A stretch of 64,000 nucleotides of DNA from the IMG/VR virus record IMGVR_UViG_3300028535_000001. The stretch is one strand, 5' to 3'. The notes beneath the pieces are model-generated. The model searched no databases, was not told where the DNA came from, and saw only the letters and a program-made list of their open reading frames with translations. Positions 1 to 64,000 of the stretch are shown here, one piece after another. Every line of letters begins with the position of its first letter. Positions within the stretch are counted from its first letter, which is position 1. Both the position numbers and the translations under genes were made by a program. The DNA is from a virus.

Positions 1-1034
1 GCTGTGCTCTAATTAAAGGTCATGTATTAAGAAAAGTTGGTTATCCTTATTACACATATCATTCTGCATTAGATCATAAAAATACAGTATCCGAAGATGT
101 TGATTTTTGTAGAAAGGTACAGTTAAATGGTTTTAAAATTTTTGCTGATACTACAATACGTTGTGAACACACAGGAGCAAGTACATATAAAGTAGGAGAA
201 ATCCAAAACAACAAACCATTGATTGAGGAAGAGGTACGAGCACCTATTCAAATAGGAGGAGTTCCAAAAGCTACAGCTGTACCTGCACCTGTACAAAAAA
301 CATTGCACCCAAAAACTGCCAATCTTTCCAAGCCTTTGGCTAGATATGATGATAGTACATCTAAAAAAATAAAAAGAACTTATCCAGGTATTGATCCTAA
401 AACTGGTAAATATGCATTAGAAGTAAATGAAGGAGAGAAATTTACAGGCGATAGTGTAGAGTATACTTCATTAGCAGAAGCAGTACAAAGTTTAAAAAAT
501 CCTATTGGTGCTAGTGTAGAACTTGGCGTTAGATTAGGATTAGGTAGTAAAACTATTATAGACGCATATAGAAATTTTCATCCTAACATTAGATTAAATC
601 ATTTAGGTATAGACCCATATGGTGATATTGACTATGCAGCTTCTGATAGTGTATTGGCAAGAAAGTTTAACTATGATAACTTAATGAAAAAGACAACATT
701 AATAAACTTTGCTGAAGAATATCCAGAATTTCATCTAGTTAATTTTGAAGATACAGAATTTTTTAATAGATTTAGTGATGGTTATCCTGTTTATGAAGAA
801 AAGAAACATATGATAACTCATTATGAACTTGTTCACTTTGACGGTCCACATGATACTAAAAGTGTTATGAGAGAAGCCGTTTTCTTCAATCAAAAAAAAG
901 CAGATCAAACATTTTGGATATTTGATGATATTTCAGGTTTAAGATGGAGTGTTTTAAATGGCTTTATGGGAAAAGCAGGATTTAAACTTGTTAATAAAGG
1001 ATTGAATAAAGCTGTATACGAATATAATATTTAA
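1..1034 (+). CDS. Glycosyltransferase family 2 (C-terminal part) fused to class I SAM-dependent methyltransferase; 5'-truncated by window edge
   Basis: The frame of ORF 219..1034 is open back to position 3: CALIK...SEDVDFCRKVQLNGFKIFADTTIRCEH (GT2-type). It continues into VELGVRLG...GIDPY...VHFDGPH...IFDD (Methyltransf_24-like). Confidence 0.7.
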   Translation, partial: CALIKGHVLRKVGYPYYTYHSALDHKNTVSEDVDFCRKVQLNGFKIFADTTIRCEHTGASTYKVGEIQNNKPLIEEEVRAPIQIGGVPKATAVPAPVQKTLHPKTANLSKPLARYDDSTSKKIKRTYPGIDPKTGKYALEVNEGEKFTGDSVEYTSLAEAVQSLKNPIGASVELGVRLGLGSKTIIDAYRNFHPNIRLNHLGIDPYGDIDYAASDSVLARKFNYDNLMKKTTLINFAEEYPEFHLVNFEDTEFFNRFSDGYPVYEEKKHMITHYELVHFDGPHDTKSVMREAVFFNQKKADQTFWIFDDISGLRWSVLNGFMGKAGFKLVNKGLNKAVYEYNI

Positions 1035-1372
1035 AAAGCTTTTACTACAGACGGAGTCACAACAGCAATACCCTCTAATAAACGAGTAACCGTACTATCA
1101 GCGTGAGTAGCGACAACGTCAAATACCCAACGGCCTGGTGATAATGCTTTTGTTTGATCGGCAGTTAAACTTACAGTTACCACACCTTCTGTTGGATTAT
1201 CAACAGTACATGAAAATATTGTCCGAGGATACGTTGTTGCATATCCCTTAGCCAACTTACCCACCATTGTGAAACCAGTAAGATCGTAATCTGTACCGTC
1301 AGCATTAGTGACTTCTAGGTCGTAAGTAAAATTAGAGCCTTGATCTATTGTTAAATTTGCTATTCCTGCCAT
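1031..1372 (-). CDS. Small virion structural protein (T4-like marine phage family, ANLTIDQG motif)
   Basis: MAGIANLTIDQGSNF...DLTG...RLLEG.A.VTPSV pattern; late promoter TATAAATA immediately upstream. Confidence 0.6.
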   Translation of the reverse strand: MAGIANLTIDQGSNFTYDLEVTNADGTDYDLTGFTMVGKLAKGYATTYPRTIFSCTVDNPTEGVVTVSLTADQTKALSPGRWVFDVVATHADSTVTRLLEGIAVVTPSVVKAF

Positions 1373-1377
1373 ACCAT

Positions 1378-1385
1378 TATTTATA
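1378..1385 (-). promoter_or_regulatory. T4-type late promoter TATAAATA
   Basis: Exact consensus, 5 nt before the ATG at 1372. Confidence 0.75.
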
Positions 1386-1396
1386 ATGGAAATTTG

Positions 1397-2764
1397 TTAA
1401 GATTGTATGTGTAATTCGTTTTTCTTTTTAGGGTGTTCAAATCCAATTGATCTTCTATCTTCATTAAGTTTATCAGATTTATATCTTTCAATTTTTTCAA
1501 GACAATGTTCTTGGAATTGGTAACCTAGTTCAACTCCTAATTCATAAAGTTTTATAAATCTTTCAAATCTTATATCAAAATTAGAGTTTTTATTCTTCCA
1601 TTTAAAACCAAACTCACTATCAAATAACTCTCTATGTTCAAAATCTAATGGAGTATTTTTAAAAGTCATCATCACGTGGTGAGATATACTTATTAAATGT
1701 GAATACTTTTTATAATCTCTCAAAAGTTGTAGAGTATCTTCAAACATTTTTTCCGTTTCCGTAGGATATCCGACAATAAGTAAAAACTTCATAGTAATAT
1801 TCCGTTTTCCAAGGTTGTCAACAAAGTATTTTATATCTTCGTTTGTAAATTTTTTTCTCATATGATTTCTAACTTCTTCATTACCTGCCTCTAAACCCAT
1901 TTCTAAACCATTGCAACCAGAGTTTTTTAAATTATTAAAGTCTTCTTGTGAAAAAGTTTTGGCGGATCTAACAATGAACTGTGCCTCCCATTTTATTTTT
2001 TTAGGTCTACTTGATAACTCAGCACATAAGTCCCTAAAGTGTTTCATTGATCCATTAATTAATGAATCTGAAAAATGTATTTTTTTTGTGCCTGTTTGTT
2101 CAGAAACATGGTGCATTTCATCAGCGATTTTCTTACCTGTCTTCCATCTAAATTTAGGCCATATACTTGCAACATCACAAAAGGTACAGTTACGAACACA
2201 ACCTCTTGATCCTGATATTACAAATTTCCTATAATTTTGATGTTGTATTACGTCTGAATAATCTGGTGGTGGTAAGTCTTCTATGTTTTCAATTTGTACT
2301 GGTTTTTTTCCATTGATACCAGGATAATCAAAGTTGCCATTTAAAAATTCTCGTAAGGCATACTCTCCTTCTCCTGTTATATAATATTTTGTAGGCCAAT
2401 CTATATCAACTCCTGATCCACCATAAAATGCATTTTCAAATTTTTTACCTAACTTTAGGCCATCTTCTTTTTGCATAAAAGAAAATACTGATATACCTAA
2501 CCATCTAAAATTGTATTTGTTTATTTCTTTTTCAATGTTGTCTAGTGTATCATACATATGACCATCAATAACTTTAATTTTAAATCCTAATGGTTCTAGA
2601 TACCCTTTTAAAAAAGATGGACCAGGTGCCGGTTTAGATTTATCCATTCCTGGTAGTGACGTTATAACAGCGTCATATAATATATTTTCTTTAATAACTT
2701 CTCCTGCTCTAGGCCATCTTTCTTCAGCCGTAGGAAATCTATCAATCACTTGGCAATGCTCCAA
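1397..2764 (-). CDS. Cobalamin-binding (class B-like) radical SAM protein
   Basis: SRGCVRNCTFC CxxxCxxC motif; N-terminal B12-binding-like region (GISVFS...YGG...GEGE); GLEAG and IVGYPTET motifs. Confidence 0.85.
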   Translation of the reverse strand: MEHCQVIDRFPTAEERWPRAGEVIKENILYDAVITSLPGMDKSKPAPGPSFLKGYLEPLGFKIKVIDGHMYDTLDNIEKEINKYNFRWLGISVFSFMQKEDGLKLGKKFENAFYGGSGVDIDWPTKYYITGEGEYALREFLNGNFDYPGINGKKPVQIENIEDLPPPDYSDVIQHQNYRKFVISGSRGCVRNCTFCDVASIWPKFRWKTGKKIADEMHHVSEQTGTKKIHFSDSLINGSMKHFRDLCAELSSRPKKIKWEAQFIVRSAKTFSQEDFNNLKNSGCNGLEMGLEAGNEEVRNHMRKKFTNEDIKYFVDNLGKRNITMKFLLIVGYPTETEKMFEDTLQLLRDYKKYSHLISISHHVMMTFKNTPLDFEHRELFDSEFGFKWKNKNSNFDIRFERFIKLYELGVELGYQFQEHCLEKIERYKSDKLNEDRRSIGFEHPKKKNELHIQS

Positions 2765-3203
2765 CTATATGTGTTCTTAAACAATCTTTAGAACAATTTA
2801 ATGCTGTATGAAATTTTGTTGTATCAACAACATATGCCTCTCCTGTGGCTGGCAAATGTATTCTTTCATTATCAACTAATAAAAAACAATGTTCATGTGT
2901 GTTTACTGGTATGTGTAATCTTTTTGTTAAGTCAGCATGCCAAAGATAACATGCTTTAGGTTTCATTTTCATTATCCTTGTTCGTAATAGATTATGGTCA
3001 TCCATGATAGCGTTGATATAAGGGAGATCAAATAGTGGAACATTATACAAATGTTCAGCATTATCTATTTCATATCCTTTACCAGCGCCTGCTTGAGGAT
3101 CCATATCCTTGGAATCACCTTGTAAATATATTTGTTTACCATACTCTGGTAAACTTTCTACTTCTTTTTTAATTCTTTCTAAATCGTATTGATAAGTTTT
3201 CAT
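2742..3203 (-). CDS. Aspartyl/asparaginyl beta-hydroxylase-like 2OG-Fe(II) oxygenase
   Basis: WHAD..RLHIP...HTALN...RTHIV (HxD...H triad). Confidence 0.75.
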   Translation of the reverse strand: MKTYQYDLERIKKEVESLPEYGKQIYLQGDSKDMDPQAGAGKGYEIDNAEHLYNVPLFDLPYINAIMDDHNLLRTRIMKMKPKACYLWHADLTKRLHIPVNTHEHCFLLVDNERIHLPATGEAYVVDTTKFHTALNCSKDCLRTHIVGALPSD

Positions 3204-3358
3204 GCTTTACTTATAACTAATTTATCTTTAGCTGCTAGTTTTAATTTTTTTAAGGTTCTTATATCCGCCCAACTTTTTGGACCTCTTCTGATTTTTCGTT
3301 TCACTTCGGCTTCATTAACTTGTTTTTTTAACTCTTTATGTTTTTCTTTTACCGTCAT
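3200..3358 (-). CDS. Small basic coiled-coil protein, DUF465/YdcH-like (52 aa, not in ORF track)
   Basis: MTVKEKHKELKKQV...LKKLKLAAKDKL; GGAGG RBS; ATGA overlap with the next gene. Confidence 0.7.
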   Translation of the reverse strand: MTVKEKHKELKKQVNEAEVKRKIRRGPKSWADIRTLKKLKLAAKDKLVISKA

Positions 3359-3381
3359 TTGGCCTCCATTCTCTATACAAG

Positions 3382-3402
3382 TATTTATACGCCTTATAAA
3401 TA
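3382..3402. promoter_or_regulatory. Back-to-back divergent late promoters (TATAAATA on - at 3382-3389, on + at 3395-3402)
   Basis: Two exact consensus boxes at the strand switch of the accessory island. Confidence 0.75.
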
Positions 3403-3444
3403 TGACCAGGTTGCCAAAAATAGAAAAAAATGTTAATATAATAT

Positions 3445-4320
3445 ATGACCAGATTAAATATAATTGTCACAAGTAAACCTGGAGATGGACTATTACACTA
3501 TAGTTATGAACAATGTAGCTATTTAAAAAAACTAGGAATTGACGCAAGAGTTGTGGTAATACCACACCCAAAATATTCAGAAGAATCTTATATAACTGCA
3601 ATGTCAGAAAAGTATATAAATTATGAACCTATGTATTTTGATTATGAAGAAAATGAAAAAGAAGTCAATTTAATTATGGGTAGAAGTATGATAACTCTAG
3701 CATATAGGAGTATTAAAGATTACGATAAAGATACACAATTGACTTTACGTTTATTATTTAAACTACCTCTTATATCTGTTTATTCAGAAAACCACCCAAA
3801 AGATTATCCATTAGCATTAGAATTTTTTAAACCTAAAAAAATAATTGACTTATGCGATCACGAAGTTTATACCAATGGTGTAGGTAGACAATTTGAAAAA
3901 ATTATTAACTATAGTGTATATAAACCTATAGTAAAAGATGTCAAGTTTAAATATCTATTTTTAGGCACAAATGAAAGTTATTATACTGAAATAAAAAAAC
4001 ATATTCATAAGTATCAAAATCATGGTATCCTGGCATACAAAGATAAGTACATTGATTATAATTTAAATCACGTATTTGTACCTGTAAAAAATTTATTAGG
4101 TATGTTTGATACTTACGTTTATACTAAACATACTTTTGATCCGGCACCAAGATTAATGCAAGAGTGTCGTTTCTTTGGAATGAATTTTATATATGCAAGA
4201 GATAAAAATATTAAAGACGGAGGACCTGTTTACTATAAAAGGCCTGCTAACTGTCTTACTGATCCTGTTAATAAACCAAATATAGAAGTAATTATAAAGG
4301 CAATGAATGACCTATTTTAA
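3445..4320 (+). CDS. Putative GT-B fold glycosyltransferase-like protein
   Basis: C-terminal FDTYVY...DPAPRLMQECRFFG resembles the GT-B donor-binding motif; located among sugar enzymes. Confidence 0.4.
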   Translation: MTRLNIIVTSKPGDGLLHYSYEQCSYLKKLGIDARVVVIPHPKYSEESYITAMSEKYINYEPMYFDYEENEKEVNLIMGRSMITLAYRSIKDYDKDTQLTLRLLFKLPLISVYSENHPKDYPLALEFFKPKKIIDLCDHEVYTNGVGRQFEKIINYSVYKPIVKDVKFKYLFLGTNESYYTEIKKHIHKYQNHGILAYKDKYIDYNLNHVFVPVKNLLGMFDTYVYTKHTFDPAPRLMQECRFFGMNFIYARDKNIKDGGPVYYKRPANCLTDPVNKPNIEVIIKAMNDLF

Positions 4321-4972
4321 AACTAGAACAACAATAAATGTAGACTCTTCTCATAGATGTCCTTTAGAATGTCCTAATTGCCAAAGACAAACTGCTTTTA
4401 CATTTAGAGGTAAAGTGGTTCATGGCCGTGATTTAAAAATGGATGAAATAGAAAAATTAGCAAAACATTTTAAGTCTTTTGATTTCTGTGGACAATTATC
4501 TGATCCAATACATCACCCTAAATTTCCTACAATATTAAATAGATTACATGAACTTGAAATACCGGAAGTTTTAGTACACAATGCCTCTACAGCAAAACCT
4601 ATGGCATGGTACATTAAATCTTGGAAAGCAAATCCAAATGCTTTGTGGACTTTTGCGTGTGACGGTTTACCTAAAGATAGTCACAAGTATAGGAAAAATC
4701 AAAACGGGGAAAAAATGTTTGAAATAATGAAAGAGTCAATTAAACATTTAAATACAATACCAATATGGCAGTTTATAATATTTAATTATAATGAAAATGA
4801 TATAGAAGAAGCTAAGATTATGGCTAATAGTAATGGAATAGATTTTCTGTTAACACAATCTTCCAGATGGAAAGATAGAGACGGAAAACCAGACCCATTG
4901 TTACCAACAGGAAAATATAAACCAGTATTAAAAAATAAATTACCAGGCAGGAGATTATATGAAGAATATTAA
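4307..4972 (+). CDS. Short radical SAM protein (paralogue 1)
   Basis: RCPLECPNCQR CxxxCxxC; FCGQLSDP; DG motif. Confidence 0.85.
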   Translation: MTYFKTRTTINVDSSHRCPLECPNCQRQTAFTFRGKVVHGRDLKMDEIEKLAKHFKSFDFCGQLSDPIHHPKFPTILNRLHELEIPEVLVHNASTAKPMAWYIKSWKANPNALWTFACDGLPKDSHKYRKNQNGEKMFEIMKESIKHLNTIPIWQFIIFNYNENDIEEAKIMANSNGIDFLLTQSSRWKDRDGKPDPLLPTGKYKPVLKNKLPGRRLYEEY

Positions 4973-5342
4973 ATTGAGACCTCGCTGTCTTCCTAATCCA
5001 GATGATCCAAATTATATAGAAATGCCTGTAGCAATAAACAATAGAGGTTATTTGTTACCTTGTTGTTGGTGTGATGAAAGAGTTGTGACTAATAGTGAAA
5101 AGTTTAAAAAAATATATGACGTAAGTAAACTTGAAAACTTTGATACAGTTAAACAATTGATGGATCAACCAGAATGGAAAGAATTTGAAAATGATTTAAT
5201 CAGAGCTAGAGACGTAGGAGATAATCTAGAAAAAATAAATGGTGTCTGTATTCATCACTGTAAAACAAGAGAAGAAGCAGATAAGATAAAAGTAGAAACA
5301 ACATTTAGAGACGGAAAAGAATTAAAGAAAGAAACGAAATAA
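4959..5342 (+). CDS. Stand-alone SPASM/twitch-like Fe-S protein (partner 1)
   Basis: C...AINNRGYLLPCCWCD...CIHHC; own GGAG RBS. Confidence 0.65.
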   Translation: MKNIKLRPRCLPNPDDPNYIEMPVAINNRGYLLPCCWCDERVVTNSEKFKKIYDVSKLENFDTVKQLMDQPEWKEFENDLIRARDVGDNLEKINGVCIHHCKTREEADKIKVETTFRDGKELKKETK

Positions 5343-5527
5343 TGGTATTCAGTATTAGCAGTCATCAAATATATCGTTTTCCTTGTATAGGTGTTTGTAG
5401 TATTGATGTAAATAGTGGTTACTGTTTAGGTTGTAGTCGTACTGAAAAAGAAGTGTACAAATGGGAAGATACAAACACAACCGATGAATGGAAAAAGAAA
5501 AACGAAGAAGAATTAAAAAATAGATAA
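5342..5527 (+). CDS. DUF1289-family Cys-rich small protein
   Basis: PCIGVCSID...GYCLGCSRT..E...W signature. Confidence 0.8.
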   Translation: MVFSISSHQIYRFPCIGVCSIDVNSGYCLGCSRTEKEVYKWEDTNTTDEWKKKNEEELKNR

Positions 5528-5531
5528 AATA

Positions 5532-6170
5532 ATGGAGAGATATTTTAAAAAAAGACGTAGGTTAAATTTAGATGTGACCCATAGATGTCCTCTTGAATGT
5601 CCTAACTGTCAAAGACAAACATCGTTTACCAATGATGGTTTGGTACCTCATGGACGTGATCTAACGTTAGATGAATTAGATATGATAGCAAAACATTTTA
5701 TAGATATTGGTTTTTGTGGACAGTTATCGGATCCAGTACATCACCCTAAATTTAATGAAATAATGAAAATGCTTAAAGATGTGCCAGAGGTTTTTGTTCA
5801 TAATGCAGCTACAGCTAAACCTATATCTTGGTATATTAAATCTTGGCAGGCAAATCCAAAAGCAGTTTGGATATTTGCTTGTGATGGTCTTCCTAAAGAC
5901 AGCCATAAATATAGGAAGAATCAAGATGGTATTAAAATGTTTGAGATAATGAAAGAGGCCAAAAAACACTTATTGAGTACACCAGTGTGGCAATATATTA
6001 GATTTAAATATAATGAAAACGATATTGAAACAGCAAAGAAAATGGCCGAAGATGAAGGATTAAGTTTTATACAAATAGAATCTTCAAGGTGGTTGGGTGA
6101 TGATGATCCTTTTAAACCTACAAACTCATTAAAATCAAAGGCGGCTGTTTATAAAGGTACAACTAAATGA
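5532..6170 (+). CDS. Short radical SAM protein (paralogue 2)
   Basis: RCPLECPNCQRQ; near-identical motifs to 4307..4972. Confidence 0.85.
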   Translation: MERYFKKRRRLNLDVTHRCPLECPNCQRQTSFTNDGLVPHGRDLTLDELDMIAKHFIDIGFCGQLSDPVHHPKFNEIMKMLKDVPEVFVHNAATAKPISWYIKSWQANPKAVWIFACDGLPKDSHKYRKNQDGIKMFEIMKEAKKHLLSTPVWQYIRFKYNENDIETAKKMAEDEGLSFIQIESSRWLGDDDPFKPTNSLKSKAAVYKGTTK

Positions 6171-6541
6171 AATTAAAACCTAAATGTTTACCTGATCCAG
6201 ATAACAAAGACTTTCAACCTATGCCTTTGGCAATAGATAATAGAGGTCATTTAATACCTTGTTGTTGGTGCGATCACCCTAAAACAACAAAGGCTGAGTT
6301 ATATAAACCTCTTTATAAAGTTAGTAAGCTTAAAGATTATAATAGTATAGATGAAATACTTGATACAAAAGAATGGAAACAATTTGAAGATGATCTAGTC
6401 CAAGCTAGAGATATAGGAGACAACATAAATAGAATTAACCAAACTTGTCTCTTTCATTGTAAGGCAAGAAAGTCAGATGACAATATAAAAATTGAAACTT
6501 ATTATGAAAAAGGTAAAGAAGTAGCGAAGGATATTAAATAA
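6167..6541 (+). CDS. Stand-alone SPASM/twitch-like Fe-S protein (partner 2)
   Basis: C...AIDNRGHLIPCCWCD...CLFHC; paralogue of 4959..5342. Confidence 0.65.
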   Translation: MKLKPKCLPDPDNKDFQPMPLAIDNRGHLIPCCWCDHPKTTKAELYKPLYKVSKLKDYNSIDEILDTKEWKQFEDDLVQARDIGDNINRINQTCLFHCKARKSDDNIKIETYYEKGKEVAKDIK

Positions 6542-7593
6542 TGGACGCATGGCATAAAGAATATGAATGGAACAAAGATGAATATATTAAACTCTTTGAT
6601 GAAGCAATGCAAGAAAAACAGGAACAAAATATAGAGTTCCTAGAAAAAACAATAACAAACACAATTGGAAGAAAATATGCTGTTGCTTGTCAAAACGGTA
6701 CAGACGCCTTAATGTTTTCTTTAATAACATTAGGAATAAAACCAGGTGATGAAGTAATAACAACAAACTTTTCTTGGATATCAACAGCGTCTTGTATATC
6801 TATGGTAGGTGCTAAACCTGTGTTTTGTGATATTGATTTAAAAAACTATCATATGACATTAGATAGTATAAAAAGAATGTATCAACCTGAAGTAAAAGCA
6901 ATTGTTTATCCTCATTTATTTGGCAACATGTCTAATATAACAGATATATTAGAATTTTGTAAAGAGAAAAATATATTTTTTATTGAAGACGCAGCTCAAG
7001 CCATAGGATCAAGTATCAATGGTGTAAAAGCAGGTACACTAGGAGATTTCAGTACTATAAGTTTCAATGCAAACAAAACTATTGGTGGTATCGCTGGTGG
7101 AGGAGTTGTACTAACAGATAACAAAGAACATGCCGATACAATAATAAAATTAAGAAAACATGGTAACCACGAAATGTTAGGATACAATTCTAAAATGTTA
7201 TTTTTTAATGCCAAGTTTATTGATTATAGATTAAAAAAATTAAATGTATATGTAGAAAGAAAACAAATCGTAGCAAAACTATATGATAATCATTTACAAG
7301 ATTACGTACAGGTACAAAAAACTACAAATGGAGTTAATCATACTTATCACAAATATATTATAAGGTTTGAAGATAAAGAAACAAGAAATAGAGTAAAGAA
7401 AAGAATAAATGCAAATGTTCATTATGAAAAACCTCTTTCAGAAAGACCTATGTACAAGAGTATAGATCATAGAAGTGATAATTGTATTAATTGTAAAACA
7501 ACCGGTGATACAATTTTAACCTTACCAATTGACCCATACTTAACAAAAGAAGAAATAGATAAAACGTGTAATACAATATTAGCCTCATTATGA
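6541..7593 (+). CDS. DegT/DnrJ/EryC1/StrS PLP-dependent sugar aminotransferase
   Basis: NGTDAL, GDEVIT, IEDAAQAIG, SFNANKTIGG motifs. Confidence 0.92.
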   Translation: MDAWHKEYEWNKDEYIKLFDEAMQEKQEQNIEFLEKTITNTIGRKYAVACQNGTDALMFSLITLGIKPGDEVITTNFSWISTASCISMVGAKPVFCDIDLKNYHMTLDSIKRMYQPEVKAIVYPHLFGNMSNITDILEFCKEKNIFFIEDAAQAIGSSINGVKAGTLGDFSTISFNANKTIGGIAGGGVVLTDNKEHADTIIKLRKHGNHEMLGYNSKMLFFNAKFIDYRLKKLNVYVERKQIVAKLYDNHLQDYVQVQKTTNGVNHTYHKYIIRFEDKETRNRVKKRINANVHYEKPLSERPMYKSIDHRSDNCINCKTTGDTILTLPIDPYLTKEEIDKTCNTILASL

Positions 7594-7898
7594 TAGAAAT
7601 AATAGCAAGTCCAGATTTAGATAAAATTAGTTATATTGACAGTAACGAAAATCCTGTTCCTATAACAGATCAAAATCTTATCAAGACTTGTCAAATGATG
7701 AAAAGAATATTAGGCACTAGTGATATATTTGATGAGAAATTAATTAATGAATATAATGAACCAGTGTATGAATATATTGTTGAGAAAACTTATATAATGC
7801 CAGAGTATGATTATGGTCCAGTATATTTTAAAGATAAACCAAAACAAAAAATGAAGATTGCATTTAATAAATTATTTTATGAAAAAATTAATAGTTAG
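7590..7898 (+). CDS. Hypothetical protein
   Basis: 102-aa ORF coupled by ATGA overlap. Confidence 0.6.
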   Translation: MIEIIASPDLDKISYIDSNENPVPITDQNLIKTCQMMKRILGTSDIFDEKLINEYNEPVYEYIVEKTYIMPEYDYGPVYFKDKPKQKMKIAFNKLFYEKINS

Positions 7899-8679
7899 TG
7901 GAGATAGTTTTACAGATTTAGATTTTGAATCTATGCCCCACCCTACATGGGACGTCTCATGGCCAAAATGGCCTGAACATTTAGCAAAACATTTAGGTAT
8001 GGAACTAGTTTGTTTAGCTAAAGGTGGGCAAGGCAATCAATTTATATACAGCACACTATTAGATGAAATAACTAAAACAAGAAAGGATGAAATAGGTATG
8101 GTTATAGCTGCATGGTCTCAATGTCATAGAAAAGATTGGGAAATAGGCCATGTAACTGGTAGTTTAAATAATCCCTACGATAGAAAAGGTAAATTATGGA
8201 GATCAAAACTAGTAGATGAAGACGGCGATCTACCAAATTGGGTAACTAAAAGTTTAAGAACATTTTTAAGTTTTCAGATACTTTGTGAAAGATACAACCT
8301 ACCTTACTATCATTTTCAAATGACATCATTATTTGAGCAATATCTTTATGGACCAATTTATAATTATGAATTAATAGAAGGAAAAAAATACAAAGTAAAA
8401 AAAAGCGATGGAGTTTTTGATAAAAAAAAATATATAATAAGAATACTACAAAGGGTAAGTGAATATGGGAAATGGATAAATAAATTCATAGGTTGGCCAG
8501 GACTAGAAGACCAATTTGATATGGCTGGATTCAATATGGCCCAACACATATTAGGTAGAGATCAAGAAACTAAAATAGCAAACGGTACTATAATATCTGA
8601 ACAAGATATTCATCCGAATGCAAAAGGACATAAATTAATTGCTACATTTTTAGCAAATTATATAGAGGAGAAAAAATGA
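7879..8679 (+). CDS. SGNH/GDSL-like hydrolase or acyltransferase
   Basis: GDSFT block I, G.GN block II, DIHPNAKGH block V; start reassigned to MKKLIV. Confidence 0.75.
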   Translation: MKKLIVSGDSFTDLDFESMPHPTWDVSWPKWPEHLAKHLGMELVCLAKGGQGNQFIYSTLLDEITKTRKDEIGMVIAAWSQCHRKDWEIGHVTGSLNNPYDRKGKLWRSKLVDEDGDLPNWVTKSLRTFLSFQILCERYNLPYYHFQMTSLFEQYLYGPIYNYELIEGKKYKVKKSDGVFDKKKYIIRILQRVSEYGKWINKFIGWPGLEDQFDMAGFNMAQHILGRDQETKIANGTIISEQDIHPNAKGHKLIATFLANYIEEKK

Positions 8680-8885
8680 ATATTTTTAGAAAATTAAAAA
8701 ATTTATTCTTTTCAAATGCTTTAGTATTAACAAATGAAGTTAAGAAAATTGATATTAAAGGTTTAGCAAAGAAGTCTAAAATAGAGTTAGAGAAGATAGG
8801 TAGAAAAATTGGTATTGAATTAGATAGAAGATTTACCAAAGATAAACTTATCAAGTTAATCAAAAAACAAAATAAAAAATTATAA
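8676..8885 (+). CDS. Small basic hypothetical protein
   Basis: 69 aa; GAGGAG RBS; ELEKIGRKIGIELDRR motif. Confidence 0.6.
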   Translation: MNIFRKLKNLFFSNALVLTNEVKKIDIKGLAKKSKIELEKIGRKIGIELDRRFTKDKLIKLIKKQNKKL

Positions 8886-8901
8886 TATTGAGGAATATAT
8901 A

Positions 8902-9792
8902 ATGTCTATAACTTATGATGATAAAGAAATTGAGTTTTTTAACTTTCCAATAAAGCAAGTCATACTAGCCTTATCAGGCGGAACGGATTCAGCTGCTATT
9001 CTTTATTTAATATGTAAAAAATTTCCAGAAATAGAAATTATACCATATAATTGTCAAGATGTTAATAATCCATATGACATACAGGCAGCCGAAAAAATTA
9101 TAGAAATTGTTAAAGGTAAGTTTCCTAATAATAATATTAGAGATTTGGTAAGAGGAACTTATAATGATGGTGACGATTCACTCTTTCCAGAGGCAATAGA
9201 AGCCATTAAAAGAAGGCCAGAATGGTCTACCGAACAAGATAAAGCAGATGGTACAAAGTCTGAACATTTAGCTTTATTAAAAAAATATTGTCCTAGTAGA
9301 CATACTTTAGAGTATTATATTGAATATTTTAACCGGAAGAATGTATTATTAACACTTACCATTTTAAATAGAGTGACAAAAACTTTATTTTTAAATAAAT
9401 TAAAAGATGAATTACGTGTCAAATATATTGATGGTCCGTTGGACAACAGGCTCCTGGTGGCTCCTGACTCATACCATGTAAATGGTATGACCAATAATCC
9501 ACCAATAGAAGTACAAAAAAAATATCCTGTAATGCTTCAATGGGCTGAAACAAGAAGAAACCCTAGTGATAAAATTAGAAACACAAGAGATTATAGGACG
9601 TATTATCCTTTTGCTAATGTTGATAAAAAGTTTATAGCAGCTATATTTAAGGATGAAAAATTAATGGAGACTATATTTCCTCTCACAAGATCATGTGTAG
9701 GTATAGCAGAATTAACTGATAACTATACGAAAGAATGCCACCAATGTTTTTGGTGTTATGAAAAAAAATGGGCGTTTGATTTAAAATGGTAA
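8902..9792 (+). CDS. QueC-like PP-loop ATPase (paralogue 1)
   Basis: LSGGTDS PP-loop; C-terminal TRSC...CHQCFWC Zn motif. Confidence 0.75.
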   Translation: MSITYDDKEIEFFNFPIKQVILALSGGTDSAAILYLICKKFPEIEIIPYNCQDVNNPYDIQAAEKIIEIVKGKFPNNNIRDLVRGTYNDGDDSLFPEAIEAIKRRPEWSTEQDKADGTKSEHLALLKKYCPSRHTLEYYIEYFNRKNVLLTLTILNRVTKTLFLNKLKDELRVKYIDGPLDNRLLVAPDSYHVNGMTNNPPIEVQKKYPVMLQWAETRRNPSDKIRNTRDYRTYYPFANVDKKFIAAIFKDEKLMETIFPLTRSCVGIAELTDNYTKECHQCFWCYEKKWAFDLKW

Positions 9793-9804
9793 TAAATATT
9801 AATA

Positions 9805-10644
9805 ATGAAGTTTGATCTTACATATGCACAAAAAAACTATTTAGCGGTAGATTTCTTTCTATCAATGTCTTGTAATAAAGACTGCCACTATTGTACAAGT
9901 TATACTTTAGAAATGAGAAACTTGACAGTAGATTTAAATTTTTTAAGAAAATGTTTAGAGGCTTTAAAACCTTATAAAACTAGGATATGTTTACTTGGTG
10001 GAGAACCAGGTTTAATTAAGAACTTACGTGAAGTTATATCAATGATAAAAGAATATCCTAATTTTATTTGTCAAGTTTTATCTAACTCTTTTATAAGAAA
10101 AAGGTATCCTGAAATACTAGAAGATCCAGAAATATTATATGTAGAACACTTAACATTAGATTTTTATCCAGATGAAATAAAAAAATTAGGTAACTATGAA
10201 TATTTAGAGCCAAATGAAATGAATAACTACAACGTAGTACTTAAAACACCTAATTACTTTAAATATATAGCAAACTATCCAAAATTTAAAAAGAAATTAG
10301 CCCATAAAAATACTATGTTCAAAGCATTTAATGGTAGAACACCATCTAAAGGTGACGTAGAAGAAGTACACCAACAGGCGGCTGAAATAGACCGTAAAAT
10401 GTGTGCCGCTTTTCCAATGGTGCCTGTTATTGATTTTGAGAAAAGACACATAGTACACTGTAGTAAAAAATTTGCAAATAACACCGAATTGTCTAGGTCT
10501 TTCCCTATAACAAAAGAAAATATTGATAAGATGATGAATTTTCAATTATTTAAATACGAAAAGTATTGTGTAACATGTAAGGAGTATGTACAACCAAAGG
10601 GACACTTCCCTATTGAGAAGTACGCTAATATATTAAATAGATAA
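9805..10644 (+). CDS. Radical SAM protein with C-terminal Cys cluster
   Basis: CNKDCHYC, LLGGEP; C-terminal C...HC...CVTC. Confidence 0.85.
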   Translation: MKFDLTYAQKNYLAVDFFLSMSCNKDCHYCTSYTLEMRNLTVDLNFLRKCLEALKPYKTRICLLGGEPGLIKNLREVISMIKEYPNFICQVLSNSFIRKRYPEILEDPEILYVEHLTLDFYPDEIKKLGNYEYLEPNEMNNYNVVLKTPNYFKYIANYPKFKKKLAHKNTMFKAFNGRTPSKGDVEEVHQQAAEIDRKMCAAFPMVPVIDFEKRHIVHCSKKFANNTELSRSFPITKENIDKMMNFQLFKYEKYCVTCKEYVQPKGHFPIEKYANILNR

Positions 10645-10654
10645 GGAGTAAATT

Positions 10655-11053
10655 ATGAATGAAACAGATGATCCAGATTTAAGAGTGCCTAAACCCGCTG
10701 TTGACGCACAACTTAATGCTACACTAGACGATATTACAGACCACCAAGAAACTCGTTTAGAGTATATTAATCATATTACAGAGAAACTTAAAACTTGTTA
10801 TGATCCTGAAATTGATACAGACATTTATACACTTGGACTTATATATGATGTTAAGGTTACCTCTGAAAGATACGTATTTGTATTAATGAGTTTAACGTCT
10901 GCTTTTTGTCCAGCAGTAGATGAAATAGTTAATGGAGTTAAAATGGCAGTTGATAGTATTCCAGGACTAAAATGTACTGTTAGAATTACAATGACACCTA
11001 TGTGGTCTAGAGATATGATTGATCCCGAAATAAGAGAAGTAATGGGACTGTAA
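10655..11053 (+). CDS. DUF59/SufT-like Fe-S cluster assembly protein
   Basis: YDPEI..DIYTLGLIY...MSLTSAFCP...P.W motif. Confidence 0.88.
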   Translation: MNETDDPDLRVPKPAVDAQLNATLDDITDHQETRLEYINHITEKLKTCYDPEIDTDIYTLGLIYDVKVTSERYVFVLMSLTSAFCPAVDEIVNGVKMAVDSIPGLKCTVRITMTPMWSRDMIDPEIREVMGL

Positions 11054-11076
11054 TAAATAAGTATGAGGAGAACATT

Positions 11077-12597
11077 ATGAAAATTTACGCTGTTGCTATA
11101 AACTTACACGACCATAACACCTATGACGGTGTTTATCATAATCAATTAGAAAGACACACAAGATTTAAACATAACTTACCATACAAAGCAGAAGCTTATA
11201 ATCATCAATCAGATATATTAAATCCTGGTGATTATACTTTAAATGATAAATTTGTAGCAGAGCATGTTAAAAAAGAACCTGATACACTTTTCGCATTTAC
11301 ATATACTTATGGTGGTATAAGAAAAGCAAAAAAAGAATTATGGAATACTATATTTAAAGGTCACGATGAAATTTTAGATTATGAAGTTAAAACATTATGG
11401 CAAAGACACTATAAAGATGGCATTTATTATATTGACCATCATCAATCACATGCCGCTTATGCATTTTTAAATTCAGGTTATAAACAAAGTGATATACTTG
11501 CAATAGATGGTATTGGCTCAAGATATAGATGTGTATTCTTTGACAGAGACGGCAACGCAACTGATTTATCATCAAAACTTCCTATTGGGTGGTTATGGAA
11601 TCATATGTCTAACTTGACAGGATTTGGAACATTAGGTGCAAGTAAACTTATGGGTAAAGTTGGTTATGGAAAACATAGTGACTATTACTATAATGTATTA
11701 TCTCAAATTTTAGAAGGACCTATATTAGAAAGAAAATATCCAGAATGGAAACAAATTAAAATTTCTACACATGGTATAGATGACCTAGCATACACACTAC
11801 AAGAAATTACAATGGAAAAAATTAAAGAACATATCTATCCATTAAAAACATCCGATAATCTTTGTCTTGCTGGTGGTGTTGCTTACAATGGTTATGTAAA
11901 TGAAATGTTTACCGAAAAATGGGATAATGTTTTTATTCCACCTGCAATTGGTGATGAAGGCCAAGCTATTGGTACTTATCAACATGCTGAATATACAATA
12001 AACAATAGAGTACACAAGTCTAACGTATATGCCGGCAAATCATACGAGTATATAGGCGAAAAAAAATTAACGTCTTATAAAGAAATAGCACAAGAAATCG
12101 CCGATGGTAAGATAGTAGGTTGGTTTCAAGGTAAATCAGAAAGTGGTAACAGAGCATTAGGTAATAGAAGTATATTAGCTGATCCTAGAAATCCAGAAAT
12201 AAAAGATATTATCAATAGTACAATAAAAATGAGAGAAGATTTTAGACCATTCGCTCCAGCAGTTTTAGAAGAACATTATAAAGAATATTTTGAGACAAAT
12301 AGTCCTAGTCCTTATATGTCAAGAATATGTAAAGTAAAAAAAGATAAAAAATCAGTAGTACCTGGAATTACTCACGTTGATGGTACTGCTAGAATACAGA
12401 CAGTTAACAAAGAAGATAATAATAAATTTTATGAACTTATACGAGAGTTTGGTGTTATCACTGGTGTTCCTATGTTGCTTAATACAAGTTTCAATTGTCA
12501 AGAGCCTATAGTAGAAACACCTCAAAATGCATTAAGAACTTTTAAAAGAACAGGATTAGATATATTAATTATTAATGATTATGTGGTAAGAAAATGA
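11077..12597 (+). CDS. Carbamoyltransferase (NodU/CmcH/TobZ family)
   Basis: HHQSHA, IDGIG, LAGGVAYN, RALGNRSILADP, RPFAP, THVDGTARIQTV, LLNTSFN. Confidence 0.93.
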   Translation: MKIYAVAINLHDHNTYDGVYHNQLERHTRFKHNLPYKAEAYNHQSDILNPGDYTLNDKFVAEHVKKEPDTLFAFTYTYGGIRKAKKELWNTIFKGHDEILDYEVKTLWQRHYKDGIYYIDHHQSHAAYAFLNSGYKQSDILAIDGIGSRYRCVFFDRDGNATDLSSKLPIGWLWNHMSNLTGFGTLGASKLMGKVGYGKHSDYYYNVLSQILEGPILERKYPEWKQIKISTHGIDDLAYTLQEITMEKIKEHIYPLKTSDNLCLAGGVAYNGYVNEMFTEKWDNVFIPPAIGDEGQAIGTYQHAEYTINNRVHKSNVYAGKSYEYIGEKKLTSYKEIAQEIADGKIVGWFQGKSESGNRALGNRSILADPRNPEIKDIINSTIKMREDFRPFAPAVLEEHYKEYFETNSPSPYMSRICKVKKDKKSVVPGITHVDGTARIQTVNKEDNNKFYELIREFGVITGVPMLLNTSFNCQEPIVETPQNALRTFKRTGLDILIINDYVVRK

Positions 12598-13400
12598 TTT
12601 ATAAAAATAAATTTGGTGAAATTGATATATTAAATTCAAAATATAATTTTAATAATAAAACTATAGCCATATCTATGTCTGGCGGATGTGATAGCACTAT
12701 GTTATGTTATTTGCTTGCAAAAACTATACAAAAGGAAAAATTAAATATTATTATACAACCATATAATGGTTACGATATTGATATACCACACGATTCTGAA
12801 AATGTGCCAAACATTATAAAATATATGCAAAATAAATTTCCAGGTGTAATAAGATGGCCAATAGGGGTGGTTTATAAAACTTTAAGTAATGAAAAAACTG
12901 TTCTAGGTACAGGTACAGGAGATAGTATAGTATTTGAAGATGAGATAATTAGACAAGATTTGCCATTTAAAGGAAATAAAATTCTTTTTGAATCAGATAA
13001 AGATAAAAATAATTGGATCCGCCCATTAAGAGATTTAATTGAAAAAAAAGTAGTTGATAATATAGTAATTGTAGCACTTTCACAAGGTCCTCCTTTAAAA
13101 GTACAACTAGATATGATAAAAAAATACAATATGGTAGGTCCAAAATTAATACAAAGAATAGAAGGATATTTAGATAAAGAAGATTTAAATGAAATCCAAC
13201 AATTGAAGCAGAGCTCTAATCTTGTAAATAATGCACCATTTAAATTTATTGATAAACGATTTATAATACAATGTTATAAAGATTTTAAAATGATGGATGT
13301 TTTAAATGAAATGACCGAATCGTGTACAAAACCTGGTGGAAAATGTGGAACCTGTTGGTGGTGTAGAGAAAGAGAATGGGCAATGGAAGAAGTATGTTAG
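12594..13400 (+). CDS. QueC-like PP-loop ATPase (paralogue 2)
   Basis: MSGGCDS; TESC...CGTCWWCREREWA. Confidence 0.75.
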   Translation: MIYKNKFGEIDILNSKYNFNNKTIAISMSGGCDSTMLCYLLAKTIQKEKLNIIIQPYNGYDIDIPHDSENVPNIIKYMQNKFPGVIRWPIGVVYKTLSNEKTVLGTGTGDSIVFEDEIIRQDLPFKGNKILFESDKDKNNWIRPLRDLIEKKVVDNIVIVALSQGPPLKVQLDMIKKYNMVGPKLIQRIEGYLDKEDLNEIQQLKQSSNLVNNAPFKFIDKRFIIQCYKDFKMMDVLNEMTESCTKPGGKCGTCWWCREREWAMEEVC

Positions 13401-14056
13401 ATTTAAATTTATTAAAAAATATAATGAGTGAGATTAGAGAGAATGATGATCTATTAGATTCGTTAAGTCCTAATCAATTCGCTACTAAACTAAAACTTGT
13501 TGAACATGTAGACAAATTAGATTTTTTAAATAAAGATTCAAAAATAGTTATATTTGGTAGTTGGTATGGCAGTATATTAATACCTGCTTTTTATCATAAA
13601 GTAAAACAAATAGTATGTGTTGATACAGACGCACAAGTAATTAGTAGATCAAAGTATAGAATATTTCCAGAATGGAATATTGATTGGATAACAGGTGATG
13701 TATTTGAAAAGTATAGAGATCAATACGATGGTGTTGATTTGTTTATTAATACATCTTGCGAACATATGAAACCTATGAAAGAATGGGGACCGGCACCAAT
13801 AATGAAAAATCCTTGGTGGGGTAGAACTTCACCTACACACTTTGCTTTTACATCAAACAACATGTTTGATATTGAAGGCCATATTAATTGTGTAGATACA
13901 ATAGAAAATTTTAAGAAACAATTGCCTAGTAATGCAACTGTATTATCAGAGGAAAAGGTAACAGATTATAGAGGTACAAGATTTATTATAGTAGGAAAAA
14001 TGGAAGGAAAACCTGATCCGATTATGTCATGGGAAGAAGCTAAGAAAATAAAATAA
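13394..14056 (+). CDS. Class I SAM-dependent methyltransferase-like protein
   Basis: VIFGSWYG, VCVDTD, INTSCEHM. Confidence 0.65.
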   Translation: MLDLNLLKNIMSEIRENDDLLDSLSPNQFATKLKLVEHVDKLDFLNKDSKIVIFGSWYGSILIPAFYHKVKQIVCVDTDAQVISRSKYRIFPEWNIDWITGDVFEKYRDQYDGVDLFINTSCEHMKPMKEWGPAPIMKNPWWGRTSPTHFAFTSNNMFDIEGHINCVDTIENFKKQLPSNATVLSEEKVTDYRGTRFIIVGKMEGKPDPIMSWEEAKKIK

Positions 14057-14934
14057 TGAAATTATTTGATAATGAAACTAAAAAAAGAGTTATATTCTCC
14101 TTGTATATTAATATACCTAAAGAGGAGTTAGACTTATTTGATAAACATATAAAGAAACCAGAAACAGAGTTTACAAATATTAATACTAAAAATGAATTTG
14201 AAACTCATTACCAAAGACTAATAGATTGTAAAAAAGAATATGCTGATAAAATAGGCGTAGACTTTTTTATGCATGAAGAATATAAAGAATATTACGATCA
14301 CTTTCAAAAAAACTATCCAGAAATTACAAGTTATAATATAGTTAACTTTTTTAAAATACATTTACTATATGAGTATAGTAAAAAATATGATGAAGTATTA
14401 TACCTAGACTTTGATGTTGTTCCTAATACAGACGAAAACTTTTTTGACCATTGGGATTTATCAAAAGGTGTTTGTGTTTTAAATAATAATGAAAGAGTAT
14501 CTCCTATTCAAAAGATTACAGAAAGAACACAAACAATAAGAAGTCCAAACGCAAAATTTTATAATGCTCAAGCTATGTTAATAGAAAAAGGTTTAAGTCC
14601 TGAAAATGATGTTATTAATACAGGTATAATAGGTATTGATAAAGAACATTTAGATCAATTAGAATATTTTACAAATTTTAAAGAAACTCTTAATGAAATG
14701 ACAAGTCTTATAGGTGTATATGATATATTTCCTAAAAAGATTGCTGATTTCTTTGGTTATGATAATGAAACAATATTTGCTGTGAAACTAAAAGAAAAGA
14801 AAGTACCAGTACAATGGTTAGATAAAGATTGGCACTATTTCTTTGATACAAATCTTTTTATTCCTAAAACTGCCAAACTTATACATGCTATTAATAAAAG
14901 GTTTGATATAATTTGGAGAAACATTGATGATTAA
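14056..14934 (+). CDS. GT-A glycosyltransferase-like protein
   Basis: VLYLDFDV (DxD), INTGII, DNETIF, LIHAINK. Confidence 0.7.
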   Translation: MKLFDNETKKRVIFSLYINIPKEELDLFDKHIKKPETEFTNINTKNEFETHYQRLIDCKKEYADKIGVDFFMHEEYKEYYDHFQKNYPEITSYNIVNFFKIHLLYEYSKKYDEVLYLDFDVVPNTDENFFDHWDLSKGVCVLNNNERVSPIQKITERTQTIRSPNAKFYNAQAMLIEKGLSPENDVINTGIIGIDKEHLDQLEYFTNFKETLNEMTSLIGVYDIFPKKIADFFGYDNETIFAVKLKEKKVPVQWLDKDWHYFFDTNLFIPKTAKLIHAINKRFDIIWRNIDD

Positions 14935-15706
14935 AATATGTACTGTATACTTCAAAGGCATGTATACACCAGATTATGTTGCTAACTTATATGATGGACT
15001 GAAAAGAAACAGTACAATACCTTTTCAATTTATTTGTTTAAGTGATGACCCTAACGTAAAGGCCGATGTAGTATTACCATATAATCATCATAGTACTATT
15101 GTAAAGCACTGGCACAAATTAAAATTTTTTAGTCCTTTATTTGGTGGTCAACAACCAGGCGATGAGATTGTTATAATGGATATAGATCAAGTTATTGTAG
15201 GTAATGTAGATGATCTTATAGGACATCCAGTTGGCGATGATGAGTTAGTATCATATGGTGTATTTTGGAATGAAAGATTACATACTAACAGATTAAAAGA
15301 TAATAACATATTACCTTTGAATGGTGGTTTTTATAAATTTAAATCTGGCCAATTCAAGCATATATGGGATGATTTCGCACTTAATCCTGAATATTGGCAA
15401 TTGCATTATTACAATGTAGGTAAAGTACACTTTAAATATTATGGCGAACAAAACTATGTTGATTGGAAAATATTTGAAAAGAAAAGTAAACTTACTAATA
15501 CACCACAAGAATGGTTAGGTAAGTATACAGAAAACGGAAAAGATATGATAAATCTGAACAAGATGTATGCAAAAAAATTTGATACAGATTATATGTTGTT
15601 AGATGAACCAAATGAAAAATTAAAGATTGTACACTATACAGGTCCGAATCGTGTTATTCACGAACTAAAAGACAGCCCTTTGTATAGTAAGTGGATAAAT
15701 AGGTAA
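14924..15706 (+). CDS. GT-A glycosyltransferase-like protein
   Basis: HWHKLKFF, MDIDQV, NGGF, GEQNY, IVHYTG. Confidence 0.72.
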   Translation: MMIKICTVYFKGMYTPDYVANLYDGLKRNSTIPFQFICLSDDPNVKADVVLPYNHHSTIVKHWHKLKFFSPLFGGQQPGDEIVIMDIDQVIVGNVDDLIGHPVGDDELVSYGVFWNERLHTNRLKDNNILPLNGGFYKFKSGQFKHIWDDFALNPEYWQLHYYNVGKVHFKYYGEQNYVDWKIFEKKSKLTNTPQEWLGKYTENGKDMINLNKMYAKKFDTDYMLLDEPNEKLKIVHYTGPNRVIHELKDSPLYSKWINR

Positions 15707-16993
15707 ATGGACGAGAAACAAAAAAAAGAATTTGAACAAAAGTTAAAGGATAAGAAACTATGGTTTTGTCCTTTACCTTTCACACATGTATTCTCTAGTT
15801 TAAGTGGTAGATTTGCACCTTGCTATGACGCACTAGCAAGAACTGGCCATAATATGGAAGATACTACAATAAGAGAATGGTATACTTCTGACTATCAAAA
15901 CACTTTAAGAAAAGAAATGTTAAAAGAGGATTATAATGGTAAATTCTTTAAACATCATTGTACAGGTTGTTGGAAACAAGAATCAAAATATGGTCGTTCA
16001 GATAGACAAAAATATGTTGAACAAATATTAGCAGGTACATTTGATAGTAAAGTACCAGAGTTATTAAGAGCTGTTCAAAAATTTCAAGATGACGGTAAGT
16101 TAGATTTAGATGAAAGAATATTAGACATTAAAATGAAGATGTTTGGTAATGCTTGTAATCTAGATTGTTATATGTGTACACCAAGAAGTGCTAACACTAG
16201 AACTATATCTTTAAAAAAATTAAAGAAAGTATATGATCCTGATTTAGACCCTAAAGACGGTGATAGAATGAATACTTTAAAACATGATGATATAGAATAT
16301 CTAGATGATATTGCCTCTGTAGCAAAATATACTAGATCAATCAAACTAATTGGTGGCGAACCTTTAGTTATGGTAAATCATTATAAACTATTAGACAAAT
16401 TAGTAAAAACAGGTTACTCAAAAGGTATAGACTTAATCTATAAAACAAACTTATCAGTATTTGATATGGACGGTTACAACTTTAGAGATTACTTTGACCA
16501 CTTCAAAGAATTTGTAATGAAAATATCTATAGATAGTTATGGTAAATATAATGACTATATAAGAAAGAAATCAGATTGGCCTTCACTTTTAGATAATATG
16601 AAAACAATGAGAGCAAGAAGAAATGCAAGAGTTAATGTTCACTCTGTAATATCTTTTTTAAGTGTATTAGAAAATTATAAACTAATTGCATTATTAAAAG
16701 ATATGGGTATAGCACATACGTTCTATATTATAGAATATCCAAAAATCTTACAAGTTAAAAATTTACCATATGATATAAAACAAAAATTAATACCTTTTTA
16801 TAAAGACTATCCTAACATTATAAGATCATTAGAAAAGGAACAAGATGAAGCAGAATTTATTAAGACTATTGAGTATTGTCAAGATTTAGATGAAAATGGC
16901 TTCAGTAAGGAAAAAGGACATGATTTATTTGCACTACATCCAGAACTAGAAGAACATTATATAAAGGCGAAACAACGTGAGACAAGACATTAA
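15707..16993 (+). CDS. Radical SAM protein with N-terminal twitch/SPASM domain
   Basis: WFCPLPF...PC...CTGCW, then GNACNLDCYMC and IGGEP. Confidence 0.88.
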   Translation: MDEKQKKEFEQKLKDKKLWFCPLPFTHVFSSLSGRFAPCYDALARTGHNMEDTTIREWYTSDYQNTLRKEMLKEDYNGKFFKHHCTGCWKQESKYGRSDRQKYVEQILAGTFDSKVPELLRAVQKFQDDGKLDLDERILDIKMKMFGNACNLDCYMCTPRSANTRTISLKKLKKVYDPDLDPKDGDRMNTLKHDDIEYLDDIASVAKYTRSIKLIGGEPLVMVNHYKLLDKLVKTGYSKGIDLIYKTNLSVFDMDGYNFRDYFDHFKEFVMKISIDSYGKYNDYIRKKSDWPSLLDNMKTMRARRNARVNVHSVISFLSVLENYKLIALLKDMGIAHTFYIIEYPKILQVKNLPYDIKQKLIPFYKDYPNIIRSLEKEQDEAEFIKTIEYCQDLDENGFSKEKGHDLFALHPELEEHYIKAKQRETRH

Positions 16994-17014
16994 ATAATAA
17001 TTGAAGGAGATATT

Positions 17015-17770
17015 ATGAAGCTAACATACGGCGAACAGACAATAGACTTATTTGGAGAAGACATTTTTCCAGATGGACCCCCAGAAAAGGTTGTAATCTC
17101 ATTATCAGGAGGTTGTGACTCATCATCACTTACATATTTAATTGGAACTAATTTTCCAAATATTCAAATGTATCCTTTTCATTCAAAAGATGAAGACTGC
17201 ACTATAGATACTGAACGTGCTATAGAAGTACATAAATTTTTACAAGACAAATTTCCTACAGTTAATGATTTAGAAGTCTTTAATGTAAGAACAAGTGATC
17301 CTAGTTGGCAAAAAAAGGCCAAAGAAGCAATGGCTAATCCAAAAAATAGTCCTACAGTAAATGGTAAAAAAGTTTCTATGTGGGGATCATTAAACGGTTG
17401 TTCAAAAGCTCTACAAAACAGAAACGTAAGATCAATTATGTCAACAAGATATTCAGCACCTGTTGTTATGGCCATGACTTCTAATCCTCCAGTAGATGTA
17501 CAAAAAGAAAGAGGATTTTATGATGTAGCAGAAAGAAAAAGGGATCCAGGCGACAGTAATTTAAAAATGATGGATATAATGCCAGCTGGTGGTAAAACAT
17601 ATCAACCATATCTAAAAGTTAATAAAAAGTTTGTAGCAGGTATCTTTAAAGAAAATAATTTAATGGAAACTTTATTTCCAAAAACTAAATCATGTGCTTG
17701 GTCAAAAACACTTGAAATATGTGGTAAATGTTTTTGGTGTAATGAAAAAGCTTGGGCATTTGAGGATTAG
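17015..17770 (+). CDS. QueC-like PP-loop ATPase (paralogue 3)
   Basis: LSGGCDS; TKSC...CGKCFWCNEKAWA. Confidence 0.75.
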   Translation: MKLTYGEQTIDLFGEDIFPDGPPEKVVISLSGGCDSSSLTYLIGTNFPNIQMYPFHSKDEDCTIDTERAIEVHKFLQDKFPTVNDLEVFNVRTSDPSWQKKAKEAMANPKNSPTVNGKKVSMWGSLNGCSKALQNRNVRSIMSTRYSAPVVMAMTSNPPVDVQKERGFYDVAERKRDPGDSNLKMMDIMPAGGKTYQPYLKVNKKFVAGIFKENNLMETLFPKTKSCAWSKTLEICGKCFWCNEKAWAFED

Positions 17771-17779
17771 ACGTACATT

Positions 17780-18247
17780 ATGGTTGCTACAATACGATAC
17801 ATAAATGTCAATCCTGATGGTGGCGTACCAAAGCGTCATGTCACTACAGCTAATATAGAAAAATTAGGTCTTAAAGAAGATAAACAAAATTCTCATGGAG
17901 GACTTAATCGTGCTGTTTTATTATATGATAATCAAAAAATTATCAAATTACAGGCAGACGGACACCCTATTGCTCCTGGAACAGCCGGAGAAAATATAAC
18001 TATAGATTTTTGGAGAGAAGGATTATCATATGATAATTTTAAAAAAGGAGATATAGTTAAAGTAGGAAAAACAATACTTGAATTAACTTTTACAGCACCA
18101 CCATGTAAAGGAATTGGTAAGTCATTTTTAAATGGCAACTGCAAATTAGTAGATGAAAAAGTTAATCCAACATATGGCAGATGGTGTGCCAAAGTTTTAA
18201 AAGAAGGCCAAATAAGTATAGGAGATGTAATAGAGATTGATACATAA
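17780..18247 (+). CDS. MOSC domain protein (YiiM-like)
   Basis: HGGLNRAV, PGTAGENI, PPC, G.I.IGD. Confidence 0.88.
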   Translation: MVATIRYINVNPDGGVPKRHVTTANIEKLGLKEDKQNSHGGLNRAVLLYDNQKIIKLQADGHPIAPGTAGENITIDFWREGLSYDNFKKGDIVKVGKTILELTFTAPPCKGIGKSFLNGNCKLVDEKVNPTYGRWCAKVLKEGQISIGDVIEIDT

Positions 18248-18867
18248 TGTACACTATAAAAAAACTTAAAACCTGTACGCTATTGAATTTAATTGATTTT
18301 GAAAGCCATAATCTATTATCAGGTGATAGGGCTTTAAATGATTTGCGTTTTAGTAAATTAAAACAATTGTTGTTTGAAACTCCGAAATTTGATGACTTAT
18401 GTATAGTAACTGAAAATTTAGATGAGTATGGTTATAATACTAGAATGAATGAACTATTTACTGAAGTTAATAACAGATATTATTGGCTAGAGTTACCAAA
18501 CTTCAACGAGGGATATGATAGATTTAACAAAGAAAATCCATTTAACTCCATTAAATTTATTAAAAAAGAATTTAAAATTTTAGGAGCTGAAATTAAAAAT
18601 GTAATTGTGGCAGGTCAAAACTTACCAGGTTGTGTTTTTAAATCATTAGATCACTCTGCTTTACGTTGGGCTGAACAAGGACATCATGTACAGATAGTAT
18701 TATCTATGTGTGGCGATTATGAAGTGTCTGGTGTTGGACCAGAAAAATATATGAACTCATTTGCTAATTTATATAAACAAATTAAAAAATCTGGACAATG
18801 GGCTAATATTGATTTAGTATCTGAAATTAAAGATATAAAATTTTTTAAAAATGGTGAAGTAATATGA
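18247..18867 (+). CDS. Isochorismatase/cysteine-hydrolase-like protein
   Basis: LLNLIDFE near N-terminus; VIVAGQNLPGCV...AEQGHHVQIV resembles the catalytic Cys region. Confidence 0.45.
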   Translation: MYTIKKLKTCTLLNLIDFESHNLLSGDRALNDLRFSKLKQLLFETPKFDDLCIVTENLDEYGYNTRMNELFTEVNNRYYWLELPNFNEGYDRFNKENPFNSIKFIKKEFKILGAEIKNVIVAGQNLPGCVFKSLDHSALRWAEQGHHVQIVLSMCGDYEVSGVGPEKYMNSFANLYKQIKKSGQWANIDLVSEIKDIKFFKNGEVI

Positions 18868-19103
18868 GAAGAATAATTTATGATTAGAGATAGTAATAAT
18901 GCAGCTAATGATGAGTTTGGTATAAGTGAAGAAGAATTTAACAAGCGTCATAAGAAAGCACTCAAAGACGCAGAACCAACAGGCATTAAGCGAAGAAAAA
19001 AGAAAAGAATACCTAAAGAAAAACCTAATCCTTTTAGAGGGCTAGGTAACGGTGGCAGTAGCAGAGGACCTTGGCCTAAATGATTTAATATGAGAAGAAT
19101 AAT
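18860..19103 (+). repeat. 18-bp direct repeat TAATATGAGAAGAATAAT (18860-18877, 19086-19103) flanking a small ORF
   Basis: Two identical copies 226 bp apart. Confidence 0.85.
18880..19083 (+). CDS. Small basic hypothetical protein
   Basis: 67-aa ORF between the repeats. Confidence 0.5.
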   Translation: MIRDSNNAANDEFGISEEEFNKRHKKALKDAEPTGIKRRKKKRIPKEKPNPFRGLGNGGSSRGPWPK

Positions 19104-19674
19104 AGCTTGTAGATTCGGTAATAAGTTTACACAATGGCATGTTGATAATTTAAAATATATGATAGATTTCCATTCTGGAATATCATATGATTCTTTTGAA
19201 GTTATTGAAAATGATATTTACGGTAATTGGTATAATAAATTCCAAATGTACGATAAGTTCCGGGATGGGGAGAACTTATACTTTGATTTAGACGTTATTA
19301 TATGGAAAAAGTTACCAGATTTATTCAGAAAAGACTTTACTTTATTAAATGATTTATGGTGGAGAGAAGAAGCTCATACTCCATTAAACTCAACTATTGT
19401 CTCTTGGACAGGAGATGTTTCTCACATATGGAAAAAATTTAAAGAAGCTGACACGTGTTACCTGGAGATGTATAATAAAGGTAGTGATGAGTTTTATTAT
19501 AAAGAAATAGAATACAAAAACTATGATAAAGTTTGTCCTTCTATTAAAAACTATATGTATGAAATTCCACCAAAAGAATTTAGTATCTGTACTCTAGGTC
19601 AAATGAACCACCTTTTAGAACCTGGTTGGAAAGGTTGGTGGTCAGATTTTATTCTACCTCACTATAAAGATTAA
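19090..19674 (+). CDS. GT-A glycosyltransferase-like protein
   Basis: WYNKF, YFDLDV, LNSTIVSW, GSDEF; related to 14924..15706. Confidence 0.68.
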   Translation: MRRIIACRFGNKFTQWHVDNLKYMIDFHSGISYDSFEVIENDIYGNWYNKFQMYDKFRDGENLYFDLDVIIWKKLPDLFRKDFTLLNDLWWREEAHTPLNSTIVSWTGDVSHIWKKFKEADTCYLEMYNKGSDEFYYKEIEYKNYDKVCPSIKNYMYEIPPKEFSICTLGQMNHLLEPGWKGWWSDFILPHYKD

Positions 19675-20170
19675 GAGCACTCTTTAATAATTCAATTCTA
19701 GTTTTACATTTTCTTAATGCTTTTTTACCTTCAAGATTTTTAGAATCTTTTATCTTATCTATTTCAAACAATCCAATCTTTAAAGCAAACATTTCATCTT
19801 CGGTTGCTTCTTCAGGATTAAAAATAAAATCAAGAACTCTATTAGGAGAAGTATCATCTGTTTGTACAAGACCCTCTCTTTTAGCAATAGCTAAAGCTAC
19901 CTGTTCAAATTCTTTTTTTTGTTCTTCATTGTGACGATATGTACTCTCATGTATTTTTTCTATATTGGTAACTTTCATTAATGATATAAAGTATGGATGT
20001 TTTTCATCAAACTCAACGTGAGTAGATGTAAGACTTTCTTTATTTTCATTAGTTAATACTTCAATCCAATCTCTATTACTACTAGTAAATCTAGCGTCAA
20101 CGAAATATTTTAACATTTCATCACCAAATCCTACTTCTTTATGTTCTCTTTTCATTATTTCAATTGACAT
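19649..20170 (-). CDS. Hypothetical protein
   Basis: 173-aa ORF overlapping the epimerase stop. Confidence 0.65.
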   Translation of the reverse strand: MSIEIMKREHKEVGFGDEMLKYFVDARFTSSNRDWIEVLTNENKESLTSTHVEFDEKHPYFISLMKVTNIEKIHESTYRHNEEQKKEFEQVALAIAKREGLVQTDDTSPNRVLDFIFNPEEATEDEMFALKIGLFEIDKIKDSKNLEGKKALRKCKTRIELLKSALNLYSEVE

Positions 20171-20894
20171 TTTTATTTTCCTTTATATAATTGTATAGGT
20201 CAGTTTTAACCGACCAGTTTAGTTTATTCAAAATTTTAGTATCTGCTGTATTATCTTCTCTTTCAAATTCATTACCTACCCTTTTTTCTTTGAAATCAAT
20301 TCCAAAATACGTTATCATCTCCAGCAAATTATAAGATTTTCCTATACCTATATCTGTTACACCTGTAAATTCACTTTTCATTAAAGTGTCAATAGCAGAT
20401 ATTATATCATCTACATGTATAAAATCTCTTGTATGATTAGTATGTACAAATGGTACATCGTTTCTTAATATTCTTGGTATCAACATATGCTCTCTAGCGC
20501 CTGGTCCGTATACAGTTGTAAATCTCATACCGATACTGTTTTCTGGTGCCATTTGTTCCAAAGAATATTTACTCATAGCATAAGGGTTACGCCAAGGCTC
20601 TATGGCCGTTGAAGAACTTGCATATAATATTTTTGTATTTGGAAAATAATCAAATAGTCTTTGACCTGCAATTACATTTTCTTTCCAGTATTCTGTAGGT
20701 CTATCTAAACTATCTCTAACTCCTGAAAGGCCAGCCAAGTGTATGACTAAACCTACATCGTATTTAAGGTCACAATTTAATAAATCGTTACCTGATAATT
20801 TGTCTATTGGGATTACTTTGTGATCGTTGTTTTTTAAATGCTTATGAAGGTGTTTTCCTATAAATCCTTCACTGCCTGTTAATAATATATTCAT
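20160..20894 (-). CDS. NAD-dependent epimerase/dehydratase
   Basis: TGSEGFIG, HLAG, YASSS, YAMSK, RDFIHVDD. Confidence 0.92.
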   Translation of the reverse strand: MNILLTGSEGFIGKHLHKHLKNNDHKVIPIDKLSGNDLLNCDLKYDVGLVIHLAGLSGVRDSLDRPTEYWKENVIAGQRLFDYFPNTKILYASSSTAIEPWRNPYAMSKYSLEQMAPENSIGMRFTTVYGPGAREHMLIPRILRNDVPFVHTNHTRDFIHVDDIISAIDTLMKSEFTGVTDIGIGKSYNLLEMITYFGIDFKEKRVGNEFEREDNTADTKILNKLNWSVKTDLYNYIKENKNVN

Positions 20895-20910
20895 AATAAA
20901 TTCTCATTGT

Positions 20911-21447
20911 TTAAACGCCAGCGGCGTGTAGTGTTTTCAATAAACCACCAGCACTATTCTTAATTAATAAAGTTGATAGCGATTTCATTTGTGTTGAACC
21001 GACAGAGTCATCAGCCATCATACTCTCTGCAACAAGGTCAATTGATCCTGTTGATATTAATTCTCCAGCTGCACTTGGAAAAGTAATTGCTTGTCCATTT
21101 AAAGTACCACTAACTGTTAAATTAGTCATTGTTACGTTTGTTGGAAACGCAAGTGTGACTGTATCTGGACTTGAAACTGTAGCAGTAATCTGATTACTTG
21201 TACCTAGAAAAGATACAGTATTACCTGGAGCAATTAACTGAATAGTTGAGCTTGCGTCTCTAATATAGTGACCTTGTCCAGTACCTATTTGAGAAGATAA
21301 CTCTACTACAGCACCAACAACAGACGTTGCTGATATTCCTGCTCCTGGTAATAGAGCTGCGTCACCAAAATCATTAGCCGCTAAATCGTTAAATTGCGTT
21401 CTAAATGTTTCTAGTGTATCCGTTCCTAGTATATTTTTTACTGCCAT
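20911..21447 (-). CDS. Virion structural/fibre-associated protein
   Basis: TDTLETFRTQFN N-terminus typical of T4-like fibre proteins; Thr/Ser/Gly rich. Confidence 0.55.
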   Translation of the reverse strand: MAVKNILGTDTLETFRTQFNDLAANDFGDAALLPGAGISATSVVGAVVELSSQIGTGQGHYIRDASSTIQLIAPGNTVSFLGTSNQITATVSSPDTVTLAFPTNVTMTNLTVSGTLNGQAITFPSAAGELISTGSIDLVAESMMADDSVGSTQMKSLSTLLIKNSAGGLLKTLHAAGV

Positions 21448-21462
21448 TGTTCTACTTTATCT

Positions 21463-21588
21463 TTAATCTTTTTTCTTTTTAAATAAGCCCATAACTTTAG
21501 AAGGTGCTTTTTTAACAACTTCTGGTACCTTTAGTTTAGGTAACGTAATTTTAGGCATTTTCATTTTCGCTTTTAATTTCTCTAGCAT
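21463..21588 (-). CDS. Lys-rich 41-aa peptide (not in ORF track)
   Basis: MLEKLKAKMKMPKITLPKLKVPEVVKKAPSKVMGLFKKKKD; AAGGA RBS; fills the gap. Confidence 0.5.
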   Translation of the reverse strand: MLEKLKAKMKMPKITLPKLKVPEVVKKAPSKVMGLFKKKKD

Positions 21589-21589
21589 A

Positions 21590-21820
21590 TTATCCTTTTC
21601 TATTATTTTCTAACTCTTTCTTAATCTCAAATAATTCTTTCTTTAATATATTTATCTCTTTACAAAGGCTTCTTATTGTATCACTATTAGTTTCTCTTGA
21701 TTTTACTCTAACCATATATGAGTTGTATTCTGATCTATTAGTGTTAATAATAGCTTTAGTGTCTACATCTTTAATTAGACTTTCAAATCCTTCAACTCTT
21801 AATGTATTATAATTTGCCAT
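21590..21820 (-). CDS. Small coiled-coil hypothetical protein following the large structural gene
   Basis: MANYNTLRVEG...KDVDTKAIINTN; start reassigned. Confidence 0.65.
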   Translation of the reverse strand: MANYNTLRVEGFESLIKDVDTKAIINTNRSEYNSYMVRVKSRETNSDTIRSLCKEINILKKELFEIKKELENNRKG

Positions 21821-21824
21821 ATTT

Positions 21825-24800
21825 TTATACTGCCAATGCAATACCTCTTAAATCTTTCATTACAGGTGGGTATGATGAGTTAGTACCTTTCATAACAACT
21901 TTTAATTGGAATGTAGTGAACTCATTTAAACCATCTGCACTATATTTGTATTCTCTAAACGTATCATCATCTTCAGCAGGTGTAACAGTTGTATCTTCTA
22001 AACCTGTATCATTAAATGCTGTCCAACTTATATCGTCAATATTTCTTGCTTCTTCCGAAGAAGATAATCTATAATAAACGAGGACACTAGAAGTTGCTCT
22101 AACGTTTGAAGTCATTCTAACATCTAAAGCAGTTGATAAGTTTTCTAAAACAATTGGTTTAGTAACATAAACTCCTGCTGTTGATGTACCACTAGCTTCC
22201 GTATCTGCTACATAATTTGGTGTGTTAAAGCTAGTTGCTGAATTTAATCTATTCTGAATTGTATATGCACTTACTCTTGCCATATCTAATACTGGAGATA
22301 GTTTAGTATTTGTTGTTGTAAACGTTAAGTTAACGAATAAAGATTTATTACCTGACATTTCATTAGTTTCGTTTACAGAACTTGCAACCATATTAGGTGC
22401 ATTAAAGTAAATGTTATCACCAGCAATAGTTGGTATTGCTTCAGTTGATGTTGTTAAACTAAACTCTGACTCATTACCATGAATTGATCTTCCAGTTGTA
22501 GGTCTAATTGAATATGTTATATTTGTTCCTGGAACTGTTGCTGTAGCTAAATTTAAATTTAGTATATCATATGATCTATTTTGTGTAGCAGTGATAGTAG
22601 ATCCCCCTATATCTCCTGTCGCTGTTGCTGTTCCTGAAGTAGTAACATCGTAACTATCTAAAGTTACATTAGAAATACTTGTATATGTTCCATTAATATC
22701 TGAATGGACAATACCATTGTAAGTTGCTGATGGAACACCTGCAATTGTAACGTTGTTTGCTGTACCATGCATACCGTGACTAGGATGTGAAATTCTAATT
22801 ACACTAGACGTATCAGTTGTTCTAATTGCATTTGTTGTTAATGTTCTTGTAGGTAAAACGTCATTACATAGAGTAACCGTACCTGTTACGTTTTCAAATT
22901 CCGCTCTCTTTATTTTAAACTTAATGTCCTCGTTTTGTTCAGCCGTCCAAGTTGAACCATTTTGTGATTTGAATAGAACACCAGCATAAGGCTGTTGAGA
23001 AATTGTTCTATCTGAATTTATTACTTTTTCACCTAATCTACCAACATAACAATTGTAATTGTTGGTCATTGCCATAACAACAAAACAGTATTCTGTATTT
23101 TCTTGTAAGTAAACTGGTGAGTCAAAAGTAAATGTTGTAGCCGTTGTTGCGTCTGTACTTGTATTTACTGAACTTGGATTTAAAGTTTTTTCACTGAAAG
23201 GAACTATTCTCTTTCCAGGATATCCGTTTACTACTTCTCTAATTTGTATTGTTACCGGAATATTAGTATCTTTTGAACTAAAATATAAATCTACTGAAGT
23301 TGCAAATACACCACCTACGTCATCAATCATAAATGTTTGTGCTAATGGGTCATGCCAACCTATTGTTGTTTCGGTAATTCTTGTTCTTGTTTGTGTTCCT
23401 CTACTAACTGTTTCAACAGTACTTTCTCTAACAGTTTGAGCTTCTCTTGTAGAAATAATTGTTTCTTGTATTGTATCTAAAGCACCTTTAGCAACATAAT
23501 CAGCCTCTGCTGAAGTTTGAACTGCCGTACTTAAATTGTTTGTAACTGAACTTGTTAATCTGAATACTCTTTGACCTGTTCTCCATCTTGGATTACTATT
23601 CACTTTTGGATCAGGTATTGAAAATGTTCCTGTAACCATTCCATTAATATTTGTAACCAAATTGCCACCTAACGAACCACCGTTTGGTGTAATATAACTT
23701 GCTATGTCAATGTTATCAAAGAAAGGATAAACTCTTGTTTCAGGTTTCATTCTAGTTGCTATAAATGTTAATGTTCTACTTCTTATAAATGGAACAAAAC
23801 CAACACTAACAACTCTATCGCCTATTGATGTTCTTATTACTTGTGGTACTATTCTTGATCTTATACCTGTTCTTGTTGCTGATAATTGACCTTGTTCAGT
23901 AATTGATGTACGTTGGTTTATTGCTCTACCACGTCTAACTCTTCCTAAATTTTGTCTTGATACTTCTTGTGGTGTTCCTGACCAGAACTCTTGCCAATCA
24001 TTCCATACAGTACCTATTGCTACACTTGTTAAATTTGTATTACCTAAACCTAGTATTAACGTATCAAAACTACCTGTTCTATTAATTACCAATTCTGGTA
24101 TTCTTTCAGTTTCTTTCCATTCATCACTTGGTGGAGTTAATTGAACATTACCTGCCCATGAGAATACATCAAATGGGTTTACGTTAACAAATTTACTTGC
24201 AAAAGGTTGATCTATTAAAGTTGTTTCACTGTAAGGCAAAGTCATACAATCACCTGTTTTTGCATACTTAGCGTCTGTTCTATCTAAAGCAGTTATTGAA
24301 GTACCGTCATCATCAGCTTCTATTAACTGTACGGCATCCTCATGGAACATAGGTCTCATTTCACCTCTTGCCATATCCATAGATATTTTGTAATCTAAAT
24401 TTCCTACGTCACCAACGCTATGACCTGTAAAGTTATCTACTAAAAATCCATTTTTAAATCTGTCAAAACCTTCGGCGTCTTGTATTTGTAAATTTGCTGC
24501 TTGTATTTCTAAAAGAGATAATTGAGTATAATATTCTGTATTTTCAAGTCTGTTTTCTAATCTACCAATGTCTCTCATTGTATATCTCTTATTATCTACT
24601 TTAGTAATATCAATAGTGTCTGTAGTTAAAGTGTAAGCAGGTATATCTAAAGTGTATAAATGCATTGCACCATCTAAATTTTTAGGCGATTGTGGTATTA
24701 AAGCACTTGCACCTCTAGCTACTTGAAACTTACCATCTTTGTCTACAAAAATTTTATCTATTCTTGATAAGTAATATTCTAAATCTGAAGATATATCAGA

Positions 24801-27800
24801 ACCAAATTTAGCAACATCTACAGTTGAAGCACCAGCACCGTTATAATATCTATCTTGTTCCCCTTTATTAATTGTAGAGTTATCGTCAACTCTAGGTCTA
24901 AAATCTAAACAATCTCTTAACTCATAAGTGTCTCCAGTTGTATCCGAAGTATGAGAAGGAATATCTGCATAATCAACAGCACCTGAATAACTATCAACAG
25001 TAAATACTTCACCTGAACCATGAGAAAAGTAATCTACATCAACTTTTATAGAACCTGTTGGTTCAACAGCACCTTTTTTTAAGTGTACTCTGCCTTGGTC
25101 ATAGAAGTTATCTCTTTGACCATTGTCTAAAGTGAATCTATCTGAAATATCTATTTCTCCTGAACCTGTGTAAGTACCAAAAGCAGTTGCCATTTTAACA
25201 GAATTTAATTTGTAAATATCACTTCTACCTAATCTCACACCACCTTGTTTAGTAATATCTGCTAAACTAGTAGCACGTTTTGTATAATTTAAAACTAAAG
25301 TTTTTGTTTTTTCTTCTACAACTGATCTAACAATAGTAGCTAAAACTTTGATTTTATGTCCTGCATAATTAGCACCAAAATCTAAAATTATTGATTTACC
25401 TACTGGCGAACCAGTTAATGAAAATATTACATCACCTTCATGGTTATTTCCAGTTAAACTTAAAAAATCTCCTGTCGTACCTGTGCTACCTGAACCTGTT
25501 GACATTATTGAAACAGAAAAATCATATTCACCCATAGAAGGGAATACTTCGTTTGTACCTGCTGAAAGAGTTGCGTCTCCATTTGATCCTAATGTTGCTG
25601 TAAAGTGTCTTCTAACTTTAAAGTTTGTATCACTAGCACCAGAGTTAACAGTTGTTTTTAATGTCTTAACATTTTCATAAGGTAATTTGAATATTGAAAT
25701 ATTTTTACCTGAATCTTTAAATGTTGCTCTGTTTCTATTTGCACTTGTTTTAGTTGAAACATCTGAACCACCAACTGCACTAGATATTTCTAAAGAAGTA
25801 TTTGAAATAATAGCTTCAATAATTCTTGTTAGTGAAGTACCTGCGTCTGTAGTAAATGTGATTGAATCACCTACTCTTAATTCTGTATTAAATTTTGTAC
25901 CAAAACCTGTAATTGCATTGCCACTGTTTGCAACTGATATTGTACCTGTAATCTGTAAACTTTCTCCGTATGTAGAATCTATAAGAGTATCTGCTGTAAA
26001 TGCCGGAGTACCAGCCATACCAATTTGTTTTGTAGATGAGAAATCATATGAAGTAACACCTTTAAATCCTCTAGCGTCTGCTTGAATAGTAGCAGTGTTT
26101 GATGAAATACCACCTGTTATAGTTTCTCCAGCTGTAAATGTTCCGTTTACACTAGATAAAATAACAACTGATTGATCTGCCGTACCACCACTTGTATATG
26201 AAGTAAAACCAGAACCGTTTACATCTAATTCAAAATTTGAACTAGTTGGATTTTTTACTGTATATATGTTACCATTTAATTCTGTCATACCAACAACACC
26301 ATTGATTGTCACTTGTTGACCATCTTTTAAAGTGTTTGTAGAAGTTATTACAACAGGATTAGCTGCTGTTGCAGCTGTTATTGAATGTTGATTATTTGTT
26401 GATATACTTTCAAATGTACCTTTAGCACCTGAAGTACCACCTGTAATTTCTTCTCCATTTGTAAATGCTTGATTTTTTGCAACGTTGATATGAGTAAACA
26501 TAACAACATCAAATAGATAATGTTTGAAAACTGCACTTGTTAATGATGAACTTGCAAATATATTTGATGTAGCTGTACCTGAAGCATATTCAAATCCTTT
26601 AGACTTAGCACGACCTATTATAGGTATATTAGAACCTAATCCTGTATTTTCTGTTCCTCTTGCTGATGTTGCTGTATTATATAAACCAACTTTTTTAAAA
26701 GCTTCAACATCACCTGAAACAAATCCAATATCTGGAGAACCATATACGTTATTAACATACACATAGTTTCCTACATCAAATCTAGTATTAGAATTGTTTT
26801 GTGTATCAAAATCTCTTGCCTTATCTATATCTGCAAATCTTGTTCCAATAGTACTTATTTCAAAACCTTTAACGTATGCTTTACCTGGTGCTAAACCAGC
26901 AGCAATTTTAGTTTCTAATCCACCATCAGCTGAAGTGTAAATACCTCTATTATCTCCTGATAGTAAATGTTCTCTTAAATCTAAATCAAAATCTTTTATT
27001 GAATAATCACCTGATTCGTCAAATGTTCGTCTTGCTAATGTTTCTTCTAATATTGCATAATCAGTTGTTCTAACTTGGTTTTGAATAATACCATTTTTTA
27101 ATCTTAATAACTCTACAAAGTTTGAATCGTCTGTAGCAGTTAAAGATTTTTTAGTTAATGTTAAATCTATTTTAAATCTATGAGCACCTGGAGCATTTGT
27201 ATTTGAAACTCCTTGAGCATTATCATTTAAAGTTGTATCATCGTTTTGAGTTATAAAACTTTCTGTTATTATTAATCCTACTCTATAAGAAGGAGTGTTT
27301 GAATATTTTTCCAGTACTAAATTTTGTTTACTTACTTGAACATGAAATCCATTAATGTAATAAACACCTTCATTAACAGCGGCCATACTACCATCTGCTG
27401 TGGTATTAACTACTGCTGAAACTATTGTTGCTGTTGATTGTAAAGTTGTATTTGCTGATATAGTTTCTCCATCTGTAAATGCTGATGAAGTATTATTTGT
27501 ACCTGAATTTATATATTTAACAAGTAAAGTGTTTGGATCTGATCCATCTGTTGCTACAGTTTTAACAACTCTTGCTTTTAAACCTGAAGAAGCACCTGTT
27601 AAAGTTAAACCAACGAAATCTGTTAATACAACACCAACTGAAGCTGAATCTGTAAATGAAGTTAACTTAACAGCACCTACTATTAAGTCATAAGAAATAT
27701 CGCCAGGTATAACCATAGCGCCTTGTTCAAAGACGTGATCTGATAATCTCTCAATCTGATTTTGTAAAATTGATTGTGATTGTGTTAACTCTCTACCTTG

Positions 27801-27899
27801 TACAGCAAATGCTGGTCTATAAAGAACTCTATGAAACTTTTTAGTTTCAGTAAAGTCATCGTAGTAAGGCGAAAGATTAAAGTCAGTTGGACTTGGCAT
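21825..27899 (-). CDS. Large virion structural protein (DUF4815/VrlC-like)
   Basis: MPSPTDFNLSPYYDDF...ELTQSQSILQNQ; DRFKNGFLVDNF; WHDPLAQTF; ends DLRGIALA. Confidence 0.85.
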   Translation of the reverse strand: MPSPTDFNLSPYYDDFTETKKFHRVLYRPAFAVQGRELTQSQSILQNQIERLSDHVFEQGAMVIPGDISYDLIVGAVKLTSFTDSASVGVVLTDFVGLTLTGASSGLKARVVKTVATDGSDPNTLLVKYINSGTNNTSSAFTDGETISANTTLQSTATIVSAVVNTTADGSMAAVNEGVYYINGFHVQVSKQNLVLEKYSNTPSYRVGLIITESFITQNDDTTLNDNAQGVSNTNAPGAHRFKIDLTLTKKSLTATDDSNFVELLRLKNGIIQNQVRTTDYAILEETLARRTFDESGDYSIKDFDLDLREHLLSGDNRGIYTSADGGLETKIAAGLAPGKAYVKGFEISTIGTRFADIDKARDFDTQNNSNTRFDVGNYVYVNNVYGSPDIGFVSGDVEAFKKVGLYNTATSARGTENTGLGSNIPIIGRAKSKGFEYASGTATSNIFASSSLTSAVFKHYLFDVVMFTHINVAKNQAFTNGEEITGGTSGAKGTFESISTNNQHSITAATAANPVVITSTNTLKDGQQVTINGVVGMTELNGNIYTVKNPTSSNFELDVNGSGFTSYTSGGTADQSVVILSSVNGTFTAGETITGGISSNTATIQADARGFKGVTSYDFSSTKQIGMAGTPAFTADTLIDSTYGESLQITGTISVANSGNAITGFGTKFNTELRVGDSITFTTDAGTSLTRIIEAIISNTSLEISSAVGGSDVSTKTSANRNRATFKDSGKNISIFKLPYENVKTLKTTVNSGASDTNFKVRRHFTATLGSNGDATLSAGTNEVFPSMGEYDFSVSIMSTGSGSTGTTGDFLSLTGNNHEGDVIFSLTGSPVGKSIILDFGANYAGHKIKVLATIVRSVVEEKTKTLVLNYTKRATSLADITKQGGVRLGRSDIYKLNSVKMATAFGTYTGSGEIDISDRFTLDNGQRDNFYDQGRVHLKKGAVEPTGSIKVDVDYFSHGSGEVFTVDSYSGAVDYADIPSHTSDTTGDTYELRDCLDFRPRVDDNSTINKGEQDRYYNGAGASTVDVAKFGSDISSDLEYYLSRIDKIFVDKDGKFQVARGASALIPQSPKNLDGAMHLYTLDIPAYTLTTDTIDITKVDNKRYTMRDIGRLENRLENTEYYTQLSLLEIQAANLQIQDAEGFDRFKNGFLVDNFTGHSVGDVGNLDYKISMDMARGEMRPMFHEDAVQLIEADDDGTSITALDRTDAKYAKTGDCMTLPYSETTLIDQPFASKFVNVNPFDVFSWAGNVQLTPPSDEWKETERIPELVINRTGSFDTLILGLGNTNLTSVAIGTVWNDWQEFWSGTPQEVSRQNLGRVRRGRAINQRTSITEQGQLSATRTGIRSRIVPQVIRTSIGDRVVSVGFVPFIRSRTLTFIATRMKPETRVYPFFDNIDIASYITPNGGSLGGNLVTNINGMVTGTFSIPDPKVNSNPRWRTGQRVFRLTSSVTNNLSTAVQTSAEADYVAKGALDTIQETIISTREAQTVRESTVETVSRGTQTRTRITETTIGWHDPLAQTFMIDDVGGVFATSVDLYFSSKDTNIPVTIQIREVVNGYPGKRIVPFSEKTLNPSSVNTSTDATTATTFTFDSPVYLQENTEYCFVVMAMTNNYNCYVGRLGEKVINSDRTISQQPYAGVLFKSQNGSTWTAEQNEDIKFKIKRAEFENVTGTVTLCNDVLPTRTLTTNAIRTTDTSSVIRISHPSHGMHGTANNVTIAGVPSATYNGIVHSDINGTYTSISNVTLDSYDVTTSGTATATGDIGGSTITATQNRSYDILNLNLATATVPGTNITYSIRPTTGRSIHGNESEFSLTTSTEAIPTIAGDNIYFNAPNMVASSVNETNEMSGNKSLFVNLTFTTTNTKLSPVLDMARVSAYTIQNRLNSATSFNTPNYVADTEASGTSTAGVYVTKPIVLENLSTALDVRMTSNVRATSSVLVYYRLSSSEEARNIDDISWTAFNDTGLEDTTVTPAEDDDTFREYKYSADGLNEFTTFQLKVVMKGTNSSYPPVMKDLRGIALAV

Positions 27900-27909
27900 T
27901 TAATTCTCC

Positions 27910-29379
27910 CTAAAATTCAATAACTAGTTTGATATTTTCTGTTTGGTCTGTTGCTCTTTGAATCGGAGCTCTATTTTCTACGTATAAAATATCACCAGTA
28001 TCGTGGTCTATTTCAGAAGCAGAATAACCACCTGAAAATACAACGTTATTAATTGTACTTGTAACACTTGTTTCCGGTGTACCTGTTGCTGATGAAGTTT
28101 GTCCTGTTATAACTTCGGTACTAGAAAATGCTGTTAAATTACCTGATGAGTCTACACCGGCGTCATTGTGTCTTGATTGCATATAATATAAAATTCTATT
28201 TGTTGCGTCCCATTCTACAACTTTACCAACAGCACCTGTAGTTGCTTGATTCAATTCTTCATCTACTACAAAAGTACCTGGAGTTGGAGTTGAGTTAATT
28301 CTAACTGCTTTAGTACCTCTTAATGTTGAAGCTATAGCGGTTGAACCACCAGCTGCTGGGTCTCTTATTAAAGTAATTTTTCTGAAATCATTACCAGCAT
28401 GGAAATCTCCAGAGTTTGCTGATTCTGTTCCTTCTAAATTTATATTTAGCATTACAAAAAAACCACCTAATTCTTCTACTGCATTAAATCCATTACCACC
28501 ATTTGGTGAGATAATAACATCTAATTCAGCACCTGTTAAACCTGTTGCACCAGCGGCTACAATTTCTGTATTTGAAACTGTACCAAAAGTGTAACCTGAT
28601 CCAACGTTAGTCATAGTTACCGAAGTAATAATACCACCTGCAACTACAACATTAGCTGTTGCACTTGATCCGTCACCTTTAATAGTAACTGAATGTGTAC
28701 CGTTTGCTCCACCTGAACCACTTGCTTTAATTTTTATACAATCAATTGATCCGTCTATAGCAGCTGCACTAACAGTTGAGTTAGTTGATACTCCCATAAA
28801 GTCTGTTGATAAAAAATTTGATTGTTGAGAAGCTGACATAGTGAACATGTATTTCCATTTATATCCGTCAGCAGTTGTTATGACACTTGTTGATGTACCA
28901 GATGGCTCAGTAGTTGAAGCTGTTGTACCATCGTTGTCTATGCACTTATAAACATTTCTGTCTGTAGTTAATACATAGAAATTAGCGTCATGTAAAATTG
29001 TTGCACCACTATTAGCAGTAATTCTTGTAGATGTACTACCTGTTAAGTATTCGCCATAGTCGTGTCTGTAAATATCGTATGTTGTTCCTGTTGCCCAATT
29101 TCTTCTTGGTATTGCAAAAGAAATATCTGAAGTTGTAATTTTCTTAGCTGCTAATAAATCATCGTAGGTATTGAACTCTGCAACAACACTGTCGCCTGGA
29201 GTTATTGGAGCTGCGTCTGTTCCTTCGTAATCTGTACGAGAATCAGCTCTTGTTAAAGTACCCCAAGGTTGAGGTCTTCCAAGTCCTAGGTAGTAAATGT
29301 TTGGCGAAGCTTCCGTGAAAGATTCGTGAAACTGTTCACTATTATTAATTCTGAATTTTGTTGTTATAATCGCTGGCAT
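27910..29379 (-). CDS. gp8: Baseplate wedge subunit gp8
   Basis: MPAIIT, VYKCIDN, DGYKWKYM, YVENRAPIQRATDQTENIKLVIEF. Confidence 0.85.
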   Translation of the reverse strand: MPAIITTKFRINNSEQFHESFTEASPNIYYLGLGRPQPWGTLTRADSRTDYEGTDAAPITPGDSVVAEFNTYDDLLAAKKITTSDISFAIPRRNWATGTTYDIYRHDYGEYLTGSTSTRITANSGATILHDANFYVLTTDRNVYKCIDNDGTTASTTEPSGTSTSVITTADGYKWKYMFTMSASQQSNFLSTDFMGVSTNSTVSAAAIDGSIDCIKIKASGSGGANGTHSVTIKGDGSSATANVVVAGGIITSVTMTNVGSGYTFGTVSNTEIVAAGATGLTGAELDVIISPNGGNGFNAVEELGGFFVMLNINLEGTESANSGDFHAGNDFRKITLIRDPAAGGSTAIASTLRGTKAVRINSTPTPGTFVVDEELNQATTGAVGKVVEWDATNRILYYMQSRHNDAGVDSSGNLTAFSSTEVITGQTSSATGTPETSVTSTINNVVFSGGYSASEIDHDTGDILYVENRAPIQRATDQTENIKLVIEF

Positions 29380-30305
29380 TATGATGTTGTTCCTATAATT
29401 GTTTTTTGTGTAACGCCACTAGAATTTTTTACTAGTAGAGTTGACGCATTAGATAAGTTAGCCATAGTGATAGAACCACCAGTTATACTAACTGCATTGG
29501 CATTTTGACCAGCCATAGTACCTATTGTACCTAAAGCAAAATTGACAAATTGACTACCATTCCATTGCAAAATGTCGCCACTTGCAATACTTGACAAAAC
29601 AACATCGTTCATTTCAGTTAATTCATCATTTGCTGTAACACTTGAATCAACGTATTGTTTTGTTGCAATACCTAAATTTTTTGTTGGGTTACCGAATACT
29701 ACTACCTCGCCTGTACTATCTCCTTCTAACCAAGTTGTAGTTGTCGTACCATCCCAACCTGCAATTATCATTGCTCTAGTTTCACTGGCAGTATTACCAG
29801 AAGCATTTCCTATAATGACATTACCTGATCCAGTTTCTATAGTTTGACCTGCACCATGACCTACAAAAGTGTTGAGTTGTCCTGTATTTATTCTTAAACC
29901 TGCGTCTGAACCTATAACAGTATTTTTTTCTCCTGTTGCGTCTTTACCTGCTGAGTGACCTACAGCTGTACTTTTTCCTGAAGATGTGACTGATTCTAAA
30001 GCTGCAAACCCCACGGCAACGTTATCGTCTCCTGAAGTAATTGCTCTTAAAGATGTTTTACCAACGGCAACGTTTTCTTGTGCTGAACTCAAAGTACCTG
30101 TCACCGAGTGACCGATAATTATAGAGTTTGAAAAGTTTGTTCCCTCTTGTTTACCTGTAATAATACCAGTACTTAAAGTTGTACCGTTTCCTAAAGAAGT
30201 ATAAATTTCGGTAAAGTTATCGTTGATTAAAATACCACCGTCTCTAATAGTAGAACCTGTACCGTCATTTGGAGCTGAGCCGATGTTTATTGTTTGTTTT
30301 GCCAT
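29379..30305 (-). CDS. Baseplate/fibre protein with gp9/gp10-like N-terminus and YadA-head-like repeats
   Basis: MAKQTINIGSAPNDGTG..IR.G...INDNFTEIY; repeated NVAVG/NTVIG/NTFVG. Confidence 0.7.
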   Translation of the reverse strand: MAKQTINIGSAPNDGTGSTIRDGGILINDNFTEIYTSLGNGTTLSTGIITGKQEGTNFSNSIIIGHSVTGTLSSAQENVAVGKTSLRAITSGDDNVAVGFAALESVTSSGKSTAVGHSAGKDATGEKNTVIGSDAGLRINTGQLNTFVGHGAGQTIETGSGNVIIGNASGNTASETRAMIIAGWDGTTTTTWLEGDSTGEVVVFGNPTKNLGIATKQYVDSSVTANDELTEMNDVVLSSIASGDILQWNGSQFVNFALGTIGTMAGQNANAVSITGGSITMANLSNASTLLVKNSSGVTQKTIIGTTS

Positions 30306-30326
30306 TTGTACCTTTATTTATAGTTA

Positions 30327-30334
30327 TATTTATA
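30327..30334 (-). promoter_or_regulatory. Late promoter TATAAATA
   Basis: Exact consensus upstream of the ATG at 30305. Confidence 0.7.
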
Positions 30335-30368
30335 CGTTCATTGTGTCACTATTTACAATTTTATTTTA

Positions 30369-33053
30369 TTATATGTCTGTTTGGTCAAATTTATCAGTAT
30401 TACTATCCCATTTATTTATACCACCACTAAACGATTCATCTCCTGCCCAATACCTATCGTATTGGTCCCATGTTTCATTTCTGCTATCAAATGTATTAGT
30501 ATTACCACTAAACGATTTTTCTCCTGGGAATGTAATATCTGCTGGAAAAGTGAAGTTGGTCTTTAACATAAAACCATTATCATCTTCATTTACATTAGTA
30601 CCACTTATCATATTAAGTAGAGCTGTTGTACCATCTAAACTTGATCTAGTACCAATAACCTTTAATTCGTTTAATCTATCAAAAGTAATACCAGTTGTAC
30701 CATTAATACCAGTTGATCTATTACCTGTAACACCGTATGCTGTATTAGCCCACTTGTTTATTGAAGCAAATCTAGGACCACAATATGCAAATCCTTGATT
30801 TATATTTTTGTTCGTTCCAACTTTTCTTCTTAATCTTAAATTTAATTTAACACCTATAGGCGCTCTTGTTAAAGTCACAGCTCTAGTTGTAGAAGGAAAA
30901 TATGGATTTATTACTTCTGTAGAAGCAATCCATGGATCTTCTCTTAAACTTGTTCCATCATCTATTGTTCCTAATCTTCTACCAAATACAGTAGAAAATA
31001 TTAATTTCATCATTGAAATTATTGGTTCGCCAATTGTACCAGTGTTAAGAGCTTCTGCTATGCTAACTTGCATATTAATTCTACTCTCTAAATCAACTTG
31101 ACCTGTAAAATAAAAACCTGCTGTATGCATTGTTTTTTTAAATGCGTCTCTCCATAAATTAATTGAGTTACCTACTTTTAATACATAAGAATAATCTTGA
31201 TAGTATTTACTATCTTGGACTTTCATAGTATTTTCAGAAAGGTATCCTTTTTCATTTAAGAAAGTACCATCTGTATCTACTACAGCAGCGACATCTACAT
31301 TTATTGTAGTTAAATCTAAATATTTTAAAGTACCATCACCTCCTCCAGTTGATACTGTTTCATTTAATTGAAAAGTACCTGATACATTTTTTAATTTTAA
31401 TATATTTCTATCTGAATCCCAATCTGTTATTAATCCTGTTGCACCTGAAGAAGCACCTGTTAAAGTTAATCCGGTTCCAAAACTTCCTGTAACACCTATC
31501 AAAAATAAATTATTTACAAAAGATAATGTTGGAGGTGTAGGAGAATTTTGATATTTAATACCTAAATTTGTTGTTGTTATTCCTAAAACTTTTCCTACTT
31601 CTGTACCATAAGATAATAAGTTTGCATTTGCACCAGCTGAAGATGTTACCGTAACTGTTGGTAAAGTTTTATATCCGTCACCACCATTATATAAGTAAAC
31701 GTCTGTAATATCTCCTGTACCTGTATCTGATTCAAAAACAATTTTATCTCCTGTAAGATGATCTCCTGAAGTTGTCTGATCTTCTAATACTACATGATCT
31801 GTATCTTCATGTGCTACAGCACCATTAACAACAGTAACTACACCTTTAGCACCTGATCCAAATGTTCCTGTATTTACAAAACTTAATTCATCTCCAATTT
31901 CATAACCAGAACCCCCGGCGTCAACAATAACTTCCGTTAATTTACCAGAACCAACATCACTAACTTGAAAAGCAGCTTGTTCTCCACCACCTGTGACTGT
32001 TATAATATCGTCTGTAGTATATAAATTACCGTCATTAGTAATTGTTTTTGTTCCTGGTATTCCTGAAATATTTGCTAAAATATAATAATCGTCTGTATCA
32101 GTTGCTGTACCTTGTATTTCTTCATCTACTTGAAAAGTACCTATGATAGTATCTTTGTTTATAGTAACTTCAGAAACTTCACTAGCACCAATATGAAATT
32201 TAGTAACATGTTCTATTATTGCTGTTGCTTTAGAAGTATTACCTGTAATTTTTCTTCCAACTAAAGATGAAGTATTACCTTGTGTAGCTATTACTCTTAA
32301 AACTGTTTTAGTATCCCATTTACCGTCAGATACTTTCATCAAGTTTTCTCTAGGATAAAATGTTTCAGAGCTATCGTTAAATAATATTCTAAAAAATAAT
32401 TCGTGACCTTTTTGTGTGCCTTTTAGTTTATATAACGATTTAATATTTTTTATTAAATTTCTTTTGTTTAATCCTGAAGCTAAATTTTCTGGTATAGTTT
32501 GAAAGAACTCGTCCCTAAAACTATCTAAAAAATTTGAAATAACTTTATCAGGATCCCTAAAGTTTGTTAATTGTTGAATTGTATTAACTGGATTAGGTCT
32601 ATATAAATTAACAACAGCTGACGCATTAGAAATTGTACCAACAACTATTTCACCAATTATAAATTTATCTTGTGATGATATGAATAATCTATTATTATCT
32701 AAATCTTCCGTTAATACTGTAGCTGTTGCTTTAGAAGTTTGTCCTGTTATAGTTTCTTTAAATGTAAATTTACCATATGTACTATCTTCTAATATAATTT
32801 TATCATCTAAATCTAATTGTGTATGTTCAGCACCAAGTGATCCACCATCTAATACTAAATTGTTAGCAACGCCTGTTTGATTTTCTAAAGTTATTCCGTC
32901 TGTAGTTTGAATAGAAGTTACCTGTAATTCGGCAGCCTCCATAAATTGAAAATAAGTTTTTAAGAACTCTACAAATTTTGGGTGATCGTCAACTACGAAA
33001 TCCGGTAGTTGAGTCGGTATTAAGTTGGAAATTTTATTATCAAATTTCGCCAT
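30369..33053 (-). CDS. gp7: Baseplate wedge initiator gp7-like
   Basis: QLPDFV..DHPKFVEFLKTYF, LYKLKGT, QDSKYYQDYSYVLK; follows gp6. Confidence 0.78.
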   Translation of the reverse strand: MAKFDNKISNLIPTQLPDFVVDDHPKFVEFLKTYFQFMEAAELQVTSIQTTDGITLENQTGVANNLVLDGGSLGAEHTQLDLDDKIILEDSTYGKFTFKETITGQTSKATATVLTEDLDNNRLFISSQDKFIIGEIVVGTISNASAVVNLYRPNPVNTIQQLTNFRDPDKVISNFLDSFRDEFFQTIPENLASGLNKRNLIKNIKSLYKLKGTQKGHELFFRILFNDSSETFYPRENLMKVSDGKWDTKTVLRVIATQGNTSSLVGRKITGNTSKATAIIEHVTKFHIGASEVSEVTINKDTIIGTFQVDEEIQGTATDTDDYYILANISGIPGTKTITNDGNLYTTDDIITVTGGGEQAAFQVSDVGSGKLTEVIVDAGGSGYEIGDELSFVNTGTFGSGAKGVVTVVNGAVAHEDTDHVVLEDQTTSGDHLTGDKIVFESDTGTGDITDVYLYNGGDGYKTLPTVTVTSSAGANANLLSYGTEVGKVLGITTTNLGIKYQNSPTPPTLSFVNNLFLIGVTGSFGTGLTLTGASSGATGLITDWDSDRNILKLKNVSGTFQLNETVSTGGGDGTLKYLDLTTINVDVAAVVDTDGTFLNEKGYLSENTMKVQDSKYYQDYSYVLKVGNSINLWRDAFKKTMHTAGFYFTGQVDLESRINMQVSIAEALNTGTIGEPIISMMKLIFSTVFGRRLGTIDDGTSLREDPWIASTEVINPYFPSTTRAVTLTRAPIGVKLNLRLRRKVGTNKNINQGFAYCGPRFASINKWANTAYGVTGNRSTGINGTTGITFDRLNELKVIGTRSSLDGTTALLNMISGTNVNEDDNGFMLKTNFTFPADITFPGEKSFSGNTNTFDSRNETWDQYDRYWAGDESFSGGINKWDSNTDKFDQTDI

Positions 33054-33059
33054 TGTTTA

Positions 33060-34901
33060 TTAATGACTTGTTGTAGTTGTATAGCCTACGCCAGCTTCAG
33101 ATGAACCACCTACAAAAGTATCTTCCTCTACAGTTATGTTTGAATTTGAAACATCTATCTCTACAACTTGGTTTCTAACTGGAACTATATCATTTGATTT
33201 TGGCGTAGCTGTTAATTCAATAACATTAGAAACAACACCTCTAATATTTAATATTGAAGCTACGTTTAATGAATTTAAAGTTACCTGACCTGTTTCATAA
33301 TTAATAGTACCTTGTGTTGAGTTAGCATATGTTTTAACACCACTTACTAGATAATATCTTCTAACATTACCTTTACTATCATCATCTAAAAACATTTCAT
33401 TATTACTACCTGAAACTTTAAATCCTGTTGATGTTAAAACTGATGGATGACTATCATGTGGATCCCATATTGAATTTCTAAAATATATATCATATTTTGT
33501 TGAAGACGATATAGTTGGTGTAAAATTTTTTCTCATTTTAATAGTTGTTATATTTGATAAAATACTTGTATCAACATCATCTATTAAACCTGTTAATTTA
33601 GAAAATCTGAATACACCATCAAATTTTTGTAAAGTAGAACTATTATAATTTGTAATAGCTGTAATTATTTCTGATTTTAATGTATCATCGGATTTACTAG
33701 TACCTTTTTTATCGTACTTAGCAGTAGTAGTTAATAAAATTGATGTTATTTCTGGATCAATAATTTCTGGTCTAACAGCCGCTACATTATAAGGTATTAA
33801 ATCTTTTACAATAGAAGCTTTTGTTGCCTCGGTTAAAGTTGAACCTGAAGCTGCTTTTATAGAAATTTTTACTACACCATAAACTGGTGTTTCATCATCT
33901 TCTCCACCCCATGCACTAACTGATAATGTATTAGGATAAATTGATCTTACTATTGTTTCGTAATCTGTTGCTGTGACAGCTCTATCTTGTGCTGTATATT
34001 GTAGAGGTGCATTAAATCTAATAGACTCTTTTTCTTCTTCGTCTGATCCGCCTTGAGCATTTGATTTAGTAGTTATAGTTACATTTGAAAATGCTCCAAT
34101 ACTGGAACCTAATTCAAATTTACTAGCGCCATTAGCTTCTTCTTGATTTGTAACAATATATTCTAAAATAACTATGTTACCATCTTCTAATTTATTTCCT
34201 ATAACACCATCACCAAAGTAAACTTCAAATTTACCTGTATCTGTTTCTTGTAAGAAGTAAATTTTAGATGTATTATTTAAATTTCTTAAACCTGTAGCTA
34301 ATGTGTAAGTATTTAATGTTGAATCTGATACAGAGTTTTGAATTGTTACTTTTAAAGTAGAAGTATCAGCGTCTATATTTCTTATCATAAATCTTTGATC
34401 TGAATCAGAGCTATCAACTGTATATTTGAAAGTAACTAAAGTACCTTCGTATAATTTAACATTTGAAAACTTATAAACACCGTTTAAAGGTGTGATTGTA
34501 ATATCTTCGTTAGTAAGAAAGTTATATCCTGTTCCATCTACTGTAGTTGTAAACGTTGTTCCTTTATTCATTAATATACTTGAGCCTGAAGCGTTGTTAA
34601 CTAAAATATCAATTTCAGCCATTGGCGCTCTAACAGATGATGGAGTATAACCGATTGCTTTTGCTAATGATACTATATTTTTTCTTATGTCAGCAGAATC
34701 TAAATAAGATTCATTTACAAACATATTGGCATTGAAACCAAGATAGTGTGTATTGTAAGCTAACGTATCTAAAAGAACGGCAAAGCCTGATCCTTCAAAA
34801 TTATAGTCTGAAAATTCTGGTTGATTTTGTAAAAATGTTTTTAAGTTTGCTTTGACGTTATCAAAATCAAAATCTGATACTACGAGTTTATTACTTGCCA
34901 T
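33060..34901 (-). CDS. gp6: Baseplate wedge subunit gp6
   Basis: DFDNVKANLK...DYNFEGS...LAYNTHY; FGDGVIG; QDRAVTATDY. Confidence 0.93.
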   Translation of the reverse strand: MASNKLVVSDFDFDNVKANLKTFLQNQPEFSDYNFEGSGFAVLLDTLAYNTHYLGFNANMFVNESYLDSADIRKNIVSLAKAIGYTPSSVRAPMAEIDILVNNASGSSILMNKGTTFTTTVDGTGYNFLTNEDITITPLNGVYKFSNVKLYEGTLVTFKYTVDSSDSDQRFMIRNIDADTSTLKVTIQNSVSDSTLNTYTLATGLRNLNNTSKIYFLQETDTGKFEVYFGDGVIGNKLEDGNIVILEYIVTNQEEANGASKFELGSSIGAFSNVTITTKSNAQGGSDEEEKESIRFNAPLQYTAQDRAVTATDYETIVRSIYPNTLSVSAWGGEDDETPVYGVVKISIKAASGSTLTEATKASIVKDLIPYNVAAVRPEIIDPEITSILLTTTAKYDKKGTSKSDDTLKSEIITAITNYNSSTLQKFDGVFRFSKLTGLIDDVDTSILSNITTIKMRKNFTPTISSSTKYDIYFRNSIWDPHDSHPSVLTSTGFKVSGSNNEMFLDDDSKGNVRRYYLVSGVKTYANSTQGTINYETGQVTLNSLNVASILNIRGVVSNVIELTATPKSNDIVPVRNQVVEIDVSNSNITVEEDTFVGGSSEAGVGYTTTTSH

Positions 34902-35326
34902 TATCTTAATCTTTCTAAAAATGTTTCTATTGTTACCGGCTCTGTTGTACCTATAACATAAAACATTATTGTTAAGTGATAACTATTTCTATCAAGGTCT
35001 GGTCTAGCTAAAATTTGTACTAATTTAATTCTAGGCTCAAAATTATCAAGAACTTCGTTAACCTTTCTTTGTAAATTAAGCGCTGTAAGAGGTGTCATTG
35101 GTTCAAATAACATACTTCTAACATCACTGCCAATTTCTGGATGAAAAGGTCTCTCAAAGTGAGAAGTTTGTATTAAATTTCTAACACTTCGTTTAACAGC
35201 CTCTACATCGGTCAATTTGTTTACATCATTAGTAACAGGATTACGACCAAAATTCAAATCCAAGTCTTTATAGATTCTATTTGCTCTTTTGCTATTGTTT
35301 GTATTGCTACTATCAAAGTTTGGCAT
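34901..35326 (-). CDS. gp25: Baseplate wedge subunit gp25
   Basis: YKDLDL, AVKRSVRNL, ERPFHPEIGS, NFEPRI. Confidence 0.92.
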   Translation of the reverse strand: MPNFDSSNTNNSKRANRIYKDLDLNFGRNPVTNDVNKLTDVEAVKRSVRNLIQTSHFERPFHPEIGSDVRSMLFEPMTPLTALNLQRKVNEVLDNFEPRIKLVQILARPDLDRNSYHLTIMFYVIGTTEPVTIETFLERLR

Positions 35327-35331
35327 GCTTA

Positions 35332-35339
35332 TATTTATA
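35332..35339 (-). promoter_or_regulatory. Late promoter TATAAATA
   Basis: Exact consensus, 5 nt before the gp25 ATG. Confidence 0.75.
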
Positions 35340-35352
35340 CGACAATTGGTAA

Positions 35353-35652
35353 TTAACCGCTAAAAACATTTGATGATCCTGCAGTCATAGCTCCTGCGTC
35401 TGTACTATCGCCAATTCTTGCTACTGCTAAGCTATGTACTCTAACAGTTGAAGAGCCAACGTTAACAACTTTAACATGATTCGGGCAAGGAGGTATTGGA
35501 GGCGCTGGGTGAGGTACAGTTGGATCGGTAACTCTAGCAATTAGAATACTATTTGCTCTACAAGTACCTTGTCCTGGTGTATCAAGTATAGTTGAACCTA
35601 CACAAGCATGTCCTGTACTTAAAGCGTCGCCTTTTCTACTAACTGCTGGCAT
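35353..35652 (-). CDS. PAAR spike-tip protein (gp5.4-like)
   Basis: MPAVSRKGD..TGHAC...H...ARIGD...GSSNVF. Confidence 0.9.
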   Translation of the reverse strand: MPAVSRKGDALSTGHACVGSTILDTPGQGTCRANSILIARVTDPTVPHPAPPIPPCPNHVKVVNVGSSTVRVHSLAVARIGDSTDAGAMTAGSSNVFSG

Positions 35653-35861
35653 TATCTTCCTATTTTGTCTTTTCTACCTAATGGTAATATTTGCCATTTG
35701 GTCATTTCCAGACCTTTTTTACTTACCCATTCAACGTATACCATTTTTTGTTTAACTTGATTTTGAAAAGATTTAACTGCTTTCTTAAATGAAGTTGATT
35801 CTATTATTTTTTCGCCTTTTTCATCATCTATAAATTTAAATTCTCGCATTTTACTCATCAT
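35652..35861 (-). CDS. Hypothetical protein
   Basis: 69-aa ORF coupled to the PAAR gene. Confidence 0.6.
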   Translation of the reverse strand: MMSKMREFKFIDDEKGEKIIESTSFKKAVKSFQNQVKQKMVYVEWVSKKGLEMTKWQILPLGRKDKIGR

Positions 35862-36000
35862 TTTCCTCTATTTCTATATTTTCTTCAATTCTATTATATT
35901 GACAAACGACAATTTCGTAAATTCTGCCATTTTCGTCTATTTCCGTTCTTTTTAGAACATCTTCGTGAGATTTATTTCCACAATTCATACAATAAATCAT
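35851..36000 (-). CDS. Small CxxC-containing protein (49 aa, not in ORF track)
   Basis: MIYCMNCGNKSH...EIVVCQYNR. Confidence 0.55.
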   Translation of the reverse strand: MIYCMNCGNKSHEDVLKRTEIDENGRIYEIVVCQYNRIEENIEIEENDE

Positions 36001-36014
36001 AATATTATTTAGGT

Positions 36015-36203
36015 TTAAAAATTACAGCGAATATGAGTATAAAGATCATTTCCGGATAAATTTTTTGCATATTTTTTTACTGATTCTGTATCAAAATCAA
36101 AAAATCTGCAATTTTCAACATTTTTTGAGCAAGAAACTAGAACAAAAAGCGAACAGGCTAAAAAAAGCGCCATTTTACGTATATTTTTTGTATTTTTGAG
36201 CAT
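36015..36203 (-). CDS. Putative small lipoprotein
   Basis: Basic N-terminus, hydrophobic stretch and LVSC lipobox; start uncertain (36203 or 36173). Confidence 0.4.
   Translation of the reverse strand: MLKNTKNIRKMALFLACSLFVLVSCSKNVENCRFFDFDTESVKKYAKNLSGNDLYTHIRCNF
36140..36154. promoter_or_regulatory. Alphaproteobacterial LexA-type box GAAC-N7-GAAC
   Basis: GAAC AAAAAGC GAAC about 55 bp upstream of a sigma70 promoter. Confidence 0.55.
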
Positions 36204-36210
36204 TTTTTTG

Positions 36211-36239
36211 TTGACTTTTCTATATTTATCTGGTATAGT
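36211..36239 (+). promoter_or_regulatory. Sigma70-type early promoter
   Basis: TTGACT-17bp-TATAGT with extended TG. Confidence 0.8.
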
Positions 36240-36249
36240 GGACCAATAA

Positions 36250-36459
36250 ATGAAAATAATAAAGGAAAACACTATGAATACTTTTTTTAGTATTACAACT
36301 ATACTTTCTGCTATAATGGCAGTTGGTTTCATTGAAGATTGTGGTGGTCATTGTTTAGGAAACGATAACTGGCCAATGTTCTTTGTAATGTTTGGAATTA
36401 TGTTAATTTCAGGCATATTAACATTATACACTATGGAGGGAAATAATGACAATTGTTAA
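36250..36459 (+). CDS. Small two-TM membrane protein
   Basis: Two hydrophobic segments around EDCGGHC; probable start at MNTFF. Confidence 0.6.
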   Translation: MKIIKENTMNTFFSITTILSAIMAVGFIEDCGGHCLGNDNWPMFFVMFGIMLISGILTLYTMEGNNDNC

Positions 36460-36829
36460 TTTAAAAGCAACTTCTTTAGATGAAGGAGTTAAAAATATGA
36501 TGAATGGTGCCAAGGCAGATTATGTTTCTTGGACTACCGACAAAAATGGTAACGTTTCTGACTACTCAAAAGAAGAAATCGCAAATTGGGATAATAAAAC
36601 AACAGTAAAAAAAGGTCAAAAGTACATTAAGATCGTACATGACAGAGGTGTTTTTGCATTTATCGTAATAAATGATTTTAAACACTTTAAAAAAGGCGAT
36701 ATATTAAAAGCGGCTGGTTATAATGCACCTGCTTTAAATTCTCCTAGAGGAAATGTACTAAATGGCAATTACCATATCAAATGGACTGGTCCTTTGTATA
36801 TGGATTCACAAAGAAGATTAAGAGGATAA
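36446..36829 (+). CDS. Conserved phage early hypothetical protein
   Basis: KYIKI...KGDILKAAGYNAPA..RGNV motif; GGAGG RBS. Confidence 0.7.
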   Translation: MTIVNLKATSLDEGVKNMMNGAKADYVSWTTDKNGNVSDYSKEEIANWDNKTTVKKGQKYIKIVHDRGVFAFIVINDFKHFKKGDILKAAGYNAPALNSPRGNVLNGNYHIKWTGPLYMDSQRRLRG

Positions 36830-36830
36830 T

Positions 36831-37124
36831 ATGAATAGACGTGATAGAGTTTTTAGAAATATAGTAAACCCATTATTACTTAAACATATGTTAGACCCAT
36901 TTAAATATCAAGGGTCTTGTATAGCTGCTGGTATACCAATTAAGTATTTAAAATACTTTAAAGAAATTACTAGAGCTAAAAACGCCAAGAAAGTTAGATA
37001 TAGATATAGAGGTTGTTCAAAACCAAATTACAAAAGACCTCAATCTTTTTGTCATATTTTTGGTGCTGATACATTTAGTTTATATTATAGAAATCCAAAC
37101 AATAACTATTTTAGATATAATTAA
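36831..37124 (+). CDS. Basic hypothetical protein
   Basis: RYRYRG...RPQS...ADTFSLY. Confidence 0.6.
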   Translation: MNRRDRVFRNIVNPLLLKHMLDPFKYQGSCIAAGIPIKYLKYFKEITRAKNAKKVRYRYRGCSKPNYKRPQSFCHIFGADTFSLYYRNPNNNYFRYN

Positions 37125-37531
37125 CTATCTATAATACGTTTTCTTAAATCGGTGGTGGAGAACCTATGTTCTCTTTTATTGTAAACAATCTTTATGTGTT
37201 TCTTAACACATATCTCTTTACCAGTAAAATTCTTACCTTGATATTCTTCACCTATAATTCTAACTGATATATTATACATTTGGAATATATCTTCTAAATC
37301 TTTTTCTGTTTCGTATGGTATAACTTCATCTACATATTTTATAGCATTAAGTTGTATACTTCTCTCTACCAATGTTTGTATTGGTTTTTTCTTTTCTTTT
37401 GGTCTATCTATAGTTGGATCAGTTTGTAATCCAACAATCAAGTAATCGCATTCTTCTTTAGCGTCTTTTAACATCTGTACATGACCAGCATGTAACAAAT
37501 CAAAAGCACTACACGTAAATCCTACTTTCAT
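37121..37531 (-). CDS. Cytidylyltransferase (TagD-like)
   Basis: FDLLHAGH, LIVGLQTD, FSTTDLR. Confidence 0.9.
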   Translation of the reverse strand: MKVGFTCSAFDLLHAGHVQMLKDAKEECDYLIVGLQTDPTIDRPKEKKKPIQTLVERSIQLNAIKYVDEVIPYETEKDLEDIFQMYNISVRIIGEEYQGKNFTGKEICVKKHIKIVYNKREHRFSTTDLRKRIIDS

Positions 37532-38490
37532 ATTTTATCCTTTTCTTGCACTCTTTGACTATTAAATCCGTACAACTTTATATAGTTTGCAAGCCATTCA
37601 TGTCCTTTTTTATTTGGGTGTGTATTAGCTTTACTAATAACATAATCATAATTAACTAAATCTTTTGGAGCTATTTTATATAATGTTCTTCCATCGTCCT
37701 CCACATTTAATAACTTCATATCTGTATCTTTGTCGTGTACTCTTTCCTCGGATACGGAGTTCTTCTGCCGTTCTTCATAAGTACTATTAGCAGGATTAAA
37801 GGTAGAATTAGGTATATTATTGGCTAATCTATTTTCCACTCCCCAATTTTTATGTATTTGTACATCACCAAGAACAAAACCACCACATTCGTCAATGATA
37901 GGCCAACCAATAAAGTTTTTCATTTTATGGAAGTATGGTGATGTTTTAATTACATCACAACAACTATTATATATCTTTCTAAATGGTATACCATTATCTT
38001 TATATTCTACTTCATATAGATGATCTATAAATAAAGAAATCATTTGAAAATGTCTATATGGTATTCTATTATTTTCCATTAATGTTTGAAAGGCATACAT
38101 GTATCTTAATGAATCTAATATCCAAAAATGTACATGACCGTATAAATTAGGTTTACTATCATCCCAATTTAAAGAAATTTTTTGCCAATTTGCTCTTTGA
38201 CTTTTTGACCAGGCTGCAATACATAAACCAATTTCTTTTGGATCATGTGACACCACGTAATCTTGTATTGTTGAGAATATTCCTTGTTGACCAAAACCAC
38301 ACTTTGCTAAACAAACTAATTCCATATCTAATTTTTTTGCTAGTAGTTGTGCCCAATTAGGAAAATTCTTTATAGTAATTATATCACCATCATACCTTTG
38401 CCCTGGTACAACACCTTTTGGTGAATTTATTAAATTAACATATTCAATATCTGACCAACTACAACCACCAATTACTAATTTCTTTTTCAT
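37528..38490 (-). CDS. SGNH-like protein, paralogue of 7879..8679
   Basis: GGCSWS, MELVCLAK.G.G, IAAWS, THPNKKGH. Confidence 0.7.
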   Translation of the reverse strand: MKKKLVIGGCSWSDIEYVNLINSPKGVVPGQRYDGDIITIKNFPNWAQLLAKKLDMELVCLAKCGFGQQGIFSTIQDYVVSHDPKEIGLCIAAWSKSQRANWQKISLNWDDSKPNLYGHVHFWILDSLRYMYAFQTLMENNRIPYRHFQMISLFIDHLYEVEYKDNGIPFRKIYNSCCDVIKTSPYFHKMKNFIGWPIIDECGGFVLGDVQIHKNWGVENRLANNIPNSTFNPANSTYEERQKNSVSEERVHDKDTDMKLLNVEDDGRTLYKIAPKDLVNYDYVISKANTHPNKKGHEWLANYIKLYGFNSQRVQEKDKI

Positions 38491-38501
38491 TTTACCTTTT
38501 A

Positions 38502-39935
38502 CTATCCAACTGATCCTTCCATACTAACTTCTAATAGTTTATGTGCCTCTACTGCAAATTCCATAGGTAGTTTTTGAAATACATCTTTGCAAAAACCTGA
38601 TATAAGCAAGTTTCTAGCGTCTTCATCTTTTAGTCCACGTTGTCTTACATAAAATAGTTGTTCTTCATCTAGTTTAGATGTAGTTGCTTCGTGATTACAA
38701 TGGCTTGTTGAATTTTTATTTTCAATATATGGTACTGTATGAGCAGAACAATGGCTACCTAGTATTAATGAATCGCATTGTGTAAAGTTTTTTGAACTAC
38801 TTGCATTTTTCAAAATCTTTACTAAACCTCTGTACGTATTTGATGAATGTCCTGCAGATATTCCTTTTGATATAATTATACTTTTAGTATTTTTACCCAT
38901 GTGAATCATTTTAGTACCTGTGTCAGCCTGTTGTTTTCCATTTGTTAATGCAACTGAATAAAATTCTCCTACTGAATTATCACCCATTAATAAACAAGAT
39001 GGATACTTCCAAGTTATAGCAGAACCAGTTTCAAATTGTGTCCAAGAGATTTTTGAATTACGTCCTTTGCACTTGCCACGTTTAGTAACAAAATTGTATA
39101 TACCGCCTTTACCTGTAATAGGATCTCCTGGGTACCAGTTTTGTATTGTTGAATATTTTATTTCTGCGTCATCTAGTGCTACAAGTTCTACGTTAGCAGC
39201 GTGTAGTTGATTCTCATCCCTCATTGGTGCTGTACAACCTTCAAGGTAACTTACATAACTGCCTTTGTCTGCTATAATTAAAGTTCTTTCAAACTGTCCT
39301 GTGTTAGCCGCATTGATTCTAAAATATGTACTTAACTCCATTGGACATCTTATTCCTGGTGGCACATATACAAATGAACCATCTGTAAATACAGCAGAAT
39401 TTAAAGCGGCAAATGAATGATCACTTATAGGTATAACTGATCCTAAATATTTTTTTACAAGATCAGGATGTTCTTGTACTGCGTCTGAAAATGAACAAAA
39501 TATAATTCCTTTTTTTGATAATTCTTCTTTAAATGTAGTAGCAACGGATACAGAATCAAATACAGCGTCAACGGCCACTCCTGCTAGTTTGGCTCTTTCA
39601 GTTAATGGTATTCCTAATCTTTCAAAATCTTTTTTAATTTCTGGATCAACATCATCATATGATTTAGGACCTACTTTTGGTGCTGAGTAGTATGATATTG
39701 CTTGATAGTCTATAGGCTTAATATTAAGATTTGCCCAATCGGGTTGTTTTAAAATTTTCCATCTACGGTATGCTTTTAATCTAAATTCAAGTAACCATTT
39801 AGGTTCTTTTTTAATTTTTGAAATTTGTTTTATTGTGTTTTCGTTAAGGCCTGGTGGTAATGTTACTGATTCAACGTTTGTTGTAAACCCAGCATCATAT
39901 TTTTTGTTAATTTTTTCTTGTAGTATGTTATCCAT
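38502..39935 (-). CDS. sufB: Fe-S cluster assembly scaffold SufB
   Basis: [53 protein letters not shown]. Confidence 0.97.
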
Positions 39936-39937
39936 TT

Positions 39938-40384
39938 CTAATCCTTTATCATCTTACGAAATGGAATCATTGTTGAAGGATTAAAGTTATGTCGTTTATA
40001 AAATGTTTGTGCTTGTACATTTGTTTTATCTGTAAGTAAAGTAATTCGTTTACATCCTTTTTTAGTTCCATATTCTATAGCATAATCTAATAACTTTGAA
40101 CCAACACCTGAATCTCTATAATCAGGAGACACAATCATATCTTCAAGTATAGCAACTCGTTCACCTAATGCTGTTGATACTGTATATAAAAGTAAAACCA
40201 TTCCAATTATATCTTCATCTTTTTTTGCAACAAAAATATTACCAATATTGTTATTGTTGAGTATCATTTCTAAACCACGACTTTGTGTTTTATAATTAGG
40301 TTTAAACTCAACTTCTTTTTCAAATAGATAGTTAAGAAGAATACATAACTCTGGAATATCTTTAGTGGTTGCTATCTGTATCAT
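39938..40384 (-). CDS. GNAT acetyltransferase
   Basis: [20 protein letters not shown]...AQTFYKR. Confidence 0.88.
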
Positions 40385-40514
40385 TTTCAACTTTTTCATC
40401 AATATCTTTTTTCTTTTTCTTCCAAGGTTTAAGGTCTAACAAGACATAAAATATAACTCCACCACATAGACAGATAAACAAAAAACCTAATATTACTTTT
40501 AATATTGTTATCAT
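40362..40514 (-). CDS. Single-TM 50-aa protein (not in ORF track)
   Basis: MITILKVILGFLFICLCGGVIFYVLLDLKPWKK...; ATGA overlap. Confidence 0.55.
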   Translation of the reverse strand: MITILKVILGFLFICLCGGVIFYVLLDLKPWKKKKKDIDEKVENDTDSNH

Positions 40515-40864
40515 TTTTTAAACATTTCATCTAATCTACTATAGAAACTTTCTTTACTAGAATAGCCTACTAATCTTGCAACTTCTTTTCTACCATTCCA
40601 TATAATAAAAGTTGGTGTTCCTCTAATACCTTTAATTCTATTTTCGTTCATTGCCATTATAAACCAAAAAGGTTCTTCATTATGTTCTATAATAGTAAGT
40701 GGTAATTCTTTATTTTTAGAACCATATGAATAGCTAAAGTCTTCGGCGACTTGTTTAATAAATGCTTGACAAATATGACAATGCTTGTTTGAATACATTA
40801 ACAAGTCTAATGCTTGTATTGTTGTAGCATAAAACATTGCTAAAAGAAATATTAATATTTTCAT
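40511..40864 (-). CDS. Exported thioredoxin-like protein (SoxS-like)
   Basis: Signal peptide, CHIC, GTPTF, E..RLVGY. Confidence 0.8.
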   Translation of the reverse strand: MKILIFLLAMFYATTIQALDLLMYSNKHCHICQAFIKQVAEDFSYSYGSKNKELPLTIIEHNEEPFWFIMAMNENRIKGIRGTPTFIIWNGRKEVARLVGYSSKESFYSRLDEMFKK

Positions 40865-41292
40865 TATTTTTTCTCCACATGTGTTGCTTCACCTTTTTCA
40901 GTATCTATCCATTCTACCACTTGTGTATATTTTTTTGACTTAGCACATGTAGTCCTACATGCATTTGGTCCTATATTATTTGATAAGTCTTCTGCAAATT
41001 GTTTCCATTGTTTTGATTTTAATATATCTTCTATTTTATTGTTATCATCTATAACACTTGCTTTCAACATATCTTGCATTAATGGGTCGTTCATTGTATT
41101 TGGATCGTCAATTCTACAACAAGGTAGTAATACACCTTGATTAGAAACTGCTAAAGCAATTGCGTCTTTAAAACATAAAGGGTCTAACTCAATATCTCCT
41201 TTTGCTCTTAATGGTGATTTAGCTCCTAAAGAGTTATTGATTCTTCTAATATCAGCAGACCTATTAATTCCTCCAATTCTTTTTTTAATCAT
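40864..41292 (-). CDS. Stand-alone SPASM/twitch-like Fe-S protein (partner 3)
   Basis: PLC...LAVSNQGVLLPCCRID...CRTTC. Confidence 0.65.
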   Translation of the reverse strand: MIKKRIGGINRSADIRRINNSLGAKSPLRAKGDIELDPLCFKDAIALAVSNQGVLLPCCRIDDPNTMNDPLMQDMLKASVIDDNNKIEDILKSKQWKQFAEDLSNNIGPNACRTTCAKSKKYTQVVEWIDTEKGEATHVEKK

Positions 41293-42037
41293 CTCCGTTT
41301 TTCCTATCAAAACAACCACCCCTTACACACTCCTCAATGGATTGATGTTCGCTATGGTCATTTAATGTACTTTTTGTTTTAGGCTTTAACCAATCATCAT
41401 CATCTGTCCATCTTGCACTATTAATTATTATAAAATTAACATCATTATCTTTGGCCATTTTCATTGCTTGCCCAATACTCCTTTCATTATAACTGAATAT
41501 AATATATTGCCATAATGGTTTTGTGGAAAGATACTTTTTACTTTCTAACATAATCTTAAATAGTTTTTCGCCATCTTGATTTTTTCTATATATTCTACTA
41601 TCTTCAGGCATGCCATCTATACCAAATATCCAATTTGCTTTAGGGTTTGCTTGAAAGGCATTGATATAATGTTGCATAGGTTTTAAAGATGAAGCTACAT
41701 GTACTTCAACTTTAGTACCACGTTCTTTTGTGATTTTTAATAATTCGTTTATTTTTGGGTGATGTATTGGGTCTGAATATTGACCACAAAAAGATATTCT
41801 TGTAAACCAATCCAATAATTTATTAAATTCAGGTATTGTTAAATCTCTGCCTGGTACTTTAAGGCCTTTGTATAAGTAACTTCTTTGACGACCACAACGT
41901 AAACATTCTAATGGACACCTATGAGATAGATCAATGTTTAAACGTTTATGTCTTCTATCAAAAAAGGAATTTTCCTTTATTTTGATACCGTGTTCTTTAA
42001 AACACATGTCTATCTTTTCTCTATTCGTTTCAATCAT
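41285..42037 (-). CDS. Short radical SAM protein (paralogue 3)
   Basis: HRCPLECLRC, FCGQYSDPIHHP. Confidence 0.85.
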   Translation of the reverse strand: MIETNREKIDMCFKEHGIKIKENSFFDRRHKRLNIDLSHRCPLECLRCGRQRSYLYKGLKVPGRDLTIPEFNKLLDWFTRISFCGQYSDPIHHPKINELLKITKERGTKVEVHVASSLKPMQHYINAFQANPKANWIFGIDGMPEDSRIYRKNQDGEKLFKIMLESKKYLSTKPLWQYIIFSYNERSIGQAMKMAKDNDVNFIIINSARWTDDDDWLKPKTKSTLNDHSEHQSIEECVRGGCFDRKNGDD

Positions 42038-42054
42038 AATATAAAACTATTTAG

Positions 42055-42378
42055 TTAAATACTAAAAGATGTTCCACAACCACATGATGATTTAGTATTA
42101 GGGTTTTTGAATTGGAAAGAACTACCAAAGATTTCTTCTTTGTAATCCAACTCCATACCTGCGACATATATTTCAAATAGATTATCTATTACTACTAGAT
42201 TGTCAACTATAATATCATCTTTAGTTGGTGTCTTTTCAAATTCGTTTGGTATAAATGACCATTCGTATTCGTGACCTGCACAGCCACCACCTTTTACTTC
42301 TAGTCTAACATAATCTACTTTATGTTTTTCTTTTAAAATATTTAAATGTGCTTTCGCACCTTCCGTTAATGTAATCAT
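42055..42378 (-). CDS. A-type Fe-S carrier (IscA/SufA/HesB)
   Basis: GGGCAG, NPN.KSSCGCGTSF. Confidence 0.93.
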   Translation of the reverse strand: MITLTEGAKAHLNILKEKHKVDYVRLEVKGGGCAGHEYEWSFIPNEFEKTPTKDDIIVDNLVVIDNLFEIYVAGMELDYKEEIFGSSFQFKNPNTKSSCGCGTSFSI

Positions 42379-42387
42379 AATTTTCCT

Positions 42388-42660
42388 TTAGATAGGCATA
42401 CCAGTTTGTTTACCTATTTTAGGCTCTTCACCTAATATACTTCTATCTTGTTCTGTAGTATTATTTAGGTAAGTTTCATATTGCTCTTTTGTTAAACAAT
42501 AACATTGACCTACACTAGTAGGATATTTTTTATTATACTCTTGACTTATCACCACTGATTGTTGATAACAGTTATCATATGTTTCAAATGGTACTTCGTT
42601 GTGTATCGTCTGACAAGCAGTCCCTATACACATCATAATAACAAGAAAAAATTCTCCCAT
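42388..42660 (-). CDS. Hypothetical Cys-containing protein
   Basis: GGAGG RBS; 90 aa. Confidence 0.6.
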   Translation of the reverse strand: MGEFFLVIMMCIGTACQTIHNEVPFETYDNCYQQSVVISQEYNKKYPTSVGQCYCLTKEQYETYLNNTTEQDRSILGEEPKIGKQTGMPI

Positions 42661-42688
42661 TTTTCGTTCCTCCTAGAACTATCGGAAC

Positions 42689-42997
42689 TTAATTCCGATT
42701 TTTTTTACTTAACTCACCTTCATATTGCGCTAATAGCTTTTTACAGATACCGTACCAATAGATACCCGAGTCTCTTAGCATTTCATTGGAAGATCGTAGA
42801 CGTTCCAACTTGCGTTCTAAAACATCAAGACGGACCTTTGTTAATTTCTTCGTGCCATTATGTAAATGTTCAAGAGTCATAATTATATTATCAATGTCTG
42901 TACACGTATAATTCGGTACCTTCGGTGCCTTCTTCTTAAATGCCAACAAAGCATACTTAATATCGTGATATGTTACTTTGTTATTTTTATGCTCCAC
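42689..42997 (-). CDS. Hypothetical protein
   Basis: AAGGAG RBS; late promoter at 43087-43094. Confidence 0.6.
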   Translation of the reverse strand: MEHKNNKVTYHDIKYALLAFKKKAPKVPNYTCTDIDNIIMTLEHLHNGTKKLTKVRLDVLERKLERLRSSNEMLRDSGIYWYGICKKLLAQYEGELSKKNRN

Positions 42998-43276
42998 TAT
43001 ATCTCCTTACAATTTATTTTTTTATTAATAAATCACGTCAGAAATATTAGATATAGAATGAAATAGTTGGTAAATACCAACACTTATATTTATAAAAGAT
43101 TAGTGTAAAAAGTGAAAATTGTTTTTGCGATTAGTAATCAATGACCGATCAGTGTCCGGCCTATAGGGCTTTGGAGCCTTCCTTGAAACTCAACACCGTT
43201 ATATATGTTTTGTAAGATTTATAGGCCTAGTGTCTAATAGAATAATAATAACAAGTTAATACTCCTAAATACTTGT

Positions 43277-43837
43277 ATGAAATGGATGACCAACGATAAA
43301 CCAAAGAGTTGTCCTGATAGTAATAATCATTTTAAATACCAGAAAGAATCTGATCCTTTATACTACCAGGAACATAACGCCTTTAATGACGAAGAAATAA
43401 AACGTATAATAGAATGTGAGAAAACCGATCCTTGGTTACTTGAAAGATTATACCACTATATGAATAAAGCTAATGATAAAGGTTGGCATTACAGTATAGA
43501 TGGTGAACAAATACAATTACATAATTATAAACCAGGTAATCAATACATGTGGCATAGAGACGGAATATGTGGCCACAATAGTGTAATAAAGAACCTTGCT
43601 GATCCATTACATAATCTTACAAGAAAAATATCAATGACTATATTACTTAATGAACCATCTGAATTTACAGGTGGTAAGTTTCAAATAAAGAAACATGATA
43701 TAGAAGACTTTACAATAGATATGAAAAAGGGAACTGTTATTGTATTCCCTGCTTGGTTAGGCCATAGGGTAACACCTATAGAGACCGGCGAAAGACATAG
43801 TTTGCCTGTGTTCTTTTATGGAAGACCCTTTATTTAA
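43277..43837 (+). CDS. 2OG-Fe(II) oxygenase (prolyl-hydroxylase/PiuC-like)
   Basis: WHRD, RKISMTILLN, GG.F, HRVTP...G.RHSL. Confidence 0.88.
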   Translation: MKWMTNDKPKSCPDSNNHFKYQKESDPLYYQEHNAFNDEEIKRIIECEKTDPWLLERLYHYMNKANDKGWHYSIDGEQIQLHNYKPGNQYMWHRDGICGHNSVIKNLADPLHNLTRKISMTILLNEPSEFTGGKFQIKKHDIEDFTIDMKKGTVIVFPAWLGHRVTPIETGERHSLPVFFYGRPFI

Positions 43838-44090
43838 GACTTCAACCAAATAATAAAGAAACCTACAATGCTTGCAATCCAGGTCATCCATATATCTTCA
43901 TAGATAAAGATAGTGTCTAAAGAAGTAATAATAATAGGGATAGAAATACTGTTATAATGGCCAATATCCCACAAATATAATATATCTTATTTGCCAGGCT
44001 TTTCATTGTTCCACATAATCAGTAAAGCTAATACTAATAAAAAAGGAAGACTTATCAATAATAAATTTATAGTTAAATCCATTAACATAA

Positions 44091-44119
44091 TCATATACTA
44101 TTTATGTGATAAAGTCAAT
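44091..44119 (-). promoter_or_regulatory. Sigma70-type promoter driving short membrane-peptide ORFs
   Basis: TTGACT-17bp-TATGAT. Confidence 0.6.
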
Positions 44120-44301
44120 GCTCCAATACGTGACGTTCCGTAGATCAACTTACAGTTGAGGCCTGCTTATCCGGCCACCGGCAATCCTGGAGGAAAAAAA
44201 TAAGATAAAGGATAATGCTAATGATTGTTATTGCAAATATAGATTAAACCTGGTGGACCCAGGATCAATAGCGCTGGCATATATGAAAAATTTTATTGAG
44301 T

Positions 44302-45573
44302 TTAAGGATTAAGGTCTATCGTAGCCCCTCTATGTGTTACTGCGCCTGTTGTGTTAGATGTCTTTGTGCCGGCCACATCTTCTTGTTTATTACCTTCTAC
44401 TAATATTGTGTAATTGCCTCCCACTTTAACATTGTAATCGCCACCTGCATTTACATTAATTCGGCCATCTTTGGTTACCATATTAATATCACCTTGATCT
44501 ACTTGTATGTTTATGTTGGCGTTCTTGCCTACATGTATATCGTAATTGTTTTCTTCTTCGCCATCTTTGTTAATGAATATTTTGTGGCGGCCATTAATAG
44601 TAATATCGGAGTTTCCTTTTATATTAGTATTGTGAGTGCCGGCGATTAACTGATAATTATCGTTGGCCACTTTGGTCACCAGGTCTCCGTTGTTGGTCAT
44701 TTCATAAGAAGTACCAGAAGTGTGGCGTTCATGTATTCGGTAATAATTTGTTCTTACCTCTTCGCCGTCAATAATTTCTATTGTATATGAATCATCAAAC
44801 TCTTTTATATGGCCTGACTCGGATTCAAACACGTGGTTATATGGGTAAACGGCATTGTAAGTGTGAGGTGTTATTTCTTCTCCTTCTTCGGATAAAACAC
44901 CAAGGCCATCGTATTGTATTTTAGGTTCTGACCAAGAAGTACTATCAGAGGCCAGTATTTCCGATCCATCGGCCGCCGTGAGTAAATCAAAATCGGCCGT
45001 TGCAATAGAAACCCAACCTTCGCCAGGTTTATTTTTATCTAAACGATTTAAAACCCTGGCCGTTAAACTGCCGTGTTCTAATTCTGTATTATGGACTGCG
45101 AGTCTATTTGTATCAGTCTCGTTAATGTTGCGAGGATATACCGACTTGTGGTAATTGTCATCATCTTCGTTATCGGCTCCGTAATCCTCAATGGCCTTAT
45201 CTTCAATATCTTCCTCTGATCTCCTAATTGGGTCATTAAATCCTACGTCAGGATTGCCATAATATTTCGGTTTACCTGGCAAACTCCCACAAACGACAGG
45301 CTCCTGGTGGCCACTGTCACGGAAATATCCCCATACCCAACTGCCTTCAACTAAAAAACTCGGTGAAGTCCCAAGGCCAGAAATACCTGGACTCTGCGTA
45401 GACAACATCACTGTCGCCCACGGTAAATCGGCCGTTGTTAATAAACTTTTATTTTCTGTATGAAAACCTAAACACCTTACTCTAAGCCGGCCTGTTTTAA
45501 TTGGGTCGTGCCTGTCCTCTACGACACCACAAAACCATGTAAACTCTGTATTCTTTCCTATAAATTTGGCCAT
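44302..45573 (-). CDS. gp5: Baseplate central spike gp5 (OB fold plus beta-helix; no lysozyme domain evident)
   Basis: GVVEDRHDP..GRLRVRCLG.H, LPWA, YPYNHV.ESESGH..EFDD, ends IDLNP. Confidence 0.9.
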   Translation of the reverse strand: MAKFIGKNTEFTWFCGVVEDRHDPIKTGRLRVRCLGFHTENKSLLTTADLPWATVMLSTQSPGISGLGTSPSFLVEGSWVWGYFRDSGHQEPVVCGSLPGKPKYYGNPDVGFNDPIRRSEEDIEDKAIEDYGADNEDDDNYHKSVYPRNINETDTNRLAVHNTELEHGSLTARVLNRLDKNKPGEGWVSIATADFDLLTAADGSEILASDSTSWSEPKIQYDGLGVLSEEGEEITPHTYNAVYPYNHVFESESGHIKEFDDSYTIEIIDGEEVRTNYYRIHERHTSGTSYEMTNNGDLVTKVANDNYQLIAGTHNTNIKGNSDITINGRHKIFINKDGEEENNYDIHVGKNANINIQVDQGDINMVTKDGRINVNAGGDYNVKVGGNYTILVEGNKQEDVAGTKTSNTTGAVTHRGATIDLNP

Positions 45574-46025
45574 TGTCTTAAATATTTTCCGATATATGTT
45601 TGTTTTTAATCTCTACACTATACGTCATTTTTACCTATTAACTTTATCCTTACGCAAATGGCCTTTATTCTTTACGTGGTCTCTATAGGCCTGCGTATTC
45701 TTATTTATTAGTGTGTTATAACCTTTCCCAATGGAATAGGCATGCGCTAGCATGACTTTAGCTATTGGCCTACCTCTGATTGCCAGTGAGTTGTGTATTC
45801 TCTGTGACCATGAAAGTGTTTTAACAAAGGCCGCCTTGAGAATAAGGTCTATGTGTCTATAAGGGTTGTTCTCTTTATTATACATTGTCATATTCATTGT
45901 TCCTTAATCTTGTCTTTAATATGTTATGGTCAAATCCTCTCGTCATGGCCTCTTATATGGCCTCCGTTAGTATATCTATCGTCAAAGCGAGCGGAGCGGT
46001 CGGAAATTTCGGAGATTCTCTAAGC

Positions 46026-47516
46026 CTATGAGAGTACACTTGGTGGACCTCCTTTATTTGCTTCAGTTATTATTGCGTCATCTAAATCATATTGTAATAC
46101 GTTGATGGCCTCGGCGTTTTCCCTACCTGTAAAGGTATCTATTTCCTCCTCTGGATATGGAACCCTTACGGCGTCCTTCATACACGTAATCGCCATTGTG
46201 TGATTATCTTTAGTAGTATCTATTTTATGTCGTATGTTCTTAACCAGGTAGCGTCCAGACATATAGGGATCGTTATCTAAAGGGTTATCAGCACCTGCCG
46301 GTTCGTATGACGGAATCTCTAATGCAACTACATCACCAGCGGACAATCCTGTGAATCCTCTTGCTGTGAGTGCTACCTGCATTGAGGCGAAAGCCAACTT
46401 TTGTGATAATCTTTTGGCCATTGTAGTACCTTTTGGAACACCTTCAAAATCATCATGTATTTTGGTTGTTGTAGATTTCATAAATGTACGAGTCTCTGCA
46501 TAATCACTAAATTGGTTACCATGATAGTTTATCACTGGCGCCATTGATTTAGTATCTGTTTTACCACCACTGCCATCATGCTCTGTATGGTGTGATTTTT
46601 CAAAGTCCAAATTGTAATCATAATCATGTATTGTATATGTTTTATCCATTAAATCGTGTGCAATAGTTCTACTTGCAAATACACCATTCCTTAAATTCTG
46701 TATTGTGTCATATTGGTTCATTATTTGAAAATTATCCACTATCTGCATTTCTTGTATGATATTGGTTACACCAGTACCACCTTTAACTGACCTTGGTTTC
46801 TTTTCAAATCGTGCAACAGCAGGTCTAGCCGCTCCATCTGTAATCGCCAACATATTTTCTAAACTTCTAAATCTATATCCTGTACTGTCTTCATAGAAAA
46901 AATAACCAGCATTATTATATCTACCTGATTCAGCTGAGTTTCCTAAACTTTGAATAAATTCAAATGGCCTTAATCCTGTTGGCACATACTTACGAGCACC
47001 TTTCGTTTCTTCTAATATTAATGTCTTATTGGATTCTATATCACGTCTGAATATATCCAGTACCATTTGATCTATAGTACCTGTCATAGATCGGTAGATT
47101 TTCTTTGTCTCGTTTGTTAATATTTCTTTAGAGGCAAAATTTAAAACATACATTTGTGTTCTTGGAGCAAGTTCTCGTCTGGCTGATATTTTATATATGT
47201 ACATAGGGTGGCCGGTCACCGATGTGAAATCAAAACCTTTTGCAATACCAGGTGTATTCAGTTTAAATTCTATTCGTTCAAACCCGGTAAGAGGTAAGTG
47301 ATTGGGAACATTTTGGTTATCTACCACTACTACATTACCTGATAGGCCTTTAGTAAATATATCCTCGTATATATTGATTTCTAGTACTTGTGATCTGATA
47401 CTAATTTTTTTTGGATTACTACCACCTTCAGCAGATATATAAGATATTAATTGTATATCTGATAAGGAAAATTGGCCAGCTTTTGTTAATGTGTCAGCGT
47501 TTATTTGATCGTACAT
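46026..47516 (-). CDS. Baseplate hub protein (gp27-like)
   Basis: INIYEDI, LPLTGFE, FFYED..GYRFRS, SGRYLVKNIRH; lies between gp53 and gp5. Confidence 0.65.
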   Translation of the reverse strand: MYDQINADTLTKAGQFSLSDIQLISYISAEGGSNPKKISIRSQVLEINIYEDIFTKGLSGNVVVVDNQNVPNHLPLTGFERIEFKLNTPGIAKGFDFTSVTGHPMYIYKISARRELAPRTQMYVLNFASKEILTNETKKIYRSMTGTIDQMVLDIFRRDIESNKTLILEETKGARKYVPTGLRPFEFIQSLGNSAESGRYNNAGYFFYEDSTGYRFRSLENMLAITDGAARPAVARFEKKPRSVKGGTGVTNIIQEMQIVDNFQIMNQYDTIQNLRNGVFASRTIAHDLMDKTYTIHDYDYNLDFEKSHHTEHDGSGGKTDTKSMAPVINYHGNQFSDYAETRTFMKSTTTKIHDDFEGVPKGTTMAKRLSQKLAFASMQVALTARGFTGLSAGDVVALEIPSYEPAGADNPLDNDPYMSGRYLVKNIRHKIDTTKDNHTMAITCMKDAVRVPYPEEEIDTFTGRENAEAINVLQYDLDDAIITEANKGGPPSVLS

Positions 47517-47518
47517 AA

Positions 47519-48043
47519 TTATTCATTTATCAATTTGTCAAATTCTTCTAATAATACAGGCAAGAAACCTGGGTTTAGTAATTTGATTTTTCTTCTTTGA
47601 TCTTGTATTCTTTGTTCATATTCTCTATTAGAAACTGATTGAGCACCAGACTCATTACTGTTTACCTCTATCATATGTGAATAATCGTTTGATTTGGTTG
47701 GACCACTTGATTGTACCTTTTCATAATGATGTATTGCGTCTGGATTGGAATACTTTGTGTCAACAAAGGATTCAAATGCTCTGAAATCTAAAGGCCAATC
47801 ATAAAAACCATCGTGACCAGCATTTGTCATTAATATAACCCAATGATATTGAGGATCACCAAAATGTTTCATTGCTGTATCTTCAGGTCTTTCACCATTT
47901 GGTACATCATACTCTTGGTATAAACTTGCCTCGTTAATTATCTTATCTCTGATTTTAACTCGTTTGAATATATCGGTAACCTGTTTGTATGTAATATTAT
48001 CGTTAGAATATTTGCCTTTTGGAAACTTTTCAAAATATGCCAT
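47519..48043 (-). CDS. gp53: Baseplate wedge protein gp53
   Basis: MAYFEKFP, GERPED.A, YHWVILMTN, DWPL, IHHYE. Confidence 0.9.
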   Translation of the reverse strand: MAYFEKFPKGKYSNDNITYKQVTDIFKRVKIRDKIINEASLYQEYDVPNGERPEDTAMKHFGDPQYHWVILMTNAGHDGFYDWPLDFRAFESFVDTKYSNPDAIHHYEKVQSSGPTKSNDYSHMIEVNSNESGAQSVSNREYEQRIQDQRRKIKLLNPGFLPVLLEEFDKLINE

Positions 48044-48044
48044 A

Positions 48045-49214
48045 TTAGAATCCCTCCGCTACAGTATGTTTAGTCATAATTTCTGTTTCACCAAACTCTA
48101 AATCCATTTTAATAATAGTTGGCGGTGCGCCTTTTTCATCTGGTATTAATGATGATACAACACCTTCGGGTGCATAATCAATATTACATGATTTTAAAAC
48201 ACAGCGGCTAACTCTTGGTATATATGAGTTTTCACTTTCTCTGTACATATATGTTATTTGAAATTCAGATGGTGTTATGAAATATCCTCCTTGAAGACCA
48301 TTTGATTGTTCAGGTAACATATGAAATCTTAACAATTGTAAAATTTTGTGTACTTGGTCTTTCTCTGACTCATCTTTTGGTGCAAATATAAATGGAAAAT
48401 TAAATGATCTAAATGGCACAGATTGGAATATCATTTCTAAATTTTGGTTCTTTGCTTGACCTAATGCTTTGTCTAATGTTTGTCTAGCATTTTCAAAACC
48501 TGGTATTATACCAATAGCCCCAAATCCAGCTGACTTCATTACTTCACCAATCAGTTGACCGCCTTTTTTACCAGCTGTTTTTATTTTATCTATCCAACCA
48601 GTTTGATTCATAACAGAACCAATAGCTTGGCCTAAATCACCTGCTAAACCTGTTTGTGTATCTTCATAACCCACACTGTAATTAAATTTCATTGACTCTG
48701 CTGGCGTATATAATATAATACTATCTGAAATATAATTATGCGTATCACCTGTTTTGGATACTAGACCAGAAGATGTTGATCTTAATCTGCTGGATTGGGA
48801 TATGCCATTTCTTTTTATGTTTGCTATTCTAGTTCTACTGCCTTTGGGTTTATGGCGAGCTTCAAAACCAGATAGTGTTTTACCACCATCTAATTGTCCA
48901 TTCTGAAAAGTCTGTTGTTTAAATTTGGATGATTTGTGAGATACAATATCAAATATAATATAATGGCCGGCACCTAAATTAGATGTTTCATTTGGATAGT
49001 ATACTGTACCATATTGATATGGATTATTTATAGACTCCATATGTGATAATGGACCTGTTGTTCCTATCTCTAACGGCGATTTGTTTAATAGTTTGGCTGC
49101 CACTTTGGTTGTTTGACCAGATGAGGCAAAGGATAATTTACTAGCAATTGCGCCAGAAACCATGTTACCTATTTTACCTTTAACTATGTTTTTGATCTTG
49201 TTTGTCCAAGCCAT
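48045..49214 (-). CDS. gp48: Baseplate tail-tube cap gp48
   Basis: ILYTP, LEMIFQSVPFRSFNF.F.FAPK, L.F.ETEI.TK; start at MAWT. Confidence 0.82.
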   Translation of the reverse strand: MAWTNKIKNIVKGKIGNMVSGAIASKLSFASSGQTTKVAAKLLNKSPLEIGTTGPLSHMESINNPYQYGTVYYPNETSNLGAGHYIIFDIVSHKSSKFKQQTFQNGQLDGGKTLSGFEARHKPKGSRTRIANIKRNGISQSSRLRSTSSGLVSKTGDTHNYISDSIILYTPAESMKFNYSVGYEDTQTGLAGDLGQAIGSVMNQTGWIDKIKTAGKKGGQLIGEVMKSAGFGAIGIIPGFENARQTLDKALGQAKNQNLEMIFQSVPFRSFNFPFIFAPKDESEKDQVHKILQLLRFHMLPEQSNGLQGGYFITPSEFQITYMYRESENSYIPRVSRCVLKSCNIDYAPEGVVSSLIPDEKGAPPTIIKMDLEFGETEIMTKHTVAEGF

Positions 49215-49240
49215 ATTTACTTCCTTTATATATACTGGTA

Positions 49241-49248
49241 TATTTATA
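49241..49248 (-). promoter_or_regulatory. Late promoter TATAAATA
   Basis: Exact consensus upstream of gp48. Confidence 0.7.
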
Positions 49249-49254
49249 ACGGAT

Positions 49255-49683
49255 ATGAAGAAATCTTTTAAAGGATTATATAAACCAGAGAACCCCAAAA
49301 AATATGTTGGTGATGTAAAGAATATAATATACCGTTCTCTTTTAGAGAGACGTATGATGGTGTATTTAGATAATAGTCACAATATAGAACATTGGGCTAG
49401 TGAAGAATTGCCTATTAGATATTATAGTCCCATTGATAATAAATGGCATAGATACTTTCCAGATTTTGTAGCAAAGACAACTAAAGGTAATAGGGTAGTA
49501 ATTGAAGTTAAACCATCACGCCAATGTGTTCCACCTAAAAAACCAACTAGCAGAAAAACTAAATCTTATATGAGAGAGTCTCTTGAATATATCAGAAATA
49601 AGGCTAAATGGCAAGCCGCTACCAAATATTGTAAAACTCAAGGTGCTGAATTTAAAATTATTACTGAAAAGGATTTAACCTAA
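49255..49683 (+). CDS. gp4: Head completion nuclease gp4
   Basis: KG.YKPENPKKY.GD..NIIYRS..ER, RYFPDF, IEVKP, NKAKW, ITEKDL. Confidence 0.92.
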   Translation: MKKSFKGLYKPENPKKYVGDVKNIIYRSLLERRMMVYLDNSHNIEHWASEELPIRYYSPIDNKWHRYFPDFVAKTTKGNRVVIEVKPSRQCVPPKKPTSRKTKSYMRESLEYIRNKAKWQAATKYCKTQGAEFKIITEKDLT

Positions 49684-51152
49684 TCTGTCCAACGACTATC
49701 CGAAGTATCTATTATAGTTCCATCTTTTGAATCATCTACAACACTAATATTTGCATTTGAAGCTTGACTGTTATCAGTAACTACGTTATTAAAAATGCTT
49801 GTATCAATACCTTTTTTTGCTAAATAATCGTTATTAGCTAAATTCAAAGCCTCAAATTCTGCTACAGCGTCTTTTTGCGCTTTCTTGTCTTCATAAAATT
49901 TTTTATTGCTGTTATATGCCAAAGGAACAGTAACTTCCAGTCCTTTATCAGCCTTATCCATTTCATCTTTGATTGTAGGTATTTTTCCAGCTGTTGCTGT
50001 AGACATTAAATCCATTTCTAAATCTGCTATCTTTGCCGTTAGTTTTGCTATCTTTTCAGGATCTTGGTCATCGGACCAGAAACCACTACCTGGAGCTGAT
50101 TTAGATTTTTCATCTGCTAATTTATTTTGTAGTTTTTTAAGTTCATCTGATTTTGCTGCTTCACCTTCCTCATCTACTAAACCTAATTTTCTACCTAACC
50201 ATGAATATTTGAACCAATCCATCAATTTTTTGAAGAATTGCCCAATTGCTTTTATCTTTGTTGCAACAAAAACAATAGCAGCAATTACCAATGCAAATTT
50301 AGCAATCAATATTAATCTAGCAAGTGAGAAAAAACCACCTATTGCTTTTAAACCTTTCCAAAGACCTTTAAATGCTTTTAAGAATATACCACCAGTTAAG
50401 AAATTAACTAGTTCTACTGAACCCTTACCTGTATCTTTCATCATATTAAAAGCTTCACCTATAGCATGAAAAGGTTCCATGAAAGCCATTTTTAATTGAT
50501 CTAAAAACATAGGCAATCCTTTAGATTTTTGTCCTGTGTTGGCAGTGACGTTAAGTGTATCGCCTGAAGTATCTTTATCTTTTTTTAATTTATCTAGTTC
50601 TTTTGTATTAGCAACTATTCTATCTTTTGTTGTTTTCTTTTCTTTATTGGATAAACTATCCCCAACCTGTAATTTTTTTCTATCTCTATCTAATTCTGTT
50701 TCTATTTTTGTAATATTCTTTTCTTTTAATTTAAATATCTTTTCTTCTTGTCTTATTTGTGATCTAGTTAATACTTCAACCTCTTTGGTCTCTTTATTAA
50801 CACGTGCAACAATATTTTGTTCTCTTAATTTTGTTACAGTCTCCTCTGACTCTCTGGCCTTTGTTTCTCTTTGTATCAATAAATCTGCCAACTCTGTACT
50901 GTATTCTCTTAAATCTAGACCTAACTTTTCAACCAATTTTTCTAATTTCACAATCACTCTTGTAAAACTATGAACAGGACCTTTCTTCAAATCAACTGTT
51001 AACTCATTTATCATTTTAGGTATATTGGGTAGAATAGTCTTAGCTGAGGCTGCAATTGAGCTGTTAACCTTTGCCTTTATTATCTGACCTAAACTGTCAA
51101 TCGCTTGTTGTGTTTGGTCTGTACCTTGGTTTTCTACTATTGGTAATGCCAT
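49680..51152 (-). CDS. Putative tape-measure-like protein (gp29 position)
   Basis: Long coiled coil plus hydrophobic segment; lies downstream of gp26/gp51. Confidence 0.5.
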   Translation of the reverse strand: MALPIVENQGTDQTQQAIDSLGQIIKAKVNSSIAASAKTILPNIPKMINELTVDLKKGPVHSFTRVIVKLEKLVEKLGLDLREYSTELADLLIQRETKARESEETVTKLREQNIVARVNKETKEVEVLTRSQIRQEEKIFKLKEKNITKIETELDRDRKKLQVGDSLSNKEKKTTKDRIVANTKELDKLKKDKDTSGDTLNVTANTGQKSKGLPMFLDQLKMAFMEPFHAIGEAFNMMKDTGKGSVELVNFLTGGIFLKAFKGLWKGLKAIGGFFSLARLILIAKFALVIAAIVFVATKIKAIGQFFKKLMDWFKYSWLGRKLGLVDEEGEAAKSDELKKLQNKLADEKSKSAPGSGFWSDDQDPEKIAKLTAKIADLEMDLMSTATAGKIPTIKDEMDKADKGLEVTVPLAYNSNKKFYEDKKAQKDAVAEFEALNLANNDYLAKKGIDTSIFNNVVTDNSQASNANISVVDDSKDGTIIDTSDSRWTD

Positions 51153-51157
51153 ATTAG

Positions 51158-51517
51158 TTATTTATCTTTACCCTTATCTGATCCTGCATATAATCCGAAC
51201 CAGGCAGCGCCAGCACCAACAACAACAGAAATTAATCCTGATTGTTCCATACTAGGTTGTCCTAATTCCATATACCATATTACACATTTGTATAATAATA
51301 TAATATACGTTGTTATGAATATTCTAGGGAATATTCTCCAACTATCTATTGCTCTTGCTAAGTGAATCCATTTTCCATATGGGTTTACGCCTATGTCTCT
51401 GATTGAGGTATCCACATCAAGATCAACCCTAATTTTTTGTTTAGGTTCTTTTACTGCTACAGGTTCTAACTTTTTTTCTATTTTAATTTCTTTAATTTCT
51501 TTAATTTCTTCTGACAT
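51158..51517 (-). CDS. Two-TM membrane protein (possible holin)
   Basis: WRIFPR, two TM segments, charged termini. Confidence 0.5.
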   Translation of the reverse strand: MSEEIKEIKEIKIEKKLEPVAVKEPKQKIRVDLDVDTSIRDIGVNPYGKWIHLARAIDSWRIFPRIFITTYIILLYKCVIWYMELGQPSMEQSGLISVVVGAGAAWFGLYAGSDKGKDK

Positions 51518-51518
51518 A

Positions 51519-51725
51519 TTATTCCTCCCTTATAATATATTTAATTGGATAATCTGATTTAACAACTATCTTTTTTTCAGTTTCTACATTCCAAAAAGCA
51601 ATATGGTTTGGTTTAATCTCAACAAACTTTTTAACTTGTAAAGTTTCTGACTTGCCTTCAAACCAATAAGTTAATTGTGCAGGATGTCCTACAATCCAAT
51701 ACCATATGTTTTTTAGTATGCTCAT
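51519..51725 (-). CDS. Hypothetical protein
   Basis: 68 aa; TAATG coupling. Confidence 0.6.
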   Translation of the reverse strand: MSILKNIWYWIVGHPAQLTYWFEGKSETLQVKKFVEIKPNHIAFWNVETEKKIVVKSDYPIKYIIREE

Positions 51726-51850
51726 TATTTCTCCCTTTTTCTTTTTTCATTTTCTTCTTTAATATAATTAATTAACATCGTAACGTAAATATCACGTTCC
51801 CATGGTATCATATGTTCAATCTCGGTAATGCTATACTTATGATGTTGCAT
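51725..51850 (-). CDS. gp51: Baseplate hub assembly catalyst gp51 (not in ORF track; frame open upstream to the gp26 slippery site)
   Basis: MQHHKYSITEIEHMIPWERDIYV...EEN signature. Confidence 0.88.
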   Translation of the reverse strand: MQHHKYSITEIEHMIPWERDIYVTMLINYIKEENEKRKREK

Positions 51851-51879
51851 TAACGAAAAGTTTACTTCAAAAAACGCCT

Positions 51880-52614
51880 CTAGGCTACTATGGGTGAGGC
51901 CAATCCGAAAAAATCGTTGAGTCCTTCAAAGGTCACTTTACTTTTAACACCTGTCTTTGGATTTGTGACTTCTTGCGTATGTCTCAATCTAGGCATAGTA
52001 TCAAAAAATTTTCTAATTTTATCAAAAGTACCTTGTGGCATTTTCTCAAAAAATTCTTTTAATTCTTCTTTAGTAGTATCTACTCCAGGGTACACTTTAT
52101 CTCCTTCAAAAACTTCGTGTACACAACCTAACATTAAATCAAATACAGTATCGTAATCAGCGTCCTTTAACGTTTTGCTGTTTATCATTGCCATCGTAGG
52201 ATATTTGAGAACAACACCCAATTGCCTAGTGTCATCAAATACTACTTTGTTTGTATGTCCATCATCTACTTGGACCTCAATCTTTGATATGTCAATTTCA
52301 ATATCTGTATAAGTTTTCTTATCGTCTGGACATATAACTTGAAATTTTGATATTTCACCAACTGACTTTGCTCTTATTTGTAAGAACATATACTCAATGT
52401 CAAATGTAGGCAAATTTAAAATATCTATTTTGTTAAATGTACAAGCACCTAAAACTTGTTTGGTTGCTTCTTGTATTTGTTTTTCTTCACCAGACTCTAG
52501 AGCAATCAACATCATTTTTTCTTCTTTTACAAGAAAAGGTCTAAATTTAACTTTTGTTTCTTGCGAAGGTAATGTCAACTCATAAGTTGGTGTTTCTATT
52601 ATCGGTAATGCCAT
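51880..52614 (-). CDS. gp26: Baseplate hub assembly chaperone gp26
   Basis: MALP...PTYEL.LPS, RPFLVKEEK, FDIEY.FLQIRAKSVGE, EGLNDFF. Confidence 0.92.
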   Translation of the reverse strand: MALPIIETPTYELTLPSQETKVKFRPFLVKEEKMMLIALESGEEKQIQEATKQVLGACTFNKIDILNLPTFDIEYMFLQIRAKSVGEISKFQVICPDDKKTYTDIEIDISKIEVQVDDGHTNKVVFDDTRQLGVVLKYPTMAMINSKTLKDADYDTVFDLMLGCVHEVFEGDKVYPGVDTTKEELKEFFEKMPQGTFDKIRKFFDTMPRLRHTQEVTNPKTGVKSKVTFEGLNDFFGLASPIVA

Positions 52615-52632
52615 AATATTATCTCCTTGTTA

Positions 52633-53613
52633 TTATATATTTATTGGTGGTAGTTTGAACGGTGGGAACACTCTACCGCCAGTAATTCTACCTAGTGGTG
52701 CTCTACGTCTCAAATTGTTCAATACGTCTCTACCTGCTCGTCTCAATTCTGGTGGAAGTTTACCTAATAAACCTCCAAATAAACCGGACTGTTCTTTTAC
52801 ACTTGGTTTTCCAAATTTAGGTTGACCAAGTTCTATGTTGCCTTGTTTGTCTAAAAAGAAATTAATCCAATACATAAATTTAAATGTAACTGTAAATGTT
52901 TGTACTGTATTTGAATCATGTGAATAATCTACTTTACTAATACTTGTTGGTAAACAATCAAACAATTGTACACCATATGTTATTTCGTCTCTCTCTTGTC
53001 TAGACGCAAATGATCCTAACTGATATATTCTCATATCTGACACGTAATTTTTATAGTAATTCATATTGAAAGATTTAGTACTGAAAGCGGCACTTTGCCA
53101 CATTTCAAAATATGATCTTTCTCTCATAAATTTATCTGCATAAAACGTTGCTGTAATCTCTGCTGATTTAAAATCAATTGCAACGTGTCTAGTTGGTGTA
53201 TTACCATGTCTAACTTCTTTGGTAACTATTTCTCTATCAGGCATTTCAATAGCACTACAAAATGCTTGAACACGTCTACCGTTTGCTATATGTACTGCAT
53301 TCATATCTTGAGCTGTAAAAAATGAATCATACGTTTCATCTGCCATAGATGAAGATACGGAACCTGCTGAACCATCTGGTCCACCACCTAAAGATTTAGG
53401 TAACATAAACTCAACATAAAATCTTGCCTTACGAGCAAAACCTTCTGCCTCATTTACCATAGCCTGCACTCTACCCATTGTAGATTCAGGATTACCACCC
53501 ATATTTCGTTTTAATCTTTTATCACCTGCCACATTGTCAAGTGATCTATCTCTCGGTATACCAATTCTAATATCGTATCCGCCTATTCTTTTTCCGCCTC
53601 TTAATATCGCCAT
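52633..53613 (-). CDS. gp54: Baseplate tail-tube initiator gp54-like
   Basis: GFARKARF.V, C...EMP, ERSYFE.WQ, P.SI...YS....Q.FTVTF.F..W. Confidence 0.72.
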   Translation of the reverse strand: MAILRGGKRIGGYDIRIGIPRDRSLDNVAGDKRLKRNMGGNPESTMGRVQAMVNEAEGFARKARFYVEFMLPKSLGGGPDGSAGSVSSSMADETYDSFFTAQDMNAVHIANGRRVQAFCSAIEMPDREIVTKEVRHGNTPTRHVAIDFKSAEITATFYADKFMRERSYFEMWQSAAFSTKSFNMNYYKNYVSDMRIYQLGSFASRQERDEITYGVQLFDCLPTSISKVDYSHDSNTVQTFTVTFKFMYWINFFLDKQGNIELGQPKFGKPSVKEQSGLFGGLLGKLPPELRRAGRDVLNNLRRRAPLGRITGGRVFPPFKLPPINI

Positions 53614-54146
53614 TAATATGGTCTCCCTTTTTTAAATTGTGCGATTGGTAAATATACTGCTAAAGCAGCCTCATTATAATCAACTCTTAAATATTGACTT
53701 CTAGTGTGTGCCCACAAATACTTTTTAATAGCATTCTTTGTAAGTGGTAACTTTTTAATTCTGTTATAACTGACATCAAATCTATTTTTAGCACTTATCT
53801 CTCCTGCTCCATGTATAGCATATCTTTGTAATTGTGTTAACAAAGTAAATCTTTGGTTTGGTGGTAAATAGTGAAAATTAATACCAGCAAATCCATTCTT
53901 TATTGGCTCTAGTGGTAACACTAAAGGAAAAATATCATAATATGGTAATGTCTGTTTATATTTAGGATCGTAAACAAATAAATTAAGCCTACCAACACTA
54001 GGTCTACCTATCAATTTACCTTGAGCCATTAATCTTCTTGCTGATATTCTATCGTAAATAGAACCTACAGCTTTCCTATACCATGAGGATGACTTTTGAC
54101 CACCATCTGCTTTATCAACCAGATTGTCTAAAATGCTTAATGCCAT
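53613..54146 (-). CDS. gp2: DNA end protector gp2
   Basis: YDPKYKQTLPYYD.FPLV, GINFHYLPP..R, LP.AQFKK. Confidence 0.9.
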   Translation of the reverse strand: MALSILDNLVDKADGGQKSSSWYRKAVGSIYDRISARRLMAQGKLIGRPSVGRLNLFVYDPKYKQTLPYYDIFPLVLPLEPIKNGFAGINFHYLPPNQRFTLLTQLQRYAIHGAGEISAKNRFDVSYNRIKKLPLTKNAIKKYLWAHTRSQYLRVDYNEAALAVYLPIAQFKKGRPY

Positions 54147-54154
54147 TATGGGTA

Positions 54155-54162
54155 TATTTATA
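54155..54162 (-). promoter_or_regulatory. Late promoter TATAAATA
   Basis: Exact consensus upstream of gp2. Confidence 0.75.
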
Positions 54163-54163
54163 C

Positions 54164-54194
54164 AAAAAAAAGGGCTATTATTGCTAATAGCCCT
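54164..54194 (-). terminator. Rho-independent terminator after gp32
   Basis: AGGGCTATTA-GCAA-TAATAGCCCT followed by a U tract on the minus strand. Confidence 0.9.
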
Positions 54195-54226
54195 TTAAAG
54201 TATGTCTAACGGAGGGAATAGTTAGT

Positions 54227-55129
54227 TTACTGATCGTCCTCGGCTAATTTACTAAAGTAAGATAACGTATCGTCATCATCACTAGCCGCTGGAGCAGTAG
54301 GTATTTCACTCATACTTTTCACACTACCAGCTGATTTAACGGTTGGCGGGAGCTCATCGTTATCTGCTGTTTTAGTGCTTCTTGTACCTGAAATTACCCT
54401 ATTCAGTTTCTCTTTGAGTTCATCATAGGACTTAAAATTGTCAGGTGCTAAGAATGGTTTTAGAGGATATTGTGTAGACCAGATTGCTTTAATCTTGTCA
54501 TCACCGTCAGCTGTTGCCGACACTGCCTCAAATTCAGATTTGTCATAGTTCCAATAACCATCAACTTTTCTGATTTTTAGTTTAAAGTTTGCACCTTTCC
54601 AAAAATCAAATGGGTTAATTGGTTTCTCATCTTCAAATGCTGGTTGCATTGCTTCTGTTATCTTATCAAAAATCTTTTTACCAAATTTAAATAAGAACAC
54701 TTTACCTTCATTCTCTGGATGTTTTGGATCAGATACGCATAGAATATTTGAGAAATAAGAAAGTTTTCTTTTTCTTTTTCTAGCAATATCTTTATCACTA
54801 TCAACACCAGTATTCCACAATCTTGTGTTTTCTTCGGACACAGGATCCTTTTGGCTTAATGTTGTTAATGAGTTTTCAATATACCAGCCGCCTCTATCTT
54901 GGAAGGCATGTGACCAAACTCTCTGCCAAGGTAAATCTTCTCCTTGTATAGCAGGTAAAAATCTGATTACTGCATAACCATTACCAGTTTTATCTAGTTC
55001 AGGTTTCCAAAATCTGTCGTCTTGGTATTTGTTTTTGTTTGATTGATCCTCGGAATTGAGGTTCTTTTCAAGTGCTTTAGTAAGTTTGTCAAAGCCACTT
55101 GATGATGATTTTAATGCTTCAAAATCCAT
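54227..55129 (-). CDS. gp32: ssDNA-binding protein gp32
   Basis: DDRFWKP..DK.GNGYAVIRFLP, GGWYIENSLTT, FDFWKGANFKLK, acidic tail. Confidence 0.97.
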   Translation of the reverse strand: MDFEALKSSSSGFDKLTKALEKNLNSEDQSNKNKYQDDRFWKPELDKTGNGYAVIRFLPAIQGEDLPWQRVWSHAFQDRGGWYIENSLTTLSQKDPVSEENTRLWNTGVDSDKDIARKRKRKLSYFSNILCVSDPKHPENEGKVFLFKFGKKIFDKITEAMQPAFEDEKPINPFDFWKGANFKLKIRKVDGYWNYDKSEFEAVSATADGDDKIKAIWSTQYPLKPFLAPDNFKSYDELKEKLNRVISGTRSTKTADNDELPPTVKSAGSVKSMSEIPTAPAASDDDDTLSYFSKLAEDDQ

Positions 55130-55212
55130 ATTATTTTCTCCTTTGTATATATTTTCGTATTGTTATATTTGTGTTCCCTATATTATCGGGATCATTATTA
55201 TTTATAAGTCTT

Positions 55213-55440
55213 TTAAAGGTATTTACCAGTTTTTTTATCTCTCTTATGTGCTCTACCAGGTTTTAGTAATCTATTCTCACCCTTTGGCCACCTCATTTCA
55301 ATTTTCAATAAACTTCCATCGGCTTTCAAAATTTGTATATCGTGTCCATTAGGTTCACTATTATCCCAATATCTAACATAATTGTTAATCTTAATAGTTT
55401 TAGTTGGCGTCTTTTTACTCATACCATTTATAATACTCAT
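55213..55440 (-). CDS. Hypothetical protein
   Basis: 75 aa or shorter; TTGACA promoter candidate at about 55451-55478. Confidence 0.5.
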   Translation of the reverse strand: MSIINGMSKKTPTKTIKINNYVRYWDNSEPNGHDIQILKADGSLLKIEMRWPKGENRLLKPGRAHKRDKKTGKYL

Positions 55441-55485
55441 ATTAGGTGTAATATAACATATCCTAGTTATATTGTCAATGCTCCT

Positions 55486-56379
55486 TTAGCCTGTTAATGT
55501 TTCCATAGTAGGATAGTCAATATAGAATACGTTTTTAAGACCTTCCCACTCTTTTATTGCTCTATCAATGGCGTCATGTCCAACATCAGCCTTTGGATTG
55601 ACTTTATAAAACGTCACTCCTGGGTTGTTAATCATTAATGATTTCCATTGAGTAATCCAATTGTCTGTTGGTACTTGTTGTTGTTCTTTTAAACCATAGT
55701 ATTTGGTATCTTTGTATATATTGTTTATCAAATCATCATTACTAGCCAGATCATGGCCAATTAAAAACAGTTCTAAACTAATTTTATGTTCATTATCATC
55801 GGCGTCATTATATAAGTCTGTTGCCTTTGGTTGTTTTTCTTTTAGTATTGCAATTGCACCAGCAGTAGGACCAGCAGCAAAACCCCAATCTCTTGGTTTC
55901 ATTATATCGTCAATAGATTGTTCTTTACTATTCATGGTACACCAACTGACATCAACAGCAGTATGATTTACATTTTTACTTTCTTGTTTCTTATTCTGTT
56001 TTAAAATTTTAACTGCACCTGATATATTAGAACCATGCATTACAAACTCTTGGCAATCACCTCTCTCATTTGAGTTAATCAATTTTTGTTCCTTAACAAT
56101 GGCCATTTCTTCGGCAGTTATTGAGGCGCCTGCATTTATAACAGACTCATATATTGGTGCTGGTAATCTTGTCCAACCTCTTAAATATGTTTCATTGTTT
56201 TGGCAATAACCACTATTGTATATTTCATGGCAAATACCTGAATCAACTGCAACTAAAACATCTGGTGTAAAATCTCTATATAAGGCATTACAACCATATG
56301 TCCTACCTTTTTCTTTTAAATTAGTTAAATTATAATTTTTTCGGCTTTCACCATTACCTATAATAAATGCACTAGACAT
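55486..56379 (-). CDS. Conserved protein with IIGNGESR motif (DUF115/MptE- or sialyltransferase-like fold)
   Basis: IIGNGESR, YGCNALYRD, LIGHD. Confidence 0.5.
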   Translation of the reverse strand: MSSAFIIGNGESRKNYNLTNLKEKGRTYGCNALYRDFTPDVLVAVDSGICHEIYNSGYCQNNETYLRGWTRLPAPIYESVINAGASITAEEMAIVKEQKLINSNERGDCQEFVMHGSNISGAVKILKQNKKQESKNVNHTAVDVSWCTMNSKEQSIDDIMKPRDWGFAAGPTAGAIAILKEKQPKATDLYNDADDNEHKISLELFLIGHDLASNDDLINNIYKDTKYYGLKEQQQVPTDNWITQWKSLMINNPGVTFYKVNPKADVGHDAIDRAIKEWEGLKNVFYIDYPTMETLTG

Positions 56380-56743
56380 AAACTTTTAAAATTCCTATTA
56401 ATAATACCATCGCTAAACAACTATTTAAAACCATCAATGCACGGTCATGCCATAGAATACCTACCCATAACCAACCCAATGTACCTATTAAACTTACATA
56501 TAAATCAACATTATGATAAGCAGTACCAGCGGCTCTAAAACAAACTGCCGATAATATTAAAATACAACTAAGCCATTTTATATACCATGAAAAATCATGT
56601 AAAGGTGTTACCTTACTTAATACTTTTTCTATTTGTTTTTGTTTAATTTCTTTTTTTTCAATTGTTAAATGTTTCTTTTTCTTTTTAACAATATCTTTCA
56701 TATCTTTCCATATTCCATCATTTGTCATCTTTTTTATCTTCAT
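56372..56743 (-). CDS. Three-TM membrane protein
   Basis: SWYIKW...GWLWVGILWHDRALMVLN. Confidence 0.65.
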   Translation of the reverse strand: MKIKKMTNDGIWKDMKDIVKKKKKHLTIEKKEIKQKQIEKVLSKVTPLHDFSWYIKWLSCILILSAVCFRAAGTAYHNVDLYVSLIGTLGWLWVGILWHDRALMVLNSCLAMVLLIGILKVYV

Positions 56744-56828
56744 TAATCACATACCACACTAGTGTTAGGATTATTATCATTACTACTATACCTGTTAACA
56801 ATAGTCCAAAACCATCAGCCGCTGTCAT
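56718..56828 (-). CDS. Single-TM 36-aa peptide (not in ORF track)
   Basis: MTAADGFGLLLTGIVVMIIILTLVWYVINEDKKDDK; TAATG coupling. Confidence 0.5.
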   Translation of the reverse strand: MTAADGFGLLLTGIVVMIIILTLVWYVINEDKKDDK

Positions 56829-57985
56829 TAAATTCCTTTCTTCATTACGTTATAAACTATTTTTTTCCAATTATAATGTTGGTCATCTGTATTAACAACA
56901 ATTACTTGACCTGTTTCCATGTTCATAACTATTTGTTGACCACCAGCACCGTCCATTGCAAATATAATACTATCTTTCATACCCTTAAATGTCATATGAA
57001 ACTGACCACCGTATTCGTATGTGGCCTGGTGAGAGCCTTTATTATAATCTCTTTTAAATCTACTATTTTTGGTAACTCTATTATCGTATATAGTTCTTAA
57101 ATAATCACCAATACAAGTATCAGAATTAAAATCTTTAATTATAGTATTAGCTATTCTTAAATAATCTTCACTCTTAGCATAAAAAGAATATCTACTTACG
57201 CCTTTATCTACGTCTTGTTTTGACCAAGAAACTTTGACAAAGTGTACATCATCTTTTACACCAACATGATCTGTAAATATTTCTTTTAATAATTTCTCAT
57301 AATTATCATAACCAACTTTGTGAATTACATAGTTGATAGCAACATGTGTTGACATTGCACTATAATTGTAAGGAGAGTTTTCCTCTTTCTTTTTTGTGCC
57401 TTTAAACCACAACATGCTCTCTGCAACAGTTCTTCTATTGATTTGTTTAGTTTTATTGTCTTTAAAAAAACCATCATTTCTAAATTTCTTTTCACCAATA
57501 TAGTCTTCGTCACCTGAAGTCATATTTAAAACTTGCATTAAGTTATTATCTACATATAAAGTATTGTTAATAACAACCCAATCATTTAATTGTTTATTCA
57601 AATCAATACCATATTTACAAACAGCATGACCTGTCACATATGAAATTAAACTTTTACCCATTGAATTAGATTGAAAAAGACCCTTATTTTCTTTAACATC
57701 GTTAGTCCAATTATTTTTATTTACTTTAATCTTACCATCTTCAAAAACAATATAAGATATTAAACCAGTTTTATCGTTGTTTTCTAATTGTTTATCAACA
57801 TAAGTTGTTAATTTATTTTCAACTAACTCTGTTTCTAATTTTTGATAATCATTTGAACCAGGAGCCGAAAAAGATATACCTTTAAAGTTATGTTCTTGTT
57901 GTTTGTGGTCAGCATTAGCAATATTGTTAAGACCCAACCATAGTAATACGTTGATTGTGATTATTGTTATTAGTAGTTTTTTCAT
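56828..57985 (-). CDS. Exported serine hydrolase, beta-lactamase/class C PBP-like fold
   Basis: Signal peptide; SNSMGKS (SxxK), LNMTSG, YNYS, DGAGGQ. Confidence 0.8.
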   Translation of the reverse strand: MKKLLITIITINVLLWLGLNNIANADHKQQEHNFKGISFSAPGSNDYQKLETELVENKLTTYVDKQLENNDKTGLISYIVFEDGKIKVNKNNWTNDVKENKGLFQSNSMGKSLISYVTGHAVCKYGIDLNKQLNDWVVINNTLYVDNNLMQVLNMTSGDEDYIGEKKFRNDGFFKDNKTKQINRRTVAESMLWFKGTKKKEENSPYNYSAMSTHVAINYVIHKVGYDNYEKLLKEIFTDHVGVKDDVHFVKVSWSKQDVDKGVSRYSFYAKSEDYLRIANTIIKDFNSDTCIGDYLRTIYDNRVTKNSRFKRDYNKGSHQATYEYGGQFHMTFKGMKDSIIFAMDGAGGQQIVMNMETGQVIVVNTDDQHYNWKKIVYNVMKKGI

Positions 57986-58012
57986 AGTGTTTTATCCTTT
58001 GTTTATTGTATT

Positions 58013-58041
58013 ATAATAACATATTCCTACTGAAAAAGCAA
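58013..58041 (-). promoter_or_regulatory. Sigma70-type promoter
   Basis: TTGCTT-17bp-TATTAT with extended TG. Confidence 0.6.
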
Positions 58042-58054
58042 GCTTTTTCTGCTA

Positions 58055-58069
58055 GAACATTTAGCGAAC
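58055..58069. promoter_or_regulatory. Alphaproteobacterial LexA-type box (GTTC-N7-GTTC on -)
   Basis: GAAC ATTTAGC GAAC, 13 bp upstream of the -35 element. Confidence 0.55.
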
Positions 58070-58669
58070 AAACACGTCCTTTAATGTTAATTTACACTCT
58101 GTTTGGTTGAATTTAACGAATTTATTGAATTTTTTAAGTCTTTTTGAGAGTATAGGCCAAATAAATTTCTCTGAAATCTGTTTGTCCCAACGTTTGGCAA
58201 ATCCTAGAAAATGGTCTAAAATTACCGTTGTTTGGAAAGTTATATTTTTCTTAATAAGAAGTTGTAACAACCTTGGATGCTGTCCATTATTGCAACTAAA
58301 ACCAGAATCAAAAGAAAGAGACCTAGTAGAAAAGTCATCAGCAATCCGTAAGCAATCGTTTCTAAAATGGTAACTAATACCATCGGTATATTTTTTATAG
58401 TTGAGATAAACTTGTTTGCCATCTTTACTTAATAAATTACCAACCCATTGCCTGTCATCGTCTAAAAAATTAGCAACGAAGAAGTCTGTTATTTCATATT
58501 TATCATAGTGCTTACTTAACTTATGGAAGAAGTATCTATCATTACGTTTGGTAAATGTCTCTAATTTACAATTGACCTTACCACCATAATTAAAATAATC
58601 ATAATTATCTGTTGTAAAATGTAATTTTATTGCCAGATAAGTTTTAAATACCTCAAATCCATCATGCAT
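58061..58669 (-). CDS. gp59: Helicase loader gp59
   Basis: F..YLAIKLHFT...YDYF.YGGK, KRNDRYFF.KLS, GQHP.LL. Confidence 0.9.
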   Translation of the reverse strand: MHDGFEVFKTYLAIKLHFTTDNYDYFNYGGKVNCKLETFTKRNDRYFFHKLSKHYDKYEITDFFVANFLDDDRQWVGNLLSKDGKQVYLNYKKYTDGISYHFRNDCLRIADDFSTRSLSFDSGFSCNNGQHPRLLQLLIKKNITFQTTVILDHFLGFAKRWDKQISEKFIWPILSKRLKKFNKFVKFNQTECKLTLKDVFVR

Positions 58670-58687
58670 ATATTTTTCTCAATTTTT

Positions 58688-58925
58688 ATGCCTGTTTCTG
58701 TTGCAAGGTACAGGCAAACCCCGGCTACCTAAGCAGCCATACGATAACTTTCGTTGTCGTTTATAGTTTTAACAGTACGTTGTTAGCGATTTAACTCCAA
58801 ATAGTTTTAGTAGCAGTCGAATCTAACTCACCCCCTTAAAGCACACACGTATGTGTTTTGAATTGGTGGAGGTGGTGGGTACTGCCCCCACGTCCTCACT
58901 AGTTATTGTCTATTCTTCAACGTCA
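58688..58925 (-). ncRNA. ssrA: Circularly permuted two-piece tmRNA, tag (A)DNESYRMAA*
   Basis: The acceptor piece ends CACCTCCACCA (58864) with T-loop GGCAGTA. It precedes the coding piece starting GGGGGTG (58835), with a G3:U70 pair. Tag frame 58758-58729; terminal hairpin 58688-58716. Confidence 0.9.
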
Positions 58926-58933
58926 AATTCCTT

Positions 58934-59164
58934 TTATACCGGTAGCGACCCTTGTTTTGGTATGTTTAATAGTTTTAAATTAATGGCCTCTACTTTTAAT
59001 TTTTCTTTTATCTGTTTATTGATAAATGAGTTTACTCTACCTGGATCCAAATCTTTTAATTCACATAAATGTATAATTGCGTCCATGTAGGAAATCTTTT
59101 GTTTTCTAACTGTATTCTCAATCTCTTGTGAGAAAGTCTTTGAGTTCATCTTTATAAGTTCCAT
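58934..59164 (-). CDS. gp33: Late transcription coactivator gp33
   Basis: FS.EIE..V....ISYMDAI..LCE...KEKLK.EA..L.LL. Confidence 0.88.
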   Translation of the reverse strand: MELIKMNSKTFSQEIENTVRKQKISYMDAIIHLCELKDLDPGRVNSFINKQIKEKLKVEAINLKLLNIPKQGSLPV

Positions 59165-59166
59165 AA

Positions 59167-59505
59167 TTATTCCCCTAAAGTAGTTCTATCAAATGTATGA
59201 TACATGATACAGGTTGATTGTCCATTTGGAATATCTACTGTTGCTACTATCTGATTTTCTTTTGAATAATGAGTTACCATCATAACAGGTTGTCCACTTG
59301 GTACGGCACCTGCTCTGCCTAGACTAGCATTCTCTAATTGAAATCCTCTACGTAATATAAAAGCGTGTACGTAATCTGGCTTACCACAAATAACTGGCAT
59401 GGTACTAGGTGCTAGATTAGGGTTACCTTCGTAACTCTCTGGCACTTTTACCTCTGATAGGACTATTGTACTGAAAAGTACAAATAGGAGGATTAGGTAT
59501 TTCAT
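59167..59505 (-). CDS. Exported hypothetical protein
   Basis: Signal peptide; PVICG...TCIMY. Confidence 0.6.
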   Translation of the reverse strand: MKYLILLFVLFSTIVLSEVKVPESYEGNPNLAPSTMPVICGKPDYVHAFILRRGFQLENASLGRAGAVPSGQPVMMVTHYSKENQIVATVDIPNGQSTCIMYHTFDRTTLGE

Positions 59506-60188
59506 TACATCTTTTTTTTATTAAGTTCTTCATAATATTTATAAAATCCTTGTATTGCTTTACCTAATTTTTCTTCATATGGTGCTTTTTCTTTTACAAA
59601 AGGTACCATTGAGCCATCTTCACCAGCAATTAATATTACTAGTTGATCTATTTTTTTCTTAAATAATTCTTCATACATTATTGCATAAGCACATGTTTGT
59701 AAGAAATAGTTCTCTATCCAAGATTCTTGTCTTTCTTTGTTTGCTGTCTTGAAGTCTATTACAGAAAGTTTACCATTATATTCTGCAATACAATCCACTT
59801 GACCAGCAACGGTCAACTTATGACTGTACATTATTGTTTCTAAACAATGTATGTTATTGATCTGATCTACGTATGGTTTGATTAGTCTGAACATACCTAA
59901 AGGTAACACACTTCTCTCACTTGGTGTTTCGCCTTTGATATACTGTTCAATTAATGTATGTGTAGATTTGCCTCGTCTGGCTGCTCGTCTCATTTCCCAA
60001 TTAGCAACATCTTCACCAATACTATCTCGCCATTTTTGTAGTTCTTTTTTCTTTTGAATACCAAGTACTGTAGTAATTGACGGATAGTTTTTACCATCTA
60101 TTTCGTAAAATCTGAATCCATCTATTTTTTTACCTTTAGTCTTTGGTAAAACGTCTTCATTTAGTTTTATAAATTTAAATTTGCTCAT
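59505..60188 (-). CDS. PD-(D/E)XK exonuclease
   Basis: YPSITTVL, RG...H, AGQVDC, IDFKT, YFLQ..AY. Confidence 0.88.
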   Translation of the reverse strand: MSKFKFIKLNEDVLPKTKGKKIDGFRFYEIDGKNYPSITTVLGIQKKKELQKWRDSIGEDVANWEMRRAARRGKSTHTLIEQYIKGETPSERSVLPLGMFRLIKPYVDQINNIHCLETIMYSHKLTVAGQVDCIAEYNGKLSVIDFKTANKERQESWIENYFLQTCAYAIMYEELFKKKIDQLVILIAGEDGSMVPFVKEKAPYEEKLGKAIQGFYKYYEELNKKKM

Positions 60189-60197
60189 AATGTACCC

Positions 60198-60226
60198 ACT
60201 TTAACATAACCAATGTAAATTGTCAA
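60198..60226 (-). promoter_or_regulatory. Sigma70-type promoter
   Basis: TTGACA-17bp-TAAAGT with extended TG. Confidence 0.7.
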
Positions 60227-60888
60227 GCCTTAAACACTTCGGAAATTGCCCATTCTCTTTCTTTACACCAGAAACAGGTATTACCACAACCAGTTTCAGG
60301 TCCTATACATGAAGTTGTCATGTCTAATAGATCAACAATACCTTGGTCTTTGAATTCCTGGACAATAAATCTCTTATCAATCTCTATGAAAGGAGTAGTA
60401 TGATTTATATCTGCTACTCTTTGATTTTTAGAGAAGTCTTTACCACCTTTAATACGGAATAACTCACCACCAAATGTTTTCTGAACATCTTCAGGTGGTC
60501 CTAATGATGTACCATGATATGTATGGTCAATTATACCACTTGCTTCTAATTGTTTAACAAGTGGTCTAATGTAATCTTGTTTAGCACCATTTTTACCACC
60601 ATCTGTATCAAATATTGTAGATAGAGGCCACTTGATTGATACCCTTGGACATCGCTTTCTAATATATGGGATTATTTCTGGTAGACCATTTGAGTCACCT
60701 GGTGCCCACATATCATAACCATTAAATGGTTGTATCTTTATATTTAAACCTTTTTCTCTAATAGTATTAGCTAAAAGATAACATAACAAAGTACTATCAG
60801 CACCACCTGACATGGCGACACCGATAGTTTCTTCATTTAAATGTTCAAGGTTTAACTCAATTAATCCAAATTTGTTATCATATTTCAT
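60223..60888 (-). CDS. QueC-like PP-loop ATPase (paralogue 4)
   Basis: MSGGADS; TTSC...CGNTCFWCKEREWA; closest to 12594..13400. Confidence 0.75.
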   Translation of the reverse strand: MKYDNKFGLIELNLEHLNEETIGVAMSGGADSTLLCYLLANTIREKGLNIKIQPFNGYDMWAPGDSNGLPEIIPYIRKRCPRVSIKWPLSTIFDTDGGKNGAKQDYIRPLVKQLEASGIIDHTYHGTSLGPPEDVQKTFGGELFRIKGGKDFSKNQRVADINHTTPFIEIDKRFIVQEFKDQGIVDLLDMTTSCIGPETGCGNTCFWCKEREWAISEVFKA

Positions 60889-60966
60889 ATTTTAAATTGA
60901 CCTATACAATTGGTAATGGTCGTTAATTAATGCCGAGGATTCTCTTAATTTGTCTCGGTCCTGCTT

Positions 60967-61434
60967 TCAGCTAGGCTTATATTCTTCATAACAAGTTTTA
61001 CCTGTACCACTTCTGTAAGCACGTAAAATTTGTTTTCTATTATCTTCACTCTTATAAGAACAATGTATCCACCCACTGTTAGGTTCTTCTAATTTGTGGT
61101 ATTCCAAAATCATTTGGTCAAACTCCAAGTTGTCTGTTATCCACTTACATAATTCAGCGTTAGATAATCCAAAAATTTCAAAATCGGCCGCTTCCCCTTT
61201 GGCATGCTGGGAATTTTGTGATGATCCTATTGCCACACACAATTCCGGACTACGGTACCCACTTGATACTGTAACCACTTTGCTATAATGATCTCTAACT
61301 TTTTGTAATACATTCTCACATAACATTTTTAACTTATTAATCTGATCTTCGTTAGGGTTATTATTAATACCCTTACGTTCAGCTGTTTGTGAAGCTGTCA
61401 ATTCTTTTAAACTAAAGTTACTACTTAATTTCAT
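60967..61434 (-). CDS. Peptidase M15 endolysin-like protein
   Basis: LSSNFSLKEL..S.TA.R.GI.N, SSGYRS, SQHAKGEAADF, WIHCSY. Confidence 0.9.
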   Translation of the reverse strand: MKLSSNFSLKELTASQTAERKGINNNPNEDQINKLKMLCENVLQKVRDHYSKVVTVSSGYRSPELCVAIGSSQNSQHAKGEAADFEIFGLSNAELCKWITDNLEFDQMILEYHKLEEPNSGWIHCSYKSEDNRKQILRAYRSGTGKTCYEEYKPS

Positions 61435-61437
61435 TAA

Positions 61438-61842
61438 TTATCCTCTTGTTATTTTTAATATCTTCTCAATCTGTGCCTTGATAATTGGACCTCTGTTAGG
61501 CCAATGTATGTAAGGTTCAGTTGTTTTACTTAAATTATATAAAAAAGGCAATACTATTTTCTCTATATCTTTGAATTTAATTTTAACTGATTCATCTGAT
61601 ATTTCTTTTGTAATAGTATCCTTCTCTGCCACGATTTGCATAATTTCGTTCATCATAGATTTTATAGATGAAACATCGTCTTTAACTTTTGAAATTTCTA
61701 ACGTTGATGATTCAATAGCCTTATTAGTTTCTGTAGTATCTACAACAGGTACGTCCTGTGTAGGCATTGATGAAACTGGAGTCACTCCCCAATTATCCGT
61801 TAGGTCAAAGCCTCTCATATAATCTGGTATATCTTTTGCCAT
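61438..61842 (-). CDS. Conserved T4-like hypothetical protein
   Basis: LPFLYNL.K..EPYIHWPNR motif. Confidence 0.7.
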   Translation of the reverse strand: MAKDIPDYMRGFDLTDNWGVTPVSSMPTQDVPVVDTTETNKAIESSTLEISKVKDDVSSIKSMMNEIMQIVAEKDTITKEISDESVKIKFKDIEKIVLPFLYNLSKTTEPYIHWPNRGPIIKAQIEKILKITRG

Positions 61843-61843
61843 A

Positions 61844-62161
61844 TTATTTTGCTCCTTTTTTACTTTGTCTTGCTAGGTGTTTTTTGATTACTTTCTTTGT
61901 TGCTATATCTTTCGCCGATCTTTTTCCATATCTATTTGCTAATTCACTTCCTGGGTGGGCTTCTGCTATACGTGATAGATTATCTTTCCAACCACTATCG
62001 TTCTTCATATTAACACCTAAAACACCACCAACTATATTTATGGGTTGTGGTACTTGTGTTATATGCTTATTTTTCTTCATATAAATCTCCATTTCTGCAA
62101 TGGACATCATTTCTGTAAATTCTTTTTTATTTCTTTTATTTCTAAACGTGTAAATTGGCAT
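61844..62161 (-). CDS. FmdB-like regulatory protein lacking Zn cysteines
   Basis: MPIYTF..., GWKDNLSRIAEAHPGS. Confidence 0.6.
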   Translation of the reverse strand: MPIYTFRNKRNKKEFTEMMSIAEMEIYMKKNKHITQVPQPINIVGGVLGVNMKNDSGWKDNLSRIAEAHPGSELANRYGKRSAKDIATKKVIKKHLARQSKKGAK

Positions 62162-62555
62162 TAGCAATCCTTATAATTCTGTTTATTAATTCACCTAATC
62201 CATTTTGTCTTTGCATAGTAAGTAATTCTCTTATGCCTAATGGAACAAAACTATCTACTGTAAGATTGGCAACTTCTTCTACTGGTTGTCCATTAACTAT
62301 TTCAGTTACCACTTTGGCAGTACCTCTAGTTATGTGTGCCTCACCATCTATTTGATACATCATACTATTATCTTCTCTCTTTCCACCAATAATCCATAAT
62401 TTACTAGCACAACCATGTATTCTATTTTCTTCTGTCTTAACAACTTCTGGTAATGCCTCTACGTCTTTTGCTCTATCTACCAAATATTGTATTCTGTCAA
62501 TTCCTGTTAATGTCTTTAGATTATCACCAGCTTCTTTAATTCTTTCAGTTATCAT
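62142..62555 (-). CDS. sufE: SufE sulfur-transfer protein
   Basis: ENRIHGCASKLW, DGEAHITRG, LT.QRQNGL. Confidence 0.9.
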   Translation of the reverse strand: MITERIKEAGDNLKTLTGIDRIQYLVDRAKDVEALPEVVKTEENRIHGCASKLWIIGGKREDNSMMYQIDGEAHITRGTAKVVTEIVNGQPVEEVANLTVDSFVPLGIRELLTMQRQNGLGELINRIIRIANANLHV

Positions 62556-62754
62556 TATTCTTTAAATCTTCACACTTGCTACTGTCACCTAAACAATCAA
62601 AAAATTTCTCCATTGCAGTCAGTTCAGGTTCCTCTTTATAAAAATCTGGACATCCATCGTCTGTACAATAGTGTTTATTTTTTGTACTACAACCACTTAA
62701 TAACACAACTGTAATTGTTAATAACATTAAGAATAAAGTTATATTTCTAAGCAT
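62545..62754 (-). CDS. Small lipoprotein
   Basis: LLSGC lipobox. Confidence 0.6.
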   Translation of the reverse strand: MLRNITLFLMLLTITVVLLSGCSTKNKHYCTDDGCPDFYKEEPELTAMEKFFDCLGDSSKCEDLKNNDN

Positions 62755-62762
62755 AAAATCCT

Positions 62763-62891
62763 TTAATAACTAATGACATACCAAATTATTCCTTCATCTT
62801 TTAAAAATTGTTCTATTTCTGGCCATTGACTTGCTGGAAAATCATGTACCAACGTATTCTCTCCTACATCTTTGTAAATCACTAACCTCAT
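62763..62891 (-). CDS. 42-aa hypothetical protein (not in ORF track)
   Basis: MRLVIYKDVGENTLVHDFPASQWPEIEQFLKDEGIIWYVISY fills the gap. Confidence 0.5.
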   Translation of the reverse strand: MRLVIYKDVGENTLVHDFPASQWPEIEQFLKDEGIIWYVISY

Positions 62892-62902
62892 ATATCATGC
62901 TA

Positions 62903-63118
62903 CTAATCTGCCCAAAAATTTAAATATATCAACCAAGGTACTAATATTGGATATACCACGTGTTCTACTATTTCATATAATATTGCTAATGTTAACAGTA
63001 TTGCCCAAAACTTTGAGTTCTTTGCTTTTTCTGAAAGTTTGCTAAATATTTTAGAGTGCCATATTCCTATTTTTTTTATTATTGCTTCCATGTTATAATG
63101 CCTTTCCAAAAGTGCCAA
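62903..63118 (-). CDS. Small membrane protein
   Basis: Hydrophobic C-terminal half; start probably MEAII. Confidence 0.55.
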   Translation of the reverse strand: MALLERHYNMEAIIKKIGIWHSKIFSKLSEKAKNSKFWAILLTLAILYEIVEHVVYPILVPWLIYLNFWAD

Positions 63119-63317
63119 TTGGCACTACATCAGAATGTAAAGCGCCTGTCTTTCTATTATCGTAATACTTTTTAAATCCCATATCTTCAAAGTAAAATGC
63201 TATATCTTCAGCTGGTACTTGGTCTGATACTATACAATCATATAGACTTTCATATGAATGTGGATGTGGCCAAGAGTCACATACAACCTTATTTATTTTT
63301 TTGTTTTTTCTTTTCAT
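63093..63317 (-). CDS. Hypothetical protein
   Basis: YESLYDCIVSDQVP motif. Confidence 0.6.
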   Translation of the reverse strand: MKRKNKKINKVVCDSWPHPHSYESLYDCIVSDQVPAEDIAFYFEDMGFKKYYDNRKTGALHSDVVPIGTFGKAL

Positions 63318-63519
63318 TTAGTATCCTTCCATAATTAGGCCAACCAAATTTATCCGGCGACTCATCTGTATATCTCCAACGAATAACTCCTGTATCAGGA
63401 TTTCTTTCGTATATTTTTTCTTTTGTTTCTTTTTTTACCACTTGAAGTAGCTCCTTTATGTCTTTAACCTTTTTGTAAATTAACTGCCGAAGGTCCTTTT
63501 TGACCTTCTTCAACTTCAA
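63289..63519 (-). CDS. Hypothetical protein (true start likely downstream)
   Basis: [15 protein letters not shown] motif. Confidence 0.5.
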
Positions 63520-63667
63520 AAGTTATTGCGTCACCTTCATTTAGTTCTAAACCTGCGTCTTTAACTGCTGAAGTATGTACAAAAACATCTTTTTCATTGT
63601 CTTCTCTTGCTATGAAACCGTAACCTTTTGTAGGGTTAAACCATTTCACTTTTCCTTTTATACTCAT
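63464..63667 (-). CDS. cspA: Cold-shock protein
   Basis: GKVKWFN..KGYGFI...DVFVH.SA...KGPSA.NL. Confidence 0.95.
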
Positions 63668-63688
63668 CTTATTTTTTTCTCCTTTCCT

Positions 63689-63964
63689 TTAATCTTTTCC
63701 CTCAATACTAGTCCCTTTGAAAGGATCATTTTCTGTATCTCTTTTATCTTCATTAAATTTATCTTGTATTTTTGAATCAACATAAGGAGTCTCAATCTCA
63801 ATCTCTGCTACATCTTCGTATGTTACCTTAATGTCTGATAGTCCTTCTCTTAAAATCTTTTCTTCCTCTATTGTATAAGGCCTCTTTTGTTTTATATCCA
63901 TAACACAATAATTGCTAATAATATAAGAGCATATCTTGGTACGTGAAATTCTCCAAGTAACCAT
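63689..63964 (-). CDS. Hypothetical protein
   Basis: Acidic ORF; probable start at MDIKQ. Confidence 0.45.
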   Translation of the reverse strand: MVTWRISRTKICSYIISNYCVMDIKQKRPYTIEEEKILREGLSDIKVTYEDVAEIEIETPYVDSKIQDKFNEDKRDTENDPFKGTSIEGKD

Positions 63965-64000
63965 TTTTTAGCGTCTTTTAAATAATCCATCATTTCCTTT

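Follow-up and report, generated by a model that had tools for sequence, protein, structure and literature searches.

The tail-fiber gene block of a Mosig-like pelagimyophage, a virus of the ocean bacterium SAR11, houses one closely spaced operon for about 30 soluble enzymes that build and decorate sugars. Its product most likely ends up on virus particles or the host surface, not on DNA. We tentatively read the operon, giving this rather less than an even chance, as a phage-encoded cytoplasmic pathway for building and tailoring glycans that targets the host-recognition proteins of the virion (fibers, VrlC, or baseplate).

The window, that is, the whole stretch of DNA analyzed, comprises 64,000 nucleotides. 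A first-pass annotation had marked positions 1–20894 as an uncharacterized biosynthetic island of ~20 kb abutting virion genes. The island is real and co-ordinated, forming a single operon with intergenic gaps of at most 23 nt and a core gene order kept among relatives; its start, however, lies ~2.4 kb upstream of the window, and in outline it is already described, being the enzyme portion of the published "host recognition cluster" that runs from neck gp14 to VrlC (PMC7029224). Fiber and neck genes do flank it on one side and VrlC/gp8 on the other, with a fiber-assembly gene inside. No hydrophobic stretch typical of membrane segments was found in any island protein. The features are as follows.

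3–1034 (+): C-terminal part of a glycosyltransferase (GT)-like and Methyltransf_24 fusion; start precedes the window
1031–1372 (−): tail-fiber assembly protein-like (phrog_3304 "L-shaped tail fiber protein assembly," 1e-17; phrog_1084, 6e-23)
1397–2764 (−): class-B-like (B12-type) radical SAM enzyme (Radical_SAM, 1e-20)
2742–3203 (−): Asp/Asn beta-hydroxylase-like (AspH-like) cupin oxygenase (PF05118, 2e-6, above cut-off; HxD at residue 89)
3203–3358 (−): 52-aa Lys-rich ORF with a GGAGG ribosome-binding site; first gene past the leftward late motif
3382–3439 (no strand): divergent promoter region, two TATAAATA and a sigma70-like element
3445–4320 (+): u1, minimal GT-B fold glycosyltransferase-like; first core-operon gene
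4307–5342 (+): split pair 1, a 221-aa radical SAM core (4307–4972) and a 127-aa Cys-rich partner (4959–5342)
5342–5527 (+): DUF1289 small Fe-S protein, accessory (PF06945, 7e-14)
5532–6541 (+): split pair 2, a 212-aa radical SAM core (5532–6170) and a 124-aa Cys-rich partner (6167–6541)
6541–7593 (+): DegT/DnrJ/EryC1 sugar aminotransferase, core (PF01041, 1.6e-78)
7590–7898 (+): u4, 102-aa conserved protein
7858–8679 (+): SGNH/GDSL hydrolase-like, core, one to three copies in relatives (weak Pfam match)
8902–9792 (+): QueC-like PP-loop ATPase paralog 1, accessory
9805–10644 (+): rS3, twitch-like radical SAM, core, ~70% conserved (CX3CX2C, GGE)
10655–11053 (+): DUF59/SufT-like Fe-S assembly protein, accessory (PF01883, 2e-12)
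11077–12597 (+): NodU/CmcH/TobZ-type O-carbamoyltransferase, core (Carbam_trans_C, 2e-70; Carbam_trans_N, 1.5e-19)
12594–13400 (+): QueC-like PP-loop ATPase paralog 2
13376–14056 (+): class I SAM methyltransferase-like, core (weak Pfam match; conserved Rossmann SAM motifs)
14056–14934 (+): GT8-like, core
14924–15706 (+): GTb, DxD GT-A-like, core
15707–16993 (+): NF033640 twitch radical SAM, accessory cassette (293 bits against a cut-off of 170)
17015–17770 (+): QueC-like PP-loop 3, accessory cassette
17780–18247 (+): MOSC, accessory cassette (5e-14)
18247–18867 (+): isochorismatase-like, accessory cassette (Atlas structure, TM about 0.6)
18880–19083 (+): 67-aa basic ORF; a 23-nt direct repeat of the start of the following gene flanks it
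19090–19674 (+): GTc, short DxD GT-like protein, core, 63–94% conserved
19649–20170 (−): u8, helical protein, end of the leftward VrlC transcription unit
20160–20894 (−): short SDR epimerase (7e-26; GxxGxxG, YxxxK), end of the VrlC transcription unit
20911–21447 (−): u9, flank
21825–27899 (−): VrlC-like virion protein, flank, 63% identical to Mosig VrlC

HMM, alignment, and structure comparisons bore out the gene inventory of the first-pass annotation: five radical SAM genes, three PP-loop ATPases, the carbamoyltransferase, the DegT aminotransferase, the epimerase, the 2-oxoglutarate hydroxylase (the AspH-like oxygenase), SGNH, MOSC, the SufT-like gene, and two methyltransferase domains, one in the fusion at 3–1034 (Pfam MT24 match, E 2e-4) and one at 13376, whose homolog in Mosig is annotated as a methyltransferase. 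SGNH support by HMM is weak, with the GDS, G, and DxxH blocks retained in the family alignment. The supposed cysteine hydrolase corresponds to 18247–18867, for which the isochorismatase-like fold is a lead only. Of about five GT-like genes proposed, four lie in the window (3445, 14056, 14924, and 19090) and more upstream. The fusion is 474 aa at full length, and its copy in a 97%-identical relative (G001) matches phrog_1574 (5e-24) and phrog GT families (6e-5). No HMM matched u1, yet the top 50 structural matches to its AF2 model (pLDDT 64; Foldseek, VIA) are all GT-B, with Z of 8.3–10.3, so that u1 is predicted to have a GT-B fold. The gene at 1031–1372, which has its own TATAAATA at 1378–1385, was rejected as an enzyme on its phrog matches.

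The gene order of the core operon is kept in ~80 related viral contigs, among which carbamoyltransferase identity is 72–90%, and Mosig, the closest isolate, carries a homologous operon (its carbamoyltransferase is 74% identical). This answers the suggestion that the genes might turn over at random among relatives. The core consists of GT-B, a split radical SAM enzyme with its Cys-rich partner, an SGNH esterase/acyltransferase-like protein, DegT coupled to the twitch-like rS3, u4, the O-carbamoyltransferase, the methyltransferase, and three GT-A-like enzymes, and also holds the SDR epimerase; this set fits sugar tailoring. Movable cassettes carry the PP-loop, twitch radical SAM, and Fe-S genes. 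The PP-loop genes, at 8902, 12594, and 17015, are three paralogs with 31–37% identity, each bearing SGGxDS and, toward the C terminus, a QueC-like Cys motif; a PP-loop gene stands between carbamoyltransferase and methyltransferase in 14 of 41 loci. SufT occurs in the close subclade only (nine loci), and DUF1289 and MOSC were found in 0 of 80 related loci. The earlier proposal that phage-encoded Fe-S assembly genes support the island is not borne out as stated, these genes being accessory and missing from most relatives.

All five radical SAM proteins (1397–2764 on the minus strand, 4307–4972, 5532–6170, 9805–10644, and 15707–16993) carry CX3CX2C. In the first, the motif begins at residue 189, behind an ~180-aa N-terminal domain; as for its proposed B12 dependence, the best NCBIfam matches (PhpK, lipid B12-radical SAM, BzaD, and BchE) are all B12-binding families, but all fall below cut-off, and no cobalamin domain was detected by HMM. 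The split cores share CX3CX2C and FCGQLSDP and their partners an invariant C...NRGxLxPCC...C...C, by motif resembling a detached SPASM/twitch domain; the pairs relocate and duplicate inside the island among relatives. rS3, with four conserved auxiliary cysteines (200, 219, 255, and 258), belongs to a narrow family (154 representatives of 1.84e9). Wherever it was seen, a sugar aminotransferase stands beside it, and its adjacency to DegT persists at 24–39% identity in distant, unrelated phage contigs; the two are predicted to be functionally linked. In relatives u4 always lies between them; its AF2 model (pLDDT 74, beta3-alpha3) found no structural match. The protein at 15707–16993 is, by score, a bona fide NF033640 twitch enzyme; in Bacteriovorax, NF033640 is encoded next to a radical SAM/SPASM protein and an M16 peptidase, which points to peptide maturation and is at odds with a sugar reading. 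Five radical SAM enzymes are also many for sugar tailoring.

Two copies of TATAAATA, which lies mostly directly upstream of genes, stand back to back at 3382–3389 (−) and 3395–3402 (+), where the first-pass annotation had placed paired late promoters. Among 33 distinct relatives, the late-type motif persists in both orientations, 24 having the leftward [AC]TAAATA and 23 the rightward NATAAATA. The adjoining sigma70-like element at 3411–3439 is TTGCCA-17-TAATAT, and a sigma70-type promoter of the main operon (at least 10 of 12 matches at a fixed −34) recurs in 23 of the 33 against a background of 3.4% (2–4% across the three motifs). Because this conserved, near-consensus promoter sits beside the late-type motif, the island is probably expressed early as well as late. 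"Late-expressed" is thus not supported as stated, and timing, which had been used to favor glycans over nucleotide supply, gives no basis for choosing among virion, host, and nucleotide targets.

In the pathway we propose, host nucleotide sugars would be epimerized by the SDR epimerase (nearest to UDP-glucuronate 4-epimerases); a hydroxyl would be oxidized by a radical SAM enzyme and then transaminated by DegT, with a logic like that of BtrN/BtrS; hydroxyls would be O-carbamoylated and methylated; sugar carboxylates may, in phages with QueC-like cassettes, be adenylated and amidated; and four or more transferases would put together the oligosaccharide. The modified proteins would be those of the virion host-recognition apparatus, since their genes enclose the island and have divergent promoters in common with it; this target draws on position, and glycan, acceptor, and activity are all predicted. 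The grouping of carbamoyltransferase, a PP-loop "NAD synthetase," and UDP-glucose dehydrogenase in HTVC008M was counted in favor of a glycan. A search for a nucleotidyltransferase, a 4,6-dehydratase, and UDP-glucose dehydrogenase found none, which counts against the proposed pathway. In the closest subclade only, collagen-like Gly-X-Thr fibers lie beside GT fusions (in G001, G-[FY]-T-G-S-K fibers adjoin a GT4-GT2 fusion), and these Pro-free fibers may be among the targets there. Mosig and two complete genomes have no collagen-like genes and all bear the core operon, so these fibers are not the general acceptor.

The enzymes might instead change SAR11 nucleotide-sugar pools or lipid-linked LPS or capsule units, so that the infected cell or its debris no longer adsorbs competing or progeny phages. 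Such envelope remodeling, the published reading (argued in PMC7029224), is somewhat unlikely in our view. GT8 and the GtrB-like GT2 domain are LPS-type families, and peripheral O-unit transferases likewise have no membrane segments, so soluble proteins are compatible with it; early expression, as the conserved sigma70-type promoter at −34 suggests, suits host remodeling at least as well as a virion target. However, the island has no flippase, polymerase, ligase, GtrA/GtrC, or polyprenyl-phosphate transferase, and placement and late motifs tie it to virion genes. Nor is there a sign of borrowed host surface genes, because the phage DegT is only 31–35% identical to any match in 100 sampled Pelagibacteraceae genomes and no close cellular relative of the carbamoyltransferase was found. 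Non-glycan modification of fibers, other proteins, or peptides (radical SAM/SPASM-type crosslinks, epimerization, or methylation, plus Asp/Asn hydroxylation), with the sugar enzymes secondary, would account for the SPASM-like partners of the split cores, the YydG and SkfB peptide enzymes among rS3 profile matches, the beta3-alpha3 layout of u4, the AspH-like gene and B12-type radical SAM in the fiber-side operon, and the NF033640 context; we judge it improbable, since it leaves four to seven GT domains, the carbamoyltransferase, and the epimerase unexplained, rS3 keeps to sugar aminotransferases, u4 lacks a structural match, and the island showed no precursor-like peptide and no RRE match.

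A diffusible aminoglycoside- or moenomycin/tunicamycin-like molecule made during infection is very improbable. The enzymes do mirror antibiotic sugar tailoring, the carbamoyltransferase being nearest GdmN, NovN (5e-55), and TobZ (3e-49) among solved relatives, the epimerase MoeE5 (a UDP-GlcA 4-epimerase, 7.5e-17) and TunA, and DegT inositol transaminase (7b0d, Gln-scyllo-inositol transaminase, 3e-57; then QdtB and WbpE, 1e-42) and BtrR-type enzymes; the twitch radical SAM is like BtrN, and a cyanophage DegT and radical SAM set has been named "antibiotic synthesis genes" (PMC12801897). These likenesses are generic to sugar tailoring, however, and we saw nothing that would form a scaffold (cyclitol synthase, prenyl or lipid carrier step), export the product, or confer resistance. 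Post-replicative DNA hypermodification, the alternative named in the first-pass annotation, would yield carbamoylated or glycosylated bases or, via QueC-like enzymes, 7-deazaguanine derivatives. In its favor, 5-carbamoyloxymethylcytosine is a known product of phage carbamoyltransferases (PMC8670742), the GT-B matches to u1 include T4 DNA alpha-glucosyltransferase, QueC-like paralogs are present, and an early promoter would fit replication timing. We give it only a faint chance, as searches of Mosig, two complete relatives, G010, and G001 turned up no ThyA-family hydroxymethylase, TGT/DpdA, or C5-methylase, and the transferases are too many for DNA.

Virus-encoded glycosylation of virions is known from chlorovirus PBCV-1 (A064R) and from the fibril glycans of Mimivirus. 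The island shares with these soluble viral GTs and methyltransferases beside structural genes, a DegT-type enzyme of amino-sugar synthesis, and fibers or collagen-like proteins as candidate acceptors; those systems are not known to include radical SAM enzymes, carbamoyltransferase, or QueC-like ATPases, and for the island a glycosylated protein is a prediction. The moenomycin unit-F set comprises MoeE5 epimerase, MoeM5 carbamoyltransferase, MoeF5 amidotransferase, and MoeK5 B12-radical SAM methyltransferase. It is matched, at family level only, by a uronate 4-epimerase-like SDR (best solved match MoeE5), a NodU-type carbamoyltransferase, predicted ATP-dependent carboxylate amidation, and a class-B-like radical SAM enzyme, whereas the candidate amidation enzymes here resemble QueC, not AsnB, and the island has no lipid-phosphoglycerate scaffold genes. 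In butirosin biosynthesis, BtrN is a twitch radical SAM dehydrogenase and BtrS a DegT-family aminotransferase. rS3 is likewise a small twitch-type enzyme with four similarly spaced auxiliary cysteines, always adjoining DegT, and solved relatives of the island DegT include inosose aminotransferases; BtrN, however, aligns to rS3 over the N-terminal radical SAM core only (3e-6, tied with viperin-like and YydG), and the island has no cyclitol synthase.

Among phages, virion glycosylation is reported for mycobacteriophages (Freeman 2023, as cited in PMC12801897). The 5-hydroxymethylcytosine carbamoyltransferase, also of phage, belongs to the same two-domain NodU/TobZ family and is tied to a thymidylate-synthase homolog; DNA-modifying carbamoyltransferases pair with ThyA homologs, whereas those beside GTs lay on unmodified contigs (PMC8670742), and it is the latter context, with GT neighbors and no such homolog, that island relatives show. 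The host recognition cluster has the same gp14-VrlC location and mix of fibers, glycosyltransferases, and "radical SAM cassettes," and was described as hypervariable, its GTs being read as modifiers of the host O-chain (Zaragoza-Solas et al. 2020; PMC7029224). A core was not defined there; new here are the conserved, ordered core operon, the radical SAM-DegT unit, the QueC-like paralogs, and the dual promoters.

The closest isolate to the phage from which the window derives (about 30% G+C) is Pelagibacter phage Mosig EXVC030M (Kyanoviridae), whose carbamoyltransferase is 74% identical. In the Mosig genome, a homologous enzyme block is flanked by tail-fibre genes and VrlC/gp8. The Mosig genome announcement is silent about these enzyme genes. 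The IMG/VR record G001, 97% identical to window positions 1-3400, extends the sequence by 18.6 kb upstream of the window and shows the order gp15, gp14 neck, fibre genes, a 117-bp gap containing the palindrome TATTTATAAATA, a GT4-GT2 fusion of 686 aa, and a GT-like/methyltransferase fusion, of which the window ORF 3-1034 is the C-terminal part. The "host recognition cluster" of pelagimyophages has been described as the region from gp14 to VrlC (PMC7029224). VrlC lies downstream of the island, and in G001 the genes for the T4 neck protein and gp15 precede it; the arrangement in Mosig and the gene order in G001 therefore make the island a part of this published cluster. The contents agree: a fibre assembly gene, upstream fibres (in G001), glycosyltransferase (GT) domains, and cassettes that vary among 80 loci. 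The features referred to below are as follows.

1031-1372, tail-fibre assembly gene (PHROGs match)
3445-4320, + strand, u1, GT-B-like protein, first gene of the main operon
4307-4972/4959-5342 and 5532-6170/6167-6541, + strand, two pairs of radical SAM (rSAM) core and small Cys-rich partner
7590-7898, + strand, u4, 102-aa protein
9805-10644, + strand, rS3, twitch-like rSAM protein
14924-15706, + strand, GTb
18880-19083, + strand, basic ORF of 67 aa flanked by a 23-nt direct repeat
19090-19674, + strand, GTc
19649-20170, - strand, u8
20160-20894, - strand, epimerase
20911-21447, - strand, u9
21825-27899, VrlC, 63% identical to Mosig VrlC

The gene list of the first-pass annotation was confirmed by Pfam, NCBIfam, and PHROGs searches. 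All five of the rSAM genes carry CX3CX2C, and one of them (15707-16993) scores 293 bits against the NF033640 twitch model, above its cut-off. The rSAM gene described as B12-dependent is class-B-like; its best matches are all to B12-binding families, but the scores fall below the family cut-offs. The three PP-loop ATPases are paralogues (31-37% mutual identity) with SGGxDS and a C-terminal SC...C..C.WC motif resembling the QueC zinc site. Both NodU/TobZ Pfam domains of the carbamoyltransferase (a Kae1-like N domain and a YrdC-like C domain) score above cut-off; the motifs HHxxH and G..E.G.RALG.RS are invariant, and the nearest solved relatives are GdmN, NovN, and TobZ (1e-49 to 1e-55). The top solved relative of the DegT aminotransferase is glutamine-scyllo-inositol transaminase (3e-57), followed by QdtB and WbpE, and that of the 244-aa SDR epimerase, which keeps GxxGxxG and YxxxK, is the UDP-glucuronate 4-epimerase MoeE5, followed by TunA and BcUGAepi. 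The SGNH blocks and the Rossmann SAM motif of the methyltransferase are conserved in their respective family alignments. The gene proposed to be cysteine-hydrolase-like (18247-18867) resembles isochorismatases, an assignment made from Atlas structures only.

The glycosyltransferases were recognized in part by fold. The first operon gene, u1, has no HMM match; its predicted fold is a minimal GT-B, and its best 50 structural matches are all GT-B enzymes (Z 8.3-10.3). DxD motifs are present in the GT8-like protein, GTb, and GTc. PDB profile searches with u1, GTb, and GTc returned zero sequence matches, and GTb and GTc could not be upheld as paralogues (hhalign probability only 11%), although their DxD motifs align.

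A scan of IMG/VR yielded 297 carbamoyltransferase relatives, and the best 80 loci (72-90% identity) were compared gene by gene. On the + strand, the recurring order is u1, one to three pairs of rSAM core and Cys-rich partner, one to three copies of the SGNH gene, DegT, u4, rS3, carbamoyltransferase, methyltransferase, GT8, GTb, and GTc; on the opposite strand, it is u8, epimerase, a 1.5-kb gene present in most relatives and missing in the window, u9, and VrlC. Insertions that vary among these 80 loci comprise the QueC-like genes, the NF033640 rSAM, and the isochorismatase-like gene; within the best 80 of the 297, SufT is confined to the close subclade and DUF1289 and MOSC to the window phage. 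A PP-loop gene lies between the carbamoyltransferase and the methyltransferase in 14 of 41 loci. In the window, the + operon packs 24 genes, many of them overlapping and none separated from the next by more than 23 nt. The recurrence of gene order in relatives, together with this tight packing, excludes random gene turnover for the core. A 23-nt direct repeat (18855-18877 and 19081-19103; 21/23 identical) copies the start of the GTc gene; the arrangement, with the 67-aa ORF between the copies, suggests that a single gene was inserted at a translational-coupling junction. A stretch of 378 nt (21448-21824) separates u9 from VrlC, with a possible 83-aa ORF (21590-21841, - strand) and ATAAATA on the minus strand near 21649.

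The rS3 family is narrow (154 representatives at E<=1e-3 among 1.84 billion) and very abundant among marine viruses: at 90% identity, its members in public metagenomes form over 1000 clusters. Its auxiliary cysteines 200, 219, 255, and 258 are invariant in 20 sequences, in a twitch-like pattern; such a cluster, C-terminal to the rSAM core, is typical of SPASM/twitch enzymes, to which the NF033640 protein also belongs by its model score. The solved relatives found by profile are viperin-like enzymes, YydG, and BtrN, with alignment over the N-terminal core only. By analogy with the BtrN/BtrS pair, we infer that rS3 and DegT may carry out an oxidation-transamination step. The split rSAM cores (212-221 aa) retain CX3CX2C, and their partners (124-127 aa) retain C...NRGxLxPCC...C...C; by motif only, each partner resembles a detached SPASM/twitch module, and a PDB profile search for SPASM similarity was empty. 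For u4, which has a beta3-alpha3 order and was considered as a PqqD-like RRE, Foldseek and VIA gave no match (best Z 4.6). In a Bacteriovorax-type MAG (L190, 7500-12984), the neighbors of a cellular NF033640 twitch rSAM are, on one side, an rSAM/SPASM gene that follows an M16 peptidase and, on the other, a GT4-family protein of 774 aa; this context combines peptide-maturation and glycosyl-transfer signals.

The motif pair reported at 3382-3402 is real. TATAAATA is not enriched in the window overall (14 copies vs 19 expected). However, although only 4.9% of the window is intergenic, some 10 of the 14 precede a gene start on their own strand by 110 nt or less. The exact TATAAATA upstream of u1 is retained in only 5 of 34 relatives, the conserved form there being the relaxed NATAAATA, which is found rightward in 23 of 33 distinct relatives (background 2.4%); leftward [AC]TAAATA occurs in 24 of the 33 (background 3.5%). 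A sigma70-type promoter matching at 10 or more of 12 positions was an unexpected find in 23 of the 33, always beginning 34 nt before the first operon gene; 19 of the 33 reach at least 11 of 12, vs a background of 0.45%. The copy in the window, TTGCCA-17-TAATAT, is weaker. Late expression, as proposed, seems to hold for the leftward genes and the VrlC unit; the main operon, with sigma70-type and late-type motifs together, is probably transcribed early as well as late. The first gene past the leftward late motif is a Lys-rich ORF of 52 aa (3203-3358, - strand) with a GGAGG site; its ending, LKKLKL..KDKL, presumably recalls the DUF465/YdcH proteins.

As a whole, the original observation holds. 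The chemistry of the island is probably glycan-related, and its best reading is a cytoplasmic pathway that builds and tailors glycans. No 19-residue window of membrane-helix-like hydrophobicity was found in any island protein. As to what receives the glycan, we tentatively favor the virion host-recognition proteins: soluble, virus-encoded GTs adjoin structural genes and are co-regulated with them. In the loci compared, VrlC always adjoins the island. Three Pro-free collagen-like fibre genes (8950-16041, - strand, in G001; about 2.5-9.7 kb before the window start) are divergent from the GT4-GT2 fusion, with TATTTATAAATA between; their repeats, G-[FY]-T-G-S-K-G-D-x, run to as many as 55 consecutive triplets (PF01391, about 87 bits). 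Such Gly-X-Thr fibres are restricted to the close subclade (G001-G004 and G025) and were not found in Mosig or the complete relatives G011 and G016, all of which have the core operon; they are thus not a universal acceptor. Modification of the host envelope we consider rather unlikely; no Pfam family for Gtr/O-antigen membrane parts (GtrA flippase, GtrC, Wzx/Wzy, or polyprenyl-P transferase) was found in the island.

Outside glycans, the rSAM enzymes might modify proteins in some other way, which we think improbable; no ORF resembling a RiPP precursor was identified. Quite improbable, too, is a small-molecule product. Modification of phage DNA, the alternative originally put forward, is the most improbable target. 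DNA-modifying carbamoyltransferases adjoin ThyA homologues, and those that stand beside GTs were on unmodified contigs (PMC8670742). Neither a ThyA-family hydroxymethylase (PF00303; control positive in 10 of 14 genomes) nor DpdA/TGT (PF01702; control positive in 14 of 14) nor, with a positive control, a C5-cytosine methylase (PF00145) was found in Mosig, the complete G011 and G016, G010, or G001, which argues against a DNA target. These searches covered the genomes of relatives, and that of the window phage only in part; the 100%-complete G011 and G016 have no QueC-like cassettes, and G001, which carries QueC-like genes, is 46% complete. The TET/JBP search (PF12851) had no positive control. 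FolE, QueD, and QueE were absent from the Pfam matches of the island.

A host origin of the island genes is unsupported, SAR11 DegT homologues being at most 35% identical. Among bacterial carbamoyltransferases, identity does not exceed 39%, and in 72 of 80 bacterial loci the carbamoyltransferase is the sole gene in common with the island. Two contigs assigned to MAGs under the names Candidatus Pelagibacter sp. and Gammaproteobacteria (PAFP01000047.1 and NYWC01000079.1) have the core operon in order, with carbamoyltransferases 71% and 63% identical; they probably represent phage DNA that was binned together with cellular genomes.

Virions bearing glycans on their host-recognition proteins remain our preferred reading. 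Its boldest form, which we regard as doubtful when all its parts are taken together, is that the commonest ocean myophages bear a virus-specific multi-rSAM factory adding an unprecedented sugar decoration (amino, O-carbamoyl, methyl, and uronamide) to host-recognition fibres. Its chemistry would rely on enzyme types that no cellular glycan pathway is known to use. A twitch rSAM found only in phages would partner with DegT, the rSAM cores would work with SPASM-like subunits that are separate proteins, and the QueC-like ATPases would have been turned to the amidation of sugar acids. The uronamide idea comes from phage HTVC008M, in which the carbamoyltransferase is grouped with a PP-loop "NAD synthetase" and UDP-glucose dehydrogenase, the latter not found in Mosig-type genomes. 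SAR11 myophages rank among the commonest viruses of the sea, and a product decorating fibres or the host surface would be of direct consequence for host range and for competition between phages in Earth's largest bacterial population; the island enzymes are predicted to represent new radical SAM and ATP-dependent sugar chemistry without cellular counterpart. Because Mosig EXVC030M bears the core operon and is cultured on HTCC1062, the question is open to experiment.

In cyanomyophages, as seen in Synechococcus phage ACG-2014d (8800-10299), a lone carbamoyltransferase (33% identical) stands between gp23, the major head protein, and gp3, within the structural module and with no other island genes. 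Homologues of rS3 (24-39% identity) in other phage-like contigs, some exceeding 200 kb, again adjoin DegT, with further rSAM genes, PIG-L, Asn-synthase-type or ATP-grasp enzymes, and GTs as neighbors. In four metagenome contigs (L102-L105), an rS3-like rSAM lies by DegT with several rSAMs, two Asn-synthase-type genes, an ATP-grasp gene, and GTs; these analogous islands suggest a wider class of phage rSAM/aminotransferase/amide-ligase islands. The existence of the island is already published (PMC7029224); what this analysis adds in detail is its conserved core, an rSAM-DegT unit specific to phages, QueC-like paralogues, split rSAM pairs, and dual promoters.

Follow-up and report, generated by a model that had tools for sequence, protein, structure and literature searches.

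Three pairs of genes in the stretch of viral DNA analysed here (64,000 nucleotides, referred to as the window) probably each encode one radical SAM enzyme built from two polypeptides, a radical SAM core and a detached twitch subunit, within a family that has duplicated and radiated. The window is pelagimyophage (marine SAR11-type phage) DNA and its nearest isolate is Pelagibacter phage Mosig. The initial annotation had claimed three split pairs, and all of the ORFs are present as it described them; the window contains exactly three core/partner pairs, each consisting of a radical SAM core of 212-250 aa and a Cys-rich ORF of 124-151 aa. Family HMMs run against the six-frame translation of the window return three core and three partner matches (E 1e-34 to 1e-107) and no further match of either kind at E<=1, a result far beyond chance. 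Identity is 48-63% among the three window cores and 25-49% among the three partners. The tandem arrangement of pairs 1 and 2 with a DUF1289 gene between them is borne out, as is the position of pair 3 near sufA and sufB; this pair is flanked by a SufA/IscA-type gene (42055-42378) and SufB (38502-39935). The pairs and their neighbours are as follows.

3445-4320 (+): upstream neighbour, probably a GT-B-type glycosyltransferase; 291 aa; in 62/79 related loci
4307-4972 (+): pair 1 radical SAM core; 221 aa; C18-x3-C22-x2-C25; FCGQLSDPIHHP replaces the usual GGEP motif
4959-5342 (+): pair 1 twitch-like auxiliary-cluster subunit; 127 aa; invariant C10, C35, C36, C97 and C101; NRGxLxPCC
5342-5527 (+): DUF1289 small four-Cys protein; 61 aa; PF06945
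5532-6170 (+): pair 2 radical SAM core; 212 aa; its clade is sister to that of the pair 1 core
6167-6541 (+): pair 2 twitch-like subunit; 124 aa; overlaps its own core by ATGA; SPASM E 0.031
6541-7593 (+): downstream neighbour, DegT-family LegC/PseC-like sugar aminotransferase; in 61/79 related loci
7858-8679 (+): neighbour, weakly GDSL/SGNH-like; 273 aa; in 54/79 related loci
8902-9792 (+): QueC-like PP-loop ATPase; a homologue is fused N-terminally to a family core in P0001 and P0002
40864-41319 (-): pair 3 twitch-like subunit; 151 aa from GTG; SPASM E 0.0045; NF033640 positions 4-74, E 1.3e-4
41285-42037 (-): pair 3 radical SAM core; 250 aa; TIGR04317 E 4.9e-8, cut-off missed by a wide margin

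The core is characterized by two motifs, GQxSDP and a CX3CX2C motif whose cysteines (C18, C22 and C25) are invariant across 29 aligned sequences. A partial (beta/alpha)6 TIM barrel, the radical SAM fold, is found for the core, and the SPASM/twitch enzymes SkfB, MoaA, BlsE, SuiB, anSME, PqqE and EpeE are prominent among its best structural matches. The family is divergent: against PF04055 (cut-off 29.5) the window cores score 25.9 bits, 18.3 bits and no match, the NCBIfam matches of the window proteins all lie far below their own cut-offs, and a PDB sequence search with the core and partner family profiles gave nothing significant. None of the characterised enzymes is similar enough for chemistry to be assigned. 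An identity with MoaA (GTP 3',8-cyclase) finds no support, as TIGR02666 gives 18.9 and 10.8 bits against an equivalog cut-off of 284; the name 'molybdenum cofactor biosynthesis' carried by the Mosig homologue in MT647606 is likewise unsupported. The C-termini of gp083 and gp084 of Campylobacter phage CP220, which are distant radical SAM relatives, give no convincing match to the partner profile (17% and 0.6% probability).

Profile comparisons support the partner as a homologue of the SPASM/twitch auxiliary-cluster domain. Pfam SPASM (PF13186) is matched by 31/35 members of the partner family at E<=0.1 (best 1.3e-6), the three window partners themselves giving 17.7 bits, 15.0 bits and no match (cut-off 21.5), and hhalign aligns the partner family with the C-terminus of a fused radical SAM-SPASM protein at E 4e-6. 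The opening motif C-x(9-15)-G-x4-C is present, with an invariant first Cys and the G-x4-C supplied by NRG-x-L-x-P-C; the spacing is 12-13 residues in most partners, and an insert extends it to 19 in pairs 1 and 2 of the window. No more than five Cys are invariant in the partner, whose closing motif consists solely of C-x3-C and which lacks the seven-Cys SPASM motif that includes CX2CX5CX3C. The initial description of the partner as SPASM-like thus stands as far as homology is concerned, which the fused homologues described below also favour, but does not extend to a full two-cluster SPASM; with five invariant Cys the domain would be of the one-cluster twitch type. Its predicted structure is confident and globular (pLDDT 86.6), and the best structural match, a weak one, is the twitch domain of BtrN. 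Six partners match positions ~4-74 of the NF033640 model, which is its twitch end; the score is 21.2 bits where the family requires 170, and the resemblance to NF033640 goes no further than the domain level.

A search for fused homologues, proposed with the initial annotation, identified five (P0032, P0062, P0077, P0132 and P0137; 314-349 aa, marine metagenomes) in which the partner domain is C-terminal to the same core. The break point of the split genes maps to the 20-40-residue linker of these proteins. Fused forms are rare, with five among the best 150 cluster representatives in an exhaustive profile search; a word-indexed search of longer proteins, queried with the partner, had found none.

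We infer the physical binding, cluster content and substrate of the pairs along the following lines. The larger protein would be the AdoMet-radical core, a partial TIM barrel in which CX3CX2C holds the SAM-cleaving [4Fe-4S] cluster. The smaller, whose translation begins at a start abutting or overlapping the core stop, would correspond to a detached C-terminal domain of the twitch type (truncated SPASM); four of its five invariant Cys (C10, C35 or C36, C97 and C101) most likely hold a single auxiliary [4Fe-4S] cluster. The two would dock as a heterodimer equivalent to the fused radical SAM-twitch enzymes, where the auxiliary cluster either binds the substrate radical or accepts an electron from it. 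SufA, SufB and SufT-like genes are phage-encoded, and their products would support cluster assembly.

The pairs have conserved neighbours whose products are GT-like, LegC/PseC-like (an aminotransferase) and SGNH-like, and for this reason we tentatively suggest that the enzyme, in a glycan-tailoring island, may use radical chemistry to oxidise a sugar or to rearrange it in some other way. BtrN works with a DegT-family aminotransferase, and in a BtrN-like scheme the pair would make a keto sugar that the DegT protein aminates. The product of 3445-4320 has no Pfam or NCBIfam match, and its Atlas feature matches to viral clusters named GT family 1 are a lead only. Since pair 3 and the pairs on bacterial contigs are without DegT and GT neighbours, the sugar reading may not extend to every paralogue. 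It is possible, if somewhat unlikely, that the substrate is instead a protein or peptide (virion fibre proteins or a RiPP-like peptide, for example) or a nucleotide or deazapurine-type base, with the architecture unchanged. Most characterised SPASM/twitch enzymes act on peptides, and SkfB, SuiB and PqqE rank near the top of the core's structural neighbours. A non-sugar substrate would also fit the fusion of a family core to a homologue of the QueC-like PP-loop ATPase (38% identity to the 8902-9792 product, E 8e-59), a fusion that keeps a free twitch subunit, the presence of three PP-loop genes and further radical SAM genes in the island, and the location of pair 3 away from any sugar gene. These observations have to be weighed against the fact that the most conserved neighbours are the GT-like protein and the nucleotide-sugar aminotransferase, and that neither an RRE/PqqD-like domain nor a short precursor ORF is seen adjoining the pairs.

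The genes sit in the hypervariable host-recognition island of pelagimyophages, which are viruses of the most abundant marine bacteria, a location that may make the chemistry relevant to how phage and host interact at their surfaces in the ocean. 'Radical SAM gene cassettes' are mentioned in passing for pelagimyophage host-recognition clusters (PMC7029224). Late-promoter-like TATAAATA boxes are located at 3395-3402 (+) and 43087-43094 (-), upstream of the two gene blocks; late expression is only a lead, because the motif is not over-represented in the AT-rich window (14 found vs 19 expected). More speculatively, and with a low likelihood in our estimation, detachment of the auxiliary-cluster module could have made the enzyme a modular two-subunit system whose parts reorder, separate, duplicate and re-fuse, and with a radiation of such enzymes ocean phages, helped by Suf genes of their own, would perform an undescribed radical tailoring of sugars in oxic seawater, on glycans of the virion or the host surface. 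Of such rearrangements, the C-terminal fusions, the PP-loop-core fusion and a partner-then-core gene order that echoes the N-terminal-twitch family are observed.

In the preferred reading the partner is a stably bound structural subunit. We regard it as unlikely that it is a free Fe-S electron carrier or cluster-delivery factor, a role that would suit a small, Cys-rich protein whose gene can be 0.75-1.5 kb away from the core or upstream of it and has Fe-S assembly genes nearby. The partner is homologous to the domain at the C-terminal position of the fused relatives, every core paralogue retains its own co-diverging partner (Mantel r 0.855 between core and partner divergences, 0/2000 permutations as high, a value inflated by shared descent) and the window contains exactly three partners for three cores, all of which argues against a free carrier. 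Radical SAM maturases are often encoded beside Cys-rich precursors, and here too a core adjoins a small Cys-rich ORF; the idea that this ORF is the precursor-protein substrate is nevertheless very improbable in view of its confident globular model, its homology to SPASM and its fusion to the enzyme, in some homologues, at the position of the auxiliary domain.

The split is real. Core and partner are separate genes in 68/68 distinct viral pairs, none of which is fused, and in 63 of the 68 the two genes overlap or abut (-56 to +1 nt). In pair 1 the overlap is 14 nt and a GGAG is located 7 nt 5' of the partner ATG; the pair 3 partner may start at the GTG or at an ATG at 41292. A GGAG-type SD motif is found 5' of the partner start in 18/47 cases (background 4.8%), and 31 pairs have the partner in the +1 frame, 16 in the +2 frame. 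Tight coupling of core and partner is not universal, because the genes are 0.75-1.5 kb apart in five viral pairs and their order is partner then core in one viral clade. A split pair is present in the cultured phage Mosig, and others are found on bacterial MAG contigs (GC 51-56%). Both genes are under purifying selection (dN/dS 0.08-0.21). Fused homologues do exist and the frames overlap in most pairs, but an assembly or sequencing frameshift, or programmed frameshifting that yields one fused protein, can be dismissed almost entirely: the pairs come from independent metagenomes, an isolate genome and high-GC MAGs and are split in every case, which upholds the conserved split against assembly error; both the frame and the extent of overlap vary; the partner genes begin at an ATG of their own, with SD motifs enriched ahead of it; and where the order is reversed or the genes are 1.5 kb apart joining by a frameshift is impossible.

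In a quick IQ-TREE analysis the cores of pairs 1 and 2 fall into two sister clades, each of 8 rows, with a support of 98%; the fused forms come out basal in this tree, a placement that depends on long branches. The sister relationship fits duplication of the whole two-gene unit, as had been suggested initially, and the tandem duplication is common to related phages; within marine myophages the family has radiated. The DUF1289 ORF between the two pairs passes the gathering score of PF06945 (51.9 bits vs a cut-off of 27, E 7e-14), has the four conserved Cys (CxGxC...CxGC) and overlaps the stop of the pair 1 partner with its start (TAATG). The gene is an insertion relative to the 79 related viral loci: none of them has a DUF1289 homologue, and in the nearest relative the stop of partner 1 abuts the start of radical SAM 2.

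The family comprises at least 998 core clusters at 90% identity and at least 449 partner clusters at 50% identity, mostly from marine metagenomes, and the split form is common in ocean viruses. The cores are currently annotated as MoaA-like and the partners as 'hypothetical', an annotation that would be corrected. SPASM/twitch radical SAM enzymes are treated as single polypeptides, and a literature search found no description of a split radical SAM/twitch enzyme, its incomplete coverage leaving absence unproven. If the family is as we propose, its separate auxiliary subunit would be a ready system for testing the contribution of the auxiliary cluster, by omission or by swapping, and the split would show how domain order in the radical SAM superfamily can change.

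Among known systems, the N-terminal-twitch radical SAM family NF033640 resembles the pairs in its domain order, which is mirrored by the partner-then-core order of one viral clade; it differs in that the proteins are separate here, the match is 21 bits against a cut-off of 170 and the cores barely match (E 0.62). The SPASM enzymes (PF13186; anSME, PqqE and SuiB) are related to the partner at the profile level (31/35 members), but the domain is unfused here, the window partners are under the Pfam gathering score and there are five invariant Cys in place of the seven or eight needed for two auxiliary clusters. With the twitch enzymes (BtrN, SkfB and MoaA-type) the pairs share the CX3CX2C barrel and a module of ~80-110 residues that opens with a C...G-x4-C hairpin and has further Cys after it, together sufficient for a single auxiliary cluster; SkfB and MoaA are among the best structural matches of the core, and the BtrN twitch domain is the best, though weak, match of the partner. 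Unlike in these enzymes, the auxiliary module here has its own gene, the module closes with C-x3-C instead of C-x2-C, the CC pair contributes an additional invariant Cys and GQxSDP takes the place of GGEP; sequence identity to any solved enzyme is only 8-15%. The fused P-series homologues share with the split family the core motifs FCGQLSDP, DGLPxDSxxYRxNQDGEK and WQYIxFxYNE and the partner motifs PKC...LxPCCW...CxxxC, and differ in being single polypeptides where the window has two genes.

The six ORFs of the three pairs, in each of which a radical SAM (rSAM) core is followed by a Cys-rich partner, lie where the initial annotation had placed them, as does the DUF1289 ORF:

4307-4972 (+), core 1
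4959-5342 (+), partner 1; start 14 nt within core 1, GGAG ahead
5342-5527, four-Cys DUF1289 gene, translationally coupled; start overlaps the partner 1 stop (TAATG)
5532-6170 (+), core 2
6167-6541 (+), partner 2; start within an ATGA overlap with core 2
40864-41319 (-), partner 3; overlap with core 3 35 nt from a GTG start, 8 nt from an ATG start
41285-42037 (-), core 3

Searching the six-frame translation of the window with family HMMs returns these three cores (48-63% identical to each other) and three partners (25-49%), and no more. The window has a GC content of 31.5%. Among named relatives, Pelagibacter phage Mosig EXVC030M (Kyanoviridae) stands closest, matching part of the region at 67.6% identity (blastn); the nearest IMG/VR contig, which has 30% of the window's 31-mers in common, carries all three pairs. 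The DUF1289 gene, for which the 79 related loci yielded no homologue, is an insertion specific to this phage: the stop of partner 1 directly abuts the start of core 2 in its nearest relative and at every other locus with tandem pairs.

At 90% identity the core family falls into at least 998 clusters, mostly from marine metagenomes, for which the best name given is 'MoaA/NifB/PqqE/SkfB family'; the best 120 of these are all 210-232 aa, and one is found on 270 contigs. The core occurs in only seven of 185,579 species genomes and the partner, among 50,697 GenBank phage records, in Mosig alone, where it is annotated 'hypothetical protein'. At the Mosig locus (MT647606.1 62425-63391) the core carries the label 'putative molybdenum cofactor biosynthesis enzyme'; the name MoaA is unsupported by NCBIfam scores. 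The searchable literature yielded no account of an rSAM/twitch enzyme in split form.

The initial annotation had raised the possibility that single genes were broken by assembly error. The 79 IMG/VR loci hold 68 distinct pairs, all of them split; the cultured phage Mosig has the pair in its complete genome, Hyphomicrobiales MAG contigs of 174 kb and 227 kb (GC 51%) and a Pseudobdellovibrionaceae contig (GC 56%) carry it as well, and dN/dS is 0.08-0.21 in core and partner alike at useful divergence. Assembly error is thus ruled out for practical purposes. The same holds for programmed frameshifting, since the partner frame is +1 in 31 pairs and +2 in 16, 18 of 47 partner starts have a strong SD motif ahead of them (background 4.8%), the junction varies from -56 to +1 nt among the 63 of 68 pairs whose genes overlap or abut, the genes are 0.75-1.5 kb apart in the other five, and one clade has the order reversed, partner then core.

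Five Cys are invariant among 35 non-redundant partners, C-x(12-26)-NRG-x-L-x-P-C-C ... C-x3-C, which is the opening motif of SPASM/twitch domains (C...G-x4-C) plus two late Cys. Taken singly, the window partners fall below the PF13186 threshold; 31 of the 35 family members match it (best E 1.3e-6), six match the twitch end of NF033640, and in a fused rSAM-SPASM protein of a Rhodobacteraceae bin the partner profile aligns to residues 248-341 (hhalign, 87% probability, E 4e-6). The proposed SPASM-like nature of the partner therefore stands as homology, but judged by its Cys the domain would hold one cluster, not two. One contig of a Rhodobacteraceae bin, L086, encodes both a distant fused rSAM-SPASM (L086:1976-3031; 351 aa, PF13186 above cut-off) and a split pair (L086:5962-6889).

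Fused homologues, which the initial annotation had suggested looking for, do exist. When 1.84 billion cluster representatives were searched exhaustively by profile, 449 relatives of the partner emerged. About 144 of the best 150 stand alone (53-182 aa); five form the C-terminal domain of proteins of 314-349 aa that have all core motifs in their N-terminal part, and the linker of these proteins lies where the split genes are broken. In P0111, a metagenomic protein of 352 aa, the twitch-like domain is N-terminal and precedes a ~260-aa unrelated region without family match. The fused forms branch close to the fused outgroup in a quick ML tree with long branches, a position compatible with one ancient fission.

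In the same tree the cores of pairs 1 and 2 form sister clades (eight rows each, 98% support), which points to tandem duplication of the two-gene unit before these phages diverged and bears out the diversification by duplication proposed earlier; other loci have tandem pairs of their own. Pairwise core identities track those of adjacent partners (Mantel r 0.855, 0/2000 permutations as high), a correlation to which shared descent contributes.

Pairs 1 and 2 lie within a ~20-kb block of tailoring enzyme genes, which also encodes a class-B-like rSAM, an AspH-like cupin, a carbamoyltransferase, a GT8-like protein and a MOSC domain, as well as the DegT, PP-loop, further rSAM and SufT-like genes listed here. 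Features inside and outside the block are:

3382-3402, T4 late-promoter-like TATAAATA boxes in both orientations, within the divergent intergenic stretch that precedes 3445
3445-4320, 291-aa protein
6541-7593 (+), LegC/PseC-like DegT aminotransferase
8902-9792, 12594-13400 and 17015-17770, QueC-like PP-loop ATPases
9805-10644 and 15707-16993, further rSAM genes (Fer4_12-type)
10655-11053, SufT/DUF59-like protein
37528-38490, 320-aa ORF directly downstream of SufB, no Pfam match
38502-39935, SufB
40511-40864, thioredoxin-like protein adjoining pair 3, hydrophobic N-terminus
42055-42378, A-type carrier (SufA/IscA family)
43087-43094, TATAAATA box upstream of the minus-strand block with pair 3

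Across the window the TATAAATA motif shows no excess over chance. The Fe-S assembly parts encoded by the phage are SufB, the A-type carrier and the SufT/DUF59-like protein. The position of the 320-aa ORF would suit a divergent SufD-like partner.

The three PP-loop and two additional rSAM genes in one block suggest repeated PP-loop/rSAM partnerships. In two 458-aa metagenomic proteins (P0001/P0002) a QueC-like PP-loop ATPase, 38% identical to that at 8902-9792 (E 8e-59), is fused N-terminally to a core of this family, and a separate 111-aa partner is still encoded 3' (L092:1404-3116). Beyond this free twitch subunit come a further rSAM gene and one for a carbamoyltransferase, a gene order resembling that of window 8902-12597.

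The best-conserved neighbours of the pairs are the 291-aa protein (62 of 79 loci), possibly GT family 1-like, a lead from its Atlas features, the DegT aminotransferase (61) and an SGNH-like protein (54). Pair 3 shares a block with SufA, a thioredoxin-like protein, GNAT and SufB, and the MAG pairs adjoin an SDR, so the substrate may vary between paralogues. The role we tentatively favour for the pairs, one that is possible rather than probable, would be radical oxidation or rearrangement of a sugar feeding the aminotransferase, by analogy with sugar pathways in which rSAM enzymes partner DegT-family aminotransferases, BtrN with BtrS and DesII with DesI and DesV.

Follow-up and report, generated by a model that had tools for sequence, protein, structure and literature searches.

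The DNA considered here raises the question of why a T4-like phage should carry, next to its early promoters, sequences resembling the SOS operators of its host. The window, i.e., the whole stretch of 64 kb that was analysed, belongs to an uncultured pelagimyophage whose relatives include the Pelagibacter phages Mosig and HTVC008M. The original prediction had reported two near-identical 19-mers, each upstream of a sigma70 promoter, and both were recovered at these positions:

36137..36155, + strand: site 1, LexA-type box, core at 36140-36154 (GAAC-N7-GAAC), from the motif scan and orthologous boxes
58052..58070, + strand: site 2, LexA-type box, core at 58055-58069, straddling the stop codon of gp59

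The two sequences, CTAGAAC-AAAAAGC-GAACA (site 1) and CTAGAAC-ATTTAGC-GAACA (site 2), are identical at 16 of the 19 positions, and both contain a perfect GAAC-N7-GAAC. A sigma70-type promoter follows in both cases, a strong one 55 nt downstream of site 1 and, at site 2, a putative one with its -35 element 10 nt away (the site 2 promoter was recognised by eye).

The window alone says little about the significance of the motif. It contains three perfect copies of GAAC-N7-GAAC against 1.13 expected, and at least three were found in 11 of 100 shuffles, so that the count is not above chance; a clear excess emerges only across related genomes. Two further occurrences had to be evaluated:

37759..37773, - strand: the remaining perfect box of the window, within a gene of 320 aa
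55162..55176, - strand: copy with one mismatch, in the leader of gp32 behind a late promoter, outside the system

The former is missing in a near-identical relative, whose record, judging by the offset, should span the place, and it is therefore probably a chance occurrence. The latter, GTTA-TATTTGT-GTTC, had been counted as a third member of the set; however, the window holds 27 one-mismatch copies against 34 expected, which makes this one noise, and its first half is not retained in Mosig or HTVC008M. What stands of the initial observation is, thus, the pair of 19-mers. A weight matrix derived from the host placed both sites below threshold; since it was built on just nine operators, included one misaligned row and penalised spacer letters, no weight was given to this result. 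In both sites, GC precedes the second half-site, where the host sites have A or T.

The repeat GTTC-N7-GTTC has been published as the LexA box of Alphaproteobacteria (PMC9578287, PMC3323433), and its attribution to the host clade is borne out by SAR11 itself: lexA is present in all five of the SAR11 genomes inspected, and the same direct repeat, perfect or near-perfect, is located ahead of lexA, umuD and recA (the recA operator having one changed letter). Another box lies beside the ribonucleotide reductase gene, in the divergent pair that this gene forms with PGM. The motif is otherwise avoided, with 9-12 boxes per SAR11 genome against 28-35 for the reversed control, and the host operators extend over the promoter core or the start of transcription. 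The SOS genes of SAR11 react both to stress and to infection by phages (PMC2864753, PMC12753301), and host SOS and nrd genes go up during infection by another pelagiphage (PMC12753301).

The analysis of four pelagimyophage genomes revealed a sharp preference for the spacing of the host operator. In their 37 kb of intergenic DNA, the repeat occurs nine times at spacer 7 and zero to two times at each other spacer between 0 and 15, while twelve permutations of the half-sites, used as a control on the same DNA, occur zero to three times. Pelagimyophage genomes carry two or three intergenic boxes each, and a phage genome contributes 4-15 perfect boxes. The boxes are retained along the upstream margin of a small number of intergenic regions with sigma70-type early promoters: eight of the nine intergenic ones touch the stop codon of the preceding gene or overlap it, most run in the direction of transcription, and displaced boxes remain within the same ~40 nt at orthologous places. 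They precede the -35 element by 10-110 nt or, as at site 1, fall within coding sequence; a strict promoter scan overlooks -35 and -10 variants that are common in these phages and yields no usable fraction of box-carrying promoters. A hairpin follows several boxes, and one box-plus-hairpin element is shared by two of the copies in HTVC008M and one in Mosig, but the hairpins are not conserved. The flanks are those of the host, with an A ahead of the first half and an A behind the second, and several phage boxes are exact 15-mers of host umuD operators.

The genes around site 1 are the following:

36015..36203, - strand: small conserved lipoprotein gene (62 aa), with a signal peptide, a lipobox cysteine and a C-terminal Cys-Asn/Asp-Phe
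36211..36239, + strand: sigma70-type early promoter (TTGACT, 17 nt, TATAGT, extended TG; 10/12 consensus positions)
36250..37124, + strand: cassette of three small genes, lying in a minus-strand structural region

Site 1 is embedded in the lipoprotein gene, 48 nt past the start codon, and encodes on that strand part of the signal peptide, a region that varies among the homologues of the 62-aa protein. This overlap, like that of site 2 with the gp59 stop codon, had been missed in the original prediction. The promoter reads into the rightward cassette, whose products are a hydrophobic protein of 69 aa (likely a membrane protein), a DUF7717-like protein of 127 aa and a protein of 97 aa, and which is likely the unit regulated through site 1. 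The cassette has the same layout in G007 and in Mosig, and the equivalent promoters of the relatives lie 38-72 nt from the box.

In order to assess conservation, 36 loci were fetched via the neighbouring baseplate gene or protein, and hence without bias for the box. A scan of IMG/VR for the exact 19-mer had returned 48 matches, some from relatives and some chance matches in unrelated high-GC contigs; this set, biased by construction, was not used for judging conservation. A perfect box occupies the orthologous place in 29 of the 36 loci and is missing in the remaining seven, and in the same zone any other spacer is found in zero to five loci. The boxes display 15 different spacer sequences, the overlapping lipoprotein gene being read in all three frames, and the one of Mosig is present but displaced by ~9 nt. 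An A-run after the first half recurs in the site 1 orthologues and is shared by some of the host operators, not by all. The initial reading of the box as a by-product of coding was abandoned in view of the three frames, the 15 spacers and the sharp peak at spacer 7 at unbiased loci. An unrelated lipoprotein gene of other phages spells the identical 19-mer in a different frame.

Site 2 lies in a different context:

58061..58669, - strand: gp59 helicase-loader gene, its last codons and stop codon within site 2
58032..58049, no strand assigned: inverted repeat with 8 bp arms and a 2-nt gap, between box and promoter, overlapping the -35 element
58013..58041, - strand: putative early promoter of the 385-aa gene, recognised by eye (-35 TTGCTT at 58036-58041, 17 nt, -10 TATTAT at 58013-58018)
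56828..57985, - strand: gene for a 385-aa secreted protein, downstream of site 2, with a weak match to the beta-lactamase/transpeptidase fold

The box is inverted relative to the downstream gene, which Mosig lacks at the corresponding position, and the consensus scan did not return the promoter because of its weak -35 element. All six loci that share this gene order retain site 2, in three spacer variants, and in the relatives the -35 element stays 13-14 nt from the box though the intervening sequence has been replaced. The inverted repeat is missing in a lineage whose gp59 is 91% identical. At both sites, therefore, the constraint rests on the two half-sites and not on the spacer (15 variants and three frames at site 1, three variants at site 2), which fits a dimeric DNA-binding protein.

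Among the phages compared, the motif is limited to SAR11 myophages, with the exception of one intergenic box in the cyanophage S-RIM12. The sister phage Melnitz, which infects the non-alphaproteobacterial OM43, has no boxes in its intergenic DNA; it also lacks the orthologous divergent region of site 1 and, thus, offers no counterpart for comparison at that place. E. coli-type LexA boxes, sought in Melnitz as a possible signature of a host swap, gave nothing convincing; one such match resembles part of a tRNA. Boxes are also absent from the pelagiphages HTVC010P and HTVC019P, both podophages. One related contig and the genomes of three related phages were searched for a phage-encoded LexA homologue, and none was found.

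Taken together, the spacing peak, the conservation of both sites, the match to the host operators and the control phages indicate that the boxes are real, conserved LexA-type operators; on this evidence, both 19-mers are members of a conserved operator family of the host-LexA type, with the form A-GAAC, 7 bases, GAAC-A. This suggests that SAR11 myophages read, or drain, the SOS signal of their host. The explanation that best accounts for the whole, to which a probability of roughly 0.55 might be assigned, is that host LexA acting at the phage boxes tunes the accessory early genes next to them. As long as the SAR11 cell is undamaged, LexA dimers would occupy the boxes, and the bound protein would damp or insulate the transcription of these genes; in the window, the targets would be the cassette at 36250-37124, the 385-aa gene at 56828-57985 and, possibly, the lipoprotein gene lying over site 1. 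Cleavage of LexA, following UV damage or an SOS response perhaps triggered by the infection, would then release the accessory genes, and the phage would obtain from the host a damage or timing signal. We infer the binding of LexA, as well as the sign and size of the regulatory effect, from the sequence; damage coupling, a timing switch or LexA titration might all act through such binding. LexA blocking polymerase would be expected over the -35/-10 elements or the transcription start, and the phage boxes do not lie there. Since they are located upstream of the -35 element, unlike those of the host SOS genes, which sit in the promoter core, simple repression is not the obvious reading. The small number of sites per genome, the 7/36 site 1 loci without a perfect box, the podophages without boxes and the GC ahead of the second half-site in both window sites also speak against regulation by host LexA. 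The proposal that this phage couples part of its programme to the damage state of its host, or titrates LexA, nevertheless keeps in its favour the match with the host-clade operator, the enrichment at spacer 7, the conservation and the contrast with Melnitz and the cyanophage, having lost the gp32-leader copy.

The same boxes might act as LexA decoys, soaking up the small SAR11 LexA pool during phage replication and switching on recA, umuDC and possibly ribonucleotide reductase without damage. Host operators are very few and spurious ones avoided, one of them lies beside the ribonucleotide reductase gene, each phage genome brings its 4-15 perfect boxes, the distance between box and promoter is variable, and host SOS and nrd genes rise under another pelagiphage (PMC12753301). 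Decoys, however, could sit anywhere, yet the boxes are found at the same few orthologous places, moving within ~40 nt, and the -35 element of site 2 stays 13-14 nt from the box in spite of the replaced sequence in between; titration as the main function is, hence, unlikely. It is rather improbable that the boxes are bound by another protein, either an unrecognised phage DNA-binding protein or a different host factor, the likeness to LexA being convergent or mimicry. A location ahead of the -35 element, as is more usual for activator or architectural sites, would agree with this, as would the A-run of site 1, not found in all host operators; but in core, spacing and flanks the boxes match the host lexA, umuD and recA operators, in some cases down to identical 15-mers, the related phages (three genomes and one contig) encode no LexA homologue and the intergenic DNA of the OM43 phage Melnitz lacks the motif.

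Two further readings are less likely still. The location of 8/9 intergenic boxes at the stop codon of the upstream gene, their prevailing orientation with transcription and the hairpins after several of them, including the element shared between HTVC008M and Mosig, might point to an RNA-level or terminator-like signal, or to the boundary of a mobile promoter/stem-loop cassette, marking where the upstream transcript ends or where recombination has joined sequences. This is highly improbable, given that site 2 is inverted with respect to transcription, that site 1 lies in a divergent region, that the hairpins are not conserved and that only the half-sites are constrained, as fits a dimeric DNA-binding protein. 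Chance combined with coding constraint, by which T-rich hydrophobic signal-peptide codons and the end of gp59 happen to spell the motif, is barely credible: the window alone shows no significant excess, site 1 falls in the signal peptide of a lipoprotein, half of site 2 is coding and an unrelated lipoprotein gene spells the 19-mer in another frame, but the spacing is sharply specific, 15 spacers and all three reading frames are represented, and the Mosig box is still there ~9 nt away.

The regulation of accessory genes by host LexA can be compared with several known systems. With the alphaproteobacterial LexA operator (Caulobacter, Rhodobacter and others), the phage boxes share the half-sites, the 7-base spacer and the flanking A; they differ in residing in a virus, upstream of the -35 element or in coding sequence, and the match is one of sequence. 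LexA has been co-opted by temperate phages and mobile elements, as in GIL01 with gp7, the CTX phage and Tum of coliphage 186 (PMC4551915, and as cited in PMC9437464). As in these elements, putative host LexA sites stand near the promoters of the phage, so that damage may alter expression. The temperate cases, however, are lysogeny-to-lysis switches with boxes over the promoter, whereas the pelagimyophage boxes flank accessory early genes, and the nearest named relatives of the window are T4-like Kyanoviridae isolates, its virulence being taken from that kinship. T4-like Kyanoviridae phages are of a type known as virulent. Among virulent phages, phi29 exploits host Spo0A and cyanophages use host PhoB. 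CtrA boxes are found in phages of Alphaproteobacteria (PMC9437464). The pelagimyophage resembles all of these as a lytic phage with conserved sites that appear to be those of a global regulator of its host; the regulator and the signal would here be LexA and DNA damage. Finally, the recurring early-promoter/stem-loop modules recall the PeSL promoter/stem-loop cassettes of T4-type phages, reportedly described by Arbiol et al. in 2010 as short intergenic elements with an early promoter between accessory genes, the box plus hairpin of the two HTVC008M copies being a case in point. We know of no description of PeSLs bearing a host repressor site, and the constrained letters in pelagimyophages are the two half-sites, not the hairpin.

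UV damage is a routine event in the sunlit surface water in which SAR11, the most abundant bacterium of the ocean, and its phages predominate. Should pelagimyophages indeed read host LexA, the outcome of infection would depend on the DNA damage of the host, with possible effects on early accessory genes, and perhaps on superinfection exclusion or on when the envelope is altered, and light or UV exposure would be tied to the viral mortality of SAR11. Marine T4-like phages are without MotA/AsiA, and the study of Melnitz (PMC9004378) identified no middle promoters; the boxes would be a candidate for the unexplained temporal control of these phages. The wider view that in SAR11 T4-like phages, for which no middle-mode transcription system is known, LexA is both a conserved regulator of early accessory genes, mostly envelope or secreted, and drained by the boxes has somewhat less than an even chance of being correct; under it, host damage or SOS provoked by infection would set part of the infection programme, and replicating phage DNA would drain LexA, raising host recA and ribonucleotide reductase. 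If so, such regulation would operate in the most abundant virus-host pair of the surface ocean, the co-option of LexA would take in a family of virulent phages besides temperate elements, and, as far as found in the literature, no virulent T4-type phage would previously have been credited with a host-LexA regulon.

The window (G+C about 31%) has as its nearest named relatives the Pelagibacter phages Mosig EXVC030M and HTVC008M, T4-like Kyanoviridae whose isolation host is Candidatus Pelagibacter ubique HTCC1062; the nucleotide identity with Mosig is about 77% in conserved genes. A 64-kb IMG/VR record (G001) is near-identical to the window, and a complete relative of 177 kb (G007) was also retrieved. 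The 19-mers at 36137-36155 (site 1) and 58052-58070 (site 2), both on the plus strand, each contain a perfect GAAC-N7-GAAC direct repeat (box), as the original prediction had stated. They are embedded in, or adjacent to, the following genes:

36015-36203, minus strand: 62-aa lipoprotein gene, with a typical lipoprotein signal peptide, containing site 1
58061-58669, minus strand: gp59 helicase-loader gene, whose stop codon is spanned by site 2
56828-57985, minus strand: gene for a secreted protein (385 aa; weak match to the beta-lactamase fold), driven by the promoter past site 2

This direct repeat is the LexA box as published for Alphaproteobacteria (PMC9578287, PMC3323433), and the same box precedes lexA and umuD in SAR11, which supports its proposed identity as a LexA-type operator. 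An SOS system is present in SAR11 (PMC2864753, PMC12753301), and lexA was found in all five SAR11 genomes, which were located via a 16S probe sequence. Upstream of lexA there is one perfect box plus a second, imperfect copy; upstream of umuD a perfect box lies directly against the start codon, and the recA upstream region carries a box with one altered letter, read as lying between -35 and -10. A fourth conserved box (e.g., L200, a SAR11 locus, 1201-1215) separates a ribonucleotide reductase gene from a phosphoglucomutase-type gene and hints that one of the two might belong to the SAR11 SOS regulon. Three SAR11 genomes (G002-G004, 1.3-1.4 Mb each) contain 9-12 perfect boxes vs 28-35 copies of a reversed control pattern, i.e., about one third; the host thus avoids stray boxes.

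The motif is not significantly enriched in the window alone (three perfect boxes vs 1.13 expected, with at least three in 11 of 100 shuffles), but enrichment does emerge in pelagimyophage intergenic DNA. In 37.2 kb of such DNA from four genomes, delimited by crude heuristic gene calls and extended by 12 nt into the gene at either end, the direct-repeat counts for spacers 0 to 15 were 0, 0, 1, 1, 0, 1, 0, 9, 1, 0, 1, 0, 0, 0, 2, and 0, these genomes being mutually related rather than independent and G007 having been reached via site 1. Each of the 12 half-site permutations at spacer 7 occurred 0-3 times. Mosig and HTVC008M, chosen by homology independently of the box, alone gave five repeats at spacer 7 vs about 0.2 per other spacer. 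As for the controls, no intergenic box was found in the related myophage Melnitz, whose host belongs to the non-alphaproteobacterial OM43 clade (PMC9004378), and one was found in cyanophage S-RIM12, which infects another host class. Among SAR11 podophages, HTVC011P has two boxes, and HTVC010P and HTVC019P have none.

Whole genomes harbor 4 (Mosig), 8 (HTVC008M) and 15 (G007) perfect boxes, several of which are intergenic and recurrent; the host umuD operator recurs as an identical 15-mer in all three genomes. One box, at the end of a particular gene and before an early promoter, is common to G007 and Mosig. A hairpin-forming repeat of about 25 nt directly follows two boxes in HTVC008M and one in Mosig (repeat at HTVC008M 87274-87300 and 133421-133447; Mosig near 13945-13970). 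Neither the three related phage genomes nor the one related contig that were examined encode a LexA homologue.

Two other copies in the window were discarded. The one-mismatch copy in the gp32 leader, proposed as a third LexA site, is noise: 27 such copies occur in the window vs 34 expected, its first half is absent from Mosig and HTVC008M, and it is located after a late promoter. This exact T4-type late promoter (TATAAATA; 55199-55206, minus strand) precedes the gp32 leader and is kept in both relatives. The third perfect copy (37759) is intragenic and absent from G001, whose record should span that place by offset.

In agreement with the original prediction, a strong sigma70-type promoter is present on the plus strand 55 nt downstream of site 1; it drives three small genes oriented opposite to the surrounding baseplate genes. 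On the minus strand, the site 1 sequence codes for part of the hydrophobic core of the lipoprotein signal peptide. The 62-aa protein, with a highly variable signal peptide and a C-terminal Cys-Asn-Phe, is kept across pelagimyophage-like contigs, its gene lying directly upstream of the baseplate block. A scan of IMG/VR with the 19-mer gave three classes of matches, i.e., the same lipoprotein gene of relatives, an unrelated lipoprotein gene in another frame, and chance, on account of which the boxes were initially regarded as a by-product of T-rich hydrophobic codons. In the second class (loci L004, L011, L015 and similar; contigs of about 37% G+C), the 19-mer across the lipobox is a coincidence. 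The codon explanation was then rejected on orthologous loci, fetched blind to the box via the adjacent 613-aa baseplate protein (64-98% identity). The lipoprotein gene carries a perfect box in its 5' portion at 29 of the 36 loci with enough upstream DNA, any other spacer giving a repeat at 0-5 of the 36; the orthologues display 15 distinct spacers, and the distances from start codon to box represent all three reading frames, therefore it is the DNA rather than the peptide that is constrained. Among 27 distinct orthologous sequences, an A precedes the first half in 26 and follows the second half in all 27, as in host operators; at seven loci the box is identical to one of the host umuD operator variants. 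In this region Mosig carries a box of its own, displaced by about 9 nt.

Site 2 is followed by an inverted repeat, a minus-strand promoter and the 385-aa gene. Wherever gp59 is followed by the 385-aa gene (six loci), the box is present, in three spacer variants, and in relatives it lies 13-14 nt from the -35, even where the intervening sequence is replaced; Mosig has neither this gene order nor a box at that position. The 385-aa protein has a signal peptide (57911-57985, minus strand) closely resembling those of otherwise unrelated 110-aa secreted proteins (G007 87333-87662; Mosig 117431-117757), whose genes likewise lie behind a box plus early promoter; a promoter and signal-peptide module may be common to different cargo genes. 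Directly upstream of gp59 lies an alphaproteobacterial-type (permuted, two-piece) tmRNA gene (58687-58983, minus strand; Rfam RF01849, 93.5 bits; no ARAGORN call), and a tmRNA is annotated in the corresponding Mosig neighbourhood. The exact site 2 19-mer also occurs in a 336-nt intergenic region of a small contig from a different phage (G008; 33% G+C, with a terminase gene; L033 10188-10206, L046 5514-5532), where it may represent chance or another LexA-type site.

All but one of the nine intergenic boxes touch or extend into the stop codon of the preceding gene, often via the TAG of the half-site. Their orientation is mostly that of the downstream gene, site 2 being the inverted exception. 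The distance from box to -35 is 10-20 nt (site 2, one HTVC008M site, one G007 site), about 40-70 nt (site 1 family, G007, Mosig) or about 100 nt (a peptidase locus). Where their function can be guessed, the downstream genes encode secreted or membrane proteins or a peptidase. Unlike the SAR11 operators, the phage boxes do not overlap the promoter core.

On the whole, there is good support for regarding the motif as a LexA-type operator that selection has retained in the myophages of SAR11, and chance is excluded. Concerning its role, local regulation through putative LexA binding is favoured, since the boxes recur at a small set of conserved positions and the distance from site 2 to its promoter is fixed. 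A serious rival is that the boxes act as decoys draining LexA, thus raising host recA, umuDC and perhaps ribonucleotide reductase; the two roles could also coexist. It is less likely that the boxes are the site of another binding protein, or that they have an RNA-level or cassette-boundary role.

The literature search yielded no description of LexA boxes for pelagiphages or for T4-like virulent phages. LexA co-option is established in temperate elements (PMC4551915), whereas the boxes described here belong to T4-like phages; virulent phages are known to co-opt other host regulators (PMC9437464). If local regulation holds, LexA at the boxes would damp or insulate the adjacent early accessory genes, and its cleavage would release them.

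Follow-up and report, generated by a model that had tools for sequence, protein, structure and literature searches.

A very probable −1 programmed frameshift of the lambda G/GT kind joining gp26 to gp51, predicted in a marine T4-like phage

Introduction

The frameshift that gives rise to gpG and gpGT of phage lambda has become a textbook example of recoding. A −1 frameshift was reportedly found by Xu, Hendrix and Duda in 2004 to be conserved in the tail assembly chaperone genes of long-tailed phages. A 2016 review describes this tail assembly chaperone frameshift as conserved in long-tailed phages ‘except T4’ (PMC5009743). For T4 itself, gp26 and gp51 are listed as hub assembly chaperones, of which gp51 is essential and of unknown function; it is needed for assembly and is absent from the particle (PMC3004832), as would be expected of a chaperone.

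The window analysed here is a stretch of 64,000 nucleotides of viral DNA (IMG/VR record IMGVR_UViG_3300028535_000001), and the first-pass annotation of it had proposed a −1 programmed frameshift joining a gp26-like gene to a gp51 segment. It is computational comparison, not experiment, that supports this proposal; the site is very probably a frameshift of the G/GT kind, as judged from sequence, in a marine T4-like phage, a member of the one lineage reported to lack such a frameshift. There are no peptide, reporter or ribosome-profiling data for the site, and the ribosomal nature of the event, its efficiency, the partners of the products and their roles in assembly are inferred.

The gp26-like gene and its −1 reading frame

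The gp26-like gene meets the requirement for membership of the Pfam family PF12322 (T4_baseplate), with an E-value of 3e-65 and 220 bits against a cut-off of 24.5, and it matches the PHROG family phrog_150 with an E-value of 2e-70. A strong SD sequence, AAGGAG, lies 5' of its ATG. On the minus strand the 3' end of the gene reads ...AAC GAT TTT TTC GGA TTG GCC TCA CCC ATA GTA GCC TAG, and the heptamer T_TTT_TTC sits there in the X_XXY_YYZ register of the gp26 frame, 8 codons 5' of the stop. After a TGA that closes it upstream, the −1 frame is open for 66 codons, up to a TAA at 51727-51725, and translates as R-T-Q-R-F-F-R-I-G-L-T-H-S-S-L-E-A-F-F-E-V-N-F-S-L-M-Q-H-H..., with no ATG, GTG or TTG between the TGA and an ATG at 51850. 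The coordinates and codon register that the first-pass annotation had given for the heptamer were correct, as were its −1 translation and its remark that no such start codon follows the upstream TGA before that ATG. The positions of these features are collected in Table 1.

Table 1. Features of the gp26-like locus in the window, with positions counted from the first letter of the stretch
Feature	Position	Strand	Remarks
gp54-like tail-tube-family gene	52633..53613	minus	directly 5' of gp26
gp26-like gene (0 frame)	52614..51880	minus	244 aa, predicted short product; TAG stop 51882-51880
TGA closing the −1 frame	51928-51926	minus	five codons 5' of the heptamer
SD-like GAAGGA, possible dnaX-type stimulator	51922..51927	minus	8 nt 5' of the heptamer
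Putative slippery heptamer T_TTT_TTC	51913-51907	minus	codons GAT TTT TTC = D234 F235 F236
−1 extension	51725..51907	minus	60 codons (R-I-G-L-T-H...R-E-K) + TAA
Possible stimulatory hairpin	51876..51900	minus	GCCUC 51900-51896 / GAGGC 51880-51876; local MFE structure
41-aa ORF M-Q-H-H-K-Y-S...	51725..51850	minus	called ‘gp51’ by gene callers
490-aa protein in the place of T4 gp29 (tape measure/hub)	49680..51152	minus	assigned by position and composition only

Joined at the heptamer, residues 1-236 of gp26 and the 60 residues of the extension would make up a product of 296 aa, with N-D-F-F-R-I-G-L-T-H at the junction. From its residue 3 onwards the extension matches phrog_634, the ‘baseplate hub assembly catalyst’ or gp51 family (E 6e-27), and it also matches the C-terminal part of phrog_150, the PHROG profile of gp26; no Pfam model in the copy searched matched it. 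A tblastn search with the extension gave matches that start at residue 1 in 539 phage records, spanning cyanophages, Prochlorococcus, Pelagibacter and Methylophilales phages, KVP40-like vibriophages and rhizobiophages. In these records the match runs across the features annotated as ‘gp26’ and ‘gp51’, and none of the public records that were opened annotates the two as joined.

The 41-aa ORF has no SD sequence before its ATG in the window (the upstream sequence is TTTTTTGAAGTAAACTTTTCGTTA), while the gp54-like gene, gp26, the next two ORFs and gp32 are all preceded by AAGGAG or GGGAG. Since this ATG lacks an SD sequence and its Met is lost to Ile or Leu in relatives, we read the ORF as the 3' two-thirds of the extension and not as an independent gene. 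What is annotated in cyanophages and pelagiphages as short ‘gp51’ ORFs would then be only the −1 tail of a pair of the lambda G/GT type.

The gene order that had been noted for the locus, namely gp54, gp26, gp51 and a tape-measure-like gene, holds in that the gp54-like gene lies directly upstream, but two small ORFs (68 and 119 aa) intervene between the extension and the 490-aa gene. The gp54-like protein matches the tail tube family phrog_45 (E 1e-31), and its match to PF06841 (gp19-like, E 5e-4) is below the family cut-off. The 490-aa gene is flanked by the chaperone gene and a gp48-like gene (phrog_230), and in its product the N-terminal half is charged and coiled-coil-like and the middle is a long hydrophobic stretch; no similarity of this protein to T4 gp29 could be detected.

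Conservation of the heptamer and of the −1 overlap

The first-pass annotation had put forward conservation of the heptamer and of the −1 overlap across T4-like phages as a check on the frameshift, and a heptamer that was not conserved at synonymous positions as an observation that would refute it. The loci sampled here comprise 10 annotated and 160 metagenome loci, whose gp26 is 55-100% identical to one of two queries; those that hold both gp26 and the extension number 168 and are kin, so that the counts which follow do not represent independent events. In 168/168 of these loci, from many samples and from isolate genomes, the frame of the extension is −1 with respect to gp26, with a T-run heptamer inside the overlap; this agrees with the proposed check and goes far beyond chance. 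Of the 121 unique contexts, 116 have TTTTTTC as the heptamer, 4 have TTTTTTT and 1 has TTTTTTG. The gp26 stop follows the heptamer after 0-2 codons in 75 contexts and after 8 codons in the other group of 46, which is the clade of the window.

Nor was the refuting observation made. Entropy is zero at all T positions of the heptamer, while flanking codons vary synonymously (GGA/GGT/GGG and CTC/CTA/CTT/TTA/TTG). The first Phe codon of the heptamer is TTT in 126/126, whereas at a second conserved Phe-Phe in the same gene, which served as a control, the first codon is TTC in 58%. The codon 5' of the T-run may be GAT, AAT, AGT, TCT or GCT, i.e. the amino acid changes and the final T is kept (126/126), compared with a codon-final T at 74% elsewhere in the gp26 gene. 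As a separate observation, the Phe-Phe dipeptide is kept at the protein level even in T4, and a part of the T-run is thus explained by coding.

No start codon was found in the −1 ORF 5' of the heptamer in any of the unique contexts (121/121), and 22 of the 121 have no ATG before codon offset 34, the Met of M-Q-H-H being replaced there by Ile or Leu. Upstream of the heptamer it is the gp26 frame that third-position variability follows; from +9 nt onward it is the −1 frame, with the same values there as after the later ATG. By this comparative analysis the extension is shown to be under purifying selection and to be coding in the −1 frame directly after the heptamer.

A −1-frame ATG overlaps the stop codon of gp26 in phages of Vibrio, Rhizobium and Ralstonia. 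Because of this overlap, independent or coupled initiation is possible in those phages, and it could coexist with slippage.

Elements that may stimulate frameshifting

The GCCTC...GAGGC stem that had been pointed out 6 nt downstream of the heptamer is present at that place, but it is thermodynamically unremarkable. The hairpin has 5 bp, a 15-nt loop and a 6-nt spacer after the heptamer, and its stem takes in the G of the 0-frame TAG; its stability has a z-score of 0.61 against dinucleotide shuffles and −1.3 against synonymous-codon shuffles. It is weak, and it forms the weakest part of the case for a frameshift in the window. Since no variation is seen in its arms within the clade of the window, covariation is uninformative. 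Cyanophages have stronger stems of 6-9 bp at the same place, in two pairing registers that differ from that of the window. Taken over the whole family, the 47-nt stretch that follows the heptamer folds better than its synonymous recodings, with a mean z of −2.4 in the window's clade and of −4.1 to −4.8 in the cyanophage groups (the groups in this test being clades, not distances to the 0-frame stop). A stimulatory hairpin is plausible for the family and unproven in the window.

The SD-like GAAGGA was considered as an upstream stimulator and rejected as a general feature, since it is not conserved; among the relatives only a Gly codon, GGN, is constant at this place.

Relationship to gp26 and gp51 of T4

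The two T4 proteins offer the most direct comparison for the two predicted products. T4 gp26 (208 aa) consists of the PF12322 domain alone and ends in G-L-K-E-F-F-E-L-L, and T4 gp51 (249 aa) has the same domain at residues 1-201 (E 4e-52) and, after it, a tail with a match to phrog_634. When T4 gp51 was compared with P0002, a rare kind of metagenome ORF of 299 aa in which the fusion is in frame, it aligned over its whole length and across the junction (BLASTP E 1e-6), and an hhalign comparison with the profile of the fused family also crossed the junction (81% probability, E 1e-5, 222 columns). The extension aligns with residues ~205-243 of T4 gp51, and the motif Y-S-L-x-x-I/L-x-x-M-I/M-P-x-E-R is common to T4 gp51 and the fusion. 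Because gp51 aligns at full length across the predicted junction, the 296-aa predicted product corresponds to full-length T4 gp51, and the 244-aa predicted product to T4 gp26.

The T4 pair is thus alike in sharing the PF12322 domain, with the same C-terminal extension on the long form. It differs in that T4 makes its two forms from two divergently transcribed paralogous genes, where the present locus would use one gene and a frameshift: the end of T4 gene 26 reads GAG TTC TTT and contains no slippery heptamer, while a long form encoded as a single uninterrupted ORF, in the manner of T4 gene 51, is not met here, the extension being in the −1 frame.

The same contrast is seen among other phages. 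The number of PF12322 genes was counted in related complete genomes and not in the window phage's own, and it is 1 in Mosig, S-MbCM7, Vibrio D491s and Melnitz-2 and 2 in T4; the complete genomes with a single PF12322 gene carry the heptamer. A stand-alone, divergently transcribed gp51 of ~250 aa goes together with absence of the heptamer at the end of gp26 in 8/8 phages, viz. T4, a Mosigvirus, a Jiaodavirus, a Dhakavirus, a Lazarusvirus, a Krischvirus, Aeromonas AS4 and a T4-like metagenome contig, in which gp26 ends in GAR TTC TTT, GAA TTT GTT, AGT TTC CTT or without any Phe-Phe. Aeromonas phage phiAS5, by comparison, has a short ‘gp51’, the sequence GAT TTT TTC GCC TGA and the extension in −1. 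The heptamer is absent from the eight with a stand-alone gp51 and present in phiAS5, so the putative signal appears to occur exactly where it would be needed, as the mirror image of a separate full-length gp51 gene.

A predicted chaperone-like fold in the N-terminal domain of gp26

By sequence search alone, the PF12322 family could not be linked to solved structures or to known chaperone families. AlphaFold2 models were obtained for the window gp26 (pLDDT 82.2, pTM 0.79) and for a fused relative (pLDDT 80.9, pTM 0.75); the gp26 part is modelled with confidence, and the extension is predicted as three helices at lower confidence. A Foldseek search of the PDB returned no match. Independently of Foldseek, the two models were compared with 48,161 chains by an exhaustive structural aligner, and the top three matches were the same for both, all over residues 1-95 with 83-85 residues aligned. 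These are 3fgx (Z 7.8 for the window gp26 and 7.6 for the fused relative); 2ob9, the HK97 tail assembly chaperone (Z 7.5 and 7.4, rmsd 3.8-3.9, over 83-84 of 104 residues); and 3klu, or YqbN (Z 6.7 and 7.2). We take YqbN to be a Bacillus prophage chaperone of the XkdN type, and 3fgx to be a protein of the same kind.

No other chain matched this domain with Z above 5, and the next match of the gp26-only model has Z 4.6. All of the fold matches have Z below 8, which is the range where the aligner warns of common arrangements. The scores are modest, and they are consistent, reproducible and set apart from the rest; they support a chaperone-like fold for the first ~90 residues of gp26, and such a fold in the N-terminal domain supports the analogy with lambda G/GT.

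Proposed mechanism and alternative explanations

The reading we prefer, with a probability of about 0.85, is that ribosomes slip by −1 at the heptamer and that the gp26-like gene is a tail or hub assembly chaperone gene with two products. Most ribosomes would read gp26 through to its TAG and release the 244-aa short form. A minority would slip back by one base on T_TTT_TTC, with one Phe-tRNA on TTT in the P site and another on TTC in the A site; these tRNAs could re-pair on TTT TTT, and reading would go on with CGG ATT GGC and end at the TAA that closes the extension. The outcome would be the 296-aa long form, in which gp26 carries a helical extension of 60 residues. If lambda gpG and gpGT, and the roles that genetics has assigned to gp26 and gp51 in T4, are taken as models, the short and the long form alike would chaperone the assembly of the hub and the tape measure, with the rare long form supplying an extra binding surface.

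The same 296-aa fusion could be made without any slippage of ribosomes, if RNA polymerase slipped on the six T's and some transcripts received an extra U. The site is indeed a homopolymer run, a few relatives have a run of T7 or T8, and there are rare metagenome ORFs (P0001 and P0009) fused in frame exactly at the run, which could be natural or sequencing length variants. Efficient bacterial transcriptional slippage usually needs longer runs, however, and here the run is only 6 nt long and has a conserved C cap in 116/121 contexts. The strict X_XXY_YYZ register and the invariant preceding T would matter only for the re-pairing of tRNAs, and a codon choice that favours a hairpin 6 nt downstream is a ribosomal signature. 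Slippage of the polymerase is accordingly left as an improbable source of the fusion. Another suggestion is that nothing is expressed from the extension at all, i.e. that it is the remnant of a decayed gp51 from a fused or duplicated gene, or that the frame is an assembly error at a homopolymer. Homopolymers are error-prone in sequencing and a few metagenome ORFs do differ in frame at or near the run, but the frame relation is the same at all 168 loci, in many samples and in isolate genomes, and the extension is under purifying selection. The related complete genomes, moreover, have no other gp51, a protein that T4 cannot do without (PMC3004832). The purifying selection and the recurrence across samples exclude decay or sequencing error, which is left with only a negligible chance.

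There might also be no recoding, with a separate small protein that is initiated from the 51850 ATG (41 aa) or from a non-standard start just past the heptamer, and never joined to gp26. Public records annotate the relatives as short ‘baseplate hub assembly catalyst’ ORFs, and in some lineages an ATG lies 2-5 codons past the heptamer or overlaps the stop codon of gp26; gene 26 of T4 is also said (Nivinskas et al., 1992) to use an internal AUU start for gp26*, which we count in favour of separate initiation. The 20 codons before the ATG, however, are conserved as protein, vary at the third position of the −1 frame and align with T4 gp51. The ATG has none of the SD sequences that all its neighbours have, many relatives have Ile or Leu in place of its Met, codon offset 3 holds ATA, ATT, ATC or GTA and so offers no consistent start, and gene callers place the start inconsistently. 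Separate initiation would also leave unexplained both the invariant heptamer and its absence beside a full-length gp51, and we think it very unlikely, a little more so than slippage of the polymerase.

Comparison with known frameshift systems

With ribosomal frameshifting as the preferred reading, the locus resembles lambda gpG/gpGT in several respects: the chaperone gene has an X_XXY_YYZ heptamer close to its 3' end; the −1 ORF lacks its own start; the predicted short and long products have a common N-terminal part, whose N-terminal domain would have the HK97 chaperone fold; and the gene comes after a tube-family gene, with a neighbour further downstream that is tape-measure-like by position and composition only. 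It departs from G/GT in the size of the short form, which at 244 aa is about twice that of typical chaperones, with extra domains after the fold of ~90 residues. PF12322 also has no sequence link to known chaperone families, the two small ORFs stand before the tape-measure-like gene, and the T4 members of the family act in baseplate-hub assembly.

A second useful comparison is with dnaX (tau/gamma) of E. coli, which likewise has a heptamer of homopolymer type and a hairpin ~6 nt downstream, and whose upstream SD element has a possible parallel in the GAAGGA of the window. In close relatives the 0-frame stop is 0-2 codons past the heptamer, which is a further point of likeness. The shift shortens the protein in dnaX, whereas it would lengthen the gp26 product; and in the present case the SD-like element is not conserved and the hairpin of the window is weak.

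No published report of a gp26/gp51 frameshift was found in the literature searched, the coverage of which did not include subscription journals.

Implications for T4-like phages

The results suggest that the T4 lineage is no true exception among long-tailed phages, and that most T4-like phages that do not belong to the T4 group would rely on the frameshift. The lineages with one gene and a frameshift would be cyanophages, pelagiphages, KVP40-like vibriophages, rhizobiophages and phiAS5. We lean, with some reserve, towards a wider interpretation in which gp26 and gp51 are the missing tail assembly chaperones of T4-like phages, i.e. the equivalents of G and GT, and in which one gene with a frameshift is the ancestral and widespread arrangement, T4 and its close relatives having duplicated the gene, with 26 as the short and 51 as the long copy, and lost the slippery site. 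If this is true, the ‘catalytic’ low-dose need of T4 for gp51 would reflect the low dose that is set elsewhere by frameshifting.

If the frameshift reading is correct, T4 gp26 and gp51, whose functions have been vague since the 1970s, would acquire a testable role as a chaperone pair for the tape measure and hub. It would account for the appearance of cyanophage ‘gp51’ as a fragment of 40-80 residues with inconsistent starts, and the annotation of several hundred phage genomes would be corrected. It would also offer an evolutionary explanation for the two genes of T4, 26 and 51, and provide a natural example of frameshifting and gene duplication as interchangeable solutions.

Genes neighbouring the probable frameshift locus

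Features of the tail gene block and of related loci
Feature	Location	Strand	Remarks
gp48-like ORF	48045..49298	-	listed start TTG at 49298
TnsA-like ORF, 173 aa	window 49162-49683	+	PF08722, E 4e-20
Two small ORFs, 68 aa and 119 aa	window 51158-51725	-	separate the extension from the 490-aa gene
9-bp hairpin, ACUCUUCCA / UGGAAGGGU	L002:1507-1535 and other cyanophage loci		begins 7 nt 3' of the heptamer
ATG overlapping the gp26 stop, -1 frame	L005:1190-1215, L008:1185-1205, L009:1185-1205		Vibrio, Rhizobium, Ralstonia phages

Of the two small ORFs that follow the gp51-like extension, the 68-aa one has no family; the 119-aa one gives a match to phrog_10198, and its C-terminal half is hydrophobic. 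Small ORFs occupy the same location in Mosig, phiM7 and Melnitz. Further along, between the tape-measure-like (490-aa) and gp48-like genes and opposite to both in strand, lies an ORF whose PF08722 match corresponds to a TnsA-like endonuclease N-terminal domain, and which could represent an insertion of mobile or homing type within the tail gene block. The gp48-like ORF overlaps it when read from the listed TTG. An alternative ATG at 49214 (-), 28 codons into the ORF and reading M-A-W-T-N-K, is, judged from sequence, the likelier start, because a strong Shine–Dalgarno motif lies within the codons directly before it (AAG GAG GTA AAT).

Variation at the gp26–extension junction

In the cyanophages, the stem of the 9-bp hairpin downstream of the heptamer is formed by CUC (Leu) and GGG (Gly), both rare codons, and a sister group has a CCCUCU / AGAGGG pairing with its register shifted by 3 nt. 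The Vibrio, Rhizobium and Ralstonia phages retain the T-run heptamer alongside the -1 frame ATG at the gp26 stop (TAATG or TGATG), and both slippage and coupled re-initiation may be sources of their extension-bearing products.

Four metagenome proteins (P0001, P0002, P0009 and P0010), all rare single-member ORFs, carry gp26 and the extension in one frame, joined either at the T run, where they read D-F-F-R-I or E-F-F-R-I, or a few codons before it. These could be either natural variants or homopolymer sequencing errors; they illustrate what a gp26–extension fusion looks like.
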